Of a stretch of DNA of 64,000 bases, positions 1-64,000 are shown one piece after another. Within the stretch, counting starts at the first letter, position 1; each line of letters begins with the position of its first letter. The stretch is from a bacterium (lineage in GTDB: Bacteria > UBA10199 > 2-02-FULL-50-16 > JAJFLM01): positions 1,088,001 through 1,152,000 of the forward strand of contig CBDCFN010000016.1 in the NCBI GenBank assembly GCA_965216315.1, in the 5' to 3' direction. A program made the translations under genes and the position numbers. Under the pieces are notes generated by a model, which was given only the letters and a program-made list of their open reading frames with translations, was not told where the DNA came from and did not search any database.

Positions 1-1324
1 CCATGATGCGGTGGGAGATATAGGACAGGGGAGATTGTCCCGTCGTACGTGGATAGGGTAACTCTCCGGTCAAGAGTTCATAAAGCATGGCCCCGAGTGA
101 ATAGACATCCTGACGTGGGTCGGGTTTGTAGCCATAGATGGCTTCGTAAGAGGCGTATTCAAGCGTACAGTTAAGGCGAATATCCTCTTTTTTCGGTTCG
201 ACGTATTCTGAAAGTCGCAGTGCGATACCAAAATCAGCGAGTTTAATCGTTCCATCTTCAAGGACGAGATAATTATCCGGCTTAATGTCGCGATGAACGA
301 TACCACGGGCATGGCAGGAGGTTGCCACTCTATGAATAAGATCACGCAGGATATTGATCGCTGCTTCCATGCTATGAGCCTTATTGAAAAAATATTGGGT
401 GAGGGTGCCTTCTTCCGCATATTCCATGGCGAGAAAGGGGGCCCCCGTAGAGGTGTGCCCGGCGCCGTAAATCTGAATGGCACCGGGAGGGTTGTCTTTG
501 AGCAATCTGACCTCATTCTCAAATCGCGTCATGGCGGCTTGCTGCCGAGAGGCTAAATGAATAATTTTAAGCACGGCGGTTCGTTCCACGTTCCCTATTA
601 GATGCTGTGTCGCTAAATAGGCATGCCCCTCGCCACCGGATGCTAACCATTTGAGGGTGTGGAAATTAGAAGGGTGCTGTTCGCCTGAATGTTCAGCCAG
701 GCGCAATAAATAGCCCTTCTCATCGGAGGTGATATCGGCCGAGAAAGGGCCCTCTTTTACTTCTTCAATTCCTTCAACTTCATCTTCACCGCGATCGACG
801 ATGTAGGTGTCAATGGACTGCTGGATCGCTGCGGCGGGAGCTTCTATGGCCGCCGCCATACCTTGGATGGTTTTTAGGGTCATCTCACGGGTCTGGCGCG
901 TGTCGATATCATCTTCAACGGCAGGAGTTTCATCAGATTCAATGTGAAATATTTCTCTCGCATGGCGATCAATTTCACTGATGTCATTAGATTTCGGCAG
1001 GGCCAGGGTCGTGATCAGGCTGTCGATGAGCAGCTGACTGCTGAAAAGCTCGCCGGTTTGTTTCATTGATGACTGCTCTAGACCCATAAGCGCTTCGTCT
1101 ATATTGAAAATAAGGAGACGGCGCGCTTCGCGCGGTATAACCTCGAAATTTCGGACCTTCATTCTGAATTCTGTCCCTGTTGCGACAATCTCGCCAAGAT
1201 GCATTTCGGGTTGTTGCTTGCATGTTGTATAGAGAGTCTGGACCATGCCGCGATATTGGGTGAGGGGACCACTGGCCGCGAGGAGCGCAGAGGTTTGAAA
1301 TAATTGGGCCGTATTCATCAACAT
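1..1324 (-). CDS. Ser/Thr protein kinase (Hanks type) with ~220 aa N-terminal extension; 3'-truncated at window edge
   Basis: Missing from the ORF track. Manual translation from ATG 1324 (MLMNTAQLFQTSALLAASG...) gives an open frame with LASGGEGHAY, AVLKII, HRDIKPDN (His codon 293-295, in frame), DFG and DVYSLGAMLYELLTG. Starts 4 nt after the upstream kinase stop. Confidence 0.92.
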   Translation of the reverse strand, partial: MLMNTAQLFQTSALLAASGPLTQYRGMVQTLYTTCKQQPEMHLGEIVATGTEFRMKVRNFEVIPREARRLLIFNIDEALMGLEQSSMKQTGELFSSQLLIDSLITTLALPKSNDISEIDRHAREIFHIESDETPAVEDDIDTRQTREMTLKTIQGMAAAIEAPAAAIQQSIDTYIVDRGEDEVEGIEEVKEGPFSADITSDEKGYLLRLAEHSGEQHPSNFHTLKWLASGGEGHAYLATQHLIGNVERTAVLKIIHLASRQQAAMTRFENEVRLLKDNPPGAIQIYGAGHTSTGAPFLAMEYAEEGTLTQYFFNKAHSMEAAINILRDLIHRVATSCHARGIVHRDIKPDNYLVLEDGTIKLADFGIALRLSEYVEPKKEDIRLNCTLEYASYEAIYGYKPDPRQDVYSLGAMLYELLTGELPYPRTTGQSPLSYISHRIM

Positions 1325-1328
1325 GAGC

Positions 1329-4292
1329 TTACCGAGTCAAGGTGGATACCATGGGTGTGGGGACGGCACCCTGTTCCGCGGTTCTTAATTTGATAACGGG
1401 GTTAAATCCTACCAAGGCTAAGGCTGAGGTGTCATGGACGGGGATGGGTTGAGCTATCTCCAAGTCTTTAGGCGTGAAACTATTGTAAGGAGCTCCTGCC
1501 GTAAAATACCAGTGATCAAATGGATTGTCTGTTTTGACGTACTCAAGCCCTGAATAATCGAGTAACATGTTAGCGGCAGAGCTGCCATCGACTCGCAATA
1601 GAGTCCTAACCCCGCTCACCATAAAGCGGACGGCTTGTTCCGGTCCCATTTCTCCCATGATTGAAAAGGGCGAAAAGTCGAGCATGGGATAGTTGTCAAA
1701 AAAACCGTCAAAATCGTTGGTCGGGATGCGCGCCGGAACCTTAAAGCCGGGAAATCGCCAGACGGCGATCCCTCTCCGTGTATCATCCCCCCAGGGATAA
1801 ATGCGGCGATCATTGCCGCGCATCGCGCGTTTCCATTCATTGAGGTCCGCCGGAAGGACGGTGTAGCCGTATTTTTTGATAAAATCACTGTAGGCATATC
1901 TTAAATAATGGACGGCATGCGCATAGCCGACGCCGGTTACGGCCGCATTTTCGATGAGTGGTCGATCATTCCTGTCTCTTAAAGTTAATGATTGATTAAA
2001 TTGGCCATTCAATAAGGCCATGTGAACATCTTCGTGCCAATGAGCGGGGATTGCATTGGCGAAGGCTGCCAGTGCTTGTTGCCGATTTTTTCGTTTACGC
2101 CGATTAATGAGGCGTCGTGTTGCAATCAAAAACTTTAGATAATCCTTGTTTGTTACCTTTGGCCCAAGCCAGTAATCGTAAGGAACGATTCGCAAATCTT
2201 TCTTGGGGATCTTTTCACTGAAACGACTCCTGAAATCACGGACGGCAACGGGACCAGCGGGAACGACAATGCCATCGAGTGGTAATGATTCACGATGATA
2301 ACGCGGTATTCGCAGAGTATGTGGTGATGAAGAAGGTCGTGCCGGTACGGGAACCCCAATTGGATGATAAAGCGGGTGATCAACCATGAGGTAATGGGAG
2401 TTGCCACGTGGAACTTTAATGATATTCTGAGGGATGCCGCGCGTTGTCTCCTGATAACCTTGCCACTTCAGTACGCCGTGAACATCCTGAGAGTGGCCGA
2501 TGGAAACTGTATAGTTGCTGTCATTGGGGTCCGCACCATCGAAGTCGAGTTGTATGCTGATGCGCCGGCTAAGCATGGGGAGCTGCATGCTCTTGGGTTC
2601 ATATCTCTCCCATTCCCTAATGAGACTCTGCCGTTCGCCTTCATTGCCGCGCATGTCGGCCCATTTAACCAGGTCGGAGATTCGATTGACGATCTCTTGT
2701 AAAATTGCGCCTTTAGGGTAGAGTTTGTAGGCATCCTTATATTCTTGCAGGGCCCTTTGTTGGTGATGTTTCCACTCCAGTTTGTGTTCAGCCGCAAGCT
2801 CCTTGTCAGGTTCTTTTCTTCGGAGGATCTTAAGGTATTCAGTCTCTGCTTGAGCGGCCGCTTGTTCATGGGCACGTGCTTTGTAGGTGCTCAAATCGAC
2901 GAGCAGGGCCTCAGCATTGGGGTAGCGTGCATCAATGTCTCGGGACATCGCCTTAAGCACAATGCGATCAAGTTCTGCCGGAATTTCTCGATCGGGAGAA
3001 ACTTGGCTGGGTCGAGGGGGGTCAATCTGTGACTTATCGAGATATTGACTGATATGATTCTTGCGGTGATCATAGGGGAGCTGGCCTGTGAGTAATTCAA
3101 AGAGTAGGACGCCGAGGGAATAGACGTCGCGCGTGTAATCATCTGGGTGCTGTTCGAGCCAGGCCTCCATGGGCATGTAGGGTGGTGTCCCTTGAACATT
3201 TTTTGTTTTCTGCTGTGATATCTGTTCAATGGTTTGGGCAATGCCGAAATCTCCAAATTTCAAAGAGCGCGCTTCTTTCGAGCGTACCATGAAGAAATTT
3301 TCCGGCTTAATGTCCTTATGGACAATGCCAATCGTGTGTGCTTCGTCAACGGCAGCGGTCGCTTGCAAGGCAAGTGTAATAATCGTTTCAAGGTCGAATT
3401 CAATTTGACCATCATTTATCTCTTCAATATGCTCCATGAGATTACCGTGCATGCGTTCCATGATGATGAACGGTTCGCCGGCTTCACTTTTTCCCGTGTC
3501 ATGGATAACAACGATGCGACGATTTTCATCTTCCATGCGTCCTTGAAGTCGGGCTTCGTTGCGAAAGTATTCCATATGCTCCGCGGCATTCTCTCCGGTC
3601 TTATTGATGACTTTGATCGCAACGAAACGGTCCATTTTGACGTCATATGCTTCATAGACGAGGCCTCCACCGCCTTCTCCAAGCACGTCGGTAAGCTGGT
3701 ATTGAATTTCATCGCGTCCACTGATGCGAAAGGGGATGGGATCCTCACGGGTTGGAATTTCTTGAGACGTGTCATCCGAGCTGATGACAACTTGCTCAGG
3801 TTCAGTGGCTTCAACTTCCGTACGAGTCTTGCCGAAACGAATTCCTTTGCGGGAGCGCAAATGGCCTATTCCGACTAAGGTACTGTGCCGAAGTTGCTGC
3901 CAGGGAGGGCTCCAGAGTTTTGTTTGGCGAAAGAGCCGGTCTAAGGCTTCCTCGGCGGGCTCATTTTGCCGCGGCAGGAGTTCGTACAGATAAAGATCGT
4001 TGAGGAAGGTGTTGAGCGCAATCTGTGTGGCCGGATTCGTGGTGTAGGCCAATAATAAATTGTCGCGTATCATTTCGGCGTTCTTGATCACGTCCTCAGG
4101 CATGTTCATTTCAATGAGACCATTGGTTAGCTGACTCATCGGGGGGACGAGTTGTTGAACGCCGATCGCGTCGTGTGCGGCGCCGAGCGCATGAACTTGC
4201 GTGACAGCTTCAATATAGAGCTGGCTAGCCGTTGTGCCGCTGGATGCCAAGAGAGATGAAGCACCCAAACTCGTGACCGGTGAGAAGAGCAT
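1329..4292 (-). CDS. Ser/Thr protein kinase with C-terminal degenerate FGE-sulfatase/SUMF1-like domain
   Basis: Kinase motifs GEGGGG, VAIK, HKDIKPEN, DFG, GTPPYM, DVYSLG. C-terminal VTNKDYLKFL and EWKRAMRGNDRRIYPWG match the FGE-family pattern. Start moved to ATG 4292 (AGGAG upstream; the ORF-track start lies within the promoter motif). Confidence 0.88.
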   Translation of the reverse strand: MLFSPVTSLGASSLLASSGTTASQLYIEAVTQVHALGAAHDAIGVQQLVPPMSQLTNGLIEMNMPEDVIKNAEMIRDNLLLAYTTNPATQIALNTFLNDLYLYELLPRQNEPAEEALDRLFRQTKLWSPPWQQLRHSTLVGIGHLRSRKGIRFGKTRTEVEATEPEQVVISSDDTSQEIPTREDPIPFRISGRDEIQYQLTDVLGEGGGGLVYEAYDVKMDRFVAIKVINKTGENAAEHMEYFRNEARLQGRMEDENRRIVVIHDTGKSEAGEPFIIMERMHGNLMEHIEEINDGQIEFDLETIITLALQATAAVDEAHTIGIVHKDIKPENFFMVRSKEARSLKFGDFGIAQTIEQISQQKTKNVQGTPPYMPMEAWLEQHPDDYTRDVYSLGVLLFELLTGQLPYDHRKNHISQYLDKSQIDPPRPSQVSPDREIPAELDRIVLKAMSRDIDARYPNAEALLVDLSTYKARAHEQAAAQAETEYLKILRRKEPDKELAAEHKLEWKHHQQRALQEYKDAYKLYPKGAILQEIVNRISDLVKWADMRGNEGERQSLIREWERYEPKSMQLPMLSRRISIQLDFDGADPNDSNYTVSIGHSQDVHGVLKWQGYQETTRGIPQNIIKVPRGNSHYLMVDHPLYHPIGVPVPARPSSSPHTLRIPRYHRESLPLDGIVVPAGPVAVRDFRSRFSEKIPKKDLRIVPYDYWLGPKVTNKDYLKFLIATRRLINRRKRKNRQQALAAFANAIPAHWHEDVHMALLNGQFNQSLTLRDRNDRPLIENAAVTGVGYAHAVHYLRYAYSDFIKKYGYTVLPADLNEWKRAMRGNDRRIYPWGDDTRRGIAVWRFPGFKVPARIPTNDFDGFFDNYPMLDFSPFSIMGEMGPEQAVRFMVSGVRTLLRVDGSSAANMLLDYSGLEYVKTDNPFDHWYFTAGAPYNSFTPKDLEIAQPIPVHDTSALALVGFNPVIKLRTAEQGAVPTPMVSTLTR

Positions 4293-4299
4293 CGCTCCT

Positions 4300-4326
4300 T
4301 TTTCGCCAATCATCTTCGATAGTTGT
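4300..4326 (-). promoter_or_regulatory. Recurrent sigma28-like element, copy 1 (ACAAC-N15-GCGAAAA)
   Basis: Minus strand reads ACAAC tatcgaagatgattg GCGAAAA, 7 nt before the kinase ATG. Confidence 0.65.
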
Positions 4327-4372
4327 GTAATTTTTCAGATAGGAACGAAGGCCGCTAAGTCCCAATAAACAC

Positions 4373-4399
4373 GCAACAAATTGGCTCAAGAACCGAAGG
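4373..4399 (+). promoter_or_regulatory. Recurrent sigma28-like element, copy 2 (GCAAC-N15-CCGAAGG)
   Basis: GCAAC aaattggctcaagaa CCGAAGG upstream of the MBL gene. Confidence 0.65.
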
Positions 4400-4434
4400 T
4401 TCAGCTGGGGCGTAGGCTTTGGAGGGAGATAGGA

Positions 4435-6273
4435 GTGAGCCTGGCAGTATCTCAGCTCGGTTTTTCGTCGAGTTTTGTCGGGATGGGTGCAATCTGCGCA
4501 TCTTTGCCGGCGCGCCCGATTAATCTCGGTCGAGTGCCAGCCCTCGATCACTTCATATCCCAGCCCCCCTCTAACGACCAAATTCGACCTAGTTGGAGCA
4601 GCCAACGTTCTACGGGTTCCCGGCATATTCTGGCCGCCGCACCGACGCGGGGTGGCGTGTCAACCGCGACAACCGTGGGTCCCGGCGGGCTCCGTGGCAG
4701 TGGCGGAGGTGGTCCCATTCAGCCAGGACACGTCTTTAAGCTGCCGAGAGGCGGCATGATTGTTTATACCTCTGCAGGGTGGCTTCAGATTGGTGTGCCC
4801 ATGTGGACCAACAAAGATGCGCGTTGGCTCTACGATCTAGCGGATGGCAGTCAGGCGAGTCCGGAGCAAATTCCTCACATCATGCCCACAATCTATATCT
4901 TTGATCTCGATTATGTGCCTGCAACGGACGGGCTTATTCCTGCTGATTTTCTGCAGTATATGAATTTTGTTACGCGAACCGCGCATAACCCGAAAGGAAT
5001 TACCTTTGAAATGATCGCGCCGGATAATGCGACGGCACGTCGGCTGGAAGACTATCTCAACTTAGTTTTCTTAGGCCCCGATGATCCTGATTTGTCCGAG
5101 CGCGTTCGCCAAGAGTATCCTCCGGGCGCGACCGGAGTGCCTGATTTGCTGGCTGAGATGCATCAGGGATTTCCGGCGGCAGCTCCTGACGTATTGCGCC
5201 GGATACACGCTATGGACGCAAACAATGGTTTCGCCACCGGTCAGGTGACTGTGCGCAAGATTGGTTCTCAACTCTATGAGGTGCAGGATGGGACTGATAT
5301 CACTCAGGTGGATCTGGCGCAGGCTCCGATCCGCGGAGTGAACTTAGCTCAAAGCCTTCCCTCATGGGAATCGCCCGCCCATGAAGATGTCTGGAATGGC
5401 GTGGTGAAACAACAGCGTCCAGGCATTTGGCCGATAGGGACGGGCCATGGGTTTACTGCGGATAAAGAAACCAGCGGATTTATTATTTTTAATGGGGGCC
5501 GTGCCTTATTGGTGGATCCACCCTCAAATACAGATGAATTTCTGGTGACCAACCAAATCCCGCTGGCCATGGTGCATGGTGCACTGCTGACGCACGGTCA
5601 TACGGACCATTATGGCAATGCGATTCCCAAGCTGATTTCAATGTTGCCGAGTCTTAAGCTCTACACGACGCCGACTATCTATGACATGTTGCAGGAGCAG
5701 TATGCGTTATCATTAGGCGCCAACTTTTCAGGCGGGCTGGGTCGCTGGACATTCGATCCGATAGCGCCGCAGGAGTTTAAACAGATTATTGGCATGCATT
5801 TTCGGCCCGAGTATACTTTTCATAGCATTCCGACTTTAGGTTTCGATATTTATCGTCGCCCCGTGCAGGATCGCGGTGAGCGTATCGTCATGTTTACAGG
5901 CGATACAAACGCCGATCATGAGCGCATTTTCGATCACACGCAGACGGCTAAGGATGGAACGCCCCCCCTGATGAGCTATGAGCGCGCTCAAAATATTATC
6001 CGCCACGTCGATGGAGTGCTAATGCCCCCCCGGGGTGCACGACCGCCTGTTGTCCTGATCGATAACGGGATTGAGCCCTTACACACGCCCCCGGCGGCGA
6101 CGCAAAAGCTTCTTGTCGAGGCGATTCAGCGTGGTATCGATGTCTCCCGGATACGGGTCTATCATATTGACAGTAAGGAGGCCCGTCGTCATGGCTTGCC
6201 GGAATGGCTGGAAGGGTGGCGCGGCTTTATCGACCTTTCTCAGTATTTTCAGAGGTTTAGAAGCAGCCCCTGA
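4435..6273 (+). CDS. Metallo-beta-lactamase-fold hydrolase, possible cyclic-nucleotide phosphodiesterase
   Basis: THGHTDH (HxHxDH), FHSIPT, GDT and PLHT motifs. LPRGG..T..G..Q.G.P and GHGF....TSGFII....LLVDPP segments recall an MBL family often fused to cNMP-binding domains (recalled, not searched). Start at GTG 4435 after GGAG; the low-complexity N-terminal extension is ~100 aa. Confidence 0.75.
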   Translation: MSLAVSQLGFSSSFVGMGAICASLPARPINLGRVPALDHFISQPPSNDQIRPSWSSQRSTGSRHILAAAPTRGGVSTATTVGPGGLRGSGGGGPIQPGHVFKLPRGGMIVYTSAGWLQIGVPMWTNKDARWLYDLADGSQASPEQIPHIMPTIYIFDLDYVPATDGLIPADFLQYMNFVTRTAHNPKGITFEMIAPDNATARRLEDYLNLVFLGPDDPDLSERVRQEYPPGATGVPDLLAEMHQGFPAAAPDVLRRIHAMDANNGFATGQVTVRKIGSQLYEVQDGTDITQVDLAQAPIRGVNLAQSLPSWESPAHEDVWNGVVKQQRPGIWPIGTGHGFTADKETSGFIIFNGGRALLVDPPSNTDEFLVTNQIPLAMVHGALLTHGHTDHYGNAIPKLISMLPSLKLYTTPTIYDMLQEQYALSLGANFSGGLGRWTFDPIAPQEFKQIIGMHFRPEYTFHSIPTLGFDIYRRPVQDRGERIVMFTGDTNADHERIFDHTQTAKDGTPPLMSYERAQNIIRHVDGVLMPPRGARPPVVLIDNGIEPLHTPPAATQKLLVEAIQRGIDVSRIRVYHIDSKEARRHGLPEWLEGWRGFIDLSQYFQRFRSSP

Positions 6274-6292
6274 AGTGAAATCTTGAATAAAA

Positions 6293-6319
6293 ACAACAAT
6301 TTTGCCCCCCGGCCGAAGA
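6293..6319 (+). promoter_or_regulatory. Recurrent sigma28-like element, copy 3 (ACAAC-N15-CCGAAGA)
   Basis: ACAAC aattttgccccccgg CCGAAGA, 15 nt before ATG 6335. Confidence 0.68.
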
Positions 6320-6334
6320 AGCGGGGAAGCTGTG

Positions 6335-9300
6335 ATGTTAGGACTCAACGCACAATATAGCCTCACCCAGGCGGGTGTGATGGCCGCTGTTTCTACGGCG
6401 GGTCTACGCCATATCTATGGGATAGCCGGGACGCTTGAGAATAACCTGCGCCTTAATATCCCGATGGAGAGTATTGCCGAAACGTTGGCCCCGCAAGTGG
6501 CTCAGCTTGAATGGGATCAGAAGGGTAAACAGCCGCAGCTCATACACCAAAATCGCATGCTCGAGCGTATTGTCGCCGGCACAGTCTATCCCGATGCCGA
6601 CGGTAGAAAAACCGACGCGCATGTCGTTTTGGGATCCATTTACCATGCGATTGAGCGGATCAATCCGCAGCTCTATCAGGAACTGTCCGGTTTTGCGGGC
6701 AAACTCACTTTGCCGCCGCCATCGATGTCATCTCGACGGAGGACGACAGGACATTATTCAAGCGCCGCGCCACCGGCTGCGACTGTCGTGCCGAAACATC
6801 GTGAAGGCCAAATTGAATGCCTGCATTGTCAGAGTTGGAATCCCGTTAGTAAGAGTTTCTGCGGTGACTGCGGAGAAGACATTTCGGATGATTCTCAATA
6901 TGTGCCGCGGGCGCAAAACATGCGCGGAACAATCTTGTTTACAGACTTTCAAGGATTTACCGATATGAGTCAGTCAATGCCGGCAGAAGTATTGTTCGGG
7001 TGGCTCAATAGACAGTTCAATCTATTGGGAGCCGAGATCATGCGGCAAGGGGGATGGTTCGTTAAAAACATCGGCGATGCGATCATGGTGGTCTTTAATC
7101 AACACGAAGATCATGCCCGGCGTGGAGTCAGTACAGCGGTTCGCATGTTGCAGATTCTTGAGCAGGTCAACCCGCAGCTCAAGGGCATGGGCCTTCCGGC
7201 CTTGCAAATGAGGATTGGCGTGCACACAGGGAATATTGCAGTTGGCTATCTCGGTGGGCCTGGTTCAAAACGAGCGGATGCGATAGGCCGTGCCGTTAAT
7301 TTGGCTTCACGGCTGGAGAGTTTCAAATTGGAAAAGGGAGCTCGAACCATAAATGTTCCTGACGGAAACCGCGTCCTTGTCTCCGGTGCGACCCTGTCAG
7401 AACTAGCCGGAGGCTTTGAACATAGCTTCATTGATAAAGTAGCTTTCAAGGGAGTTGAGCAGCCGGTTGAAGTTTATCACATTCAAGGTGAGTTGCCGGG
7501 GGCCAGTGTCGCCGACCGCTATGCAGGTTCCCAAAGCCAGTTTCGGGGGCGTCGGCGAGAAATGGATCAATTGCAAGCGACCTTTGTTCAAGCGATGCAG
7601 GGACAGCCTCAGTTGGCACTTATCTCCGGCGAGGCGGGCCAGGGAAAGAGTCGACTCGCGCTTGAATTCTTGAATTCAATGAAGGGGCCGCGGGAACGTC
7701 ATATCAAAGTCATAGCCGCACGTGGGGTTGATAGGGATTATCATCCTCCCTATGCCTTGATGAGCGATGCCCTGACGCACTTGGCCGGTATCGAAGCCGA
7801 TGATGAGTTGGAAGAGATTGAGGTCAAAATTCGGAGTCTGGTTTGGTTGTCAAAAGGTCTTGGAGCTGAAGAGCAAGAACAGATGGCGCAGTTGCTGGGA
7901 CGCTTGATGGGGATTCCCTTTCGAACGGAGTTTTCCCCGCAGGAACGGCTGAAGCGCGAGACGATAGAAATGCGCCAAAGAGTCTTCGATAATATTGAAT
8001 CAATGGCTTCAGACCAAAATGTCTTGCGTATGGCAATTCATCGCGCTGTCATTCAATTCTTTCAAGAACATTCCCGCTATTTTTCCCTAATACTTTCTCT
8101 GGAAGATGTGCATTGGTCCGACCAGGAATCATTGGAGCTGTTGCACGAAGTATTCGCATCGCTTGAAGACCGACCGGTAATGGTTGTGGGGACCATGAGG
8201 CCCGAATTTGATACGGGACCCGGTTTTCAGCTCGAAGATATTTTTGCAGGGGATTATAAGGCCGAGCCGATACAGCTCCGTGAGTTATCGATGACGGACA
8301 TGCGCTCCATTGTACAAGACATACTTGGTGAAAGCTCTCAAACGGATCCGGAAGTGGTTAATTACGTCATCTGGCAAGCGGCCGGTAATGTTTTTTTACT
8401 GCATGAAATGGCCCAGGCGGTTAAGGATGGTTGGTTGCAACGCGGAGAGACACCTGAAGAGTGGCGTTTGGTGGGTGCGCATGATGAGCGTCGCACCGTC
8501 GGTGCCGATAATTTTTTACAGACGCGCCTCGAACGATTATCTCCGGCCGAACGCAGTGTCGTTGACTATGCGGCGGTAATTTCCGATGCCTTTGATTTAC
8601 AGTTAATACAAGAATTGGGGATCCCCAATGCGGGCGTTCATTTAGGGCAACTGGTTCAAAAACAGATCCTTCATCAAGACCGACAAGGTAAGTACCGCTT
8701 TCGCCATGATATGATGCGTGCAAAGGCCTATGCGATGATGAGTCATGAAACGCGCCGTGACCTGCATCGCGACATGGCGGAGTTGCTGGTTGAGCATGAA
8801 GTAGAGGACAAAGCTCTTATAGCGTATCATTTGGATAAGGGAGAACAGACGGTAGCGGCGGCCCGCTATTATTTGGATGGCGCCGAACAAGCGCAAGAAC
8901 GCGCACTCTACCGGCAGGCGCTTAGATATTACGATCGTGTCTTTGCCTTGGGTCGCGAAGAAGATAATCAATTGGCTTTGCGGGGTTTGTTGGGGGGGAA
9001 TGAAGTCGCTCTGGATATGCGCGATACCGAATCGGCCTATGCGCGTATCGAATTGGCAGCAGATCTCTTGCAGTCAGGTATTGAACGTGAAGTCAGATCT
9101 CAGTATTTTTATCGCCTCGCCCATACGTTGCAAGTTGACCGTAATGATGAAATCAAAGCGAATTTGTTCGCTGCTGAGCAGGCCGTAAAAAACGCACTAA
9201 AGCGATACGATGACGTCGAAGTATCACCTATGAAAGCGCAATTGTTGGCGACGTTGGGACGGATTTACGCGGAACGCAGGGACTTTCAGGTGGGGCAAAC

Positions 9301-10804
9301 CTATATTCGTCAGGCGATTGTTACGGCCAAAGCGGCTCATGATGATGATGTGGTTGCGGAAACCTATCTCCACCAGATGTATATGGACCTGCAGTATGGA
9401 GACTATGGGTCGGTTATCAAGTTAGGCAATGATGTCGATGCCTTGCTCAAATCCCCTAAGTTTGCCAAGCGCCGGATTGCCCGAAACGTGAATGTAGGAG
9501 GCGCGCACATCAATCTGGGTAATTACGAGGAGGCGCTGCGCATTTATCAAGTGACGGAGACGCTGTCGCGTGAAAAATTTGCAGGGACCTACCTTCCCAA
9601 TATCGTTCCTAACGTCGGGACCTGTTTGCGTCTCCTGGGTCGATCGGAATTGGCGCTCCAACATCTCGATCGTGCGATTGAACTCTTTAGCCACCAACCC
9701 AACGCCTTTATGGCGGGGGTGACGCAACTCTATCGTGCGCTGACTCTCCTCGACCTTAAGCGCTATGACGAGGCCGACGAGGCGGCGACCCGAGTCTATG
9801 CCGTTTCACAGGCGGGGAATGAGCCCGATCCAAAATTAGAGGCGATGGCGCACATGGCTCATGCCCAGATCCAATTAGCTCAAGATCAACTGCAAGCGGC
9901 CGAACAAAGTAGCGCTGAAGCCTATCGATTGTTGTTGGCATCTGAGTGGCATATTGAGGAGTTTGATTTAGAGATTGCGCTGACACATGCGCGCATCCTG
10001 TGGAAGCAGGGTAAGAGCGAGGAGGCGTGGCAGGTCCTTCATGGAACCGAGCAGGTCAAGGGGGCCAGGCAGGAGCTTGTGCTACGGGCAGAGAAACTCG
10101 ACTTGGCGTTGCAGGCGAATTTCTATCATCGGAATCGGGTCAATGCGGCGATCGTTCAGATGTGGGAAGCTATTCAGTTAGAGAGGTTGCGAAGTAATAG
10201 TAACGCTAGCCTGGGGGCTATCGTGCAGGAAGCGCTTACGCGAGTTCAGCCGGGCATGTTGACGCCTGATATTGAGGCTTATGCGCAGCAGGAGCCAGGG
10301 AAGCTGTCGGCGCTGAGAGAAGTCGGTAATCATCAGCTGGTTGGGGTTCTACTTAACTCACCATATATAGTCACGCTGGGAACAGTACTATCAAGGAAAT
10401 TAGAAGAGATGGGGGCTGCAGAAACGATGGAAGCCGGACTTTCATTGACCCGTGCCGTGTGGCGCCCTTCGTTTAATGAAGATGGCAGGCCCATTGTTTA
10501 TTGGGATTTTGATCTTGATTCCGACAATGTGCAGATCTTAAGTGCTTTAAACACCATTGGAAATGTTAGGCGTCACATTCATGCGACGTATGAAGGAGAT
10601 GTGAGCTACAGTGATGGAGTCATTAAAGTTACCTTCAACTTAACGCAAGAAACGGAGACCTTCACGACGGACCAATTTGGAGCTATCGAGTTACTCATTG
10701 GCGCGACCACCGATGGGCGCTCCGTTTTGGCGCTGCGCGCTGAAAAGGGTGCCTTTACAGCGCGACCGGATATCTTACTCCAGGACTTAGCCGAAGGTCT
10801 CTAA
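6335..10804 (+). CDS. Class III adenylate/guanylate cyclase - AAA/STAND-like ATPase - TPR protein with zinc ribbon
   Basis: CLHC..CGDC zinc ribbon; cyclase motifs TILFTDFQGFT, VKNIGDAIM, RIGVHTG, AVNLASRLE; Walker A GEAGQGKS and Walker B LSLEDVHW; TPR-like helices. Extra unassigned N- and C-terminal regions. Confidence 0.9.
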   Translation: MLGLNAQYSLTQAGVMAAVSTAGLRHIYGIAGTLENNLRLNIPMESIAETLAPQVAQLEWDQKGKQPQLIHQNRMLERIVAGTVYPDADGRKTDAHVVLGSIYHAIERINPQLYQELSGFAGKLTLPPPSMSSRRRTTGHYSSAAPPAATVVPKHREGQIECLHCQSWNPVSKSFCGDCGEDISDDSQYVPRAQNMRGTILFTDFQGFTDMSQSMPAEVLFGWLNRQFNLLGAEIMRQGGWFVKNIGDAIMVVFNQHEDHARRGVSTAVRMLQILEQVNPQLKGMGLPALQMRIGVHTGNIAVGYLGGPGSKRADAIGRAVNLASRLESFKLEKGARTINVPDGNRVLVSGATLSELAGGFEHSFIDKVAFKGVEQPVEVYHIQGELPGASVADRYAGSQSQFRGRRREMDQLQATFVQAMQGQPQLALISGEAGQGKSRLALEFLNSMKGPRERHIKVIAARGVDRDYHPPYALMSDALTHLAGIEADDELEEIEVKIRSLVWLSKGLGAEEQEQMAQLLGRLMGIPFRTEFSPQERLKRETIEMRQRVFDNIESMASDQNVLRMAIHRAVIQFFQEHSRYFSLILSLEDVHWSDQESLELLHEVFASLEDRPVMVVGTMRPEFDTGPGFQLEDIFAGDYKAEPIQLRELSMTDMRSIVQDILGESSQTDPEVVNYVIWQAAGNVFLLHEMAQAVKDGWLQRGETPEEWRLVGAHDERRTVGADNFLQTRLERLSPAERSVVDYAAVISDAFDLQLIQELGIPNAGVHLGQLVQKQILHQDRQGKYRFRHDMMRAKAYAMMSHETRRDLHRDMAELLVEHEVEDKALIAYHLDKGEQTVAAARYYLDGAEQAQERALYRQALRYYDRVFALGREEDNQLALRGLLGGNEVALDMRDTESAYARIELAADLLQSGIEREVRSQYFYRLAHTLQVDRNDEIKANLFAAEQAVKNALKRYDDVEVSPMKAQLLATLGRIYAERRDFQVGQTYIRQAIVTAKAAHDDDVVAETYLHQMYMDLQYGDYGSVIKLGNDVDALLKSPKFAKRRIARNVNVGGAHINLGNYEEALRIYQVTETLSREKFAGTYLPNIVPNVGTCLRLLGRSELALQHLDRAIELFSHQPNAFMAGVTQLYRALTLLDLKRYDEADEAATRVYAVSQAGNEPDPKLEAMAHMAHAQIQLAQDQLQAAEQSSAEAYRLLLASEWHIEEFDLEIALTHARILWKQGKSEEAWQVLHGTEQVKGARQELVLRAEKLDLALQANFYHRNRVNAAIVQMWEAIQLERLRSNSNASLGAIVQEALTRVQPGMLTPDIEAYAQQEPGKLSALREVGNHQLVGVLLNSPYIVTLGTVLSRKLEEMGAAETMEAGLSLTRAVWRPSFNEDGRPIVYWDFDLDSDNVQILSALNTIGNVRRHIHATYEGDVSYSDGVIKVTFNLTQETETFTTDQFGAIELLIGATTDGRSVLALRAEKGAFTARPDILLQDLAEGL

Positions 10805-12180
10805 TTTACCGTAAAGATCAGTGAAGCTGTTCCTCCCGTGATAGTACTCATCGTTATTAAGTATTGCTGTCCCACACTTAAGGCAGGGGATGGGTTGGAA
10901 GCCGCGCCAAACGGGACGGCATCGGCAATGTTGTAGTTCCCATAAGTCACGGGTGATTGCAGTGGAATCAGATTGTCATTTTCATCCTGGCCACTCACGA
11001 TGCCATAAATCGTGCTCCCAGTACCGGCAGTTGATACCAGGAGGGTTGCCGCTTGCCCGAAAGGCCAGCTGATCGTCGGAAAGCTGCCGCTACCGGACAA
11101 CTGGATGTCGGCATCCGCGCCGTTTGATCCAATCGTGCCATCGATATTGCTGAAGCCGTCGATACTGAAGGAACCGGATCCGGTATTGTCATCATCTTCG
11201 GTTGCATCGTCCAACTCGTCTAGGGAATGCATGACGACGGATTGAAAATTAGACCCTTCCGAGATAGTTACATTTTCCATGACGCCGCGGATGTAGCCGT
11301 CTTGAAAGACGACAAAGTCCCAAAGTCCGACAGGGACGTTACTAAAATTATTGTCTCCGGCGGCTCCCATGTAGATCGGGCTTAAGTTGGTGCTCTGACT
11401 CTTGACTAGGTTCGAAGTATTATCCTTCTTGGCACCGACCAGGTGACTATTTTTCTTAATGTCGATTAAATTGCCGACAGCATCCTTCATCTCGACCAGG
11501 ATGCGCCCGGTTTTGCTTAGGGCAGACTTAATAAAGCCGGTGCCTTCATTATTCTCGGCTATGAAGATGCTCAAATCCAGCCTATGCTCGTCGAATTCCT
11601 TTTTCATGGTTCCGGAGTTTTCATTCCAGGCTTCAGCCGGGCTCTTCCCGGAATCAATTGATTTTTGAATGCCGTCTTCAATCCTTTTGACGCGCGCTTT
11701 GGTGTTAAGTCCAAAATTAAGCAGTGGCAGTGCCATTGCGGTCAGGATAGCGGCGGCCCCGAGGATCTGAAGCACAATTCCGGCCTGCAAATCCGGGGAG
11801 TCTTCGTCGAGTGTGAAGGCGACCGTGCCGCCATTGGTCGTGATAAAGTTGACCAGGGCGGTTTCATCGGCCTGAAGTTGTTGTAGGTCAGCGAGGGCCT
11901 CATCGAGCTGGGGAACAGCCTTATCCTTAAAGTAATTGAGTACCTTGTTGCCGGAATTTTCATCGAAGACGGTGATATCGCCAAATTCATCATTGATTTT
12001 GTCAAAGTCGCTGATGAGTTCACTGATCGTATTTGTTAATTGTTCCGAGGAGTCGTTTTGGCTGGATGCCGTTGATTGACCTGTGTTGCCACCACCGCCG
12101 CCGCAGCCAATGAAACTCATGCTCACGACGAGAGACGGGACTAGAATATTCCGGATTAGAAAGGACTTGATGGACATCAC
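10801..12180 (-). CDS. Hypothetical lipoprotein
   Basis: Signal peptide with lipobox-like FIG-C then poly-Gly/Ser linker; AGGGGG upstream; internal hydrophobic stretch; beta-rich C-terminus. Confidence 0.75.
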   Translation of the reverse strand: MMSIKSFLIRNILVPSLVVSMSFIGCGGGGGNTGQSTASSQNDSSEQLTNTISELISDFDKINDEFGDITVFDENSGNKVLNYFKDKAVPQLDEALADLQQLQADETALVNFITTNGGTVAFTLDEDSPDLQAGIVLQILGAAAILTAMALPLLNFGLNTKARVKRIEDGIQKSIDSGKSPAEAWNENSGTMKKEFDEHRLDLSIFIAENNEGTGFIKSALSKTGRILVEMKDAVGNLIDIKKNSHLVGAKKDNTSNLVKSQSTNLSPIYMGAAGDNNFSNVPVGLWDFVVFQDGYIRGVMENVTISEGSNFQSVVMHSLDELDDATEDDDNTGSGSFSIDGFSNIDGTIGSNGADADIQLSGSGSFPTISWPFGQAATLLVSTAGTGSTIYGIVSGQDENDNLIPLQSPVTYGNYNIADAVPFGAASNPSPALSVGQQYLITMSTITGGTASLIFTVN

Positions 12181-12238
12181 GAAACCCCCTTTTCTTTGCT
12201 TTCTAGCCCTAAATAGCTTAAATTTCCATCACTTATTC

Positions 12239-12730
12239 ATGATTATCGAAAATTCTTCAGCGAAGCGGAATAGATCCTTCATTTTTAGTATCCTGGCCTT
12301 GGCGGTTGTCGGGGGGGTTGCCGCCCTCTGGCTTCGCAATCCCCAATTATTTCCAGCTAAATCGGCGGTTGCGCCGAGTGGTGATCAGCTTGAGTTAGAT
12401 GAGCGTTGTGCGATGTATCGGGTTTCCATTGAAAAAAAGATCGGAGAGCAGCGCTTTTATGCCAAGCGCGCCAGGACGAGTGCCAATTATACTTTGAAAC
12501 GAATTTTTTATAGCCCGCGCACGCAATCGTGTCTCTATGTGGCGATGACAACCGTTTTTAAGTCGGCGGAGATTGAAGCGATTATTCTTAATCTTGCCAA
12601 TGCTTCCGATCATGAGACGATTCATAGTGCTTGGCTCTATTGGGGCACGGACGAATTTGCGGCCGAGAAAGGTCGCTTCGAGCATGTCGTTGCTCAGTAT
12701 CAACGGGTTGAAGTGACGGAGGCGCCGTAA
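12239..12730 (+). CDS. Hypothetical protein with N-terminal membrane anchor
   Basis: From ATG 12239: MIIENSSAKRNRS then hydrophobic FIFSILALAVVGGVAALWL. The longer ORF-track start overlaps the divergent gene. Confidence 0.6.
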   Translation: MIIENSSAKRNRSFIFSILALAVVGGVAALWLRNPQLFPAKSAVAPSGDQLELDERCAMYRVSIEKKIGEQRFYAKRARTSANYTLKRIFYSPRTQSCLYVAMTTVFKSAEIEAIILNLANASDHETIHSAWLYWGTDEFAAEKGRFEHVVAQYQRVEVTEAP

Positions 12731-12745
12731 GCGTGCTTTATGCGA

Positions 12746-12775
12746 TTGACATGTCTCCAGACCAAGCCTTAGAAT
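12746..12775 (+). promoter_or_regulatory. sigma70-like promoter
   Basis: TTGACA-N18-TAGAAT upstream of the NfeD-SPFH operon; GGAGG RBS follows. Confidence 0.55.
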
Positions 12776-12799
12776 TACGTTCCTGTTGGGAGGACTGAG

Positions 12800-13261
12800 A
12801 TGGATTCTTTAAATTTTTGGACGCAGCCGCCTTTGCTTTGGTTCCTCATCGGTTTGGTTTTGATGCTTATCGAATTCGTGAGTGCCGGGGTTGTCATCCT
12901 TTTTTTTGGGGTGGGCGCATGGATTGTCGCGTTAATCACGTTGCTTGTTCCGGTCTCTTTAACCGGACAGCTGATTATTTTTCTCCTTACCTCCGTCTTA
13001 ATGCTGGTTACCTTGCGTAAATGGTTGAAAGGGATGCTAAGCGGTAAATTATCGTGGTTTAGAGGGAGGGAGGGCGAAATAGAAGAGTTTGTTGGTAAAC
13101 GCGCCACGGTTGAAGCGGCCATTTCGCCTCATGTCCGTGGTAAAGTGTCTTTTCATGGGAGCCTATGGGACGCCCAATCAGATGTCGACATTAAGGCAGG
13201 GTCCACTGTCGAAATTGTCGCCAGCGATAGCATTACCTTAATAGTAAAGCCAATATCATAA
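12800..13261 (+). CDS. NfeD family membrane protein (YbbJ-like)
   Basis: Three hydrophobic helices, then OB-fold motif GKVSFHGSLWDA; adjacent to SPFH gene. Confidence 0.9.
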   Translation: MDSLNFWTQPPLLWFLIGLVLMLIEFVSAGVVILFFGVGAWIVALITLLVPVSLTGQLIIFLLTSVLMLVTLRKWLKGMLSGKLSWFRGREGEIEEFVGKRATVEAAISPHVRGKVSFHGSLWDAQSDVDIKAGSTVEIVASDSITLIVKPIS

Positions 13262-13272
13262 GAGAGGATTTA

Positions 13273-14232
13273 ATGATGATCTTAAATATCATGCTCATTG
13301 GGCTGGTCATATTTGCCTTAGTCACTTTTTATAAAACGATCCGGGTGGTTCCGCAGAAAACCGCATTCATTATCGAGCGGTTGGGAAAGTACAGTAATAC
13401 ACTGACGGCAGGGCTTCATATACTGGTCCCTTTTATTGATAAGGTATCCTATAAGCATACGCTAAAAGAGCAGGCCCTCGATGTGCCCTCACAGATTTGT
13501 ATCACTAGGGATAATATTGCCGTAGAGGTCGATGGAATTATTTATCTGCAGGTTATTGATGCGGCAAAAGCATCTTATGGAATAACGAATTACCAGTTTG
13601 CTTCAACTCAGCTCGCGCAAACAACGATGCGTAGTATTATTGGTAAGCTAGACCTCGATAAAACCTTTGAAGAACGCGAAACGATTAACGGAGCTATTGT
13701 TGAGGCAGTCGATAAGGCGTCTGAGCCTTGGGGTGTCAAGGTCACTCGTTATGAGGTTAAAAATATTATTCCTCCGCAGAGCATCAAAGATGCAATGGAA
13801 AAACAGATGCGTGCTGAGCGTGAGAAGCGGGCCGTCATCGCCGAATCAGAAGGTGATAAGCAGGCCAAGATCAATCGGGCCCAAGGTGAAAAACAGGAGA
13901 CGATCTCTGTTTCCGAAGGTGAGATGCAGCGCCGCATCAATGAAGCGGAAGGGCGTGCCCAGGAGATTGAGCGCGTGGCGAATGCGACCGCCAAGGGAAT
14001 TAGAGAAGTTGCTCTGGCCATCAATGATGAGGGTGGGCTTGATGCCGTTAATATGCGGATCGCGGAGCAATATCTCGATGAATTCGGGAACTTGGCGCGC
14101 ACGAATAATACGCTCATTATTCCTTCCAATGTTTCTGATATTGCCGGAATGGTCGCTTCGGCGATGACGGTGATCAAGGGCGAGAGTAATGGGAAGGGTA
14201 AGGTCCGCGGCAAGGTGAAAGTCGCTGAGTAA
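13273..14232 (+). CDS. SPFH/stomatin family protein (QmcA/paraslipin-like)
   Basis: IERLGKY, ITRDN, LAQTTMRS, WGVKVTRYE, QMRAEREKRA. Confidence 0.95.
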   Translation: MMILNIMLIGLVIFALVTFYKTIRVVPQKTAFIIERLGKYSNTLTAGLHILVPFIDKVSYKHTLKEQALDVPSQICITRDNIAVEVDGIIYLQVIDAAKASYGITNYQFASTQLAQTTMRSIIGKLDLDKTFEERETINGAIVEAVDKASEPWGVKVTRYEVKNIIPPQSIKDAMEKQMRAEREKRAVIAESEGDKQAKINRAQGEKQETISVSEGEMQRRINEAEGRAQEIERVANATAKGIREVALAINDEGGLDAVNMRIAEQYLDEFGNLARTNNTLIIPSNVSDIAGMVASAMTVIKGESNGKGKVRGKVKVAE

Positions 14233-14233
14233 A

Positions 14234-14758
14234 ATGAAAACGACCATCTTTACAGTATTGTTATTAGTTCTATCATCGGGGGCGCAGGCCCGGACGGTTT
14301 CGCCGGAGAAAAGTCCGTCAAAAAAGCCGCCTTTGGAGGTGTTTATTCCATCCGGTTGGCAGATGGAGGCGCCGTGGTCAATAGAGTATTCCTATTCCGC
14401 GAAAGCAGCCCTGCTGGCCCCCGGGGCGGATCCGAATGTCCAGTGTCGCGTCAAGTTCCGGGAGGAAACGACTCCGGAATTTCGGCAAAGTAACTACCAA
14501 GCAAGGATTCTGAACGAAGTGCGAACTTCTCGTAGTAACTTCAATGTCTTAAATCAGTCAGCGTTTCCCATTGAAGGTCGCGAAGCAACGCGCGTGACAG
14601 CATCCTGGAATGAGGGTGGCCGACTTGTAAAAGGGGTTTTTTATTTCCTCTCCAAGGCGCAACGCAAAGTTGTCATGGAATGTGTCGGTCCCTCTAAGGA
14701 TCATGAGCGGCTCGTATCCGGTTTCGATCAAATCGCGCAACGGCTCAAAATTCATTAG
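14234..14758 (+). CDS. Hypothetical exported protein (possibly PsbP/DcrB-like fold)
   Basis: Sec signal ending AQA; IPSGW, IEGREA and FDQIAQRLKI pattern. Confidence 0.6.
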   Translation: MKTTIFTVLLLVLSSGAQARTVSPEKSPSKKPPLEVFIPSGWQMEAPWSIEYSYSAKAALLAPGADPNVQCRVKFREETTPEFRQSNYQARILNEVRTSRSNFNVLNQSAFPIEGREATRVTASWNEGGRLVKGVFYFLSKAQRKVVMECVGPSKDHERLVSGFDQIAQRLKIH

Positions 14759-14792
14759 CCAAAAGTCACCACGACATTATAAAGAGTCCTTA

Positions 14793-15125
14793 ATGGACAA
14801 GACGCAGGCTCCTAAAAACATCGCTGTCGCCAAGGGCCCGCCGGGACTCATGATTGAATGGGAAGATGGATTGAAAAGGAAGATTCCTTTTATCACGCTT
14901 CGCAAAGAGTGTCCCTGCGCCGAATGTCGGGGGGAAAGAACGCCATTGGATCTGGCTCCGGATGAGTTGCCGACGGCACGACCCCTGAGCGATAAAGCGG
15001 CAATTTGCCAGAATATGTATAAAATCGGGGGATATGCTGTCGGTTTTGTCTGGGGGGACGGTCATGACAGCGGCATCTACAGCTGGGAGTATTTAAGAGC
15101 GCTTGCGGAGGGTATTGATGACTGA
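14793..15125 (+). CDS. DUF971 / GBBH-like N-terminal domain protein
   Basis: LRKECPCAEC, GGYAV, WGDGHDSGIYSWEYL; start at ATG 14793. Confidence 0.9.
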   Translation: MDKTQAPKNIAVAKGPPGLMIEWEDGLKRKIPFITLRKECPCAECRGERTPLDLAPDELPTARPLSDKAAICQNMYKIGGYAVGFVWGDGHDSGIYSWEYLRALAEGIDD

Positions 15126-15561
15126 GCAGCCCGCCCGCGGCACTGTCCAGACCGTTTGTGAAGTTCGCTTCTCTGATACGGATGCCATGGGGCACGTCAA
15201 TAATGCCCGGTTTTTTAGCTACATGGAGCAGGCGCGGGTGGCCTATATCGCCCGCCTCATGCTGGATGTAGATTATAAAGAGGGTGTTCGCTCTTTCCCT
15301 TTTATTCTAGCCGATATCCAGTGTGCCTTTAAATCTCCTTTGTATGTAGGTGAAGTTGTGACGGTTTTTATTTCCGTTGCCTCAATTGGGACCAAGAGCT
15401 TTGTCTTCGAGTATTCCCTGATGGAGCAGGGATCCGGTCGGTTGGTAGCGACGGGTCGGAGTGTCCAGGTTCTCTATGATTACAAGCAGGAAGCGAGTTA
15501 CCCCATGCCGGACGAGATGAGGCGCAGTATTGAGGCCTTGGAGGGGCGCTCCTTCGCGTAA
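15118..15561 (+). CDS. Acyl-CoA thioesterase (4HBT/YbgC hotdog fold)
   Basis: VRFSDTDAMGHVNNARFFSYMEQAR. Confidence 0.92.
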   Translation: MTEQPARGTVQTVCEVRFSDTDAMGHVNNARFFSYMEQARVAYIARLMLDVDYKEGVRSFPFILADIQCAFKSPLYVGEVVTVFISVASIGTKSFVFEYSLMEQGSGRLVATGRSVQVLYDYKQEASYPMPDEMRRSIEALEGRSFA

Positions 15562-15567
15562 TTCTAC

Positions 15568-15594
15568 GCAACTTCTATTATGAGGGCCCGATGA
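15568..15594 (+). promoter_or_regulatory. Recurrent sigma28-like element, copy 4 (GCAAC-N15-CCGATGA)
   Basis: GCAAC ttctattatgagggc CCGATGA, 6 nt before ATG 15601. Confidence 0.72.
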
Positions 15595-15600
15595 GCGTAT

Positions 15601-17229
15601 ATGGGGTTCGGGTTTGCACTTACATCGACGCATACTCCGACGGCGGCACTAGCTGCCGCGGGTGTAACTTTCAACCGAGCGACTTTCTTTGATGATGTGC
15701 TCCAAACTCAAGGGCTACGCCAAGTCTACCCCATTCGCGACCCTGCAGTTATTACGGAAGCCTTTGCTGCCTATCAAGGGAGTGACGCAGATCTCTTCAG
15801 TTTAGCGGGGACCGAACAAAGTCTCGATGTTGACAGCGGCACTGTTCCACTAACCTATTTGGATAGCACGGCTTCGACCAAGATGATTCCCCACGTGGAG
15901 GCGGCCGAAGCCAATGCCAATCGACATTACGCCAACAGCCATTCGGTTGCTCACAATCCTGCCATGATCTCTACTATCGATTTTAAGAATGCTCATCGCC
16001 GCGCACTTGATTTTGTGGGGGCTAATCCAACCACGCATGTTGCAGTTTTTGATGGCTCTGGTGCAACAGGTCCACTCAATCGAGTGGCAAGAAACCTTTT
16101 TGTCCATGGACGTGATGAAAAAAGGAACACAGTTCTCTTTACGGGCAAAGAGCATCATGCCAACCAGTTACCTTGGCAACGTTATGCCGGTAAGCTGCAT
16201 TGTCATGGTATTCCCGTAGATGGCGTTACAGGTTGTGTTGATATACCTGCCTATCGTCAGTTGCTTCAAGATCATAGTGAACGACTTCGTTTGGTCGCGG
16301 TCAATGGAGTGTCTAATGTGACCGGTGTGGTAGAGCCGGAATTGGAGCTGATGGCTCATTTGGCCCATGAGGTGGGTGCTCTGTTGTTGGTAGATTATGC
16401 TCAGGGCTTGGCTCATAGGGCGATCAGTATGCAAGAGCTGGGTATCGATTTTCTGGTTGCCTCAGGACATAAGACCTATGCACCCGGATCACCCGGCCTT
16501 CTAGTAATGCCACGAGACAGCACACCTCAGTATCCCGACAACGTGGGCGGTGGCATTGTTGAGTCCGTCGATATTGATGATTTTCAACTAAGCAGTAAAT
16601 TGCCCGATCGGGAAGAAGCAGGAACGCCAGATATTATCGGTGGAATTAAGTTTGCGGCGGCATTGGAGGCGCTAGCTTGGGTCGGTATGGATCGAGTTTG
16701 GCAGCACGAGTTGGAATTGACAGAGCAATTGGTGTCAGGATTGATGGCAATATCAGGCGTTGAGGTTTATGGTGATACAGATTTGGCCAGAACACCGCGT
16801 GCCGGTGTAGTAACATTCAATATTGATGGTCTCCATCATGCGATTCTGAGTCAGGCCTTATCGGATTATTTTAATATTGCAACCCGGAATGAGTGCTTTT
16901 GTGCTCAGCCGTATGTGAAATCGCTCTTTCATATGACGCCGGATCAATTGCGACGATTTAAGCACCAGCTTGCAGAGGGTGATCGGAGTAAGGCTCCCGG
17001 GATGGTAAGAGCCAGCTTGGGTATTTACAATACAACCAATGACATCCATCGATTGTTGGTAGCCGTGGCATGGATTAGCGCGAATAAGGATCGTTTGGTT
17101 CAGGAATACTATGTCGATACTAATGGCAATGCCTATCGTCATGACAAATGGCGGGTTGATGCCAATAGGTACAGTTCATTACCCTCTAGCAATGGTGACT
17201 CCCTTTATTTCCCATCGGTCGACAGCTGA
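15601..17229 (+). CDS. Class V aminotransferase / cysteine desulfurase-like (SufS-type) with ~85 aa N-terminal extension
   Basis: YLDSTAS, EHHANQLPW, SNVTG, VDYAQ, SGHK (PLP Lys), EAGTP, RNECFCA, RASLGIYN. Confidence 0.9.
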   Translation: MGFGFALTSTHTPTAALAAAGVTFNRATFFDDVLQTQGLRQVYPIRDPAVITEAFAAYQGSDADLFSLAGTEQSLDVDSGTVPLTYLDSTASTKMIPHVEAAEANANRHYANSHSVAHNPAMISTIDFKNAHRRALDFVGANPTTHVAVFDGSGATGPLNRVARNLFVHGRDEKRNTVLFTGKEHHANQLPWQRYAGKLHCHGIPVDGVTGCVDIPAYRQLLQDHSERLRLVAVNGVSNVTGVVEPELELMAHLAHEVGALLLVDYAQGLAHRAISMQELGIDFLVASGHKTYAPGSPGLLVMPRDSTPQYPDNVGGGIVESVDIDDFQLSSKLPDREEAGTPDIIGGIKFAAALEALAWVGMDRVWQHELELTEQLVSGLMAISGVEVYGDTDLARTPRAGVVTFNIDGLHHAILSQALSDYFNIATRNECFCAQPYVKSLFHMTPDQLRRFKHQLAEGDRSKAPGMVRASLGIYNTTNDIHRLLVAVAWISANKDRLVQEYYVDTNGNAYRHDKWRVDANRYSSLPSSNGDSLYFPSVDS

Positions 17230-17248
17230 ATCTGCATAGACCCCAGAC

Positions 17249-17275
17249 GCAACTTTTAGACCTAGCGGCCGAAAA
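17249..17275 (+). promoter_or_regulatory. Recurrent sigma28-like element, copy 5 (GCAAC-N15-CCGAAAA)
   Basis: GCAACTTT-N11-GCCGAAAA, same geometry as canonical TAAAGTTT-N11-GCCGATAA; 10 nt before ATG. Confidence 0.75.
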
Positions 17276-17285
17276 GGGCCTTCTC

Positions 17286-18092
17286 ATGTTGGCCCTATCC
17301 ACTAACGTACTTGCACTGGCTCCAGCGCTTCTCGCCACTACCAATAGTAATGTGCCTCATATCGTCCGTCCTTCGCGCGCTGTCGGCGTCTCGATGTATC
17401 GGAGTCTTGAACGCTTTGCCAATCGACATGAGGGGACGGTCAGAGGGCAGGACGTGTTGAGGCAACTACGTCGTCTACCGAGTCGCTCTGAGTTGGGACT
17501 CGATCATGTGCGACAGTTGCAGGACTTACTCGACTTTCCGTGGTTCTTTGACGCGATTTTACCTAATCCGCTGCTTCTTGATGGCCTGATGCGGGCACTG
17601 GGGCTTAAGGATGATCGTTTTGAGCCGATGGCTGAATTGCTGCTTGCCGGCGGGATCAGGTCCCTGGCGAATCGTGTGAGGGCGCGCAATTTTCGGATAA
17701 AAGACGTTCCTCCCAGTTTTGTGACCTTTCATCCACGGACGGCGGCTCGTAACTGGTTGTGGTGGCAGCCTGAATATGACGTGCTTCTGCTCTGTCATCG
17801 ACCGGGAAGTGTTCAACCGATTCATACTCACGGCGGGGCGGTCGGGGTCGATTACGTGCTTTCGGGGACCATGAGGGAAGAACGCTTCTTGCCTTATCAA
17901 GAAGATACACTTCTGTTTGTGGGATCTCGGATCTACCAGCAGGGCGAGGCATTGGTCGTCAATGATGAAGGCATTCATCGTATCTCCAATGCGTCGGACA
18001 CGGAGAGTCTTTTGACGCTACATTTCTATACGCCGCCGATTCCTGTTTCCAAGGTGGAGACCTGGTATGAAAGTGATGTGGTCAATGCTTGA
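17286..18092 (+). CDS. Cysteine/thiol dioxygenase-like cupin with ~130 aa N-terminal extension
   Basis: RN, PIHTH, GIHRISN and LTLHFYTPP (three-His site and H-x-Y motif). Confidence 0.85.
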   Translation: MLALSTNVLALAPALLATTNSNVPHIVRPSRAVGVSMYRSLERFANRHEGTVRGQDVLRQLRRLPSRSELGLDHVRQLQDLLDFPWFFDAILPNPLLLDGLMRALGLKDDRFEPMAELLLAGGIRSLANRVRARNFRIKDVPPSFVTFHPRTAARNWLWWQPEYDVLLLCHRPGSVQPIHTHGGAVGVDYVLSGTMREERFLPYQEDTLLFVGSRIYQQGEALVVNDEGIHRISNASDTESLLTLHFYTPPIPVSKVETWYESDVVNA

Positions 18093-18314
18093 CCGTACCG
18101 ATATGACCACTTAGGACCAAGTGGTAATTTGTACTCTACAATCAGACATTTAGCACGCCTGCCTTGAAGTACACCTGAATCAAGAGAAGTCCTTATTGCG
18201 CCGCGTTATTATTAGTTGCGAATTAATTACGAGCGCGCTTGGGCATGGCGAAGGTGATTTCATTGACAGGGGGCCACTTTTGGGCGAACTTCCAATTCTT
18301 TTAAGGATTACAGC

Positions 18315-20705
18315 ATGTTTCGACGGTTTACTGAAAAATACCTCAACTTGAGTCTCCGCTTTTGGATCGTCGTCTTGGTCGTCGCCGGGGCGGTGGCGGT
18401 GCCTTCGTTTCAGCGGACCATCGGGATGTTTAAGAACATCGACACTGATCTGGCCAATTTGCTGCCCGAGTCCTATCCGAGTGTCCAACTCATCGAGAAG
18501 GTCCGCGATAAATTGGCGAGTTCGGGGAATCTGTGGGTTATTCTCGAGGGACCTGACCGGGAAGTGATTCTGCCATTCCTGCGTGAAGTCGTCCAACAGT
18601 TGCAACAGCATCCGCAAATCCATGATGTCGAGTATCAAAAACCCGGCTTTGACTTTTTTGACGAGCACAAGCTGCTCTATGTCTCCTTGGATGATCTCAA
18701 GGACATAAAGGTGAGCATCGATCGTAAGATCCAGCGCGAAAAACTCGGGGGCTTTTACATCAGCTTTGAGGATGAGCAGGAGGCGCCGAAGAGTTTTGAT
18801 GATCTGATTGCTAAATATAAAGGCGAGTATTCGAGCGGTGTACGGAGTCCGTATTATGAGAGTGACGATGGAAAGGTATTTCTGATTAATGTGAAGCCGA
18901 CCGGGAAGTCCAGTGATTTTAAATTTGCCAAGCAGTTCTATAAAAGCGTGCGTGAGCAGTTGGCCGACTTTCGGCCGGAATCGCGCCACAAAGACATTGT
19001 CATCTATTACGCAGGATCGATTCGAACCCGTGTCGATGAGTACGGGTCCCTGATGGGAGATCTTGCGACTGCCGGATATGTTGCGGGTATCGGGATGTTG
19101 TTATTGCTGATGTTGGTATTTCGAGGGATACGCCCGATTCTTTTAGTGTTGATCCCATTATGTCTCAGCATACTTTATACCTTTGGGATTGCCTCGTTCT
19201 TTGTCAAAGGGTTCAACACCGTGACGGCCTTTATGTTTGCCATCATGATGGGGCTTGGAATTGATTTTGGTATTCATATGGTGTCCCGATATCTGGAGGC
19301 GCGTAGTCTCGGTGCTGAACGACGGGATGGTTTATTTCAGGTGCTCTATTATGTCGGGCGGGCTTCTTGGACGTCGGCTGTGACGACGGCGACGGCCTTT
19401 TTTCTGCTGCTCATCGTCGACTTCAAGGGCTTTGCGGAGTTCGGTTTGATCGCCGGTATTGGCATTATCACTTCTTTTGTTACTTATTGGCTTTTGCTTC
19501 CGGCGTGGACTCGCTGCTTGGAATTGTTCGGGCCGATGCGGCGTGCGCCGGTGCCATTTTTGAAATTTTTGACACGCTTTGCGACGTTTCCGCGGCCAAA
19601 ACTCATCTTTGGGGTGACCATGGGTATAACGGCATTGAGCATTGCGGCTTTTCCGTGGGTGGGCTTCGAATACGATTACGGCAAACTAAGATCTCATTTG
19701 CCTAAGGCGGAGAAGGCGCGGAGCATGGAGCAGCGGGTACGACAACGTCGTCCGAATCCGGCCGTTGTGTTTATTAATGGTCAGGAAGATGCCGATGCGC
19801 TCGAGCTTGCAGTTAATGAAATAAAACAGAAAGAAGGTTCTCTCATCGATAAGTTCGCATCGATGTATTCACTTGTTCCGGAACAGCAAAGTGAAAAGCA
19901 AGTGGTCATGAGTGAAATCGACGAGTTGCTCCAGGATGATGTGATCGAGAAATTAGTTAAGGATAAAGATAAAAAGGAGATTGAAGATTTTCGGCGGTCA
20001 TTAAAGGTAGATAATGTGACCCTGGAAGATGTGCCGGAGATGACAAAGGCTAAATTTATCGGGGATGAAACCATTCCCGGTACGGTTGGGCTCATTGTTC
20101 CAAAGGCGGGAATCGAACTCCATGATGGGCGCCATGCGATTAAATTTGCGAATGAGATCCAGGTTATTGAAACATCGCGGGGAAAGTTTGATGCTTCGAG
20201 CGACGCCATTATCTTTGCTAACGTACTATCGGTTATGCTCGAGGAGACGCGTATCGCTATTCCGCTAGCTTTTTTGGGCGTATTTCTCTTTCTTGTCTTG
20301 GATTTTAGAAACCCCAAAAAAGTAATTGCTGTACTTGTGCCGTGGATTTCAGGAGTACTGTGGATGTCGGGGGCTATGGTGCTGATGGGAATACGCTTGA
20401 ATTTTTACAACGTATTTATACCTGCCGCGGTGTTTGGTATGGGTATTGACTATTCGGTCCATATTTTTCACCGCTTTTTGGAAAAGACTTCGGATGTGCC
20501 GGCAGCTGTCGCCTCGGCAGGTCGGGCGGTTATTATTGCCGGATTAACCACGATGATTGGTTTCTCTGGGTTGGCTTTGGCCAATCATCGTGGTTTGCAG
20601 TCAATGGGTTGGCTGGCGATTGTAGGGATTTTTTCGAGTATGGTGTGTTCTCTGACGATGCTGCCGGCAGCCCTGGAAATATGGAGAAAGAAGCCACGTT
20701 CATGA
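18315..20705 (+). CDS. MMPL/RND family transporter
   Basis: Two repeats of periplasmic loop plus TM bundle; GLGIDFGIH and GMGIDYSVH. Confidence 0.9.
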   Translation: MFRRFTEKYLNLSLRFWIVVLVVAGAVAVPSFQRTIGMFKNIDTDLANLLPESYPSVQLIEKVRDKLASSGNLWVILEGPDREVILPFLREVVQQLQQHPQIHDVEYQKPGFDFFDEHKLLYVSLDDLKDIKVSIDRKIQREKLGGFYISFEDEQEAPKSFDDLIAKYKGEYSSGVRSPYYESDDGKVFLINVKPTGKSSDFKFAKQFYKSVREQLADFRPESRHKDIVIYYAGSIRTRVDEYGSLMGDLATAGYVAGIGMLLLLMLVFRGIRPILLVLIPLCLSILYTFGIASFFVKGFNTVTAFMFAIMMGLGIDFGIHMVSRYLEARSLGAERRDGLFQVLYYVGRASWTSAVTTATAFFLLLIVDFKGFAEFGLIAGIGIITSFVTYWLLLPAWTRCLELFGPMRRAPVPFLKFLTRFATFPRPKLIFGVTMGITALSIAAFPWVGFEYDYGKLRSHLPKAEKARSMEQRVRQRRPNPAVVFINGQEDADALELAVNEIKQKEGSLIDKFASMYSLVPEQQSEKQVVMSEIDELLQDDVIEKLVKDKDKKEIEDFRRSLKVDNVTLEDVPEMTKAKFIGDETIPGTVGLIVPKAGIELHDGRHAIKFANEIQVIETSRGKFDASSDAIIFANVLSVMLEETRIAIPLAFLGVFLFLVLDFRNPKKVIAVLVPWISGVLWMSGAMVLMGIRLNFYNVFIPAAVFGMGIDYSVHIFHRFLEKTSDVPAAVASAGRAVIIAGLTTMIGFSGLALANHRGLQSMGWLAIVGIFSSMVCSLTMLPAALEIWRKKPRS

Positions 20706-22177
20706 TTACGCTTCAGAAATTTAAAAAACTGGCTGAATCGCACAATCTTATCGTGTTGGATGAAGAAATTATTGCGGATACGGAGACACCTGTCTCCGTT
20801 TTTCAGCGTTTTCGCGATGAACCCTATAGTTTTTTATTGGAGAGTGTCGAGGGTCAAGAACGCTGGGCCCAGTATAGCTTTATTGGTTTTCAACCGCTGG
20901 AACTCTTTCGGAGTTACGGCCATAATATAGAGATAAAGGGAAGGCGCGGGGAATGGAAGGCTAAAAAAGTTGATGATCCCCTAGCGGAGTTAGGGAAGAT
21001 TTTGAAGAAATATAAGGTCCCGGATCTTCCCGGCTTACCGCGTTTCTCGAGTGGTGCTGTCGGCTATCTGGGCTATGATGTGGTGCGTTTTATCGAGAAA
21101 ATGCCTCGGGTAAAGCAAGAGGCGACCGATCCATGGGACTGCTTCTTTATGGTTCCGCAGGTATTATTGGTTTTTGATAATCGTGAACATTCACTGCATG
21201 TACTCTATCATGTGCCGATACCGAAGCGGGCTGATCTCAAGGATCTCTATGAAAAGGCTCGGACCGAGCTCCGCGAATTAGTGGTACGACTTCGGCAATC
21301 TAGTTTAGGCGTGGTTAAAAAACCTTTACCGGAAGCAGGCAAGCCCAACTTTAGGGCGCTGTGGAAAAAAGAGTCTTTCATTAAAGCGGTACGTCAGACC
21401 CAGGAGTATATCCGAGCGGGTGATTGTATCCAGACGGTCTTGAGTCTGCGCTTTCGAGCTCCCTATAAAGGAGACAGCTTTAATATTTATCGCGCTTTGC
21501 GCCGTGTAAATCCGTCTCCGTATTTGTATTACCTGCATATGGAGGATCATGATGTCGTCGGTGCGTCACCGGAGACAATGGTGCGACTCGAGGCAGGAAT
21601 GCTGACTTTGAGGCCGATTGCTGGAACGCGTCCGCGGGGCAAAACAGAAGCGGAAGATAAGGCTTACGAAGCCGATTTGTTGGCTGACCCTAAGGAGTGT
21701 GCTGAGCATATCATGCTTGTTGACTTGGGTCGTAATGACTTAGGTCGCGTTGGTAAGAGCGGAAGTGTCGAGGTTAATGAGTTTATGGTTATCGAACGCT
21801 ACTCGCATGTGATGCATATTGTGTCCAATGTGCGTGCTGAGTTAAAGAAACAGAAATCAGCGCTGGATGTGCTGCGCGCCACTTTTCCGGCCGGGACGCT
21901 TTCCGGTGCTCCTAAGGTGCGGGCCATGGAGATTATTTACGAATTCGAACCGACACGCAGGGGTGTCTATGGCGGTTGCATCGGGTATATCGATTTTTCA
22001 GGGAATATGGATACAGCCATAGCCATACGCACGGCAATTGTTCATAAGGGTCAAGTTGAGGTTCAGGCGGGTGCCGGTATAGTCGTCGATTCAAGGCCTG
22101 AGAATGAATACGATGAGTGTATGAACAAGGCAAAGGCCATTATGCATGCTGTCGAGATGGCACAGAAGGATTACTAA
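20702..22177 (+). CDS. trpE: Anthranilate synthase component I
   Basis: [46 protein letters not shown] overlap with the upstream gene. Confidence 0.97.
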
Positions 22178-22752
22178 TGCTGTTGATGATCGATAACTAC
22201 GATTCGTTTACCTATAATTTAGTCCAGTATTTTATGGAGCTGGGGGAGGATGTGCAAGTTTATCGTAATGATGCCATTACGCTTAAAAAAATTACTGCGC
22301 TTAATCCTCGAAAAATTGTCGTTTCTCCCGGACCTTGTACGCCGAACGAGGCGGGAATTTCTCTTGCACTTATCAAGGCCTTTGCGGGAAAAATTCCTAT
22401 ATTAGGTGTCTGTCTGGGGCATCAGTCGATCGCGCAGGCCTTTGGGGGCGAAATTATCCGGGCCTATCGAATCATGCATGGTAAGACTTCGCAGGTGTAC
22501 CATGATGGTAAGACCTTATTTAAAGATATCGACCAACCCTTTGAGGCGACGAGATACCACTCGTTGCTTGTTAATCGAGAAGCGTTGCCTGATTGTTTTG
22601 AGATCAGTGCTTGGACACGCGAACAGGAAATTATGGGGTTAAGGCATAAGGAACTTTTTGTGGAAGGTATTCAATTTCATCCCGAATCTATTCTGACGAA
22701 AGCAGGTAAGTCCCTGCTGAACAATTTCCTGGTAAGATGTTCACAGACGTAA
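22177..22752 (+). CDS. trpG: Anthranilate synthase component II
   Basis: [27 protein letters not shown]. Confidence 0.96.
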
Positions 22753-23750
22753 TTGAAAAGCTCCGACAAGGCAATTCCCTGGACGAGGCGAGCATGGAGT
22801 CCGTTATGGAAGAGATCATGACGGGTGAAGTTGCACAGGGTGATCTTGCTGCTTTTTTAATCGCATTGCGTGATAAAGGCGAGAGTATTGAGGAGATCAG
22901 CGCAGCGGCGCGCGTGATGCGTCGTCATGCGATACAATGCCGTGGAATACCCGAAGGAGTTGTCGATACATGTGGGACCGGGGGGGATAATAAAGGAACG
23001 TTTAACATATCGACAGCGGCGGCCTTCGTTGTGGCGGGTGCCGGAGTTCCGGTCGCTAAGCATGGTAATCGTTCTGTGAGCTCGAAATCAGGAAGTGCTG
23101 ACGTCCTTGAGGCTCTTGGGGTGACTATCGAATTAGGCCCTGAACAAGTTGAGAAATGTCTTCAAGAAGTCGGGATCGCTTTCTTTTTCGCGAGGAGATT
23201 TCATCCGGCGATGAAACACGTCGCTGCGGCACGTCAAGAGGTCGGCACGCGGACGATCTTTAATCTGTTGGGCCCGTTGACAAATCCGGCCGGGGCAAAG
23301 CGCCAGTTGATCGGTGTTTTTGATGAAAAATGGTGCCAACCATTAGCTCAGGTGCTGGCTAATTTAGGTTCTGAACATGTCATGGTTGTTCATGGTATGG
23401 ACGGACTCGATGAGGTCAGCTTGACGACAAAGACCATCTTTGCAGAGTATAAGGAGGGTCTCGTTGAGGTTGGAGAAATTGACCCTGAATCGCTTGGTTT
23501 GACGCTTTGTAAGCCTGAGGATCTATTGGGAGGGGATGCGGCGCATAACGCGCATTTATTACGCGGTTTGCTCGAAGGCTATGAGTCGCCATTACGTGAT
23601 GCGGTGTTGTTGAATGCGGCCGCAGCACTTGTCGTAGCCGGACGCGCCGCTGATATTCACGATGGGATTAGCATTGCCTCTAAATCACTCGCGCAAGGCA
23701 AGGCCTTAAGTAAATTAAGGGAGCTCATTGAAGTAAGTCGATCAGTATAG
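22737..23750 (+). CDS. trpD: Anthranilate phosphoribosyltransferase
   Basis: [28 protein letters not shown]. Confidence 0.97.
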
Positions 23751-23752
23751 AG

Positions 23753-24565
23753 ATGAATTATTTAGATAAAATCTGTAGTTATAAAAAGGAAGAGCTTGAG
23801 AGTGCCCAGAGGAAACGTCCACTCGCAGATCTTCGTGCGCGTGCCAATGACGTCGAGCCAGCGCGTGATTTCTATGCGGCATTGACGTCTGGTGGAAGTG
23901 AACGCCTATTTATTATAGCTGAAATTAAGAAGGCCTCGCCCTCGCGTGGGATTATTGTTGAGGACTTTGACCCGCTGCGCATAGCTCATATGTATGAAGA
24001 AAACGGAGCTGCAGCCATATCCGTGTTGACAGACGAACATTTTTTTCAAGGTAACCTGGCTTATCTTAAGCAAATTCGTCAGCATGTAAAACTCCCCTTA
24101 TTGAGAAAAGATTTTACCCTCAACGAGTACCATATATATGAAGCGCGTGCAGCAGAGGCCGATGCCGTTTTATTGATTGCACGCATCTTAGAGCCCAGTC
24201 AGTTGTGGGATTACCGTGATTTGGCTCAAGAACTGGGAATGAGTGTGCTCATCGAAGTCCATAGTCAGGATGAAGTGGATGAAGTGCTGGTGGGTCAGTC
24301 GGAGGCCTGTTTTCGTGCTTCGCTGCTAGGAGTCAACAACCGGAACCTAACGACCTTTGAGACGGATTTAGCGGCTTCGGAGCAGCTTGCGGCCCATTTA
24401 TCAATGAAACTTCCCTTGGTTGCTGAAAGTGGTATTCATAAGCGAGAAGATATTGAACGGTTGGAGAAGGCCGGTATCAGGATTTTCTTGATAGGGGAGT
24501 CCCTCTTGGCGGCTTCTGATCCGGCTCATAAATTGCGAGAATTATTGGGACATGGCGCTCGTTAA
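23753..24565 (+). CDS. trpC: Indole-3-glycerol phosphate synthase
   Basis: IAEIKKASPS, SVLTD, LRKDF, GVNNRNL, AESGI. Confidence 0.97.
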   Translation: MNYLDKICSYKKEELESAQRKRPLADLRARANDVEPARDFYAALTSGGSERLFIIAEIKKASPSRGIIVEDFDPLRIAHMYEENGAAAISVLTDEHFFQGNLAYLKQIRQHVKLPLLRKDFTLNEYHIYEARAAEADAVLLIARILEPSQLWDYRDLAQELGMSVLIEVHSQDEVDEVLVGQSEACFRASLLGVNNRNLTTFETDLAASEQLAAHLSMKLPLVAESGIHKREDIERLEKAGIRIFLIGESLLAASDPAHKLRELLGHGAR

Positions 24566-25184
24566 GATCTGCGGCATTACGAATGAAGAAGACGCACTGG
24601 CCGCGATCGAAGCAGGGGCCGATGCTTTGGGCTTTAATTTCTATTCGAAGAGTCCTCGTTATATTGATATTGAAACAGCGCGCGAGATTAGTTTGGCGAT
24701 GCCGGAGTCAATTCTGAAGGTCGGTGTTTTTGTTGATGCCCCCGAAGAGCAAGTGCGTGTCCATTCTCAGGTAGCGGCACTTGATTACCTCCAATTTCAC
24801 GGAGATGAAACACCGTATTATTGTGAGCAATTTGCGACGCCCTATTGGAAAGCATTTCGCTTGCGTGACGAGAAGACGTTGGCATTGATGGAAAAGTTTG
24901 AACCTTATGCCTATCTGGTTGATGCTTATCAAGAAGGGATGTTAGGAGGGACCGGTACAGTCGCTGATTGGGACCTGGCAGTTAAAGCGGGTCAGTTAGG
25001 TCGCCTCGTTCTCGCCGGGGGGCTGAGCCCGGATAACGTCGAAATGGCACTTGCGACGGTGCGTCCATGGTGTATTGATGTCTGTAGCGGGATTGAAACG
25101 CGGCCGGGAATCAAAGACCCTGTAGCGATGATAGAATTTATTAAACGTGTAAAGGAATTCAACGAAGGTGAAACGACAACCTGA
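24552..25184 (+). CDS. trpF: Phosphoribosylanthranilate isomerase
   Basis: VKICGIT, QFHGDE, LAGGL, DVCSGIE. Confidence 0.96.
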
Positions 25185-26361
25185 CAAGCGAGGTCATTTT
25201 GGTGATTTTGGCGGTATGTATGTCGCTGAAACCCTGATGTATCCATTACAAGAGCTCGAAGAGGCCTACCGGACTATAGTCCAGCGACCTGCCTTTCGTG
25301 AAGAATTAGCTGATTATGCCAGGCGTTATGTGGGGCGGCCGACTCCGCTTTATTATGCCAAGCGGCTCAGTGAAAGAATTGGCGGTGCGCGCATTTATCT
25401 CAAGCGCGAAGATCTCTGTCATACGGGCGCCCACAAAGTAAACAATACCTTGGGGCAATGTTTGCTTGCTCAAAAAATGGGTAAGCAGCGAATAATCGCC
25501 GAGACGGGAGCGGGACAACACGGAGTGGCAACGGCGACAATGACGGCACTCTTGGGGCAAGAATGTGAAGTTTATATGGGTGACGAGGATATCCATCGCC
25601 AACAGCCCAATTTTTTTCGCATGCGTTTGCTGGGAGCCAAGGTGATTCCAGTGCATTCAGGCTCAAAAACGCTTAAGGACGCTCTGAATGAGGCTTTGCG
25701 AGACTGGATCACCAATGTGGCGACAACACATTATTGTATCGGGACGGTGGCGGGACCTCATCCTTACCCCGAGATGGTTCGAGATTTTCAGGCAGTGATT
25801 GGGGAGGAAACGAAAAAGCAATTTCGTGAATTCTCAAAACGACCTCCTGACTATTTAGTGGCCTGTATTGGTGGTGGGTCTAATGCGATTGGACTTTTTT
25901 ATCCGTTTTTAAAAAATAAGCGAGTTGGGATCTATGGAGTGGAAGCGGCAGGTGAGGGGCTGAAGACAGGGCGTCATGCGGCCTCATTGCTTAAAGGAGA
26001 TATTGGCATCCTGCATGGCTCAAAATCCTACGTTGTGCAAACAGGTGAAGGTCAAATTATTCCGACTCATTCAATTTCAGCAGGCCTTGATTACCCGGGT
26101 GTCGGTCCGGAACACAGTTACTTGAAAGATACGGGTCGTGTTCAGTATGTTGCTGCGACGGATAAAGACGCCATGAATGCCTTTGAAGTTCTTTCAAAGA
26201 CGGAAGGAATCATTCCCGCGCTGGAGAGTGCGCATGCGGTCGCTTATGCCATGAAGCTGGCACGCAAACTGGCTAAGAGTAAGCGCATTGTTGTTAACTT
26301 ATCGGGGCGGGGAGATAAAGATCTCAATACGGCGGCCGAATGGTTTGGAGTTAAGTTATAA
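25168..26361 (+). CDS. trpB: Tryptophan synthase beta chain
   Basis: [35 protein letters not shown]. Confidence 0.98.
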
Positions 26362-27143
26362 TGTCACGAATTGATGCAACATTTGCGACTCTAAAGAAGC
26401 GGGGGCAAAAAGCCCTTATTCCTTTCATTACGGCAGGTGATCCATCACTGGCAAAGACAAAAGCCTACGTCAAAGCCTTGGTTGATGGAGGGGCTGATAT
26501 TATTGAGCTCGGTATGCCATTCAGTGATCCGATGGCGGACGGACCCGTTATCCAGGAGGCGGATGAAAGGGCGCTTAAGCATGGAACTAACTTAACGGGA
26601 ATATTGCGTCTTGTTAGCGAATTGAGGCGTCAGGTCTCCGTGCCGATTGTTTTGATGGGTTATTATAATCCCGTGTATCGCTATGGGATTAAAAAATTTT
26701 CACGGGATGCGCAGCGTGCAGGCGTAGATGGATGTCTTTTGGCTGATTTGCCATTAGAAGAATCAGATGAAGTTTTGGGGGCTTTCAACGCACGGGATAT
26801 TGATTTTATCTATCTTTTAGCCCCGACCAGTAACGTGAAGCGCGTCAAAGGGATTGCCAAAAAAGCGAGTGGGTATTTGTATTATGTTTCTATGACCGGA
26901 ATCACGGGGGCGCAGTTGAACCAGCTAAAGGGCGTGCAGCAAAAAGTAAGGACGATTCGTCGGTATGCGAAGCAGCCACTTGCTGTTGGTTTTGGCATTT
27001 CGAAGCCGGCGCAGGCGCGTGCGGTTGCAAAGTTTGCCGATGGTGTTGTGGTGGGAAGCGCCTTTGTTAAGCAAATAGGCAAGGGTGTGCCACCAAAGGA
27101 AATCAAGCGAATGGCGGCTAGTTTTAAGAAGGCAATGAACTGA
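26361..27143 (+). CDS. trpA: Tryptophan synthase alpha chain
   Basis: [23 protein letters not shown]. Confidence 0.98.
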
Positions 27144-29593
27144 TGGAATCAAAGTACCATCCCCAAATTATCGAGAAGAAATGGCAGCAACGCTGGGAAG
27201 AAGCGAAGGCCTTTGTAGCCAGGGAAGGTGATCCTGAGCATAAGTATTATTGTCTGGAGATGTTTCCCTATCCATCGGGGCGTATCCATATGGGGCACGT
27301 TCGCAACTACTCAATAGGTGATGCGGTAGCACGCTATAAGAGCTTGCAGGGCTTCGACGTGCTTCATCCGATGGGTTGGGATGCGTTCGGATTGCCGGCG
27401 GAAAACGCGGCGATTGCTAATAAAGTTCATCCTATCCAGTGGACCCAGCAGAATATCAAGACAATGACCCAGCAATTGACCCGTATGGGGTTCTCTTACG
27501 ATTGGGATCGAGAGCTGGCGACTTGTGATCCGAATTATTATAAATGGGAGCAGCTGGTCTTTTTGCGTATGTATGAGAAGGGCCTGGCTTATCGGAAACA
27601 TTCATTAGTCAATTGGTGTCCGGGTTGTGAAACGGTATTGGCAAACGAGCAGGTTGAGCAAGGTCGTTGCTGGCGTTGTGAGTCAGAAGTGTCGCAAAAA
27701 CCATTAGAGCAGTGGTTTCTTAAGATAACGGATTACGCGGAGGAGTTGCACGACGATCTCGGACGACTTATAGGCTGGCCCGACAGAGTGCGAACCATGC
27801 AACGAGAATGGATTGGCCGTAGCGAAGGCGCCAAAATACGTTTTGCGCTCGAAGGGCATAGTGAAGACTTCATCGAGGTTTTTACAACGCGTCCGGATAC
27901 TTTGTTTGGTGTGACTTTCATGTCGCTTGCGCCTGAACATCATTTGGTGCGTTCGCTGGCAAATGCAGGAGGGCAAAAGGCTGAGGTTGAATCATTCTTA
28001 GAGCGCGTTGCCCATATTAGTCGCGAACAACGCTTAGCCGGTAGTTACGAGAAGGAAGGGGTGTTTACGGGGAGTTACTGTCAACATCCCATGACCGGAC
28101 AGGATATCCCCATCTATGTCGCTAACTTCGTATTGATGGAATACGGCACCGGTGCCGTCATGGCGGTGCCCGCGCACGATCAAAGGGATTATGAGTTTGC
28201 GCGCAAATATCGTCTGCCTATTCGTGTGGTTATACAGCCTGAGGATCGCCATCTGGAATCAGAAGAAATTGAAGCCGCCTATGAAGATCCGGGAATTATG
28301 GATAATTCTCCGGGCTTCAATGGAGAACCAAGCGGGGCTGGAAAGAAAAAGATAACCGCTGCCTTGGAGAAAAAGGGCTTAGGTGAAACGTCCATTCATT
28401 ACCGGTTGCGTGATTGGGGGGTGAGTCGTCAGCGATACTGGGGGGCTCCGATCCCGATTATTTATTGTGAGGTTTGTGGTGTTGTTCCCGTACCGGTAGA
28501 GCAGCTGCCGGTCACTTTGCCGGAGGATGCTCCGTTGGGTGGAGAAGGGGGCTCGCCATTGGCGCAGGTAGACCATTGGGTGCATACGGAATGCCCCAAG
28601 TGCCAAGGTGAAGCGCGTCGTGAAACGGATACCTTTGATACGTTTTTTGAGTCGTCCTGGTATTTTGCGCGTTATTGTTCACCGCATGAAGATAAGGATG
28701 TCGTGAATAAGGCAGCTGTTGAACATTGGATGCCCGTAGATCAGTACATCGGAGGGGTTGAGCATGCTGTCTTGCATCTGCTTTATGCACGATTCTTTAC
28801 GAAAGTACTCCGTGATTTCGGTTGGCTGAGTTGGGATGAACCCTTTAGGAATTTGCTTACGCAGGGGATGGTCATCAAGGGTGGTGCGAAAATGAGTAAA
28901 TCCAAGGGTAACGTCGTTGATCCTGACGAACTTATCGAGAAATATGGAGCTGATACGGCACGCCTGTTTTCTTTATTTGCAGCGCCGCCCGAAAAAGATC
29001 TGGATTGGAATGAGCAAGGCGTCGAAGGGATGTACCGTTTCTTGAAACGGCTCTGGAATACCGCTTTTGAGTTCATTAATAGCGAGTCGGAGGCGGCGAC
29101 ACAAGGTGAAGCTCTTCAACAAAAAATTCATCAGACAATTAAGAAAATGACGGATGACATGGAGCGCTTTCATTTTAATACGGCGATTTCGGCCATGATG
29201 GAACTGCTTAACGCCATTCCGCGTGCTGAAAATAAACAAGTTGTTGCATCGCCGATGGTTCGATCCGCTCTTGAGACGATCGTGGTTTGTCTTTGGCCAA
29301 TTGCTCCGCATATTTGCGAAGAAATTTGGGAGGCGCTGGGGCATCAGGAGGGCTTGTGGAAGCAGGTGTGGCCGGTTTACGATGAAGCCTATCTGAAAAG
29401 CGATGTGACTACGATTGTCGTGCAAGTCAACGGCAAGTTGAGAGCACGATTAGATCTTCCAGCTGATATTGATGAAGAGGGAGCGAAAGAGGCAGCGCTT
29501 GCAGAAGAAAAAGTAAGTAAACATGTTGCCGGCAAGACAATACGGAAGATAATTTTTGTAAAAGGAAAGTTGCTCAATATCGTCGCGACTTGA
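27143..29593 (+). CDS. leuS: Leucine--tRNA ligase
   Basis: FPYPSG HMGH, KMSKS, editing domain TTRPDT. Confidence 0.98.
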
Positions 29594-30540
29594 ATCAAAT
29601 GATCTATTTAGCAGTAGGCGACATTCCATTTCTGCAGGATCGTGCGCTGGCTCGGATCCGTAAAGAGCAGGGCGGGCGCCAGCCGGATAGTTTCTTTGGC
29701 CCCGAACTCAATGTTAAGTCCCTCCAAGAGGTCTGTTGTAATCTTTCTCTCTTAGGCGATACGCCCTTTATAATCGTGCGTTCCGCTGAGCGGATCGCTA
29801 AAAAGTCGCAGACTTTGCTTTTAGATTTTCTGCCCGCTGTTCCCGATGATGTCTGTCTTGTATTTGTTGCCGAGAAAATTGATAAGCGCCTCAAGTTCTG
29901 GCAGCGACTTGTTAAGTTGGCTGAACTTATCTCATGCGAGGCCCCCCCGCCGCGAGAACGGCGTCAGTGGCTTGAAAAAGAAGCCAGGCGTCGCGGTCTT
30001 GAAGTCGCTGCCGATGCGCGCAGTATCTTGATTGAAGTCGGGCAGGCTGATTTCAGTCAGGCTCTACTGCTTTTAGATAAGCTTGCCATTTATCTTGGTG
30101 ATTCGAAGCGGGTCGATCGTGAGGCGATCGAAGCCTGTTGCATCGGAGGGTCTCCGGTCAAGATATTCGAGTGGGCCGATGCTGTCGGGGCGGCGGACTG
30201 GAAGAAGGCATTAATGATACTGCAGGGTTTGTGGATCAACCAAGAGGCGCCGTTGGCGGTACTGGCCTTGTTGGTTAGGCACTATCGCATTCTACTGCGT
30301 GCCGTCGAAAACAGGGCGTTATGGGGACGCCCACAAGAGATGGCCCGTGTCCTCGGTGTTCCGCCATTTACGGTTGATCGTTATCTGCAGCAGGCCCGTC
30401 ACTATCGTCGCGAGGATCTCATCGGTTTGTGGCAAGAACTTCAGTCTTGCGATCGCCAGCTAAAATCCAGCCCTGGCAAGAAAGAGTTGGAAGTCGAAAA
30501 ACTTTTTCTGAATATTCGTAGATTAAGAAAGGCAAGTTAG
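29590..30540 (+). CDS. holA: DNA polymerase III subunit delta
   Basis: Size, position between leuS and rps[19 protein letters not shown]. Confidence 0.85.
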
Positions 30541-30550
30541 CCGTTAGGCC

Positions 30551-30847
30551 CTATGAAAGCCTGTCAAGGCGGCTATTGAGACGGGAGATCTTCCGGTGTC
30601 CGGTTTTGACGTTGATCAGACCTTTTTTGATGGCGCGATCTGTCAGGGATTGAGTCTTAATGAAGAGTTCTTGCGCCGCCTTCTTATCAACGCCTTCGAT
30701 GGCTTGAATAAGCTTTTTGGTGACGGTTCGAACCGTCGACAAGGCGGGCTTATTCGACTCTTTGCGCCTTTCGCTCTGGCGATGGCGCTTGATGACGCTT
30801 AAGTGCCTTCCCGAGCCTAATTTCTTTTTCTTTCCGTCTGTGGCCAT
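30551..30847 (-). CDS. rpsT: 30S ribosomal protein S20
   Basis: HLSVIKRHRQ, KKGLIN...RKISRL; start at ATG 30847. Confidence 0.92.
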   Translation of the reverse strand: MATDGKKKKLGSGRHLSVIKRHRQSERRKESNKPALSTVRTVTKKLIQAIEGVDKKAAQELFIKTQSLTDRAIKKGLINVKTGHRKISRLNSRLDRLS

Positions 30848-30857
30848 TGGACGGAAT

Positions 30858-30886
30858 GTGGTAGCACCGAGCCTCCAGCGTGTCAA
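30858..30886 (-). promoter_or_regulatory. sigma70-like promoter of rpsT
   Basis: Minus strand TTGACA-N17-TACCAC with extended TG. Confidence 0.5.
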
Positions 30887-30929
30887 TTCTATTCTTGCCA
30901 AGTGCGGGCGGACCGGTTAGCGAAGGTTT

Positions 30930-32492
30930 ATGGTGGAAAAAGGCAAGATCATGCGACGCACGGGCACCGTAGCGGGTCTGACCCTGATTTCACGCATTTT
31001 CGGCCTCATCCGTGACATGGCCATTGCCTATGCCTTTGGAGCGCACCGGTCAGCGGATGCTTTTTTTGTCGCCTTTCGCATCCCTAATCTGCTCCGCCGT
31101 TTCTTTGCCGAAGGCGCCCTGACCATCAGTTTTGTCCCCGTGTTTACGGATTATCTGCGGAAAGACAAAAGAGAGGCGCACCATGTCGTCAACGTATCTT
31201 TTACCTTGCTCAGCCTCGTTCTCTTAGGAGTCGTGGCGATAGGTGTGCTGGCGGCTCCCTGGATTGTCAAGGCCATTGCCTATGGCTTCACTGAGAACCC
31301 GGATAAGTTTGCAACGACAGTGCTGCTCACGCGCATCATGTTCCCTTTTATATTACTCGTGAGTCTGGCTGGGTTGGGCATGGGTGTCCTCAATTCCCTG
31401 AAGCATTTTGGGGCGCCGGCAGCCGCGCCGATATTATTAAATTGCGGGATTATTCTCGGTGCCATCGTGATCTCGCATTATGTGGATCCTCCCGTGATGG
31501 GCCTGGCGATCGGTGTGCTTATTGGTGGTTTGTTCCAATTCGGAATTCATCTACCTTTTATGATTCGTTATGGGATGGGGCCGCGCTTTGAATTTAACTT
31601 CAAGCATCCGGCGGTTAAAAAAATACTCCCAATGATGGGGGCTTCGGCCTATGGCGCGGCTGTTTACCAGATCAATGTCGTCGTGATTACTTTCTTGGCT
31701 TCGTTTTTAGCCGAAGGGAGCGTGTCCTGGCTTTGGTATGCGGATCGCATTATGGAATTTCCCTTAGGGATTTTTGGCATTTCCATGGCAACCGTCCTGT
31801 TGCCGACGATGTCTGACCATGCATCCGACGAGGATCATGAGAAGATGCGTGAAACGTTGAATTACGGTTTGCGCATGACCTTTTTCTTTACGGTGCCGGC
31901 GATGATTGGCTTGATTATTCTTTCCGAGCCCATCATGCGCGTCATCTTTCAGCACGGAAGCTTTACGGCGACATCGGCAGCGGCCTCGGCCCAAGCGTTG
32001 ATCTTCTTCTCGCTGGGATTGCCGTTTATTGCGGCCGTGCGGGTCACGACAAATGCTTTTTTCGCGATTAAGGATTCACGAACCCCGGTGCGCATGGCGA
32101 ATCTATCCGTCATTGTCAATGTCGGTTGTGCCGTCTTGCTCATGTATCCGCTCGCGCACAATGGTTTGGCCTTAGCCTTATCTATTTCGGCTATCTGTAA
32201 CTTTATTTTTCAAGTGCTGGCCTATCGACGCCGTGTCGGGCCGATTGGGTTGCGCACGATGATTGTACCGCTCTTTAAAATCATGGGGGCCAGTTGGCTG
32301 ATGGGGACGGCAGTGCTGGCGTTGGGTGTCGCCGGCAAATTCTTTGTGACTCCGCACAATTTTACGCGAGAGTTGATCGGGCTCGGGTTATGTATAGGCC
32401 TGGGCGTACTCGTTTACATCGGTCTCCTCTTCATCTTGAAAAGTGAAGAGGTGCGTGAGCTTAAGCGCTTTACCAGCCGAGGCGGGCACTAA
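30930..32492 (+). CDS. murJ: Lipid II flippase MurJ
   Basis: SRIFGLIRD, AFRIPNLLRRFFAEGA, YADRIMEFPLG. Confidence 0.97.
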   Translation: MVEKGKIMRRTGTVAGLTLISRIFGLIRDMAIAYAFGAHRSADAFFVAFRIPNLLRRFFAEGALTISFVPVFTDYLRKDKREAHHVVNVSFTLLSLVLLGVVAIGVLAAPWIVKAIAYGFTENPDKFATTVLLTRIMFPFILLVSLAGLGMGVLNSLKHFGAPAAAPILLNCGIILGAIVISHYVDPPVMGLAIGVLIGGLFQFGIHLPFMIRYGMGPRFEFNFKHPAVKKILPMMGASAYGAAVYQINVVVITFLASFLAEGSVSWLWYADRIMEFPLGIFGISMATVLLPTMSDHASDEDHEKMRETLNYGLRMTFFFTVPAMIGLIILSEPIMRVIFQHGSFTATSAAASAQALIFFSLGLPFIAAVRVTTNAFFAIKDSRTPVRMANLSVIVNVGCAVLLMYPLAHNGLALALSISAICNFIFQVLAYRRRVGPIGLRTMIVPLFKIMGASWLMGTAVLALGVAGKFFVTPHNFTRELIGLGLCIGLGVLVYIGLLFILKSEEVRELKRFTSRGGH

Positions 32493-33126
32493 AGGTCCAG
32501 TTTCTTTGTCCGGCTTTTTGGCCGAAAAAGTTTAAACTCTCCGCGCAAAAACTGAGTAGCCCATAAGTTAGCGGCATGGCGGCACAGATGCCAAGGCCTT
32601 TCGTTCGCTCCGGATCGCCGATGTAATCGGGATCGGAAAAGCGGGTCAGGATGGGGAAATTCACTTCAAGATAAGAGAGGGTAACGCTGGGTTGAATCCC
32701 GCCGGCTATGCGTACGGCTTTCTTGTCTTCAATGAAATCAGGTCGTGAACGGACATCATAGACAATGTGGAGGCCTGCATTGGCGGTGATGACGCGCAAG
32801 AGGGGCAGAAAGCCGATATGGAGCCCCATGCCGGCTCGAAAATTTAACTCCCTAATCTCCACGGCGCTCTTGCCGCCACCCACGCTGATAAACGCTGCCG
32901 GAACGTAAGCAATGCCTAAGCCTTTGAGTCGCGGCTGTTGCCTGATTAGGTGCCTTGCACGTTCCGGGATGTTCTTAGGATTCAGATCCTCCTTAGTGAC
33001 TTTAGCGCGCTTCTCGAGTTTGAGTTTTTTCTTGGCCTGGTCCACGGTGTTAGTGCCTTCCGGATTAGTGACTCCTAAACTGTGTTGGACCGACCCCAAT
33101 GAAATATCATCAACCTTCGCCGACAT
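32470..33126 (-). CDS. Hypothetical protein, Gly/beta-strand-rich C-half ending WTFSARLGW
   Basis: ATG 33126 with GGAGG; preceded by motif copy 6; no family recognised. Confidence 0.7.
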   Translation of the reverse strand: MSAKVDDISLGSVQHSLGVTNPEGTNTVDQAKKKLKLEKRAKVTKEDLNPKNIPERARHLIRQQPRLKGLGIAYVPAAFISVGGGKSAVEIRELNFRAGMGLHIGFLPLLRVITANAGLHIVYDVRSRPDFIEDKKAVRIAGGIQPSVTLSYLEVNFPILTRFSDPDYIGDPERTKGLGICAAMPLTYGLLSFCAESLNFFGQKAGQRNWTFSARLGW

Positions 33127-33167
33127 AATGCCTCCCATGAATTCAGCATAAAAGATTACGGAATTAG

Positions 33168-33194
33168 GTGTCGGCGGGACGAGGTGATTGTTGT
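33168..33194 (-). promoter_or_regulatory. Recurrent sigma28-like element, copy 6 (ACAAC-N15-CCGACAC)
   Basis: Minus strand ACAAC aatcacctcgtcccg CCGACAC. Confidence 0.62.
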
Positions 33195-33262
33195 GAGTGT
33201 CGCTGAGTTTCAGTGTACCTTGGTACACGCGGCTATTGTGTTAATTTCGAATATTTTCGCAA

Positions 33263-33289
33263 ACAACATATAGTAAGAAGGATCGATAA
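33263..33289 (+). promoter_or_regulatory. Recurrent sigma28-like element, copy 7 (ACAAC-N15-TCGATAA)
   Basis: ACAAC atatagtaagaagga TCGATAA upstream of ORF 33340. Confidence 0.7.
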
Positions 33290-33339
33290 GGGTCTCGTTG
33301 TCGCGGGAGAACAGTGCTTAATAAGGAAGGCAGAATTCT

Positions 33340-35682
33340 ATGCTTCAAGCTATTTCAGCGACAACAGTCCTCGCCAGTACCAGCTCCGGTGCAAGCTTTG
33401 CAATGACGGCCCCACAGCTCCTGGCCCGTCTCGATTCGAGCATCCTCTTTCAAGCCGATTTAAATCTTACGGAAACAGCTAGGTTGGCACAGCATATGTT
33501 GCAATTGGGCTCCGGTCCGGAGTCACTGGTGGGGCTGCTCAGCACACCTCAGGGAACTTTGCCACCATCGACGCGAAACCATCTGCGCAGTGAAGCCTTT
33601 CTCGCTACTGCGACGGAACCAGGTCGAACCAGTGCGTTAGAACGTTTCGTGCATCACTATTTAGATGTCCTTGATGATCCGGAACGGCGTCGAAGCATAA
33701 GCTCTGGTGGCGCCATGCCTTACAACTTCTTTCATTCACCTCCTTTATTTGACTATTCACCTCCGCCGGGAAATCCTTTTGGTGTGGCAAAGATCGATAT
33801 ACCGAGCACACCGTCAGTGCGATTCTCATCAGATGGCTATTATCGCTTATTCGGTTTCTCTTCTATGCCGGGGGCATTCCGAGTGATGGGGCAGTTGCGT
33901 GGTATGCGAGGTCGATCCTTGCGCTCGTTGGAGACCTTGGGGCCACTGCAGTGGGAAGGAGAGCTCTATGAAGGGGCGCTGTTTCCAAACGTCGAGTTAG
34001 TGCGTACGGCATGGCGACGTGAACCGAGCCCTAATGAGCAGGTTGTCTTTAAGGATATCCTCGACGTGATGCCGGCGGATATTTCGAGTCTCAGTGCGAT
34101 GGTGCGCGATGTCGATCGCCTTGATCTCAAGGCGCTGTCACCGGCACAGGCCCGCGAAGTAAGGCTCCTGGCCTGGGTCTTATATAAACTGGCCGATGAG
34201 CAGATGGCGCAGACCAATCGCAAGCGGGCCGAAGAATTGCTAACTGATGCCGTCAGCTTACTTGAGGCCTGGCAACGGGCACATCGAGAACATCAATTAA
34301 GTCTCGATCCATCAGTCGGCACTTTGACGGAAAGTGTCCTCGGTGTTTGGAGTGAGCAGAATGATATGTGGCAAATGCACAACCGGAGTATTGATGGGTT
34401 GATCGACGCCGCAACGAGCAGCTTAGGCCTCAGCGGGCGGCAATTGGGAGTCAGGCAGTTGAGTGGTGCTGCTGAAGTGGTCGCAAGCTATCTTATGATG
34501 GGATATCCCATGCTCGCGCATCAAATTCTGCACTATGACATTGAACCCCACTTAACGAGTCCGGAACAAAACGCAATGAGTCTCAGTGTCTTGCATTATC
34601 TGGGTCGTGATCTCGGCCAAGATGACTTTGATCCCCAGCGTCAAGAGGCGATGCGGCAGTTGAAGGCCCACGTTGAGGCCATTCATGAAAAGACTCACTG
34701 GCAGACCTATCAGTCGGCGGAATGGATGCCCAATACGGATGAGCGCGGTCGCAGCGTCTATCGTTGGAACGCGATTATGATCCGCAATATGGTCGTATCG
34801 ATGCGGACGTACTTGGGTTTGGATGCGGCCGATGAGAAAGAGATTTACGAAACGGCGAGTGGGGAACAATTGTTTCCCATCCAAGATGCGACCGATAGTT
34901 TGTATGCTCAACAGCAGGGGCTTGTTACTCTTTTTGAACATTATGATAATGCTGAGCCGGCTTCGGCCTATAGCGAGTATCGCGACCTAAACAATATCAA
35001 ACGTCAAGTGGAGCAGGCGCGTGCGTCATTGGCGAACAAGATCGAGAGCGCGCCAGCGTACCTTAGTGAGATATTCGCGTCACTGCTCGAGCAGATCAAC
35101 ACGACGCAAGTAGAATGGTTGGCGGCCTTTCCGGAGGGAAAGGGGCCGGCCGATATACTATCTCAGACTGGAAGACATTTTCTGGATGCCGCCCAGTTGT
35201 TAATGGATATGGGGGACAGTGGTGAGGCGCATGAGACGATTCTCAAGGCTGAGAAGTTGCTCGGCGAGGCGGCTCAAATGGATGCCGAACTCGTTGCTGA
35301 GCTTCTTGCTGCGGCCGAAGAGCTTCACATTGAGATTCATCTTGCGCGCGAGAGTCGATTGGTGCTGGGGACAGCTGGGATAGGCTATTATGGCAATGAA
35401 GACGGAATGGCCTCCTATGATCTCGGGACGCTGACAGGGCCTCGCGCTATAACAGCCGATTTTGATGCTTTAGGTGCATTTCATCATCCCGGTCCGTTCT
35501 TGTCAGCGCATCTAGTGGGAGGTGCTCGGATCAATCCTGCCACGCATGGTACTCGTGCGGGATTTACGGAAGGGGTTGGAAAGTACATCGTCAGAGTCAG
35601 TGACATGGAGGAAGCTCTCCGTAGGCTAAGTTTGGAGTCGTCTGAAGATGGCGGCGTTCAGGATGATGGCGACGATGATTAA
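33340..35682 (+). CDS. Hypothetical 780 aa mostly helical protein
   Basis: Long ORF with AAGG-containing upstream region, Ser/Thr/Ala-rich N-terminus and acidic tail; no family recognised. Confidence 0.8.
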   Translation: MLQAISATTVLASTSSGASFAMTAPQLLARLDSSILFQADLNLTETARLAQHMLQLGSGPESLVGLLSTPQGTLPPSTRNHLRSEAFLATATEPGRTSALERFVHHYLDVLDDPERRRSISSGGAMPYNFFHSPPLFDYSPPPGNPFGVAKIDIPSTPSVRFSSDGYYRLFGFSSMPGAFRVMGQLRGMRGRSLRSLETLGPLQWEGELYEGALFPNVELVRTAWRREPSPNEQVVFKDILDVMPADISSLSAMVRDVDRLDLKALSPAQAREVRLLAWVLYKLADEQMAQTNRKRAEELLTDAVSLLEAWQRAHREHQLSLDPSVGTLTESVLGVWSEQNDMWQMHNRSIDGLIDAATSSLGLSGRQLGVRQLSGAAEVVASYLMMGYPMLAHQILHYDIEPHLTSPEQNAMSLSVLHYLGRDLGQDDFDPQRQEAMRQLKAHVEAIHEKTHWQTYQSAEWMPNTDERGRSVYRWNAIMIRNMVVSMRTYLGLDAADEKEIYETASGEQLFPIQDATDSLYAQQQGLVTLFEHYDNAEPASAYSEYRDLNNIKRQVEQARASLANKIESAPAYLSEIFASLLEQINTTQVEWLAAFPEGKGPADILSQTGRHFLDAAQLLMDMGDSGEAHETILKAEKLLGEAAQMDAELVAELLAAAEELHIEIHLARESRLVLGTAGIGYYGNEDGMASYDLGTLTGPRAITADFDALGAFHHPGPFLSAHLVGGARINPATHGTRAGFTEGVGKYIVRVSDMEEALRRLSLESSEDGGVQDDGDDD

Positions 35683-36479
35683 CTTTTCTTAGCCTGTTCC
35701 CAGAGAGCGTCCATTTCTGCTAAAGAAGCATTCGCAAGGTCCTTGCCTTGTTCGCGGAGGCGACCTTCAATGAAGGCGAAGCGTTGTTGGAATTTTCGGG
35801 CCGTGTTGAGCAGCGCATTTTCCGGATTGATCTTCAAAAGGCGCGCGACGTTGACGATCGAAAAGAGGAGATCCCCTAATTCTTCACTGAGTTCTTCTTT
35901 ATTTTTCGGTGCGCCGGCCTGATCCGGTAAGTGTTCATTCAGCTCCGCTAATTCCTCTTTCACCTTGTTGAAGGCATCGCTGAGCTGGGGAAACTCAAAA
36001 CCGACGCGTCCGGCTTTTTGCCCTAATCGATAAGAACGCATCAGGGCGGGGAGCGAAGCGGGGACGCCGGAAAGCAGCGATTTTTTTTCATCGCTCTTTG
36101 CGGCCTTTTCCTTGAGTTTGATCTTTTCCCAATTGCTAATGACTTCATCGGCATCTTCGACCTGAACATCTTCAAAGACGTGGGGATGACGACGAACGAG
36201 TTTTTCGCGCAGCGTATTGCAGACGTCATCGAGCGTGAAACGATCGACTTCACTCGCGATTAATGAATGAAAAATCACCTGACAGAGGACATCGCCGAGC
36301 TCTTCTTTGAATTCTGCATAGTCTTGAGCGGCCAACGCCTCCTGCGCTTCATGGGACTCCTCAATGAGGTAGGAGATAATTGATTCATGGGTCTGTTCGC
36401 GGTCCCAGGGGCATCCGCCCGGCGCGCGCAGCCGGGCCATAACGGCGACAAGTTCATCGAATGCATTGGGTTTATTCAT
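35679..36479 (-). CDS. mazG: Nucleoside triphosphate pyrophosphohydrolase
   Basis: GCPWDREQT, EELGD twice, KLVRRHPHVF; start at ATG 36479. Confidence 0.96.
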   Translation of the reverse strand: MNKPNAFDELVAVMARLRAPGGCPWDREQTHESIISYLIEESHEAQEALAAQDYAEFKEELGDVLCQVIFHSLIASEVDRFTLDDVCNTLREKLVRRHPHVFEDVQVEDADEVISNWEKIKLKEKAAKSDEKKSLLSGVPASLPALMRSYRLGQKAGRVGFEFPQLSDAFNKVKEELAELNEHLPDQAGAPKNKEELSEELGDLLFSIVNVARLLKINPENALLNTARKFQQRFAFIEGRLREQGKDLANASLAEMDALWEQAKKS

Positions 36480-36492
36480 GACACTGCGCAGC

Positions 36493-36521
36493 AAAGTAGC
36501 TGTTGGTCGGCGTGGCGTCAA
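36493..36521 (-). promoter_or_regulatory. sigma70-like promoter of mazG
   Basis: Minus strand TTGACG-N17-TACTTT. Confidence 0.45.
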
Positions 36522-36637
36522 ATTTTAGACCGGGCCAAGGTGGATGCTCTTCATGCAGCAATTGAGATTAGTAATTGATTTTCCTCAGTTTTTAAGGTTT
36601 GCTGGGTCTTTGTCTTCAGGGAGTGAATTAAGGTATC

Positions 36638-37072
36638 ATGTTATTCGAAAAGGCCGTTTGGCTGAATGTAAAGACCGATATAGACGTCTTGCCCATCATC
36701 CATGACGTGAAGCTGGCGATACGCGAGTCCGGCGTTACGGAAGGGTTGTTAACGATCTATGTGCCCGATGGACGCGGTGCCATCATGATTGCCCCTGAAG
36801 GGATCGAAAAAGACCGAGAGTTTTTAAGGTGGCTCCGTGATTGGAGTACGGAAAAACCAAAAGCCAAGGAGGAAACGCCCAAAAGATTGTATCTCAGTCA
36901 TCTTTTTGGGGCGACGCAAACAGTGCCGTTAGTGAATAGTGAAATACGAATCAATCTCAACTCCTCAATCTATATGGTGGACTTTACGGAGGTTGAGACT
37001 CGGCGTGAGTTTCGGGTGGCTCTCTTCAGTGAGGCCCCCAAAGAACAACCACAGATTCAAAGGCGGCAGTAG
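36638..37072 (+). CDS. YjbQ/UPF0047-like protein (divergent)
   Basis: ESGVTEGLLTIYVP, LFGATQTVPL, IYMVDF..RRE pattern. Confidence 0.6.
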   Translation: MLFEKAVWLNVKTDIDVLPIIHDVKLAIRESGVTEGLLTIYVPDGRGAIMIAPEGIEKDREFLRWLRDWSTEKPKAKEETPKRLYLSHLFGATQTVPLVNSEIRINLNSSIYMVDFTEVETRREFRVALFSEAPKEQPQIQRRQ

Positions 37073-37075
37073 TCT

Positions 37076-38050
37076 ATGGATACAGCGAAAACTGAATCTC
37101 ATGAGACCTTGCGATTTGAATGTGACGATAATGCCCTCGCTCAACAGTTGTTTGGTCCCCAGAATCGCAATTTATTGCGTATCGAAGAGATATTAGAGGT
37201 TCGCATCAATGTGCGTGGCGCCAGCCTCCAAATTGAAGGGGATCTTCACTCAGTGGATCTCAGTCACCGTGTTCTCAGCCAGCTCTATGGATTGCTTAAA
37301 AAAGGTCTTCCCATTTACAAAGAAGACGTCGAGCGGGCTCTTAAAATTCTTTCTTCAGACCAAGATGCTGATTTGTCCACTATCTACAAAGAGTCGGTCT
37401 ATATAACGGGCCGAAAAAAAATCATCACACCGCGCAGTCAACATCAGCGTTCTTATTTGGAAGCGATGCAGTCTAAGGATTTGGTATTTGCTGTGGGTCC
37501 GGCAGGGACAGGTAAAACTTATTTGGCAGTTGCGATGGCGGTGCAAGCGCTTAAGGCCAAAGAAGTCAGCCGGATTATTCTCTCTCGACCTGCGGTGGAA
37601 GCGGGCGAAAAGCTGGGTTTTTTACCAGGGGATCTGGTTGAAAAAATTAATCCTTACCTTAAGCCGCTTTATGATGCCTTGTACGATATGATGGACCATG
37701 AAAAGATCATGCATTTGATGGATTCAGGGGTGATTGAAGTGGCACCGCTTGCGTTCATGAGAGGGCGCACCTTGAATTCGGCCTTTGTGATACTTGATGA
37801 GGCGCAGAATTGCACTAAGGAGCAAATGAAAATGATGCTGACGCGGATTGGGCTGGATTCGCGTACGGTCGTGGCCGGAGATATTACTCAAACAGATCTT
37901 TCCGATGAGAGGCCGTCTGGGTTAACGGATGCGATTGCGCGTTTAAAGGGGGTTAAGGGCATCTTTATCCAGGAATTTACGCATGAAGACGTTGTCAGAC
38001 ATGAGCTTGTGGCAAGAATCATTCGTGCGTATGATAAGCCGGCGCCTTGA
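37076..38050 (+). CDS. phoH: PhoH family ATPase
   Basis: GPAGTGKT, RPAVEAGEKLGFLPG, MRGRT, DEAQN. Confidence 0.96.
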   Translation: MDTAKTESHETLRFECDDNALAQQLFGPQNRNLLRIEEILEVRINVRGASLQIEGDLHSVDLSHRVLSQLYGLLKKGLPIYKEDVERALKILSSDQDADLSTIYKESVYITGRKKIITPRSQHQRSYLEAMQSKDLVFAVGPAGTGKTYLAVAMAVQALKAKEVSRIILSRPAVEAGEKLGFLPGDLVEKINPYLKPLYDALYDMMDHEKIMHLMDSGVIEVAPLAFMRGRTLNSAFVILDEAQNCTKEQMKMMLTRIGLDSRTVVAGDITQTDLSDERPSGLTDAIARLKGVKGIFIQEFTHEDVVRHELVARIIRAYDKPAP

Positions 38051-38077
38051 GTCAAATAGCGAGCAGAGGAGTATTGT

Positions 38078-40525
38078 ATGGACAGGAAATGGGGTCCTAA
38101 CCGCAGTATAAAAAATGTGCTCTTCTCATTTAAGCGAGAAGACTGGTCCGATATGCGCCATTTTTGGGCTTCGGCTGAATGGGGTTGGGTTTTGTTTTTG
38201 TTGCTCATTGTGGGGATTACAGCGGTGCTTAATATCGTTTGGGAACCGCTGCCTTCCGATATCCTAGAAGGGAGTATAGCCACCCAAGACATTCGCTCTG
38301 ATCGTGATTATACAATTGTTGATAGGGAGGCCACCCGTGAATTGCAGGAGCTAGCCCAGAAAAAAGTGCTGCCGGTCTTTTTATATGATGACGTGTATAA
38401 AGATGAAGTCCTCGATAAGATTAATAGCGCCTTTGGGAGAGTTAAGGCGCGGTATAACGAGCTAGTGACGCTTAATAATGACGACGTTGTCTTGCCACCG
38501 CAGCAAGTTGAGAATTTACGCACCTTATTTACAGATACTCTAGGCGTGTCTGTGTCGGTGCGTGATTTTGAGAGCCTCGTAAGTTCCAAGTTTGATCTAG
38601 CGCTGCAAAAATCCTTAACGAAAGGTCTTGAAGACGTCTTGCAGTACCCGATTCTCGAAGACGGCGATATCATTGAGCCTTACCGTGAAGAAGGGGTTCA
38701 GTTGCTGACGCCAGGTAAAGAGGAAGACAGTCAGATTCTTAAAGGCCGGTCACTGGATGCACTCAAAAAAGTCGAGGAAATTAAAAAGACGATTACGCTC
38801 GGTGAGATTCCTGAAGCGGTTGAGGGAGATATCAAGGCGGTATTACTGCTAATTGCGCAGTCATTTATCGAGCCGACCGCGGTCTTTAGCCCGCAGGAGA
38901 CGGATCGGCGCATGCAGGCAGCCGTGGCATCCATCGAACCCGTAGTGATTCGCATTCAACCCGGTGAATCAATCATTCGCCGTGGCGATCGGTTTGAACC
39001 TCGCGATATATCAATCATCGAGGGGATGAAGAAGGTCAAAGCTCAACGAAATTTTCGCTGGAAGTTTGTCGGGACGGCTCTATTTTCATTTTTCTTTTTA
39101 TTAGGGCTTTATACCTTTACGGTCAGGTTCTTATTCCGGTTTCACCCAAGGCATAAAGATCTCATCTGTATGGGGCTTATGCTAATTATCACCCTAGGGA
39201 TTTTAAGATTGGGCCTCTCGGTTGGACATGCCGTTCGTGATGCCGTTCCCTTTGATATTCCATTGAGTGCCCTTTTCTACGTCATTCCTGCTGCCGGCGG
39301 AGCGATGGTGATTCGAATGGTGCGCAATGCGCAGGAGGCGATGATTTTCGCCATCGCAGCGGCTATCTTGTTAGGTTTGGCTCCGGATATGGAAATCCAT
39401 TATGTCGCCTATTACTTGTTAGGCGGATTAGTCGGGGCGGGGGCCTTAAACCGAGCGGATTCACGTTCCGCCCTGTGGAAGGCAGGAATTATGACGGGCC
39501 TATTTCAGGCGGTGCTTGTGCTGGCCTTTGAGCTTATTCGCTCGATCGAACTCCTGGCCATGCTGGAGCTCAATAATATCTTGTGGGGGATGGGGGCGGC
39601 GCTCTTGGGCGGCTTGTTGGCTGCTTTTGTAACCCAAGCCTTAGCAAGTGTCGCCGAATCCGTATTTGGTTATGTGACTGACATTCAGTTGTTGGAGCTC
39701 AGTGGCCTCAATCATCCTCTCTTAAGGGAGCTAATCGTCCGGGCGCCGGGAACCTATCATCATAGTCATTTAGTCGGGGGGCTCGCCGAGGCGGCTTGCC
39801 GTGAGATTGGGGCGAACGGATTGTTTGCGCGCGTTGCCTCGTATTTCCATGATATTGGAAAAATGACGAAGTCTGATTATTTCATTGAAAATCAAATTGA
39901 TGGAGAAAACCGGCATGAATCATTGAGTCCGTCGATGAGTGCGCTCGTTATTCAAAATCACGTTAAGGATGGGATGGAGTTGGCGCGGAAATACGGTTTG
40001 CCGGAGCCGATTGTTGATATTATTCCCCAGCATCAAGGGACCAAGTTGATCCGCTATTTCTATTCCAAGGCGAAGGAGCAGGAAGATCCTAATGTGTCTC
40101 AGGTCTCCGAAAAGGATTACCGTTATCCGGGGCCACGGCCGCAAACACGGGAAGCAGGCGTGATATTGCTCGCGGATGGCGTGGAAGCGGCCACTCGTTC
40201 TATGCCGGATAAATCACCGACGAAGATACGTGCCATGGTTGAAAAACTGATTAATTTGAATTTTACGGATGGACAGCTTGATGACTGTGAACTCACGTTG
40301 CGTGATATTCACGATATTGGAGATGCCTTTACACGGATATTAATCGGGATTTATCACAAACGCATTGAATATCCCGATATCCCTGGCGCCGAAAATGAAA
40401 AACTCCGTAAAGGAATTCATGGAGAACAGAGTCAGCATCCAAAACAACAGTCCGACTCCGATCCCTCCCAAGAAGAAACTCAGCGAACTAATCGACCGAA
40501 TTTGCGGGATATTAGTCGAAAATAG
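38078..40525 (+). CDS. 7TM-HD (HDIG) phosphohydrolase, PgpH-like
   Basis: Extracellular domain, 7 TM helices, APGTYHHS, HDIGK, HVKDG, LADGVEA. Confidence 0.93.
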   Translation: MDRKWGPNRSIKNVLFSFKREDWSDMRHFWASAEWGWVLFLLLIVGITAVLNIVWEPLPSDILEGSIATQDIRSDRDYTIVDREATRELQELAQKKVLPVFLYDDVYKDEVLDKINSAFGRVKARYNELVTLNNDDVVLPPQQVENLRTLFTDTLGVSVSVRDFESLVSSKFDLALQKSLTKGLEDVLQYPILEDGDIIEPYREEGVQLLTPGKEEDSQILKGRSLDALKKVEEIKKTITLGEIPEAVEGDIKAVLLLIAQSFIEPTAVFSPQETDRRMQAAVASIEPVVIRIQPGESIIRRGDRFEPRDISIIEGMKKVKAQRNFRWKFVGTALFSFFFLLGLYTFTVRFLFRFHPRHKDLICMGLMLIITLGILRLGLSVGHAVRDAVPFDIPLSALFYVIPAAGGAMVIRMVRNAQEAMIFAIAAAILLGLAPDMEIHYVAYYLLGGLVGAGALNRADSRSALWKAGIMTGLFQAVLVLAFELIRSIELLAMLELNNILWGMGAALLGGLLAAFVTQALASVAESVFGYVTDIQLLELSGLNHPLLRELIVRAPGTYHHSHLVGGLAEAACREIGANGLFARVASYFHDIGKMTKSDYFIENQIDGENRHESLSPSMSALVIQNHVKDGMELARKYGLPEPIVDIIPQHQGTKLIRYFYSKAKEQEDPNVSQVSEKDYRYPGPRPQTREAGVILLADGVEAATRSMPDKSPTKIRAMVEKLINLNFTDGQLDDCELTLRDIHDIGDAFTRILIGIYHKRIEYPDIPGAENEKLRKGIHGEQSQHPKQQSDSDPSQEETQRTNRPNLRDISRK

Positions 40526-40841
40526 GGCTGGAGTGGAGCTCATCTTTATGAGCGATGCGCAAATCCGACCTTATTATAAGGAGTACTTCGGGGAGGATCG
40601 AGCGACGGACGTCATAGCTTTTCCTTTGGAAGATGAGGAATTGCTGGGGTCCATTGTTGTTTCGATCGAAACTGCGGAGCGACAGGCCAAAGAGCATGGA
40701 AAATCTCTTTGGGAAGAAGTCCGTTTTCTGATCATCCACGGTTTTCTGCATTTGCTCGGCTATGATCACGGCGAGGAGGAAGAGAAACGCGTGATGCAGG
40801 CCAAAGAGCAGGAATTACTTGCGTTGACTGAATCTATCTGA
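40419..40841 (+). CDS. ybeY: rRNA maturation endoribonuclease YbeY
   Basis: ATDVIAFP, HGFLHLLGYDH; start at ATG 40419. Confidence 0.95.
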   Translation: MENRVSIQNNSPTPIPPKKKLSELIDRICGILVENRAGVELIFMSDAQIRPYYKEYFGEDRATDVIAFPLEDEELLGSIVVSIETAERQAKEHGKSLWEEVRFLIIHGFLHLLGYDHGEEEEKRVMQAKEQELLALTESI

Positions 40842-40855
40842 TTTTCATTCACATC

Positions 40856-42406
40856 ATGGCGTATTTAGCCGCATTATTGAGTGGGCTGTTGCTGACGCTT
40901 AGCTTTACGACGGTTTTCAACGGCTTTCACCTGCCCGACTTATCGATCCTGGCGTGGATCGGACTTGTCCCCTTGATCGTCGTGTGTCGCCGCGCGCCGC
41001 TGCGACGTGTCGCTTTAGCTAGTTTTATCGCCGGGACTGTCTTTAACGCGCTCGTTTCTTATTGGATCTTTCACGCGATGAATCACTATGGCGGTCTGTC
41101 GCCGTTGGCGAGCCTGGCCGGCGTTCTGGCAATGGCGACGCTGCTCGGGGTGATGCAAGCGCTTATTTTCTGGTTGGTTTTCTGGCTAGAACGACAGGGG
41201 GCCGTCCCTTTGCTCTTCTTGTTGCCGTTTTTTTGGATGTTCAATGAGTGGCTGCGTAATTATGGCCCTTTTGGCGGCTATCCTTGGTCGCAGCTAGCCT
41301 ACAGTCAGGGAGGGCACTTAACGTTCGTTCAAATTGCCGATATCTTCGGAATCTACGGACTGAGTGCTTTGATCGTCTTTGTCAATTGTGTCATGGCGGA
41401 ACTCTGTCGATTTTTTACGAAGCAGCGGCGTTTTCCGGCAAGCGGAGTCGTGACCACCGTGCTCTTGTTGGTTGTGACGTACAGTTATGGCCACTGGCGA
41501 CTCGCATACGTTGAAGGCTGGGTGCAACAGGGGTCGTCAGTTCGGATTGGGATTGTCCAGCCGAATATTCCGCAGGAATTAAAATGGCAGCCGGTACAGG
41601 CTGCTAAATCAGTACAGACATTAAAAAAGTTGACTCAAGAAGCTGTGGATCAAGGGGCAGAGTTTGTTCTGTGGCCGGAATCGGCCTATCCGGATTTGTT
41701 GCCGAGCAATTTGGCTGAGCTTTACGATCTGGCGGAGAGTTCCGTGACTATTTTGACGGGAGCCGTCAGTGTCATCTCGGAAGAGGGTATTGATCGTCGC
41801 CGGCCGGCGATCCGGAACAGCGCTTTTCAGTTTTCCCCTGGAGGGATGACGACCGGGATTTATAGCAAGACACATCTCGTCCCCTTGGGGGAATATGTGC
41901 CTTTAAAGAACGTGCTCAGCTTTTTGGATAAGGTTGTCCCTTCAATTGGCGATTTCCATGCGGGGACGACCTTAAATCTGATTGAGTGGAATAAGTATAA
42001 ATACGGCGTGACAATTTGTTATGAAGATCTTTTCCCGGAAATCAGTCGAGAATTTGTCGCTAAGGGAGCCGATTTTTTGACGAATGTGACCAATGACGCC
42101 TGGTATGGAGACTCATCGGCGCAGTGGCAGCATTTAGAGTTCTCGCGCTTTCGTGTCATTGAAAACCGGCGTCCCATGTTGCGAAGTACGAATACGGGTG
42201 TGTCCGCCATCTATGCCGCGAGCGGGAGAACTATCGAGCAATTGCCCCCGTTTCAGGAGCAGCTGATGGTCAAGGATGTTGTCTTGGGCGGACCCAATTC
42301 GTTTTATACCCGCTTTGGTGACGTCTCGATCTTCGTTGTCATGGGATTCGTGCTTGCAATTATGGTCGCCATTAAGAATATTAGGCAGCGCGATGTCACT
42401 GGGTGA
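40856..42406 (+). CDS. lnt: Apolipoprotein N-acyltransferase
   Basis: QPNI, WPESA, KTHLVPLGEY, ICYE, TNDAWYG. Confidence 0.96.
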   Translation: MAYLAALLSGLLLTLSFTTVFNGFHLPDLSILAWIGLVPLIVVCRRAPLRRVALASFIAGTVFNALVSYWIFHAMNHYGGLSPLASLAGVLAMATLLGVMQALIFWLVFWLERQGAVPLLFLLPFFWMFNEWLRNYGPFGGYPWSQLAYSQGGHLTFVQIADIFGIYGLSALIVFVNCVMAELCRFFTKQRRFPASGVVTTVLLLVVTYSYGHWRLAYVEGWVQQGSSVRIGIVQPNIPQELKWQPVQAAKSVQTLKKLTQEAVDQGAEFVLWPESAYPDLLPSNLAELYDLAESSVTILTGAVSVISEEGIDRRRPAIRNSAFQFSPGGMTTGIYSKTHLVPLGEYVPLKNVLSFLDKVVPSIGDFHAGTTLNLIEWNKYKYGVTICYEDLFPEISREFVAKGADFLTNVTNDAWYGDSSAQWQHLEFSRFRVIENRRPMLRSTNTGVSAIYAASGRTIEQLPPFQEQLMVKDVVLGGPNSFYTRFGDVSIFVVMGFVLAIMVAIKNIRQRDVTG

Positions 42407-43491
42407 AATAAAAGATAGACTCGAGGTCCTTAAAAAGAAGTACGCGGACCTGAGGAGGTCGCTTTGACCTGGAAGACAAGCGCACTCGCCTTGACTCCTT
42501 AGAGGCGCAGGCCGGCGCCCCCGATTTTTGGAATGACAGCGCCAAAGCCGGGCAGGTTTCTCAACAGATCAATAACATCAAGAGTGAACTCGATTTTCAC
42601 GAGCGTTTGCAGGGTCATCTCGACGATGTCGAGACGAGCTGTGAGCTCTTAAAGGAATCAGCTGATTCCAACCTTGAGGCCGAGGCGGAGCAAACACTGG
42701 TCCAACTCAGTAACGAGCTCGATGAACTGGAGTTTCAGCGTATGCTATCCGGTCCGAACGACGAGGCCAATGCAATTCTGCAAGTCAATGCGGGGGCCGG
42801 TGGGACCGAGTCCTGTGATTGGGCGGAAATGCTCCTGCGCATGTATCGGCGGTACTGTGAACGTCAAGGTTTTGAGCACCAGCTCGTCGACTTTACCGCG
42901 GGAGACCAAGCGGGCTTTCGCTCGGCCACATTGACGGTCAATGGCCCGCATGCCTTTGGTTATTTGCGCGGGGAGAACGGCGTGCATCGCCTGGTCCGCA
43001 TTTCTCCCTTTGACGCGAGCAAACGCCGGCATACTTCCTTTGCATCGGTTTTTGTCTTGCCCGATATTGAAGACACGGTGGATATTGAGATCAATCCGGC
43101 GGATTTAAGGGTGGATACTTTCCGTTCCAGCGGGGCGGGAGGGCAACATGTCAATAAGACAGACTCCGCAATTCGCATCACGCACATCCCGACGAATATC
43201 GTCGTTGCCTGTCAAAACGAGCGCTCGCAGCATCGTAATCGCGACATGGCGATGAAGCTGTTGAAAGCTAAGCTTTACGAGCTTGAGCAGGAAAAACAAC
43301 GCAAGGAACGTGAGAAACTTGAAGACGCCAAGCAAGACATTGCCTGGGGTTCCCAGATCCGTTCCTATGTCCTGCATCCTTACCGCATGGTTAAAGATCA
43401 TCGCACGAACTACGAAATGGGTAACGCCGATGCCGTGCTGGACGGGGATATTTCTGAGTTTATCCGGCAAAATCTATTGCGTACCAGCTAA
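42393..43491 (+). CDS. prfB: Peptide chain release factor 2 (programmed +1 frameshift)
   Basis: ATG 42393 MSLGEIK...RRSL, then CTT TGA C; the +1 frame continues DLEDK to the SPF and GGQ motifs. Confidence 0.97.
42453..42468 (+). promoter_or_regulatory. prfB +1 frameshift site
   Basis: AGGAGG tcg CTT TGA C: internal SD 3 nt before the slippery codon. Confidence 0.95.
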
Positions 43492-43541
43492 AGAGATGAT
43501 CTCGCCTGTTGACTCGCGTTAACAGATAATCCCCACTGTTC

Positions 43542-43570
43542 ACAACGCAAAACCCGCAAATTCTCGATAA
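43542..43570 (+). promoter_or_regulatory. Recurrent element, long-spacer copy 8 (ACAAC-N17-TCGATAA)
   Basis: ACAAC gcaaaacccgcaaattc TCGATAA upstream of lipoprotein 1. Confidence 0.6.
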
Positions 43571-43646
43571 TTAGAGTGTTCACTAATTAAAGGCCCAAAT
43601 ACAGCCAGCTCATGGGTTGGGTAAGCAAATGGAGGCTCGTAAGGCA

Positions 43647-46364
43647 ATGTCACATCGCATTAAAGCAATATTTTCTTCAATTTCACTGCTACTGGTTATT
43701 TTTGCCTTTGCGGCCTGTCAGGACGTCGCTTCGGACTCGAAGTCCGACACAGCCAGTGATGAATCGGTTGGAATCAATATTGTCGGCGAGGATGGTATCG
43801 TTATCGGAGATGCCCCGCAGAGTAATGAAAATGTTGCCGATCCGGTCCAGGCCACCGCGGTCGATCCATGCGAATGGTCCAAGGACGCGGTCACGTTTGA
43901 GGCGACCGGACCTATTTATAAGAGTAGTACCTTTCAAGGGACGCAGGATACCTCGACGACGTTGAGTTGGACGGTTAATACGAATTGTACGCCTTCAAAA
44001 TTAATTATTGAGAGTTTTGATGGGAGTAGTTCAGAATACAGTGGGGCGAAGGCTCAAAGCTGGACCAAGCAGATTCCGGCTTTGAGCCAGAGTGCCACGT
44101 TTAAGCTCGTTCTGCTTTATAAGAAAAATAATCAGAGTACTGTTGTACTGGAGAAATCCATCGAGGTGCCCGTGATCGTGATGGAAGATACCTTTGATGT
44201 CAGCGTAACGGCTTGCAATAATGAAACTTCAACAGAATCAAAATGCGAGCTAAACACCAATCTGACCCCTCAAAACGACTATAAAGATCCGAGCGATTAT
44301 CTCGTTACTTTTTCGATGACGAATGATCCTGAACTGAAACTCTGCATCCGTTCGCCTCATGCGGGAATTGAAGCTCAAGCCAGCAACTTCGATTGGAAGG
44401 GCTTATTTATTAAGCAGGCCTATGCGGAATACAATGAGTTGGCCGTCGTCAAAAAAGAATTTGTTTCTAATAAAGGGTTTGCCAATAAGACGGTTATGCA
44501 ACTGCATCCTGGATATTTCTATAATGATCCGGCGCCGTCACTTGGTACGGTGGTCGGAAAGGTCGAATGCTTTGATGAAAATAATATGACCATGAGTGCG
44601 GACGGCACGCAGTTGATCGGACAATTTGAATTTAAGGCAACGGCGAGCACGGACATCGTCTACTATGCCGAGCGCGCTGGTGTGAAATTCATGGAAGCGA
44701 CGATTCCGCTGAAGGTCAAGATTATCCATCCTTCATCCGTTCTCGACGTGAAACGGGCGATCCCCGGCGTAGGTGCCAAAAACTACGACTTGGTCTTGGA
44801 AGAAGACAGCCCGGTTCTGGAGTTCAAAGTGAAATTAAGTGACGGGGAGCACTTTGCTTTAGTTACTGATGCGACGGATAAACTCTATTCAGAATCGACC
44901 TGGACCGCGAGCAGCGCGAATATGGAAAAAATCAACGGACAGAGCAGTGCGACGCCACCGCCGGCTGCAAAGGAAGCAATATGCAAGATCGATAGCGAAG
45001 GGTCATACGGGAATAGCGACTGTAAGGACAAAGGCTATGATCAAAATTTTATCGAGAAGGTCCAAAAAGTTTTTCCGAAGCGCAAGGTTCACGTCTTTAA
45101 ATTCAATCAGCACGATCTCGAAGAGACCTATTACTACGCGCGAGCGATCGCCTTTGATACGAAGTCAGCATTTATCGGATTCGGTTATGGTGATTATCTG
45201 AGGGTCGGTGTGGTTGAAAATGAAGGTCTGCCCGCCCCTCAAATTCGTTTTGCGGCCTCAATGGGTGTCGGAACGGATTATAAGAGCGTTGATTACTTCT
45301 GCACAGATGACTTTAGAAAGAAGATCTTTGAAGGGCCGACTCAAGCATCGATAGCCGGTAAATCGAGAGGGCTTAAGTCACTGACAGTAGAGCGGACCGG
45401 TTGCAGTGCCTCCGGTAATTCTTCCGTCAACGACGTCTATGGCGAAGAGGGTGTCTTCGATTTCCATTCGACCTGCCATTATAATAGTTTGAACCCGGGT
45501 TGGACCCTGACGGCGGTTGATTTCTTGGGTAAAACCCACACGAAGACCTGTAAATATGCGGCGAGTGGTTGGCCTATCTACGTTACGCTCGAAGGAGATA
45601 TTGGCAATAACATCGGTACGGATCACGTCGCGTTTAAGGTGGACAAGCACGAGCAGGGCGGCCCGAATCCCTATCTAGCGACTAAATTCGAAGCCGTCTC
45701 AGGCCATAGCTGTACCATTACGAATGGAGGGGAACAGGATTGGACCGATCCGAGAGATTATGCGGATCATATTGCGCCCGGCATCACGAATGTCGGTTTG
45801 AATTGCTGGAAAGCGCGTCTCAAGGTCAAAATGATTGACGGGAAATGGTATTACGTTCGCTTTAGCGCGGCGACGGCCAACGATAGTCTAAAGAGCAACG
45901 GTTATGTGTGGGAGGCGACGCAGCATCAACACTGGGCGACCTCCCTCAGTGGGAAAAGCGAAAGCCAAAAGGCGCGCTTTACCCTGACGTTTCCGCCGCC
46001 GCTTAAATTTGACCTGGTTGGCCATAAAGGGACACTCCCTTGGGGAGATAAGATCACCACGTGTGGCTACCTGTCTGACGACGATCTGGCCGGATACGAC
46101 CTGCATGCCTTTGCACGGGCCTTCTATTTCGACGGCAAGCACGTGACGAAGGTGAGTTGCGGCTGCACGGGAGGATGTACGGGCCAGGGAGGTAATTTGC
46201 TCAACGTCAGCGATGCCGAGTCGTTTGCGAATGAAGACGTTGGTTTCGTATGGGCGGGTGAAAAAGACGGGGGCGGTCGTTGGGATTTTACCTGTACGGC
46301 CACCGGTGTCGCCGGACAGGAAATAAAACGAGATTTTCATTGGTCTTGTCCCAATAAGGACTAG
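43647..46364 (+). CDS. Large Cys-rich beta-rich lipoprotein, paralog 1
   Basis: MSHRIK...FAA-C lipobox, acidic linker, long blocks shared with the next genes. Confidence 0.85.
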   Translation: MSHRIKAIFSSISLLLVIFAFAACQDVASDSKSDTASDESVGINIVGEDGIVIGDAPQSNENVADPVQATAVDPCEWSKDAVTFEATGPIYKSSTFQGTQDTSTTLSWTVNTNCTPSKLIIESFDGSSSEYSGAKAQSWTKQIPALSQSATFKLVLLYKKNNQSTVVLEKSIEVPVIVMEDTFDVSVTACNNETSTESKCELNTNLTPQNDYKDPSDYLVTFSMTNDPELKLCIRSPHAGIEAQASNFDWKGLFIKQAYAEYNELAVVKKEFVSNKGFANKTVMQLHPGYFYNDPAPSLGTVVGKVECFDENNMTMSADGTQLIGQFEFKATASTDIVYYAERAGVKFMEATIPLKVKIIHPSSVLDVKRAIPGVGAKNYDLVLEEDSPVLEFKVKLSDGEHFALVTDATDKLYSESTWTASSANMEKINGQSSATPPPAAKEAICKIDSEGSYGNSDCKDKGYDQNFIEKVQKVFPKRKVHVFKFNQHDLEETYYYARAIAFDTKSAFIGFGYGDYLRVGVVENEGLPAPQIRFAASMGVGTDYKSVDYFCTDDFRKKIFEGPTQASIAGKSRGLKSLTVERTGCSASGNSSVNDVYGEEGVFDFHSTCHYNSLNPGWTLTAVDFLGKTHTKTCKYAASGWPIYVTLEGDIGNNIGTDHVAFKVDKHEQGGPNPYLATKFEAVSGHSCTITNGGEQDWTDPRDYADHIAPGITNVGLNCWKARLKVKMIDGKWYYVRFSAATANDSLKSNGYVWEATQHQHWATSLSGKSESQKARFTLTFPPPLKFDLVGHKGTLPWGDKITTCGYLSDDDLAGYDLHAFARAFYFDGKHVTKVSCGCTGGCTGQGGNLLNVSDAESFANEDVGFVWAGEKDGGGRWDFTCTATGVAGQEIKRDFHWSCPNKD
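44691..44752 (+). repeat. Near-identical intragenic repeat (second copy 47734-47795)
   Basis: ATGGAAGCGACGATTCCGCTGAAGGTCAAGATTATCCATCCTTC(A/G)TCCGTTCTCGACGTGAA, one mismatch in 62 nt between paralogs 1 and 2. Confidence 0.85.
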
Positions 46365-46437
46365 AGATACGCAGCTGAAGACACTTGTCTTATGCTATGC
46401 AGACATTGTCTGAATCTGCTATGATAGTGGAGACCAG

Positions 46438-49371
46438 ATGGAAATGTCGCACCGCGTTAAAACATTTTTCTCTCTATCCTCTGCATTTATCCTGATTTTA
46501 GTGCTGGCTGCCTGCGAGATCGAGCGTGGGCTTACTTTAGACAAGGTCGAGCCCGCTCAGGCGATGCCGGGATCCGTTGTTCGGCTTATCGGCGGTGGTT
46601 TTAATGATCTGAATCAGTTGGAGGTGAAACTCGGCGAAACGCCGGTGGCCTTTGCCGAAGAGACCGCTCAACTGGTCAGTCAGGGCGAGGATGATTATAA
46701 GGGGAATGAGATTGCCGTGCGCGTGCCTGCGCAATTACCGCTAGGGTCCTACCTTTTTAGCGTGAAGAGCGGAGAGGAAGTCGCGACGCTCCCGTTTACG
46801 GTGGGCGCGGGCGGAGGTGCGATCGTTATCGATCCGGCAGCCGGGGAAGATGAGGCCCCCCAGCCAAGCGAGAGCGAAGACGAACCGGTGCAGACGGCCA
46901 CCATAGATCCCTGTGAGTGGCCCGAAGAAGCGGTCGATTTTCAAGCGACCGGACCGATTTACAAGAGTAGCACGTATCAGGGCGACCAGGACACGTCGAC
47001 GACGCTGAGTTGGACGGTTAATACGAATTGCACGCCCTCCAAGCTGATCATCAAGAGTTTTGACGGCAGCACCTCGGAATACAGCGGAGCCAAGGCCCAA
47101 AACTGGACCAAGCAGATCCCGGCGCTGAATCAGACGGCTACTTTTCAGCTAATCCTTATGTATAAAAAGGACAATGCGAATACCGTCGTGCTGGAGAAAT
47201 CGCTCGAGGTTCCGGTCGTTGTGATGGAGGAGGCCTTCGACGTAAAGGTGACGGCGTGTAATAAGGCAACCTCCACGGAAACGAAGTGCGATCATAATAC
47301 GAATTGGACGCCGCAGAATAATTACCAGGATCCCAGTGATTATGTGGTGACTTTTTCGATGACGAATGATCCAACGCTCAAGCTTTGCATACGCTCCCCG
47401 CATGCCGGCGTTGAATCCCAGGCGCGCCACTTTGATTGGAAAAATCTCTTCATCAAGGAGGCCTATGCTATTTCCAATGATCTGCAGGTTATTCACCAGA
47501 AAGGGTTTATTGAAAAGGGATTGAAGCACAAGGGCAATTTGTACGTATTTCCAGGTTTATCTTATAACGATCCGCCCCCATCGGTCGGAACGGTCGTCGG
47601 TAAGGTCGAGTGTTTTGATTCGAATAATATGCTCGTGAGTCCGGATGGGAAGCTGTTGACCGGACAGTTCGAGTTCAAGGCGACGGCAAGCACGGACATC
47701 GTCTACTATGCTGAGCGCGACAGTGTGAAATTTATGGAAGCGACGATTCCGCTGAAGGTCAAGATTATCCATCCTTCGTCCGTTCTCGACGTGAAGAGGG
47801 CCATTCCCGGTGTTGGCGCCAAAAACTACGACTTGGTTTTGGAAGAAGATAGTCCGGTATTAGAATTTAAAGTAAAATTAAGTGATGGTGAGCAATTTGC
47901 CCTGGTGACCGATGCGACGGACAAGCTTTATTCAGAGGCCACTTGGACCGCTAGCGACGCGAATAAAGAAAAAATCAATGGTCAGAGCAGTGCGGCGCCG
48001 CCGGGGGCAGCGAAGACAGCGACGTGTAAGATCATGAGTAGCGAAGAGACTTCCGGTGCGAAGAACTGCAAGAATCATGGCTATGATGAAGCCTTCATTG
48101 AGAAAGTCCGCAAGGTCTTGCCTAAGCGCACAGTTCATGTCTTCAAGTTCGCCGTCAACGAACAATCCGAAACCTATTATTACGCCAAGGCGATGGCCTT
48201 TGACACCAAGACGGTGGCGCTGGGTTTTGGTTATGGCGACTATTTGCAGGTCGGGACGGTGAGTGAGGCCGGTCTGCCGGCGCCGCAAGTTAAATTTAGC
48301 GGGATGCCGGAGTTCGGGGCCGCTTACCATGACGTCGATTCTTTTTGTACGACGGCATTCAAGAATGAACTCTTCAAGGGCAATCTGTCGGCCATGATGA
48401 CCGGTGAGACGCGGGGGGCGAAGTCGTTTAAAATTACGCGGACCGGTTGTAAGTCGTCCGGTATCGCATCCATCAATGATCGTTATGGTGAAGAGGGAGT
48501 CTTCGACTTCAGCTACGAATGTAATTATGACGGCATGAATCCGGGCTTCAACGTCGAGATGGTTGACTTCCTTGGTGTCAAACGGACGGAGACCTGCAAA
48601 TTTAATGTCAAGATGTGGCCGATGGAATTAAAATTGACCGGTCATTATGATGGCGACAGTACGTCTGATCGGCATGATTTCTCGATCGAAAAAATCGAAC
48701 AGCCGGGCCCGGATCCTATAAAAACAATCGAAGTGCGCCGGGTGCACAATGCCTGTAGTGGGGCGTTCCTCAATAATCCGGTCAATGTCGAGGATAGCCG
48801 GGATTTTTCGCGTACGTTCAGCGTAGAAGGGAAGGGTATCGACTGCTGGCAAATCGGGGTCAAGGTCGGAACCCTCGAAGGGACAAAGTGGGTAAAATGG
48901 AACACCAGCAGTAAGTCAGTCAAAAACATTGGTAAGAAGTGGACAGCGACAGGGTGGAGTTCTTCGCGTGGCAATAGTGAGACGATCTTTTTTCCGCCGA
49001 AATTAGAATTTAGTGGTGACTTTGGCAGTGCTCATTGCTGGTGGGAAACCTCCTGGGGGGACGAAGAACTCGTCAAGGGCGAGTTTAATTGGACCTATTC
49101 AGGAAGGCATATCAAAGATGTCTCCTGTAGTTGTAATAACGGTGCAAATAAGGTCTCCGGTACTGTCGGTAATATCAAGGCCGAGAAAGAGAATGGGCAG
49201 ACACTTGGCTATCGATGGACCGGTGGGACCGATAATGAAAAATTCTGGGATTGTAGCTGTACCGCGACAGGCTATGGGGATCAGGGTGATCGCTCAAGTT
49301 CATGGTGGGCCTGTTGTGACGGTGATGAACATGATGAGAGTGGACAAACTCCCTGCGGTAATAAGCGGTAA
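46438..49371 (+). CDS. Large Cys-rich lipoprotein, paralog 2, with extra N-terminal IPT/TIG-like domain
   Basis: LAA-C lipobox; VEPAQAMPGSVVRLIGGGF...EIAVRVP...LPFTV (IPT/TIG pattern); start may be 46444. Confidence 0.85.
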   Translation: MEMSHRVKTFFSLSSAFILILVLAACEIERGLTLDKVEPAQAMPGSVVRLIGGGFNDLNQLEVKLGETPVAFAEETAQLVSQGEDDYKGNEIAVRVPAQLPLGSYLFSVKSGEEVATLPFTVGAGGGAIVIDPAAGEDEAPQPSESEDEPVQTATIDPCEWPEEAVDFQATGPIYKSSTYQGDQDTSTTLSWTVNTNCTPSKLIIKSFDGSTSEYSGAKAQNWTKQIPALNQTATFQLILMYKKDNANTVVLEKSLEVPVVVMEEAFDVKVTACNKATSTETKCDHNTNWTPQNNYQDPSDYVVTFSMTNDPTLKLCIRSPHAGVESQARHFDWKNLFIKEAYAISNDLQVIHQKGFIEKGLKHKGNLYVFPGLSYNDPPPSVGTVVGKVECFDSNNMLVSPDGKLLTGQFEFKATASTDIVYYAERDSVKFMEATIPLKVKIIHPSSVLDVKRAIPGVGAKNYDLVLEEDSPVLEFKVKLSDGEQFALVTDATDKLYSEATWTASDANKEKINGQSSAAPPGAAKTATCKIMSSEETSGAKNCKNHGYDEAFIEKVRKVLPKRTVHVFKFAVNEQSETYYYAKAMAFDTKTVALGFGYGDYLQVGTVSEAGLPAPQVKFSGMPEFGAAYHDVDSFCTTAFKNELFKGNLSAMMTGETRGAKSFKITRTGCKSSGIASINDRYGEEGVFDFSYECNYDGMNPGFNVEMVDFLGVKRTETCKFNVKMWPMELKLTGHYDGDSTSDRHDFSIEKIEQPGPDPIKTIEVRRVHNACSGAFLNNPVNVEDSRDFSRTFSVEGKGIDCWQIGVKVGTLEGTKWVKWNTSSKSVKNIGKKWTATGWSSSRGNSETIFFPPKLEFSGDFGSAHCWWETSWGDEELVKGEFNWTYSGRHIKDVSCSCNNGANKVSGTVGNIKAEKENGQTLGYRWTGGTDNEKFWDCSCTATGYGDQGDRSSSWWACCDGDEHDESGQTPCGNKR

Positions 49372-49401
49372 GGTTTTCAGCAACGAATCTTTCTAACGTA
49401 C

Positions 49402-49430
49402 GCAACTCTACACATTCAACAAACCGATAA
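49402..49430 (+). promoter_or_regulatory. Recurrent element, long-spacer copy 9 (GCAAC-N17-CCGATAA)
   Basis: GCAAC tctacacattcaacaaa CCGATAA. Confidence 0.68.
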
Positions 49431-49538
49431 TCCCTGTGAGGTCGGGTGCGGACTTCCTGCCGGGTTAGCAGACTCCGAACGAGAGGCAACTAGAGTGTTC
49501 ACGTGGATTGTGATGGTCCACCTTGTACCGGAGTGTGT

Positions 49539-52268
49539 ATGGCAAAGCTTACTTGTCAGGGCCTCGCCCTGTTGTGTGTTTCCCTTACCTTGATTCTCAC
49601 TTCCTGCCTTAAACCCGCGAATGACAATGATAATAATAAGCCCATTATAAGCGAATCAGCGGACGGTGATCTTGGGGTCGAGGTGAGCGGTCTTCCCGAG
49701 TCGGGTGCGATTGATGTCGATCCTGTGGTTGGAGATGAAGGTGAGGCGAGTAGCCCTCAGGCGACGGTTGTTGAACCTCCCTGCGAATGGCCCGCCGAAG
49801 AGATTTCCTTTGCCGGAAACGCCCCGGTTTACAAGAGTAATGCGGTCGATGAAACCGCTCAGGATCTCTCCACGCAGCTGAGTTGGAACATCACCACCGG
49901 ATGCGCTCCGGATAAAGTTATTATTACAACCCCTCATGGGACGTCCGAGTATGCGGGGGCGCGTGCGCAGAGCTGGAGTAAGGATATCCCCAAACTTGAG
50001 GAGACGACGAGCTATACGCTGGTTATCATTCACAAGAACGAAGTCGTGCATGAAGAATCAGTTGAGATTCCCTTGGTTGTTATGGAGGATAACTTTCAAG
50101 TTTCAGTTACGGCTGTCAACAAGGTAACCGGCAGTCAACATATGAGTTGGACGCCCCAGCAAAATTACCAAGATCCACGCACTTATAAAGTCAGCTATTC
50201 TTTTAGCGCCGAGCTCGATAAGGTCTGTATCCGTTCGCCTCACGGGACGGCGCCGTCGCGCTTTCAGCAGAATAGAAATCTTCGGCCGCAACAACGTCAA
50301 TTGGATCGTCATGATTTCGAGCTCCAGGAAGCGATTATTCAGAATCGCCTGAGCCGCTGGATAGGCGATGCTCTGATTGGCGTTGCTCATGCCGCTCCGC
50401 TCCAAGTTGATCCTCTCTATGCGGCGGTCGTTTGGGTCGATGGAGCGCCCAAGGCACCGACAGTATCGGGATATGAGGAGTGTTTCGGCAAGGATGACTC
50501 CGTGCTCGATGCCCAGGGAAAGAATTACGAGGGTGAGTTCGAATTTGAATTGAATGGCAGTACGGCGATTGAATCCTACGGCATGCTCAATGGCGTCAAA
50601 ATATTTGAAAAGTCAACGCCGCTCAACGTGACGATTGTTAAGCCGTCTTCCGACTTTGCAGCGAAACGCGCGATCCCCGGTGTCGGTGCCAAACACTATG
50701 ATCTCGTCGAGAATGGACTGAGCTCGGTCATCGAATTTAAAGTCGAATTTAGTGATAGCGTGCAGGCCGCGCTCGTAACCGACGTGGCAACGAAGCTGTA
50801 TTCCGAGTCGACTTGGACGGCGAGTGACACGAATATGCAAATCATCAATGGGACCCAGGCCGGTACGTTGCCGGCGGCGAAGTCTGCGGTGTGCGATATC
50901 GATCCCGATGCGGCGTCAACCTCGTCCACAATCAAACCATGCACGGACGCCGGCTTTACAGCCAACTTTATCGATAAAATAAAGACGACTTATCCTAATC
51001 GTCACATGAATGTTTTCAAATTCAATGTTCATGATCTCGCCGAAAGTTACTATTATGCCAAGGCCTCCCAGTTTAAGACCAAGTCTGCCCTGGTCGGTGT
51101 TGGCTATGAAGATTATTTGCAGCAGAGCGAAACGGAAGCGACAGAAATCCCTGAGCCGGGCATTCGCTTTACTCCCACGGCCGAGTACAGCAGTGATTAT
51201 GTTGGAGTCAATAATTTCTGTTCCAATGGTTTTAAGAATACCCTTTTTGCGGGAGCGCAATCCGCAATATTGGCCGGTGAGACGCGCGGCGTTAAATCGA
51301 TGGAAATCCGGCAGACCGGTTGCGATTCCAATCAGGGTAGCACGGATGTTCATCCCTACTATGGTGAACCCGGAGTGATCAATTTTAATTCTAAATGTTT
51401 CTATGACGGGATGAATCCAGGTTACACCGTGACGACAGAAGATCTCCTTGGGAATGAAACGAATACGACCTGCAAATTTAACGTGACGATGTGGGACATC
51501 AAACTGCAGCTGACCAGCAAAACCGATAACCTGCTAGAAGATCGCTATGGCTTTAAGCTTGAAAAAATCGAGCAACCGGGCCCGGATCCGATCAAAGAGC
51601 TTAAAGTTGTCAAAGTTGACAGCCATTGTGGTGGGGCCTTTCTGAATACGGCTGTCAATGTCGAGGATGATCGCGATTACGAGCGTACTTTTGATGTAAC
51701 GAACCAAGGGGTTGATTGTTGGAAGATTGCCGTCCAGGCAAAGACTTACGACGGTTGGAAGTATGTCACTTGGACGACGCATAGCCAGCAGGTCAAAAAT
51801 ACCGGCTACCAATGGCATTCAAAAAGCATTAGCAAAAATACCCGTGGCAATAATGAAACGGCTTTTTTCCCGCCGCGTATGCATATCGATAAGTGGCAAC
51901 GGACATCGAGTCAGTGTTGGAGCACATTTACGTATATTGGTGCTTGCAGCATAGCGTGCACTATCTGGAATGAGAAGATTGATAAGTACGAAGCCGATTA
52001 CAAGCTGAGTGGACGCCATATCGACCGTTTGGAAGTGACCTGCAATCGCGGCTCACTAAGCGGCGTGAGTGTCAGCGGAAGCGACCGAGAGCGCTTTGTG
52101 GATAAGGCTCTCAGCTATAGTTCCAATGCTAACTCGGATGTGCGTACGAAGATTAAATATGATTGTGAAGTGACGGCCACGGGGGTCGGTGATCAGCCTA
52201 AATTAACCCGGTCGTTTGCCCGGTGGGCCAAAGCTGAAGGGAATTCGTGTACGATGGGGAATCAATAA
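49539..52268 (+). CDS. Large Cys-rich lipoprotein, paralog 3
   Basis: ATG 49539 after GGAG; LTS-C lipobox; shares KRAIPGVGAK, KLYSESTWTAS and EKIEQPGPDPIK blocks. Confidence 0.85.
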   Translation: MAKLTCQGLALLCVSLTLILTSCLKPANDNDNNKPIISESADGDLGVEVSGLPESGAIDVDPVVGDEGEASSPQATVVEPPCEWPAEEISFAGNAPVYKSNAVDETAQDLSTQLSWNITTGCAPDKVIITTPHGTSEYAGARAQSWSKDIPKLEETTSYTLVIIHKNEVVHEESVEIPLVVMEDNFQVSVTAVNKVTGSQHMSWTPQQNYQDPRTYKVSYSFSAELDKVCIRSPHGTAPSRFQQNRNLRPQQRQLDRHDFELQEAIIQNRLSRWIGDALIGVAHAAPLQVDPLYAAVVWVDGAPKAPTVSGYEECFGKDDSVLDAQGKNYEGEFEFELNGSTAIESYGMLNGVKIFEKSTPLNVTIVKPSSDFAAKRAIPGVGAKHYDLVENGLSSVIEFKVEFSDSVQAALVTDVATKLYSESTWTASDTNMQIINGTQAGTLPAAKSAVCDIDPDAASTSSTIKPCTDAGFTANFIDKIKTTYPNRHMNVFKFNVHDLAESYYYAKASQFKTKSALVGVGYEDYLQQSETEATEIPEPGIRFTPTAEYSSDYVGVNNFCSNGFKNTLFAGAQSAILAGETRGVKSMEIRQTGCDSNQGSTDVHPYYGEPGVINFNSKCFYDGMNPGYTVTTEDLLGNETNTTCKFNVTMWDIKLQLTSKTDNLLEDRYGFKLEKIEQPGPDPIKELKVVKVDSHCGGAFLNTAVNVEDDRDYERTFDVTNQGVDCWKIAVQAKTYDGWKYVTWTTHSQQVKNTGYQWHSKSISKNTRGNNETAFFPPRMHIDKWQRTSSQCWSTFTYIGACSIACTIWNEKIDKYEADYKLSGRHIDRLEVTCNRGSLSGVSVSGSDRERFVDKALSYSSNANSDVRTKIKYDCEVTATGVGDQPKLTRSFARWAKAEGNSCTMGNQ

Positions 52269-52289
52269 GCGACCGCGCTACGGTCATTA

Positions 52290-52318
52290 GCAACTCCAGC
52301 GGACCCATTGACCGATAA
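52290..52318 (+). promoter_or_regulatory. Recurrent element, long-spacer copy 10 (GCAAC-N17-CCGATAA)
   Basis: GCAAC tccagcggacccattga CCGATAA. Confidence 0.68.
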
Positions 52319-52439
52319 GGGAATGGGTGCGAAATTTTCTACTCGTAAGTTGCATTTAACACCCGATTTGCGTCCTTGATTTCATCATAGAATATCAAAG
52401 GAGGCTATGTAATAATATTCAGGATACTCGGGAGGTTGT

Positions 52440-55190
52440 GTGACGTCGCTACGCTTTTTTATCTTATTATCCCTCATTATGGGCCTTACGGCCTGCTCCG
52501 GTGCGAAAAAATCGGAGGTAAACGATCCGGGGGTGACCGTCAGTCCGGGCGTCGATATTGTCACTCCTGATTCCACGGAAAGTGAGGAGGCGGAAGAAGA
52601 ACCTGCCATCCAACCCGATGCGCCTGCCGCGATTGACCCCGATGAATTTAAGAATGCGATGTTGGTTGCGGACCCCGCCACGGTCTATGTCGGGCAAGGA
52701 GAGGAAGTCAAAAAGACCGGTGGCTCGACGACGCTCAAATGGGGCATTGAGGGTGAATTTGATAAGATCGCCTTCGTGCGTAAGGCGGATCAATCGATTA
52801 TTTTCGAGACGACCCAGGGTTCTTCCGAGAAAGAAACCGGCCTGCTTTATGAAACGACGACGGCCGTCATGAAGGTTAAAAAACAAGGCCAGTGGTTGGA
52901 TGGTCCTGAAGTCGTGATTGAGGTGGAGAAGGTCTCTGACCTCTATCCATTGAACGTTGTTGTGACCCCCTATCCGGGCCGCCTGCCGCCGGGACAGGAT
53001 ACCCGCAAAATGGAAGCGGCTTTTATGGTCGCCAATAATTTTTACGATAAGATCTGTATCAAGGTCGGTTCCCTGAGCAAGCATCAGCCGCCGAATGGCG
53101 GCAAGTTGACGATGTCTTTGATCGGCTTTCAAGTCGTGGTACCGACGGAGCCGTTGTTAGAAGATATCACCAAGTGTTTTGACAAGCCGGCGGACCCGGA
53201 CCAGCCTTTCGTCGGTTCGGTCGAGTTTACGCCCGAGCCGCTGGACGCGGACAAGACGCAAAAAATGGTGCCGGTGCATATCTGGGGGTTTAAGGGCGAA
53301 AAGAAATACTATCAGAATGTCTCGTACGGAGTACTCAGACGGGTGCCGCCCTCGGTCGATCTGCGCGTTGCGCGCACGGTGCCGGGAGGGGACGCGGAGC
53401 TCAAAGATCTTTTTCTGACGGGCTTTACCAACGTGCTTGAAATGCACGTCGAGGCCCAATATCTGCAGGATCTCTACATTGTGACTAATGCGGCGGATAA
53501 ACTGTACAACGAGGCCTATATTCAGGCGGACCCGGTCCATCCGCCCAAGCGAAAAAACGTCAATCCTATTCTCAACGAACACTGTCAGGTCTCTTTGCAA
53601 AAACCGGGCGGCGAGCTTGGTAAAGTCACTAACGCCGGCAATCAGTGTCCCGCTGTCGTCAAGACCGTCTTGGGTCAGCGTATCAAGGGCTATGAAGGTC
53701 TATTCTCCGTGTTTAAAATCAGTAAAGGCGGGGCTGGCGGCGTGATGATGAGCCAAGGGGGTGTCAGCGGCTTGAAGGCGAATACGCAGCCGCAGCAGCA
53801 ACAAGCGGATACGCCGAGCCCGACGCAACTGGCCCTCAACGCGCAAGGGAGTCTGGCTCCGGTCAGGCTCTACGTACCGGCGACGCGTGATTTTAATACC
53901 TTTGTCATGGTCTTAGGCATTGCGGCCGACGATAAGAAGGTCGCTGAGGCGGTGCACGAGGCCCTGCCGACGCCGGACTGGGAAGAGTTGCTCTCGATCC
54001 CCGACGCCGAATGGATGGAGAAGTTTCAGAATCAGGCTCCTTTCGTCGAGTTTAACGTGCTCAACGTCGGCCGAGTCGATAAGGCCAAGGCCGAACACCT
54101 CAACCCCGACAGCTGTTCGGGTGAGCTGGAAGTGAAAACGCCGGCTAACATGAAGAATGCGGTCCGCTTCACTTTGCGTTGTACGGTTACCGGTGACAAG
54201 GAACTTGGCTGGAAGGTGACCGTTCCGACCATATTGGGTGGCGACAAGAAGCAGACGAAGATTATTCGCTATTCGATGCGTGATTGGCGTTTCAAGATCA
54301 AGCTGAAGGAAATCGTCAAACAGGACGGTGCTCCCAAGGGCTTTGATCAGATCACTTGGGAGGTCAAGGCGGATCCGCCGCCTGGAGCGATTGGCGGCGC
54401 GGGCCCGGGCCCGAATCCCTTTGAGAAGATCAGAATGGTTCCCTATCGAATCAGGGAGTACGATACCAATGACCGCTTTTGTACGGGCTGGGATGACGAG
54501 GGTTACAAATTTACCGAGGCCGGTGAGTCGCGACTCTTTACGTTTAAAAATTATGGCTTGAATTGCCATAGCTTTAAGTTGCAAGGGCGCCGCATTGGCA
54601 AGGCGGAGTGGGAGGACTTTCCCGCCAAAGAAGTGTCGAAGGAGTTGCACAAATATGTCACGGAAGGGCCGGGCTCCCTTCACAATTCGACGATAGAGGC
54701 GCGCCCGGCACCGAGCCTTACCTGGAAGGAAGAATCGGTTAATTGTGAGTGGGAAGAAGTTTGCGACGAAGATGATTGTGATAAGTATATGCATGCCTGC
54801 TGGGGGTGTTTCGGGGGGCCCTTGGCATGCGCGATCGCGTGTGGGATAGGTGTTAAAAAGCGCAACGATTGCCGGGACAACATTGAATGTCATCAGGAGC
54901 TTATCGGTGAGCGCAAGGTCAAGATTGAGGCGGAACACATCCAGACGATGAATGTTCTCGCTTTGGAGTCTCCCGACGATCACGATGATATCCAGCATGG
55001 CGGCAGTGACTACTGTGATCTGCTCAATCGAGAGCTCGACGACTATTTGGAGAAGATGGAGTATGTCAAAGACGAATTCTCTCACCCCGCGTTCGAGGAA
55101 GAGTTTGCCTGTAAGCTCTATTTGCGGGGGGCCGGCGGCCATCCCTCGGTTGAGACGGTTGTCTCGTCCGGCAAATGCACTCCAAACTAG
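52440..55190 (+). CDS. Large Cys-rich lipoprotein, divergent paralog 4
   Basis: GGAGG RBS, LTA-C lipobox; remnant shared motifs STTLKW, DKICI, RTVPG, VLE, VTNAADKLY, PGPNP, GLNC. Confidence 0.82.
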   Translation: MTSLRFFILLSLIMGLTACSGAKKSEVNDPGVTVSPGVDIVTPDSTESEEAEEEPAIQPDAPAAIDPDEFKNAMLVADPATVYVGQGEEVKKTGGSTTLKWGIEGEFDKIAFVRKADQSIIFETTQGSSEKETGLLYETTTAVMKVKKQGQWLDGPEVVIEVEKVSDLYPLNVVVTPYPGRLPPGQDTRKMEAAFMVANNFYDKICIKVGSLSKHQPPNGGKLTMSLIGFQVVVPTEPLLEDITKCFDKPADPDQPFVGSVEFTPEPLDADKTQKMVPVHIWGFKGEKKYYQNVSYGVLRRVPPSVDLRVARTVPGGDAELKDLFLTGFTNVLEMHVEAQYLQDLYIVTNAADKLYNEAYIQADPVHPPKRKNVNPILNEHCQVSLQKPGGELGKVTNAGNQCPAVVKTVLGQRIKGYEGLFSVFKISKGGAGGVMMSQGGVSGLKANTQPQQQQADTPSPTQLALNAQGSLAPVRLYVPATRDFNTFVMVLGIAADDKKVAEAVHEALPTPDWEELLSIPDAEWMEKFQNQAPFVEFNVLNVGRVDKAKAEHLNPDSCSGELEVKTPANMKNAVRFTLRCTVTGDKELGWKVTVPTILGGDKKQTKIIRYSMRDWRFKIKLKEIVKQDGAPKGFDQITWEVKADPPPGAIGGAGPGPNPFEKIRMVPYRIREYDTNDRFCTGWDDEGYKFTEAGESRLFTFKNYGLNCHSFKLQGRRIGKAEWEDFPAKEVSKELHKYVTEGPGSLHNSTIEARPAPSLTWKEESVNCEWEEVCDEDDCDKYMHACWGCFGGPLACAIACGIGVKKRNDCRDNIECHQELIGERKVKIEAEHIQTMNVLALESPDDHDDIQHGGSDYCDLLNRELDDYLEKMEYVKDEFSHPAFEEEFACKLYLRGAGGHPSVETVVSSGKCTPN

Positions 55191-55206
55191 GGGTGCCTTA
55201 TATTTA

Positions 55207-55233
55207 GCAACATATTGGCGATGAGGCCGATAA
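55207..55233 (+). promoter_or_regulatory. Recurrent sigma28-like element, copy 11 (GCAAC-N15-CCGATAA)
   Basis: GCAAC atattggcgatgag GCCGATAA: a perfect sigma28 -10 octamer. Confidence 0.78.
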
Positions 55234-55260
55234 TTTGAAATCGGGGCCCGAATAGCGTGC

Positions 55261-56811
55261 TTGGCTATTTTTAGGAGGGCCCCTTTGCCTGCACCGATAG
55301 ACAATTCCCCGTCATTGCAAACTTGGGCGGAACTGGGCCTGGAGGCGAGTCCGGAAGGCTTCATGCAGGAGCACTATGCCTTCACGGTCTGGCCTCAACT
55401 GAGATTCTCTTCATGGCAGCCAGGTCATGACAGCCTCGGACTCTTTGAGCCAAATCTTAGGGCCTCAACTTTCTTCAGTCCATTTTCCGATTACAAGGTG
55501 AGTCTGCGCGGCCACATCGCGAGTGAGGTCCCCTGGTCGGATCCCTATCTGCACATGGAATGGGAAAGTTATCTGGAGGCCGCGGGCGTGACAATTGAGC
55601 GGGATGGCCCTTGGACGCGCTATTTTTACAAGGGGCATATCTTGATGGAGGCCCGGCGAACGGCGTCGGGCCGCAAGTATAGAGTCTATGACACCGCGGG
55701 AGGTCTGCGCGGACAGAAAACGATTGCGATTGAGAAGCCTCCGACGGTGTACGTGTCCGCCCCTGAAAATAAGGATTCATCGACCTGGCGCGTCCAAGTT
55801 TACGGGCGCGAAATTCCGGTTGAGATACCCGAGTCGAATGAGTTGACTCGCCAAGAGCGCGTCGGCGTTCTCATGCGTATCGGGAAGCGCTTGCAGAGCA
55901 TCCCCGAATCACTCCTGGCTCCGCTCCTCGACGGAGCCGGCCGGGAAAAGCCACTTAAAATGAGGGTCGGGACGGTAGATGAGGGTTCAGAGTTGGGTTG
56001 GATCCCAGACGGTCGACGGGATAATGGCAACTATAAAGGGCTGCACAACATCATCTTTTTATCGACTTGGAGGCACCATACTCTCTATCATGAGATCGCC
56101 CACGCCATCGATGATTACGATGTCCCGGATTCAAACTCAACCTATATCTCTGAAAGTTCCCGGAGTGTCATCAGTGAATACTATACCTGGCGCCTGAGCC
56201 AAATCTTTTTATCAAGCGAGTTGGTCGACTACGAAAAATTGATTTCTCGTGATACCGAAGACGATCTCGTCTCATTTCGAAACAGGTCTCGATTTCACTT
56301 TGTCAGTGTCTACGCGGCCGAAGGCAGTCAAGGTGTCTGGAGCCAGATGGATTGGCCGGTCGAATTTCATGCCGAAGGGATGCGAATCTTCTTACAGGCT
56401 CTCAATGGCCAAGTTAGTTGGCGAGATTACGAATCTCGCGAACCGTATTTACGCCTCATCGGACTTGCCTATCTTTTTAAAGAATATAGTGTCGCGAACA
56501 TCGGGACAGTTAAGGCCGATGCCGTCTATTCTAAAGAGAGCTTCCAGGCGGTCTTAGGTGTCGATCTCGATGCAAGCCCACGCATTCGGTCTACATTTGA
56601 TGAGGCCTATACGGACTACGATGCGCGGATTAGCCGCGATCCAAATGATGCGTTTGCCTTATATAATCGCGGGGCGACCCATTACCGTGAGGGCCGAATC
56701 GTTGAGGCCTATGAGGATATTCAGCGTGCCCATCAGCTTGACTCGCAATTTGAAGCGCCTTGGTGGTTGAAGTGGCAACGCGATAATCTTACAGCTCATT
56801 GGCCGTTTTGA
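55261..56811 (+). CDS. Putative zinc metallopeptidase (HExxH...E, lethal-factor/M34-like) with C-terminal TPR
   Basis: YHEIAHAID, then VSVYA and EFHAE; TPR ALYNRGATHYREGRIVEAYEDIQRAHQLD. Start codon uncertain. Confidence 0.65.
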   Translation: MAIFRRAPLPAPIDNSPSLQTWAELGLEASPEGFMQEHYAFTVWPQLRFSSWQPGHDSLGLFEPNLRASTFFSPFSDYKVSLRGHIASEVPWSDPYLHMEWESYLEAAGVTIERDGPWTRYFYKGHILMEARRTASGRKYRVYDTAGGLRGQKTIAIEKPPTVYVSAPENKDSSTWRVQVYGREIPVEIPESNELTRQERVGVLMRIGKRLQSIPESLLAPLLDGAGREKPLKMRVGTVDEGSELGWIPDGRRDNGNYKGLHNIIFLSTWRHHTLYHEIAHAIDDYDVPDSNSTYISESSRSVISEYYTWRLSQIFLSSELVDYEKLISRDTEDDLVSFRNRSRFHFVSVYAAEGSQGVWSQMDWPVEFHAEGMRIFLQALNGQVSWRDYESREPYLRLIGLAYLFKEYSVANIGTVKADAVYSKESFQAVLGVDLDASPRIRSTFDEAYTDYDARISRDPNDAFALYNRGATHYREGRIVEAYEDIQRAHQLDSQFEAPWWLKWQRDNLTAHWPF

Positions 56812-56821
56812 TATAAAATAC

Positions 56822-56860
56822 TGTTACTGCGAGTCGGCTAAAAGCCGACGTGGCAATCTC
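56822..56860. repeat. Palindromic element remnant
   Basis: TGTTACTGCGA-[GTCGGCT AAA AGCCGAC]-GTGGCAATCTC; 7-bp perfect stem. Confidence 0.4.
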
Positions 56861-57013
56861 ACGAGTGTAAGCGGGCGATGACACTCCAGGTTATGACATT
56901 AGTTGAAATGTTCTAGGATTTCGGTCTCTTGCGCTTCGGCGGCTTAACTCCAAGGAAATATGCAAGTGATATGATATGCTGCGCACGTTGTTGTGTCCTT
57001 TCGGAAATTTGCC

Positions 57014-57041
57014 TTGCAGTTTTTGCCTTCCCTGCTATAAA
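57014..57041 (+). promoter_or_regulatory. sigma70-like promoter of lysS operon
   Basis: TTGCAG-N16-TATAAA with extended TG. Confidence 0.45.
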
Positions 57042-57120
57042 GCGAAGTTCAGTTTTCGTAAATAATTCAGTTATTTAAGGGATTTATGGGGTCAGCCATC
57101 GCGCCTCTCTATCAGCTGTT

Positions 57121-58617
57121 ATGAAGACATCACCCTTGATTGAAGAGCGGCTTAAGAAACTCGAGGAACTCAAGGCCGCGGATATACCGGCCTATCCAAA
57201 CGATATCCAGGTGTCGGACCGCATCGCCGAGGTGTCGGAGCGTTTTGGGGGGCAGTCCCGTGAGGAGTTGGAGAAAGTAACCGCGACGGTTCAACTGGCG
57301 GGGCGCATGATGTCGGTGCGTCTCTTTGGCAAGGCCGGTTTTGCTCACCTCAAGGACAGCAGCGGTAAGATCCAAATTTTCATTGAAAAAAAGGGACTTA
57401 GCGAGGAAGAGTTCAAGCTTTTCAAGAAGGCCGATATCGGGGATTTTTTGTGGGTCGAAGGGGCCCCGATGCGCACCAAAACGGGGGAGCTCTCCATCCA
57501 TGCCCAAAAATTGCGCTTGGTGACCAAGTCACTCCACCCTTTGCCGGAGAAATGGCACGGCCTGCAGGACAAGGAGATTCGCTATCGCAAGCGCTATGTG
57601 GATCTCATCGTCAATGATGAGGTGCAGCAGGTTTTTCGGAGGCGCTCGGCTATTGTCAGTCAAATTCGCCAATTCTTCATCGAGCGGGAATTTTTAGAGG
57701 TGGAGACGCCGATGATGCATTCTTTGGCCGGCGGCGCGGCGGCACGCCCCTTTGAAACCCACCATAATGCACTTGATTTGGAGCTGTACTTGCGTATCGC
57801 CCCTGAACTTTATCTTAAGCGCCTCATTGTGGGTGGCTTTGATCGCGTCTTTGAATTGAATCGTAATTTTCGTAACGAAGGGATTTCGACCCAACATAAT
57901 CCTGAATTTACGATGCTGGAATTTTATCAGGCTTATGCGCGCCACGAAGATCTCATGGCATTAACCGAAGAGTTGCTTAGTGAGCTGGCACAGGAGATCT
58001 GTGGGGGAACCGATGTCATGTATGCCGGGGAGAAACTTTCGTTTAAGGCGCCTTTCGCGCGGCATAATTTTGAGGAGTCCTTAGTCGAGATTGGCGGGTT
58101 GCCGCCTGAAGTCATCAAGGATGCCGCTGTAGCTGAGAAGATTGCCGAAGAGAATGGCATTAATCCCAAGTCCGGTGGAACGCTGGCTTCATTGCACATG
58201 GCCTTGCTCGAAAAGTTTGTGGAGCCGAAACTGATTCAGCCGACCTACATTACCAAGTTTCCGGCGGATGTTTCACCGCTGGCGCGGCGTGATGATAGTG
58301 ACCCCCAGTATACGGAGCGTTTTGAATTGTATATAGCGGGTCGGGAAATCGCGAACGGCTTTTCAGAGCTTAATGATCCGATTGATCAAGAAGAGCGCTT
58401 TAAAAACCAGCTTAAGGCCAAGCAGCGCGGTGATGACGAAGCCATGCCTTATGATGCTGATTTTGTGGAAGCCTTGATGTATGGCATGCCGCCGACGGCT
58501 GGTGAAGGAATCGGTATTGATCGGTTGGTGATGTTATTGACGGATCAGCCCTCCATTAGGGATGTAATCTGTTTTCCGCTGCTTCGACCTGAGGTCTCTG
58601 ATACTAAGGGTGCCTAA
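57121..58617 (+). CDS. lysS: Lysine--tRNA ligase (class II)
   Basis: LPEKWHGL, YLRIAPELYLKRL, FRNEG, HNPEFT, GIGIDRL. Confidence 0.98.
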   Translation: MKTSPLIEERLKKLEELKAADIPAYPNDIQVSDRIAEVSERFGGQSREELEKVTATVQLAGRMMSVRLFGKAGFAHLKDSSGKIQIFIEKKGLSEEEFKLFKKADIGDFLWVEGAPMRTKTGELSIHAQKLRLVTKSLHPLPEKWHGLQDKEIRYRKRYVDLIVNDEVQQVFRRRSAIVSQIRQFFIEREFLEVETPMMHSLAGGAAARPFETHHNALDLELYLRIAPELYLKRLIVGGFDRVFELNRNFRNEGISTQHNPEFTMLEFYQAYARHEDLMALTEELLSELAQEICGGTDVMYAGEKLSFKAPFARHNFEESLVEIGGLPPEVIKDAAVAEKIAEENGINPKSGGTLASLHMALLEKFVEPKLIQPTYITKFPADVSPLARRDDSDPQYTERFELYIAGREIANGFSELNDPIDQEERFKNQLKAKQRGDDEAMPYDADFVEALMYGMPPTAGEGIGIDRLVMLLTDQPSIRDVICFPLLRPEVSDTKGA

Positions 58618-58621
58618 GCAC

Positions 58622-59866
58622 ATGAGACTCGAAGCTTTTATTGCTAATCGTTACTTGTCGACCACGCGCAATTCTTTCTCCGTTTCTTTGCTCAAATGGA
58701 TAGGCATGCTTGGTGTTGCTTTAGGTGTCTGTAGTCTTATCGTTGTCATTTCCGTCATGCGTGGTTTTGAGCGCGATTTTGAGAAAAAGATACTGGGCTT
58801 TCAGGCGCCACTCGTCTTGGAAGTTTCTTCAGCGCAGGTCAATCAACTTCCTTCAATCGAGAACCTCAAGAAATTGCATCCCAGCATTTTACGGGGAGAG
58901 CGGCGTATTGAGGGCGAACTCGTGATTGAAAGCTCGTTTGGGTCGGCTTCAGGGGCACGCATTCGCGGGATAGATCGGCCTATCGGGGAGATCCATGGCA
59001 TTGGCGAACTCACAATGAGCGATGATGAGACGGACCCGCTCGAAACAAAAGCGACGCTCAAGGGGGAGGCATTGCCAGGTATTGTCTTGGGGAAAGAACT
59101 CGCAGCCCATATCCAAGTTCATCCGGACTTTAAAGATGAGGTGAAACTCGTATTCCCGTTCGGCGAGCTGTCGCCGACCGGCGAAATTATGCCGCGGGTT
59201 CGCCGTTTTCGCGTCGCGGGTCTGTTTGATTCGGGTTTTTATGATTATGACAGTAAATTTGCTGTCGTGACGGATGCGATGTCCGAGCGTTTGTTTGGAG
59301 AATACGGCCGTGCCAGTCTTGCGATCTATCTGAAAGATCCAGCGGCGGCCGATCGAATCAAAGCACAACTGGAAAAGGCCTATGAAGGCCATGTGTGGCA
59401 AGCGCATACGTGGCGTGAGCGCAATCAGCGGCTCTTTCAAGCGCTATTTTTAGAGCGTCTCGGTATGTTTATATTGTTGCTGATGATTGTATTGATCGCT
59501 ACCTTTAACATCTTTGCGCTCTTGTCGATGATCGTTCTGGAGAAGGTGAAAGATATGGCGGTTCTGCGCACGGTTGGACTGCATCTACGGCAAGTCAGAC
59601 GCATTTTTTTGTTGCAAGTATGGAAGATTGGGTTGCGCGGAACCGCCATTGGGGGGAGCATTGCTATCATTATTTGTTTGTGGCTGCACTTTTTTCCTTA
59701 TGAATTACCCCATAGTTACTACATCAGGTATTTACCGGTCACTTTCGAGCCCCTTTATATATTTGCGTTAATAATGGTCGGCCCGTTGATCAGCGTCTTA
59801 GCGGGTTGGTATCCGGCACGGCAGGCGTGCGCACCTGTTATTGCGGAAGTTTTGAGGTATGAATAG
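58622..59866 (+). CDS. Lipoprotein-releasing ABC permease (LolC/E family)
   Basis: GVALGV..LIVVISVMRGF, FDSGFYDYD, W.ERN..LF.AL; start chosen by alignment with the next paralog. Confidence 0.9.
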   Translation: MRLEAFIANRYLSTTRNSFSVSLLKWIGMLGVALGVCSLIVVISVMRGFERDFEKKILGFQAPLVLEVSSAQVNQLPSIENLKKLHPSILRGERRIEGELVIESSFGSASGARIRGIDRPIGEIHGIGELTMSDDETDPLETKATLKGEALPGIVLGKELAAHIQVHPDFKDEVKLVFPFGELSPTGEIMPRVRRFRVAGLFDSGFYDYDSKFAVVTDAMSERLFGEYGRASLAIYLKDPAAADRIKAQLEKAYEGHVWQAHTWRERNQRLFQALFLERLGMFILLLMIVLIATFNIFALLSMIVLEKVKDMAVLRTVGLHLRQVRRIFLLQVWKIGLRGTAIGGSIAIIICLWLHFFPYELPHSYYIRYLPVTFEPLYIFALIMVGPLISVLAGWYPARQACAPVIAEVLRYE

Positions 59867-59871
59867 CCATT

Positions 59872-61059
59872 ATGCGTTTTGAGTTGCTTACAGGATGGCG
59901 TCACATCAAGTCACGGCGTTCCAAGATGTTGACCATGGTTTCAGGAATTACGGTCTTGGGGGTTGCCTTTGGCGTGATGGCTCTTTTGGTCACGTTGGCG
60001 GTGATCAACGGTTTTAAAGCGGAATACGAGAAATCGATATTGGCGTTTAATGCGCACTTGATAGTCATGGGGGGGCAGGGTCCTGAGTCGATTCAGCAAG
60101 TCCAGCAGGCAATCCAAGGAGTCTCCCAGCCGGATGAGGTAAAAGGGGTCAGTCCATTTATGTATCGTGAGGGTCTTGCCGTCAAAGGAATGGAAGTGCG
60201 TGGTATTGCCATCAAGGCCGTTGATCTCGAGTCTTACTGGGAGTTATCGGGTTTGGAACACAAGGATCAGACCGGCGATGCGGGACTTTGGATTGGTCAG
60301 GCGCTGGAGAAGCAGCTGGGCGTCGTGGGTGGGATTTTAAGACTACGAGTCCCGGAAGATGAGGAAGATGTCGAAGCGTCTCGTTTTATTGAGCTGCCGG
60401 TTAGCGGAACTTTTGCAACCGGTATCTACGATTATGATGTGAGTTATGCCCTCATCGATATGACTGAGGCACGAAGTCGTTTTAAATTGCCCGAAAATGC
60501 CGACGGAGTCGAAATCTGGTTGCGCGATGCGAATCAGGCACGGTCTTTTCAGCAGCGCTTAGCGGAACAGCTTGCTTTTCCCTATACCGTCATGACTTGG
60601 GAGGACCTTAATGCCAATCTTTTTGGGGCCTTGCAGCTGGAGCGCTTCGTCTTTGCCATTATCATGGGAATCCTGATACTGGTAGCGAGTTTTAATATCA
60701 CCGGGACGCTGACGATGCGTATCTTGGAGCGCAGGGGTGATATTGCCATTCTCAGGGCCATGGGGGCCCGTTGGAAGCAACTCCGCCGGCTTTTCTTTTG
60801 CCAAGGTCTCGTCTTGGGTTGGACAGGCTGTTTGCTGGGCGTTGGGATGGGATTGGGTCTGTTGGAAGCGTTGGTTCGCTTTAAACCCTTGCGCTTGACG
60901 GCGGAGATATATTTCATTGATTTTGTGCCGGCGCGCTGGAGTCCGTTGCATATCGGGGTCGCATTGCTGGTGACGACGGTGTTTTCATGGCTGGCGACGC
61001 GGATCGCGTTGGTTCGGCTGAAGAAATTTCCAGTCGTTCAGGCCCTCAATGAGATTTAG
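59872..61059 (+). CDS. Lipoprotein-releasing ABC permease (LolC/E family)
   Basis: GVAFGVMAL..TLAVINGF, WEDLNANLFGAL, DIAILRAMGA. Confidence 0.9.
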   Translation: MRFELLTGWRHIKSRRSKMLTMVSGITVLGVAFGVMALLVTLAVINGFKAEYEKSILAFNAHLIVMGGQGPESIQQVQQAIQGVSQPDEVKGVSPFMYREGLAVKGMEVRGIAIKAVDLESYWELSGLEHKDQTGDAGLWIGQALEKQLGVVGGILRLRVPEDEEDVEASRFIELPVSGTFATGIYDYDVSYALIDMTEARSRFKLPENADGVEIWLRDANQARSFQQRLAEQLAFPYTVMTWEDLNANLFGALQLERFVFAIIMGILILVASFNITGTLTMRILERRGDIAILRAMGARWKQLRRLFFCQGLVLGWTGCLLGVGMGLGLLEALVRFKPLRLTAEIYFIDFVPARWSPLHIGVALLVTTVFSWLATRIALVRLKKFPVVQALNEI

Positions 61060-61085
61060 GTGACTGATTTAGAAGGAATTTTTGG

Positions 61086-61757
61086 ATGGTAGCGTTATTA
61101 GAAGCACGTTTATTAGGCAAGTCCTATGCAGAGGGCGGAACTGAGTCCCCCGTGCTCTCGGATGTGAATTTGAGTGTGGACAGAGGCGAAATTTTGAGTA
61201 TTACAGGGGCCTCCGGGGCCGGGAAAAGTACGCTTTTACATCTTTTGGGCACGATCGAGGTTCCCACGAGCGGCCAAGTTTTCTTTGAGGGCGATGACGT
61301 ACTCAGTTATTCAGAGCGAGATTTAGCCGAATTTCGGAATAAGAAGCTTGGCTTTATCTTTCAATTCCATCATTTATTGGCGGAATTTAATGCCTTAGAA
61401 AATGTATCGATGCCGCTGATGTTGAGGGGGATGCCGGGGAGCGCTATTCGAGAGCAAGCGGTCAGCGCGCTTAAAGATGTCGGGATGGAGCATAAGCTCA
61501 GCTCTTTGCCGGGAGAGTTGTCAGGTGGTGAACAGCAGAGAGTTGCTGTTGCCAGGGCTATTGTGACGGCGCCGATTCTGTTGCTGGCCGATGAGCCAAC
61601 CGGTAATTTAGATCGTCAGACAGGGACCCAATTAATGGAGCTACTCTTTGACTTGAATCAGGCAAGAGATTTGACGCTGATATATGTGACACATAATGAT
61701 GAGTTAGCGGCTCGTGCAGGTCGCACACTTCACATGCAGGATGGAAAGTTGCAATGA
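61086..61757 (+). CDS. lolD: Lipoprotein-releasing ABC ATP-binding protein
   Basis: GASGAGKST, GFIFQFHHLL, LSGGEQQR, ADEPTGNLD. Confidence 0.93.
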   Translation: MVALLEARLLGKSYAEGGTESPVLSDVNLSVDRGEILSITGASGAGKSTLLHLLGTIEVPTSGQVFFEGDDVLSYSERDLAEFRNKKLGFIFQFHHLLAEFNALENVSMPLMLRGMPGSAIREQAVSALKDVGMEHKLSSLPGELSGGEQQRVAVARAIVTAPILLLADEPTGNLDRQTGTQLMELLFDLNQARDLTLIYVTHNDELAARAGRTLHMQDGKLQ

Positions 61758-64000
61758 GAGCGAAAATTTGCGGTATCGTTACAGGTTTCATTTTGATGCT
61801 GATGGCTTCGAGCCAACTTTATGCAGCACCTCGCATCTCGGCCGTTGAAATTCGCGGCAATGAAGAAGTTTCTGAAGAGACTATTCGTGCGGTTATTCTG
61901 TCACGCAAGGGAATGCCTTATTCTCTGGATCGCATTCAAAAGGATATTCGTGCACTCCACGACTTGGGCCGGTTTCGCGATATTCAGGTTAAGAAAGAAG
62001 GTCAACGCGGCGGCGTATCTCTCATCTATCTCGTTGAAGAAAAGCCTCGCATCGAATCAATCGAGATTGAAGGTAATAAGAAGCTCGACGATGATGACCT
62101 GCTTGAGTTGATTACGGTTAAGCCATTTGGCGGGGCGGATCCTTCCGAAATAAATCATTCGATTCAAATGATGAAGGAGAAATATGCGTCCAAGGGCTAT
62201 CACCTCGTTTCCATTGAGCACACTTTTAAGTCGATCCCCAAGAGCGCGAACAAAAAACTGGTATTTATCGTCCAGGAAAATGAGGGGGTACGAGTCAAGC
62301 GGGTCAATTTTTCAGGAAATAAGGCCTTTAGCGATAAGAAGCTGCGCAAGGTCATCCAGACGAGGCGGAAAACACTGCTTTCGTGGATGACCGGAAAAGG
62401 CAAGTACAATAAAGAAATTTTGGAACGCGACGTCGCATTCTTAACCTTCCACTACCTTAATAACGGCTATCTGCGCATCAAAGTCGATGAACCTGAAGTG
62501 TATTTGTCTCGAGATAAAAAATGGCTCTATATCAATTTTACAGTGGAAGAAGGCGAGCAGTATCGCTTGGGTAAAGTTGGTGTCGCCGGGGACATTCTAA
62601 CGACAAGTGAGGAGTTGAGCTCGGAACTTGAAACGAAGTCAGGGGATATTTACTCGCGAAAAATTATCGAACAGGATGTCATTAAGTTGACTGAAAAATA
62701 CGGGAATGAGGCGTACGCGTTTGCAAATATAAATCCTGCGACGATCCCGAATGATGCAGATCTGACAGCCGATGTGACTTTTCAAATTAGTAAGGGCCGT
62801 AAGATTAAGATCGAGCGCATTAATATTGAAGGGAATACGGTGTCGCGTGATAAGGTTATTCGGCGCGAACTAGAGATCGTAGAAAACGGTTATTATCATG
62901 AAAGTCGAATAAGAAAGTCACGCGAACGCTTGATGGCGCTTGGCTTCTTTGAGGATGTAAATTTTTCGACTCCGCGCGGCACGCGTGATGACACAATCGT
63001 TCTGAATATCAAAGTTAAAGAGAAGCAAACCGGTAGCTTTTCAATCGGTGCAGGTTTTTCATCTGTAGAAAGCTTTATTATTACAGCGTCTATTTCCAAA
63101 GAAAATTTTCTGGGCTACGGAATCAGTGGGCGGTTTTCTTTGGAGCTTTCGACTAAGCGACAATTGTTTTTACTGTCGTTTCAAGACCCCTACTTTTTGG
63201 ATACCGATTGGATTTTTTCTGCATCAGGATATCGAACGGTCAATGCATTTGAGGACTTTGATCGTCGTTCTTTCGGCGGAAGCGTGACTTTAGGCCGTCG
63301 AATTTTTGATCATTCCCGTATCCTGATGGGGTATGAAATCGAGGATGTACAGGCGGATGATTTCAGAACAACCATCCCTGCGGTTTTTCAAAATAACTTA
63401 TCCGGGTTAACATCCAGTGTGGCCCTGACGTTGAGTCGCGATACGCGTAACAATCGGCTCTATCCGAGTAAAGGCTCCTATTTGAGTGTCAGTAATGAGT
63501 TTGCGGGTGTTGGCGGGGATAATGAGTACTTCCGTGTGATAGGAAATGCACGTTACTATAAACCCTTAATTTGGAAGCTGATATTCAAGCAAAATATTAC
63601 GATGGGATATATTAAGAGCCTCGATGATAATCCCGTACCTTTGTTTGAACGATTTTTCACGGGTGGTATCAATTCTCTGCGCGGTTACCAGCTTCGTTCG
63701 GTCGGGCCTCGAGTTCGAGTCCTTGCCGATCCCAGCAGCGGTGATGACGAGTTTATTATCGGTGGTAACAAAATGCTTCTTTTTAATACGGAGTTTGAAG
63801 TGCCGCTTTATGATCCTGCCGGGCTCAAACTAGTCGCCTTTTATGACATGGGAAATACCTATGCCGAGGACCAGAATTTTAATCTGCTCAAGATGCAGCA
63901 CAACTATGGCTTCGGGATGCGATGGAACTCACCGTTTGGTCCCATGCGTTTTGAATGGGGATTTCCCATTAATAGGCGCCCCGGCGATGATCGTGTCGTC
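61754..64000 (+). CDS. bamA: Outer membrane protein assembly factor BamA, 3'-truncated at window edge
   Basis: Missing from the ORF track. ATG 61754 gives MRAKICG..LYA signal, POTRA-like repeats (IRGNE, IEGNK, FSGNK, IEGNT..RDKVIRRE), GGINSLRGY and RWNSPFGPMRFEWG. Confidence 0.96.
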   Translation, partial: MRAKICGIVTGFILMLMASSQLYAAPRISAVEIRGNEEVSEETIRAVILSRKGMPYSLDRIQKDIRALHDLGRFRDIQVKKEGQRGGVSLIYLVEEKPRIESIEIEGNKKLDDDDLLELITVKPFGGADPSEINHSIQMMKEKYASKGYHLVSIEHTFKSIPKSANKKLVFIVQENEGVRVKRVNFSGNKAFSDKKLRKVIQTRRKTLLSWMTGKGKYNKEILERDVAFLTFHYLNNGYLRIKVDEPEVYLSRDKKWLYINFTVEEGEQYRLGKVGVAGDILTTSEELSSELETKSGDIYSRKIIEQDVIKLTEKYGNEAYAFANINPATIPNDADLTADVTFQISKGRKIKIERINIEGNTVSRDKVIRRELEIVENGYYHESRIRKSRERLMALGFFEDVNFSTPRGTRDDTIVLNIKVKEKQTGSFSIGAGFSSVESFIITASISKENFLGYGISGRFSLELSTKRQLFLLSFQDPYFLDTDWIFSASGYRTVNAFEDFDRRSFGGSVTLGRRIFDHSRILMGYEIEDVQADDFRTTIPAVFQNNLSGLTSSVALTLSRDTRNNRLYPSKGSYLSVSNEFAGVGGDNEYFRVIGNARYYKPLIWKLIFKQNITMGYIKSLDDNPVPLFERFFTGGINSLRGYQLRSVGPRVRVLADPSSGDDEFIIGGNKMLLFNTEFEVPLYDPAGLKLVAFYDMGNTYAEDQNFNLLKMQHNYGFGMRWNSPFGPMRFEWGFPINRRPGDDRVV

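Follow-up and report, generated by a model that had tools for sequence, protein, structure and literature searches.

Among described type III signals, those of the P. syringae Hop proteins are characterised, in the accessible part of the source, as having no sequence consensus and as 'highly mutable' (PMC3338616). Early flagellar subunits carry an N-terminal hydrophobic signal and a gate recognition motif that docks at FlhBc, as laid out in the available portion of Bryant et al. 2022 (PMC8983047). Metabolic enzymes may also be substrates, e.g. the phosphoglucomutase CT295 of Chlamydia, given as secreted by type III secretion in the accessible section of PMC9251005. In Myxococcus xanthus, contact-dependent predation involves a needle-less machine (T3SS*) that works together with the Kil Tad-like pilus, and the available sections of the two sources call its effectors 'potential' only (PMC12075869, PMC10849154). 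Our search of the literature on such needle-less machines found no identified cargo. The T3SS* of M. xanthus was reportedly described by Abby and Rocha in 2012. The gate recognition motif has the form FxxxΦ, and the E. coli sigma-28 consensus is TAAAGTTT-N11-GCCGATAA.

The window analysed here, a stretch of 64,000 nucleotides, encodes seven proteins that share an uncharged N-terminal leader. Like the Hop signals, as far as the available part of their description goes, this leader lies within the first 20–30 residues, is Ser-rich, has an aliphatic residue at position 3 or 4 and an acidic-free start, and sits on unrelated proteins; unlike them, it has a defined [LVM]LA[SA][SGT] core at a fairly fixed distance from Met1, excludes basic residues as well and frequently has a Pro past the core. 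All three P. syringae rules, as given in the accessible text (PMC3338616), hold for 46/231 promoter-linked ORFs and for 103/2288 others, a five-fold difference. Location, Ser/Thr bias and an export apparatus encoded in the same genome are as expected for a type III signal, and the conserved LLAS core departs from the expected lack of a conserved motif. The likeness to early flagellar signals, judged from the same portion of Bryant et al., is that substrates without a chaperone bring the signal themselves, in the form of a hydrophobic tip and, at a set distance, a second short hydrophobic motif, for which residues 2–4 and the LLA core near residues 13–20 would be the counterparts. However, the spacing is shorter, the motif is other than FxxxΦ, and the leader is found on enzymes and orphans instead of axial subunits. 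With Chlamydia, as covered by the part of the source at hand, the common point is a type III (here candidate) signal on ordinary metabolic enzymes, although Chlamydia has an injectisome and a known host.

The apparatus itself is flagellar-like in its FliG/FliM/FliN-type parts and its FliA-like sigma factor. It resembles the Myxococcus T3SS* in having a sorting platform and an inner-membrane export apparatus, while Pfam searches for a needle and a rod gave nothing and no secretin of its own was found; its closest named SctV sequences come from MAGs of Archangium (53% identity). Unlike the Myxococcus system, it has no Tad/Kil but a single T2SS-type ATPase, its FliA-like sigma is encoded in the cluster, and two Archangium genomes lack the sigma-28-type promoter class described below (0 and 4 pattern hits vs 1 and 1 for the control). 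The -10 box GCCGATAA, the 11-nt spacer and a sigma factor with its best match in the FliA/WhiG family (TIGR02479, E 1.3e-38, at 133 bits below the curated cut-off of 189.6) recall FliA regulons, but the -35 box reads GCAAC(TTT) rather than TAAAG, there are ~250 sites per genome and a flagellum is absent.

Sec, Tat and lipoprotein signals are likewise N-terminal, ~20–30 residues long and provided with small residues past a Leu-rich stretch; the leader differs in the absence of a basic n-region and of the twin arginine, and in a weak hydrophobic core. A Sec signal, with its basic n-region and a hydrophobic h-region of ~8 residues or more, was rejected on the absence of K/R from the first 10 residues and on the best 10-residue hydropathy (median 1.58, where the genome's Sec-like N-termini reach 2.79). 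A Tat signal was rejected for want of the twin arginine, Arg standing at 0.08x background in residues 2–25, and a double-glycine leader with its C39 route was rejected as the genome gave no Peptidase_C39 match and the leaders have no acidic residues.

The leader in the window

The relevant features of the window are listed below.

1265..1324, minus strand: leader of Ser/Thr kinase 1, MLMNTAQLFQTSALLAASGP, passing the leader filter
2..1324, minus strand: kinase 1 coding sequence, extending beyond the window (full ORF 977 aa; Pkinase 222–433)
1329..4292, minus strand: Ser/Thr kinase 2 coding sequence, 987 aa (Pkinase 198–458)
4236..4292, minus strand: kinase 2 leader, MLFSPVTSLGASSLLASSG, matched by leader profile A1
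4300..4326, minus strand: sigma-28-type promoter of kinase 2 (PWM 20.8 bits; -35 GCAAC-like box 4322..4326, -10 box 4300..4306; ATG 7 nt past the -10 box)
4371..4399, plus strand: weaker promoter-like site 5' of the metallo-beta-lactamase (MBL) gene, ACGCAAC-N15-CCGAAGG (a regex match, not among the PWM hits of at least 16 bits; GTG start 35 nt downstream)
4435..6273, plus strand: metallo-beta-lactamase-fold protein (Lactamase_B 348–395)
4435..4512, plus strand: MBL leader, (V/M)SLAVSQLGFSSSFVGMGAICASLP, the weakest of the seven, without the LLAS core
6293..6319, plus strand: sigma-28-type promoter of the cyclase gene (21.8 bits; -35 6293..6297, -10 6313..6319)
6335..10804, plus strand: adenylate/guanylate cyclase with AAA_16 and TPR domains (Pfam)
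6335..6403, plus strand: cyclase leader, MLGLNAQYSLTQAGVMAAVSTAG (GTG at 6332 as alternative start)
15568..15594, plus strand: sigma-28-type promoter of the desulfurase-like gene (20.8 bits; ATG 6 nt past the -10 box, the layout expected of a leaderless mRNA)
15601..17229, plus strand: class-V aminotransferase (cysteine desulfurase-like, 542 aa)
15601..15684, plus strand: its added leader of ~28 aa, followed by the family's usual N-terminus
17249..17275, plus strand: sigma-28-type promoter of the cysteine-dioxygenase (CDO)-like gene (27.2 bits; ATG 10 nt past the -10 box)
17286..18092, plus strand: cysteine-dioxygenase-like cupin, 268 aa (CDO_I 146–254)
17286..17348, plus strand: CDO-like leader, MLALSTNVLALAPALLATTNS
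33263..33289, plus strand: sigma-28-type promoter of a 780-aa orphan (20.7 bits; 5' UTR 50 nt)
33340..35682, plus strand: the 780-aa orphan, with leader MLQAISATTVLASTSSG at 33340..33390

The seven peptides are present as the initial annotation had quoted them, and the feature reaches much further than it had reported, with at least 115 carriers among 2488 crude ORFs genome-wide (a greedy longest-ORF call with a 90-aa minimum). Our filter required a run of at least 16 residues free of D/E/K/R from the candidate start, an S/T/A/G/N/Q share of at least 50% and a 15-residue hydropathy maximum under 1.9; 222/2488 ORFs pass it, all seven window leaders included. The match of the kinase 2 leader to profile A1 is by construction, since this leader is a row of that alignment. 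Kinase 1 has no promoter of its own and starts 4 nt past the kinase 2 stop, so that its leader marks the feature as one of the protein.

Two details have to be revised. The MBL leader begins at the GTG at 4435 and not at 4438. The proposed extension of 85–220 aa before the catalytic domain gives way to Met1-to-first-Pfam distances of 85, 146, 198–222, 199 and 348 aa, and in the desulfurase-like enzyme only ~28 aa have really been added, most of the 85 aa being the normal N-terminal region of the family. A search for homologues of the CDO-like cupin found none, and the 780-aa orphan had neither a Pfam family nor a homologue at E<=1e-5 among proteins of 429–1365 aa.

Form, promoters and carriers genome-wide

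Typically, the leader consists of Met, aliphatic residues at positions 2–4, a Ser-rich segment at 5–10 and a Leu/Ala-rich stretch closing in the [LVM]LA[SA][SGT] core near residues 13–20, often with Pro 2–5 residues later. The core lies within residues 9–26 (mode 13–17) and the uncharged run has a median of 28. In composition, Ser is 2.65x and Thr 1.97x background, while D/E fall to 0.03–0.08x. Alignment A1 has an invariant A18 and L17 in at least 90% of its leaders. The pentapeptide [LIVM][LM]A[AS][STAG] has a frequency of 1.23 per 1000 residues within residues 1–20 (61 matches) vs 0.14 past residue 240 (55 matches), and leader-like ORFs make up 97/200 of those linked to a promoter vs 125/2288 of the others (odds ratio 16, p 5e-56); this N-terminal enrichment and promoter linkage show that the leader is not due to chance. 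The leader is missing from about half of the promoter-linked genes.

By sequence, there are ~250 sigma-28-type promoters genome-wide, of the form GCAACTTT-N11-GCCGATAA, and 247 sites reach at least 16 bits vs 9 in an order-2 Markov simulation. A start codon (ORF of at least 80 aa) lies 5–12 nt past the -10 box at 98/252 sites vs 9.3% of shifted control anchors; 76 of these 98 starts are ATG and 64 open uncharged N-termini, against 40 of the 116 genes with longer 5' UTRs. With so little room before the start codon in many genes, their mRNAs are probably leaderless.

The leader is attached to unrelated bodies: clustering the 115 proteins by body gives 95 clusters, of which 84 have a single member. 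Most carriers are orphans, joined by divergent extra kinases, a cyclase, PFK, malic enzyme, a fused acetyl-CoA carboxylase (ACC) and RtcB, and also by a hybrid histidine kinase and a helicase. For 6 of the 11 leader proteins queried (ACC, PFK, malic enzyme, RtcB, the desulfurase-like enzyme and a patatin-like protein) the same genome holds a paralogue without a leader; the other five matched only themselves or another leader-bearing protein. The leader sits on the second enzyme copies, and the housekeeping copies are without it. Desulfurase homologues of other phyla have shorter, charged N-termini and no add-on. The orthologues of family f14 also lack the add-on, yet their own N-termini are uncharged with LAAS/LAAT, which suggests selection for the motif.

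Secretion machinery and relatives

The genome encodes a single type III secretion system. One cluster holds SctV, J, D, L, N, O, P, Q, R and T together with a FliG-like protein and the FliA-like sigma gene, and SctU is encoded elsewhere; the ORF lists searched began at 90–120 aa. The apparatus genes are not under the sigma-28-type promoter and the putative substrates are. Two genes immediately 3' of the cluster have strong promoters and uncharged N-termini. Pfam searches of the 98.3% complete genome found no needle, rod or flagellin (best needle match E 0.14) and no flagellum. No dedicated T3SS secretin was found either; the sole strong match, a large secretin ~630 kb from the cluster, adjoins the single T2SSE-family ATPase and prepilin-type genes. 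A route past the inner membrane is thus not evident. T4SS, T6SS, contractile sheath and a C39 exporter were also searched for in this genome and not found.

The initial annotation's export interpretation is partly supported, and the four findings that could have told against it were not made: the starts do not lie downstream of the leaders, given the short -10 spacing and relatives in the family that keep N-terminal leaders; the leader is enriched behind the motif; desulfurase homologues of other phyla do not have the extension; and a type III export apparatus is encoded, with its sigma in the cluster.

A T3SS is found in 91/93 genomes of the phylum, but outside the window's family f1 (3/3 genomes) the LLASS leader was not detected. 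The three genera of this family keep it, and all nine profile hits in G025 and G024 proved to be genuine leaders at the N-terminus; searched with short N-terminal fragments, most of these nine had no clear counterpart in G000. Such a distribution fits a fast-evolving signal, and a different reader of the tag would be compatible with it too. Among promoter-linked ORFs in 400-kb samples from three further families, 4/26, 1/8 and 3/19 had uncharged N-termini vs ~5% of all ORFs. G001 had none in 5 promoter-linked ORFs and G004 had 11/19, one of them lipoprotein-like. G016 (96% complete) gave 53 promoter-pattern hits and no SctV match.

Possible roles of the leader

Judging from genome sequence, we give a probability of about one half to the reading that late substrates of a needle-less type III secretion system carry this leader as their N-terminal export signal. 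The FliA-like sigma of the cluster would read the ~250 promoters, roughly half of which drive proteins with the stereotyped N-terminus. The export gate or the sorting platform might then recognise the uncharged N-terminus, its hydrophobic tip and second hydrophobic motif acting like the two-part early flagellar signal, and the cargo would cross the inner membrane unfolded, with another cell or the periplasm as a possible target. If so, the cargo would comprise more than 100 mostly orphan proteins and the divergent extra enzyme copies. Several facts weigh against export by the type III system: the confinement of LLASS to f1, the missing needle, rod and flagellin with the strong secretin beside a T2SS-type ATPase, the few uncharged N-termini behind the promoter in other families, and G016, which keeps the promoter class but gave no SctV match. 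A hybrid histidine kinase, a helicase and RtcB would be odd effectors, the consensus is atypical of known type III signals, and about half of the promoter-linked genes are leader-free.

Some of these facts would suit a sorting tag for another, unrecognised machine or destination (for instance a lineage-specific translocon or a compartment inside the cell), the T3SS being only co-regulated. The LLASS form is confined to f1 while the T3SS is phylum-wide, and neither a needle nor a dedicated secretin was found for the T3SS; the tag sits on second copies of ATP- or cofactor-dependent enzymes, like organelle targeting peptides, and its consensus with Pro (in 23/47 seeds after the core vs 4/47 before) resembles a recognition or cleavage site more than it does the degenerate type III signals. 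We consider this unlikely, as the searches for T4SS, T6SS, sheath and C39 exporter gave no candidate machine, no family-specific candidate emerged, and the candidate sigma factor of the regulon sits in the T3SS cluster.

Another reading, to which we give the same low credence, takes the leader as a stage-specific control element with no export role, for example an N-terminal tag governing degradation or stability, or first codons adapted to the translation of leaderless mRNAs. The excess of leaders on short-spacing genes, the regulators and RNA enzymes among the carriers and the persistence of the promoter class in G016 with no detectable SctV are in its favour. However, synonymous codon use and third-position composition in leader codons 2–25 equal those of the gene bodies, placing the constraint on the amino acids and not on the RNA. 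Leaders also occur on long-UTR genes and on the promoterless operon-internal gene, and 34/98 short-spacing genes have none, so the leaderless layout does not force a leader. We know of no degron of this form.

Terminal reassortment, described for type III effectors, could also have copied a module of promoter and first codons onto new genes, so that the similarity would be mainly inherited and residual, not selected. Promoter and leader do travel jointly on unrelated bodies, and the desulfurase-like gene gained its ~28 aa and its promoter relative to homologues. As a full account this is very unlikely: the promoter spacer holds almost no information (0.01–0.08 bits per position), so the modules were not copied recently; the amino-acid pattern persists over randomised synonymous codons; and the f14 N-termini are uncharged in spite of the missing add-on. 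It would explain origin rather than function and is compatible with an export signal.

Least probable is an atypical Sec signal without a basic n-region, cut by signal peptidase I past the small residues of LA-S-S/G. Its A/S-x-S/G past a Leu-rich stretch does look like a -3/-1 cleavage site. However, the hydrophobic core is much too weak (2/115 leaders reach the Sec-like 10th percentile of hydropathy; longest hydrophobic run 4 vs 6), the carriers are ATP- or cofactor-dependent enzymes of cytoplasmic type, and 360 ORFs of the same genome (crude screen) show the ordinary basic n-region with a strongly hydrophobic core.

The leader and its promoter

All seven uncharged, Ser-rich N-termini quoted in the initial annotation are present in the window as written, and its domain calls were upheld by Pfam. 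For the MBL-fold protein the peptide was found, but the start is a GTG at 4435, corrected from the position first given.

Leader-bearing proteins of the window (domains by Pfam)
1329-4292: kinase 2, Ser/Thr kinase, domain from residue 198
Kinase 1, Ser/Thr kinase, domain from residue 222
Start at 4435: MBL-fold protein, domain from residue 348
Cyclase with AAA_16 and TPR domains, cyclase domain at residues 199-384
15601-17229: class-V aminotransferase (desulfurase-like), domain at residues 85-485
17286-18092: CDO-like cupin, domain at residues 146-254
33340-35682: 780-aa orphan, no Pfam family

We surveyed the home genome (G000; 2.96 Mb, 16 contigs, 98.3% complete) using 2488 crudely called ORFs that do not overlap and are 90 aa or longer. 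A single filter, applied alike to all ORFs and candidate starts (no D, E, K or R over 16 or more residues, S/T/A/G/N/Q making up half or more, moderate hydropathy), kept 222 of the 2488, including all seven window leaders and some false positives, e.g. a lipoprotein-like ORF at window 10801-12180. The strict core [LIVM][LM]A[AS][STAG] occurs at residues 9-26 (mode 13-17) in 47 ORFs, and the density of the core pentapeptide is about ninefold higher in residues 1-20 than deep in proteins (1.23 vs 0.14 per 1000 residues). Contig C15 (488 kb) was somewhat richer in leader proteins than C16 (28/422 vs 83/1990 ORFs), and several lie in runs of adjacent genes, e.g. at C15:337-345 kb and C16:1538-1547 kb.

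The leader genes yielded a position weight matrix that converged on GCAACTTT-N11-GCCGATAA, a sigma-28-type motif and the one to which the initial annotation referred. At 16 bits or more it produced 247 matches on the two large contigs vs 9 in an order-2 Markov simulation, and at 231 of 252 sites genome-wide an ORF of at least 80 aa begins within 150 nt. The proposal that the leader marks motif-controlled genes was borne out, with 97 of the 200 promoter-assigned ORFs leader-like vs 125 of 2288 others (odds ratio 16, p 5e-56). Kinase 1, which starts 4 nt past the kinase 2 stop, carries a leader without a promoter of its own, and two further sites in the window precede ORFs that have no leader:

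55204-55233, plus strand: 23.4-bit sigma-28-type site before a 516-aa ORF with a charged N-terminus
33168-33197, minus strand: 16.2-bit sigma-28-type site, divergent from the promoter of the orphan, before a 222-aa ORF

At 98 of the 252 sites the start codon falls only 5-12 nt past the -10 box (shifted control anchors, 9.3%); 76 of these 98 starts are ATG and 64 open an uncharged N-terminus. Such spacing leaves no space for a ribosome-binding site, so that, judging from the sequence, the mRNAs of these genes are probably leaderless. If these proteins are exported, start codons placed so often where transcription is predicted to begin would tie secretion to leaderless translation.

In the 97 proteins with both promoter and leader, L/I/V/F or S/T are preferred at positions 2-4, followed by a Ser-rich stretch (5-10) and a Leu/Ala-rich one (11-18), with Ala and then Ser at 16-20. 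The uncharged run has a median of 28 residues, with D, E, K and R at 0.03-0.08 of background. Met1 and the core Ala are invariant in an alignment of 32 leaders (A1), and Leu precedes the core Ala in at least 90% of them. Pro occurs within five residues past the core in 23 of 47 seeds, compared with 4 of 47 in the equal window before it.

A module on unrelated proteins

The working set comprised 115 leader proteins, the 97 with a promoter plus 18 with the core and no assigned promoter. Past residue 40, their bodies fall into 95 BLAST clusters, of which 84 are singletons. A Pfam scan via fetched loci covered 69 of the 115, and 49 of these had no family at E<=1e-4. The 20 with an assignment include phosphofructokinase (PFK), malic enzyme, RtcB, a RelA/SpoT-type domain, patatin, two FGE-sulfatase-domain proteins, pentapeptide repeats, a HAD hydrolase, a helicase, a soluble hybrid histidine kinase, an acyltransferase and four Laminin_G_3 proteins. 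The set also contains a TauE membrane protein, a probable false positive. Counting from Met1, the first Pfam domain begins after ~30 aa (FGE-sulfatase, RtcB) to ~220 aa, and after 348 aa in the MBL protein. A leader-bearing fused acetyl-CoA carboxylase of 2588 aa (G000:C16:1632121-1639887, minus strand) combines biotin carboxylase, biotinyl, ACC_central, carboxyltransferase and biotin-protein ligase domains; its Atlas look-up returned only fused-carboxylase clusters, mostly without recorded taxa, and no pointer to a target organism.

Leader-less paralogues, 23-39% identical, exist in the same genome for six of the 11 leader proteins queried. The fused carboxylase has two such ORFs of the biotin carboxylase type (501 and 588 aa), with another match, of 266 aa, to its biotin-ligase portion. 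Matches of 364 aa, 445 aa and 383 aa were obtained for PFK, malic enzyme and the patatin-like protein, respectively; there is also a second RtcB, and the desulfurase-like enzyme has two further class-V relatives. For the other five, the genome search gave only the query itself or another leader-bearing protein.

The desulfurase-like enzyme has 648 homologues from many phyla, ~490 aa long, and we inspected 38 N-termini among the best 120. A check suggested in the initial annotation was whether homologues in other taxa lack the extension; the distant homologues, from other phyla, have charged N-termini, which end in a conserved ..DFIGLDTxY.. segment; ahead of its equivalent of this segment the window enzyme has ~28 extra residues, i.e. 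the leader. The initial annotation also described an extension of 85-220 aa: the leader does precede the catalytic domain, but the 85 aa of the desulfurase are mostly normal family sequence, since its homologues share the segment and only those ~28 residues are added. Leader and promoter are both kept in the orthologue of G024, a sister genus in the same family (f1), while orthologues in another family (f14) lack the add-on and have uncharged N-termini of their own (..LAAS.. or ..LAAT..); only 7 of the 93 genomes of the phylum have the enzyme. Its gene and that of the CDO-like cupin are adjacent (window 15601-18092), each with its own promoter and leader, which suggests a cysteine- or sulfur-directed pair. 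A word-seeded search of 5.8 billion proteins detected no homologue of the cupin besides the query. For the orphan, too, this collection gave only the query itself when proteins of 429-1365 aa were compared at E<=1e-5.

A needle-less type III system and its distribution

A type III/flagellar-type or other dedicated machine had been proposed as the exporter, and a type III apparatus is indeed encoded. The single FHIPEP (SctV/FlhA) gene of the home genome lies within a cluster that also encodes an FHA/YscD-type protein, SctJ, a sigma factor, a weak FliG-like protein, SctL, SctN, SctO, a FliK/HpaP-like SctP, FliM- and FliN-like SctQ, SctR, SctT and an LcrH/SycD-like TPR protein; SctU is encoded elsewhere. 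The best family of the sigma factor is FliA/WhiG (E 1.3e-38, below the curated cut-off), and the nearest named SctV proteins are those of Archangium MAGs (53%) and Chlamydiae (46-49%). Flagellin, rod proteins and a needle protein were not found in this 98.3% complete genome. No such promoter stands before the apparatus genes; both genes directly downstream of the cluster have the promoter and an uncharged N-terminus. In flagellar systems the apparatus comes first and the sigma-28 substrates later, and the promoter layout here has the same order.

Given this gene content and the missing needle and dedicated secretin, we liken the system to the T3SS* of Myxococcus xanthus, the one needle-less system that has been studied. 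According to PMC12075869 and PMC10849154, T3SS* has a sorting platform and export apparatus but lacks a secretin, a needle and a translocon, and it cooperates with the Kil Tad-like pilus to lyse prey; its effectors are described there as no more than "potential". Unlike Myxococcus, the home genome has no Tad system. The only strong secretin (a 988-aa ORF) is found at G000:C16:971852-985705, beside the sole T2SS-type ATPase and prepilin-type genes, and two family hits together with the N-termini point to a putative type II system; just upstream, a response-regulator gene (968658) carries a sigma-28-type site of 17.7 bits. One might speculate that this locus offers T3SS cargo an outer-membrane route, as an analogue of the Kil pilus that is paired with T3SS* in Myxococcus.

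SctV is present in 91 of the 93 genomes of the phylum. The pattern CAAC-N16-CGATAA has 11-107 matches in each of the 93, against 0-12 for a reversed control, and 0-10 (control 0-4) in five outgroup genomes with related SctV, two Archangium MAGs included. One genome (G016, 96% complete) had no SctV match, yet 53 promoter-pattern matches vs 0 in the control; either the assembly lacks the T3SS genes or the regulon is able to persist after their loss. A profile search with A1 found 32 sites in the home genome (mostly by construction), nine in the sister genus G025, one in G024 and 0-4 elsewhere. The absence of the LLASS form of the leader outside f1 is weak because this search is insensitive, only 1-20 first-look candidates having passed per genome. 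All nine inspected matches in G025 (eight) and G024 (one) are true N-terminal leaders with ..LLAS(S).., six of them with a promoter site of at least 15 bits, and nine inspected matches in families other than f1 were spurious. Most carriers in the two sister genera have no clear orthologue in the home genome; one giant protein keeps the leader, with 49% identity over 65 residues.

Elsewhere in the phylum, promoter-linked N-termini are uncharged in 11 of 19 cases in G004 (none with LLASS, one lipoprotein-like), in 0 of 5 in G001 and, in 400-kb samples, in 4/26 (G012), 1/8 (G055) and 3/19 (G058), with all ORFs at ~5%. Among 14 sites with a 17-nt spacer in G064, G089 and G092, which are not a fair sample, one precedes an uncharged N-terminus. 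At two loci of G089 (L138 and L142), a genome of a distant family, CAACTTT-N13-CCGATAA (17-nt spacer) stands 77 and 54 nt before SctV/FlhA-like and SctU/FlhB-like ORFs (N-termini by eye). The apparatus genes of the home genome have no such site.

What the leader may signal

We give about even odds (roughly 0.5) to the leader being the export signal of late, sigma-28-controlled substrates of the needle-less T3SS, unusually stereotyped in f1. What is observed directly is the leader pattern, with its enrichment, its conservation at the protein level, its modularity and its association with the promoter, together with the gene content of the export apparatus; we infer recognition of the leader by the T3SS, export and any delivery into another cell. 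Sequence-based definitions of type III signals have generally proved elusive. Three compositional rules have been described for the N-termini of Pseudomonas syringae type III substrates (PMC3338616), and 46 of 231 promoter-linked ORFs satisfy all of them, vs 103 of 2288 others. With its hydrophobic tip and second hydrophobic motif, the leader also recalls the two-part signal of early flagellar subunits (PMC8983047).

Alternatively, the leader might direct proteins to a machine or compartment as yet unrecognised. A predicted complex of the SctU C-terminal domain (residues 212-361) with A1 scored 0.00, which is no answer and counts neither way; as for other recognised machines, no T6SS sheath, VirB4, phage-type sheath or C39 peptidase was found in the 98.3% complete home genome. 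A control element without an export role would be in line with the short-spaced starts. Leader codons 2-25, though, match gene bodies in synonymous codon use (e.g. Ser AGY 36% vs 44%) and third-position composition, and kinase 1 has its leader without the promoter; the constraint is on the protein, and one at the RNA level was rejected. Mere inheritance of a promoter-plus-leader module would account for the two occurring together on unrelated proteins. An atypical Sec signal fits poorly: the best 10-residue hydropathy has a median of 1.58 in leaders vs 2.79 in 360 Sec-like N-termini of the same genome (a contrast partly built in, as the latter were chosen by a hydropathy threshold, with the gap still wide), 2 of 115 leaders reach the Sec-like 10th percentile, and the basic n-region said to be missing is indeed missing, with no K or R in the first ten residues. 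A Tat signal was rejected as the leader has no Arg, and a C39/double-glycine leader for want of the peptidase.

Returning to type III export, a bolder version of it, which we put forward tentatively and with clearly less confidence, is that the leader is a consensus-type signal of a needle-less T3SS whose cargo of more than 100 proteins (~5% of ORFs) would be translated from leaderless mRNAs and placed inside another cell. Part of that cargo would form a second set of enzymes for core metabolism and signalling (PFK, malic enzyme, the fused acetyl-CoA carboxylase with its biotin ligase, RtcB, the desulfurase-like and CDO-like proteins, kinases, cyclase and an alarmone synthetase). If true, the cargo list of a needle-less type III system could be read straight from the genome, a recognisable promoter and N-terminal motif supplying ready-made candidates, and mutating so short a leader motif could reveal which component, in the export gate or the sorting platform, recognises it. 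Such cargo would be unusual, mostly orphans and duplicates of central metabolic enzymes, and would suggest manipulation of, or life in or on, another cell by this uncultured phylum. Type III signals, sigma-28 regulons and needle-less T3SS have each been described before; in the literature searched we found no description of a consensus-type leader on more than 100 candidate substrates with duplicated central metabolic enzymes and frequent leaderless-type starts. Work on uncultured or predatory lineages likewise yielded no relevant leader or T3SS of this kind, which is not proof of absence in print.

The sigma-28-type regulon also contains what looks like a second kind of N-terminus:

G000:C16:2175864-2185613, minus strand: five paralogous genes (329-443 aa) with the shared N-terminal motif C[DEN]LYGAS

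In four of the five the motif continues ..GLCRANPGTAYG, and some of the strongest sigma-28-type promoters of the genome stand in the stretch beside them, at 23-27 bits and followed by long 5' UTRs. An MGC start is present or possible in three of these genes, and it resembles the N-myristoylation/palmitoylation motif of some injected effectors.

Follow-up and report, generated by a model that had tools for sequence, protein, structure and literature searches.

HrpL of Pseudomonas syringae, an ECF sigma factor encoded alongside type III secretion system (T3SS) genes, is an alternative sigma that drives both the structural genes of that system and scattered effectors, and the hrp box that it reads serves as an effector finder. 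The regulon analysed here is similar in that its sigma factor is encoded with a T3SS and its promoter box may act as an effector finder; the HrpL box is different, and the secretion system that goes with it, directed at plant cells, includes a secretin.

With the late flagellar regulon of sigma-28 (FliA) and FlgM in E. coli, Salmonella and P. aeruginosa, as covered in the available part of PMC12784957, the present regulon has in common the -10 box GCCGATAA, the -35/-10 geometry, the predicted position of +1, equivalents of residues R80 and R97, a candidate filament-type subunit under the sigma, and a small candidate anti-sigma, modelled here against several sigma regions. The geometry and -10 box given there for Pseudomonas sigma-28 match those of the element described below, and residue 228 (Gln) of that protein reads the -35 box. 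The differences here are a -35 box of RCAAC rather than TAAAG, a helix reading SKSWTSRLH rather than ESRVSQLH, about 300 targets, a sigma gene in an injectisome-type cluster, and the lack of any match to flagellin or FlgM in this genome, which is 98% complete.

The attack-phase regulon of Bdellovibrio bacteriovorus FliA, in a related lineage, is likewise a sigma-28 regulon widened to a global, largely non-flagellar programme (PMC3627812, available sections). Its element is TTAAG-N16-CCGATA and flagellar genes are included, whereas here the box is another, flagellin is missing from most genomes and the sigma goes with a T3SS. Chlamydia trachomatis retains sigma-28 without flagella, alongside a T3SS and a developmental switch; its sigma-28 regulon consists of two genes in the accessible portion of PMC10597470, against hundreds here, including a T3SS needle-like gene.

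Secretin-less T3SSs of Myxococcales (the 'long' Myxo locus, PMC3459982; the 'needleless' T3SS* mxan_2434-2464, PMC12075869) share the export apparatus, ATPase, rings and lack of a secretin with the system found here. No needle, sigma factor or regulon is described in the available parts of those two papers, whereas the present cluster has a conserved needle-like gene with a flanking TPR chaperone, in a genome without a Tad/Kil pilus ATPase. The sigma subfamily takes in proteins of the cultured myxobacteria Stigmatella and Hyalangium. The injectisome is thought, in the part of PMC3459982 available, to descend from the flagellum via a secretin-less stage, and a T3SS retaining the flagellar late sigma, perhaps with its checkpoint, would show regulation at that stage. 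Full-text searches of the literature brought up no paper on the motif, the sigma subfamily or a UBA10199 T3SS. Beyond what the window shows, the regulon has about 300 members, spans the phylum and has its sigma gene within a T3SS cluster.

Promoter sites and downstream genes

The window, by which we mean the whole 64,000-nucleotide stretch that was analysed, had been described in a sequence-only reading as carrying eleven copies of a bipartite element in front of orphan or accessory genes. All eleven lie where they had been reported, each oriented into its downstream gene, with a spacer of 15 nt at eight sites and 17 nt at three, and score 15.0-27.1 bits on a weight matrix trained on this same genome. 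The sites and the genes behind them are as follows.

1329..4292, minus strand: Ser/Thr kinase, 987 aa, uncharged LLASS leader
4300..4326, minus strand: promoter site ACAAC-N15-GCGAAAA, score 22.2, ATG 7 nt downstream
4373..4399, plus strand: promoter site GCAAC-N15-CCGAAGG, score 15.5, divergent partner of the 4300 site
4435..6273, plus strand: protein of metallo-beta-lactamase fold, extended at its N-terminus by a long low-charge stretch, start deduced from the ribosome-binding site
6293..6319, plus strand: promoter site ACAAC-N15-CCGAAGA, score 19.4
6335..10804, plus strand: adenylate/guanylate cyclase-AAA-TPR protein, uncharged leader
15568..15594, plus strand: promoter site GCAAC-N15-CCGATGA, score 23.4, ATG 6 nt downstream
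15601..17229, plus strand: SufS-like cysteine desulfurase, leader plus about 80 extra N-terminal residues
17249..17275, plus strand: promoter site GCAAC-TTT-N11-G-CCGAAAA, score 27.1, ATG 10 nt downstream
17286..18092, plus strand: cysteine dioxygenase-like protein, leader
32470..33126, minus strand: 218-aa protein without a Pfam or NCBIfam match
33168..33194, minus strand: promoter site ACAAC-N15-CCGACAC, score 18.7
33263..33289, plus strand: promoter site ACAAC-N15-TCGATAA, score 20.5, divergent partner of the 33168 site
33340..35682, plus strand: 780-aa protein, VLAST leader, no family match
43542..43570, plus strand: promoter site of the spacer-17 class, ACAAC-N17-TCGATAA, score 15.0
43647..46364, plus strand: 905-aa lipoprotein-type protein
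46438-49371: paralogue of the 43647..46364 protein, after it and without a site of its own
49402..49430, plus strand: promoter site of the spacer-17 class, GCAAC-N17-CCGATAA, score 23.3
49539..52268, plus strand: 909-aa lipoprotein-type protein, sharing 36-43% identity with both paralogues upstream
52290..52318, plus strand: promoter site of the spacer-17 class, GCAAC-N17-CCGATAA, score 20.7
52440..55190, plus strand: 916-aa lipoprotein-type protein without a BLAST match to the three paralogues
55207..55233, plus strand: promoter site GCAAC-N15-CCGATAA, perfect GCCGATAA -10 box, score 25.3
55285..56811, plus strand: 508-aa protein with a C-terminal TPR

The window holds 13 sites of at least 15 bits, against a mean of 2.4 and a maximum of 9 in 30 dinucleotide-block shuffles, an excess that does not suit a motif at background frequency. 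As had been claimed, the element is absent before the housekeeping operons named in that reading: the regions upstream of nfeD, mazG and lysS score below 0, and that of rpsT has no site scoring 12 or more. The description of the downstream genes as accessory stands, but they cannot be called orphans because six of the eleven have a Pfam domain. The ORFs first listed at 4313 (minus strand), 4381 and 6302 begin within the motif, and their true starts are likely 4292, 4435 and 6335. At the 4300 site the ATG is only 7 nt downstream, so this gene is probably leaderless, and the paralogue at 46438-49371 is probably co-transcribed with the gene before it. A leader-bearing paralogue of the kinase lies 5 nt downstream of it and runs past the window start. 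An Atlas search with the 49539 lipoprotein gave only leads below 0.9, and a viral scan returned one weak locus.

Consensus, spacing and orientation across the genome

Genome-wide, about 300 sites follow the consensus GCAACTTT-N11-GCCGATAA (weight-matrix consensus C-R-C-A-A-C-T-T-T and G-C-C-G-A-T-A-A), in which the sigma-28 geometry is kept and RCAAC replaces TAAAG at -35. The sigma-28 geometry claimed for two of the window copies is found at 228 of 301 sites, whose spacer equals its 11 nt. The pattern RCAAC-Nx-CCGATAA occurs 36, 13 and 13 times at x = 15, 16 and 17 and 0-4 times at every other x from 8 to 26. With gene starts taken from our own simple gene caller, 85 of 99 strict matches avoid the called genes and 78 have a same-strand gene starting no more than 250 nt downstream, compared with 1/11 and 1/6 for spacer controls. 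A reverse-complement control was dropped because divergent gene pairs inflate it, and tandem gaps were used instead; the 811 such gaps contain 150 sense and 4 antisense sites, so the motif is not orientation-independent. The regulon is dispersed, as proposed, with single genes making up 177 of 224 runs.

Start codons cluster at the predicted +1, which in sigma-28 promoters lies 7-8 nt past the -10 box. Among 451 sites, ATG peaks 7 nt past the -10 box (30, compared with 2-6 at gaps 0-4), and gaps of 6-8 outnumber gaps of 1-3 by 51 to 6 in this genome; a ribosome-binding motif precedes 10/47 of the genes with such a short gap versus 125/202 of those with long leaders. The peak is uneven across the phylum: the 65 genomes together give about 760 versus about 360, and in some of them (G018, G019) the order is reversed. 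Spacer-17 sites have no second motif upstream.

The element could instead act as an operator to which a repressor or activator binds, or mark the scar left by a mobile unit that brings in genes together with a 5' module of their own, and both the dispersed singletons and the spacer sequence that some adjacent sites have in common after duplication would suit this. We consider it very improbable, given a bipartite, non-palindromic element with a free 15-17 nt spacer, its strict orientation (150 versus 4), its fixed 6-8 nt distance to leaderless start codons, and its presence before a single-copy core gene in 26/26 loci. Judged by sequence criteria, the eleven sites are very likely real promoters of a programme of about 300 genes.

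Distribution in the phylum UBA10199

The motif is enriched in 90/90 genomes of the phylum, each with 17-108 strict matches versus 0-10 for reversed-pattern controls, while the canonical TAAAG version is at background in these 90 genomes (0-12 versus 0-12). The phylum is uncultured and mostly flagellum-less, flagellin being found in only 11/90 genomes; the flagellin genes viewed in G053, G062, G079 and G080 have no variant box directly upstream.

A FliA-like sigma factor

A FliA-family sigma with changed region 4 specificity and a non-flagellar regulon had been predicted from the window, and the genome supports this: it carries a single FliA/WhiG-like sigma, the region 4.2 helix is altered at the residue that reads -35 in Pseudomonas sigma-28, and flagellin is not matched. 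This sigma occurs in 88/90 genomes and in 63/63 high-quality ones. Its top NCBIfam match is TIGR02479 (E 1e-38), below the curated FliA/WhiG cut-off (133 < 189.6 bits), and its top PDB matches are WhiG and FliA. Residues were mapped by alignment to chain 9wsf_A, with an offset of 5 that was set from seven residues which PMC12784957 names. On this mapping Q228 of Pseudomonas sigma-28 is replaced by R and its neighbours change from E to K and from R to W, the equivalents of R80 and of the extended -10-reading R97 are kept, and several other -10 contact residues (S72, L86, H100, R101) differ. The helix SKSW[TV]SR[LI]H is present in 119/120 near homologues, in which ESRVSQ with the -35-reading Gln is absent; the flagellar FliA of two flagellated relatives keeps ESRICQIH. 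The subfamily offers a natural test case of how three helix residues alter -35 specificity.

Outside the phylum, 125/150 distant representatives have the same helix type and 23/32 long metagenome loci contain a T3SS gene. In these distant lineages the motif peaks at spacer 15 (44, versus 3-14 at spacers outside 15-16) and turns up again at secretion genes next to sigmas that share this helix. Since cultured myxobacteria carry this sigma subfamily, the promoter, needle-like gene and candidate anti-sigma can be tested in the laboratory, and such tests bear on how the myxobacterial type III system contributes to prey lysis.

ECF promoters have AAC at -35 and CGA at -10, similar to the element, and the genome encodes two ECF sigmas and RpoH, any of which might read it in place of the FliA-like protein. 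This seems highly unlikely: close relatives of the two ECFs (E <= 1e-30) occur in only 9/65 and 13/65 genomes while every genome has the motif, the -10 box equals the octamer of sigma-28, and in distant lineages, too, the motif accompanies the SKSW sigma. The element is very likely a promoter read by the FliA-like sigma.

Association with a type III secretion cluster

T3SS genes flank the sigma gene in 44/45 related loci, and the sigma sits between needle/chaperone genes and inner-rod/ATPase genes. Core SctJ, N, Q, R, S, T, U and V are present, SctU alone elsewhere in the genome, and SctV scores above the cut-off for the non-flagellar type (806 > 692 bits) and below that for FlhA (698 < 772 bits). 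No T3SS secretin (SctC) was found, the one full secretin of the genome sitting in a type II operon, and the YscC cut-off is reached in 0/65 genomes.

The needle-like gene, present in 63/65 genomes, adjoins a CdsG-like TPR gene and has the motif upstream in 26/26 loci, with 0 antisense; among distant needle-like genes only 3/9 have it. Of 13 PDB matches to its C-terminal profile, 10 are T3SS needle chains (best E 0.00095), over about 40 residues and mostly at E 0.09-0.8; a fold search with the candidate model (mean pLDDT 57) returned nothing at E <= 0.001. A motif-bearing gene has a SycD-like chaperone on either side, and the translocon/tip candidates have no Pfam match. Ahead of the needle candidate, a 112-aa gene whose position resembles that of SctE has no meaningful PDB match, and a 151-aa motif-bearing gene has only a weak pilin match there. 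The regulon is likely T3SS-coupled.

Just upstream of the sigma gene is that of a small candidate anti-sigma. The complex of the sigma with this protein from a relative (L023) scored 0.76 against 0.02 for the best control, on a scale whose mark was reached by 116/157 solved and 2/215 mismatched pairs; runs agreed in at least 81% of contacts and partner pLDDT was at least 64. The modelled pair is the relative's, and the protein encoded at the corresponding place in this genome has diverged strongly. The candidate had no useful PDB sequence match, and its fold gave generic helical matches only (best Z 5.7). The modelled binding suggests a FlgM-like checkpoint, for which we see roughly even chances.

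Regulon proteins and their N-terminal leader

At most one charged residue occurs in positions 2-25 of 118/291 regulon proteins versus 93/2003 others, and an LAS motif in 9/78 genes co-transcribed behind a regulon gene versus 27/1925 others. Many regulated proteins are additional copies of enzymes and of proteins for bacterial signalling. For each of the leader-bearing SufS, PFK, GDH, ACC/biotin ligase, acyl-CoA synthetase, amidase and RtcB, the genome also encodes a homologue without the leader; for the SufS-like protein of the window (15601..17229) there are two. The strong leader is a family-level trait (15/22 in G025, 5/26 in G053, 0/27 in G062). N-terminal composition and motif, the evidence for the leader, lean modestly towards the leader proteins being injected T3SS cargo. 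Sec or lipoprotein signals mark 47/291 regulon proteins and 126/291 fit neither class, which makes the regulon broader than T3SS cargo.

The sigma might read the motif within a general life-stage programme of which the T3SS is one member, the leader proteins acting in their own cytoplasm or an internal compartment. Lipoproteins, regulators and proteins of no class are numerous among the members; kinase-receiver, GGDEF, RelA-like and sigma-70 region 4 domains would act at home; searches for a secretin, a Tad or a type VI route found none; and Bdellovibrio FliA drives 92/140 attack-phase promoters (PMC3627812, available sections). We nevertheless regard this as unlikely, in that across lineages the sigma gene lies within the T3SS cluster, this cluster has genes for a needle-like protein, a ruler (FliK domain) and SycD/CdsG-type chaperones, and extra enzyme copies with a common uncharged leader, beside housekeeping copies without it, are hard to explain minus a targeting step.

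Proposed mechanism

The element is probably the promoter of a distinct sigma-28 subfamily with the helix SKSWxSRLH, one that left the flagellum for a non-flagellar T3SS. The sigma would read RCAAC at -35 and GCCGATAA at -10, with RNA starting about 7 nt past the -10 box, often at the ATG itself. As for flagellar late genes, the small protein encoded just upstream would keep the sigma inactive until the basal body is able to export that small protein. Once freed, the sigma would activate the needle, translocator-like proteins and surface lipoproteins (often at spacer 16-17), together with more than 100 low-charge-leader proteins (spacer 15). These products would be T3SS substrates sent into another cell, probably a bacterium, at a contact stage, and the regulon may serve a predatory or host-associated life stage. 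For a phylum without a known lifestyle, the box provides a genome-wide finder of candidate substrates.

More tentatively, the whole phylum may live by injecting a large set of its own extra enzymes and bacterial-type regulators into another bacterium through a secretin-less, needle-bearing T3SS still under the flagellar sigma-28/anti-sigma assembly checkpoint, a possibility that we judge less likely than not. If true, flagellum and injectisome would have a living intermediate in this system, the promoter box would list its cargo, and spacer length would tier the programme. The injected kit would then include kinase-receivers, GGDEF and RelA-like proteins, a sigma-70 region 4 helicase and one-chain fatty-acid enzymes.

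Distribution, spacing, and orientation of the putative promoter element

All 11 copies of the RCAAC-N15/17-CCGATAA-like element that the sequence-only reading had placed between positions 4300 and 55233 of the window were recovered where claimed, each oriented into the following gene. Across the 2.96 Mb genome (98% complete), the spacer between RCAAC and CCGATAA peaked at 15 nt (36 matches), with 13 matches each at 16 and 17 nt and 0-4 at every other length between 8 and 26. Of the 99 strict matches, 78 were followed within 250 nt by a gene on the same strand, in a genome that is approximately 90% coding according to our own simple gene caller, and tandem gaps held 150 sense versus 4 antisense sites, confirming the dispersed motif. 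A weight matrix trained on this genome's strict matches gave hits in 284 of the 1718 upstream regions scanned (5 in shuffles) and assigned 338 genes to the motif at the same threshold; the 179 additional intragenic matches are probably mostly noise.

Predicted promoter type and transcription start

The genome-wide consensus, GCAACTTT-N11-GCCGATAA, has the same layout as a sigma-28 promoter, and the canonical TAAAG version of the motif occurs at background level only. In the Pseudomonas sigma-28 open complex, the -10 octamer spans -15 to -8 (PMC12784957), which would place +1 seven nucleotides past the box. The ATG count peaks at this same distance (30 versus 2-6 at gaps of 0-4), and a ribosome-binding motif precedes 10 of the 47 genes with ATG at the predicted start versus 125 of 202 long-leader genes. 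Together, the ATG peak and the scarcity of ribosome-binding motifs are indirect evidence that transcripts from the predicted start may be leaderless. The ATG-position signal is strong in this genome (51 versus 6) and uneven among relatives.

The probable sigma factor

Five sigma-70-family genes are encoded: RpoD, RpoH, two ECFs, and one FliA/WhiG-like gene. The motif is in excess in all 90 phylum genomes (17-108 matches versus 0-10 in controls), a FliA-like gene is present in 88 of 90, and flagellin is detected in 11 of 90; given that kin are not independent, these counts demonstrate inheritance rather than repeated tests. Close relatives of the two ECFs occur in 9 and 13 of 65 genomes, respectively. 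In alignment, the FliA-like sigma retains both arginines that in Pseudomonas touch the -10 and extended -10 region, while the residue matching the -35-reading Gln228 is Arg, with adjoining Glu-to-Lys and Arg-to-Trp changes; this altered helix hardly varies, occurring in 119 of 120 near homologues. The earlier proposal of a FliA-family sigma with altered region 4 is supported and extended. Two flagellated relatives carry a second, flagellar FliA with an ordinary helix, and the flagellin gene of one phylum genome (G062) is preceded by a TTAAG-type box and not by the variant box.

Because it departs from the classical sigma-28 regulon in -35 element, helix, and flagellin, we class this regulon as a variant thereof. 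In how it works, it resembles the flagellar late regulon and the effector regulon of HrpL. A full-text search found no description of this regulon; papers and supplements outside its reach may hold one. On sequence grounds, the sites are predicted promoters of this sigma, and export of its products and a partner cell likewise remain predictions.

The type III secretion cluster surrounding the sigma gene

The sigma gene sits within a non-flagellar type III secretion (T3SS) cluster, and the surrounding gene order is conserved in 44 of 45 related loci.

Composition of the T3SS cluster
Export and core genes: SctV, FHA/SctD-like, SctJ, L, N, O, SctR, S, T
Other genes: FliK-domain ruler, FliG-like protein, two C-ring genes, FliO, SycD-like chaperones

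Searches for a dedicated secretin, a Tad or type IV pilus ATPase, and a type VI sheath found none, and the secretin-less set resembles Myxococcales systems (PMC3459982; PMC12075869). A SctU/FlhB homologue stands alone, far from the cluster, at G000 C16:805005-806090 (G000 being this genome, C15 and C16 its contigs), with a kinase gene and an FHA-GGDEF gene as neighbours. Genes flanking the cluster (C16:341219-346869 and 372422-376496) code for a Ser/Thr kinase, FHA-domain proteins, and an FHA sigma-54 activator, a set suggesting that a phosphorylation step may govern the sigma.

A needle-like gene, present in 63 of 65 genomes, is followed by a CdsG-like TPR gene; the motif lies upstream of the needle-like gene in all 26 loci checked (spacer 17 in 23). 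Its terminal helix matches needle chains in 10 of 13 PDB profile hits, the best of which (E 0.00095) is a 43-residue chain that we take to be the needle peptide despite being filed under a needle co-chaperone name. Based on these matches, the gene's prevalence, and its motif, the T3SS is probably not needle-less; a fold search with the candidate did not confirm needle identity. Further motif-bearing genes (spacer 16-17) form a second cluster at C16:1463790-1472488, encoding proteins with Gly/Ala-rich and Met/Gln-rich helices, one of which shares an N-terminal peptide with two genes ending the T3SS cluster; these genes are translocator candidates.

A possible anti-sigma checkpoint

No FlgM match was found in this genome. 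A small gene whose product has a disordered N-terminus lies directly upstream of the sigma gene in both groups of loci, here 13 nt behind a motif-bearing gene. For the pair taken from a relative, the modelled complex scored 0.76 (best control 0.02). Of pairs with solved structures, 116 of 157 reach the mark it passed, compared with 2 of 215 mismatched ones. Contacts agreed by at least 81% between runs, partner pLDDT was at least 64, and most contacts lay in the middle region of the sigma, with others in its N- and C-terminal domains. The score may owe something to resemblance between this pair and sigma-28/FlgM complexes of known structure; the model supports putative sigma binding by the small protein, a candidate checkpoint.

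Regulon members and their N-terminal leader

Among 291 high-scoring regulon genes of at least 100 aa, 118 encode proteins with no more than one charged residue between positions 2 and 25, versus 93 of 2003 other genes. In many of these low-charge proteins a two-hydrophobic-Ala-small motif occurs near residue 15; it recurs in 9 of 78 genes co-transcribed behind regulon genes versus 27 of 1925 others, the former having played no part in defining it. Protein classes are split by spacer length: the ratio of spacer 15 to spacers 16-17 is 116:2 for leader proteins and 23:24 for Sec and lipoproteins. The sharp leader is a family-level trait, the N-terminal bias being weaker in other families.

Of 127 low-charge proteins, 120 were scanned against Pfam (seven with signal-peptide-like starts were left out), and 39 matched, with signalling domains (kinases, cyclases, kinase-receivers, GGDEF, RelA-like) as well as patatins, macro domain, PFK, GDH, and RtcB; the 2577-aa carboxylase and the 3854-aa protein with fatty-acid-synthase domains listed below also belong to the 39. 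Several leader enzymes are additional copies whose housekeeping homologues are leader-free. Since these enzymes need a cytoplasm to act in and a number of the domains are of bacterial type, we infer that the target would be a bacterium.

Selected large or fused regulon proteins (extracted locus = genome position)
L100:51-7784 = G000 C16:1632121-1639854: leader-bearing 2577-aa single-chain acetyl-CoA carboxylase, ACC central domain and biotin-protein ligase fusion
L073:51-11615 = G000 C15:370007-381571: 3854-aa leader protein, two acyltransferase domains and MaoC dehydratase
L077:51-3047 = G000 C16:91474-94470: helicase fused to RpoD-like region 4, variant promoter upstream

A leader-bearing acyl-CoA synthetase adjoins the carboxylase. 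The 3854-aa protein has no match along most of its length and bears a weak resemblance to fungal fatty acid synthase beta. At C16:2161700-2201400 (L113, L114), approximately 15 same-strand genes form an array with a near-identical promoter site before each, and several of their products have in common an N-terminal motif that contains Cys and differs from the usual leader.

Occurrence beyond the phylum

The SKSWxSRLH helix type is common to 125 of 150 distant representatives, one cluster of which includes Stigmatella aurantiaca and Hyalangium minutum proteins. In 80 partly redundant metagenome loci, the motif spacer again peaks at 15, and the motif often lies between the sigma gene and an inner-rod-like gene, an ATG following after 6-7 nt; a T3SS core gene occurs in 23 of the 32 loci longer than 6 kb. 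Among distant needle-like genes, the motif is present at only 3 of 9. The co-travel of helix, motif, and T3SS across lineages offers the best available evidence for the putative sigma-motif pairing. A third, divergent sigma-28-like gene lies outside flagellar and T3SS clusters in three genomes of one family (G081, G082, G083; L340-L342), in which flagellin was looked for and not found.

Other genes in the window

Three tandem paralogous lipoprotein-type proteins (905-977 aa, 36-54% identical, no Pfam match) are inserted between prfB and lysS at window positions 43647-52268, followed by an unrelated 916-aa lipoprotein. The prfB reading frame (window 42406-43491) begins mid-protein, presumably owing to the usual programmed frameshift.
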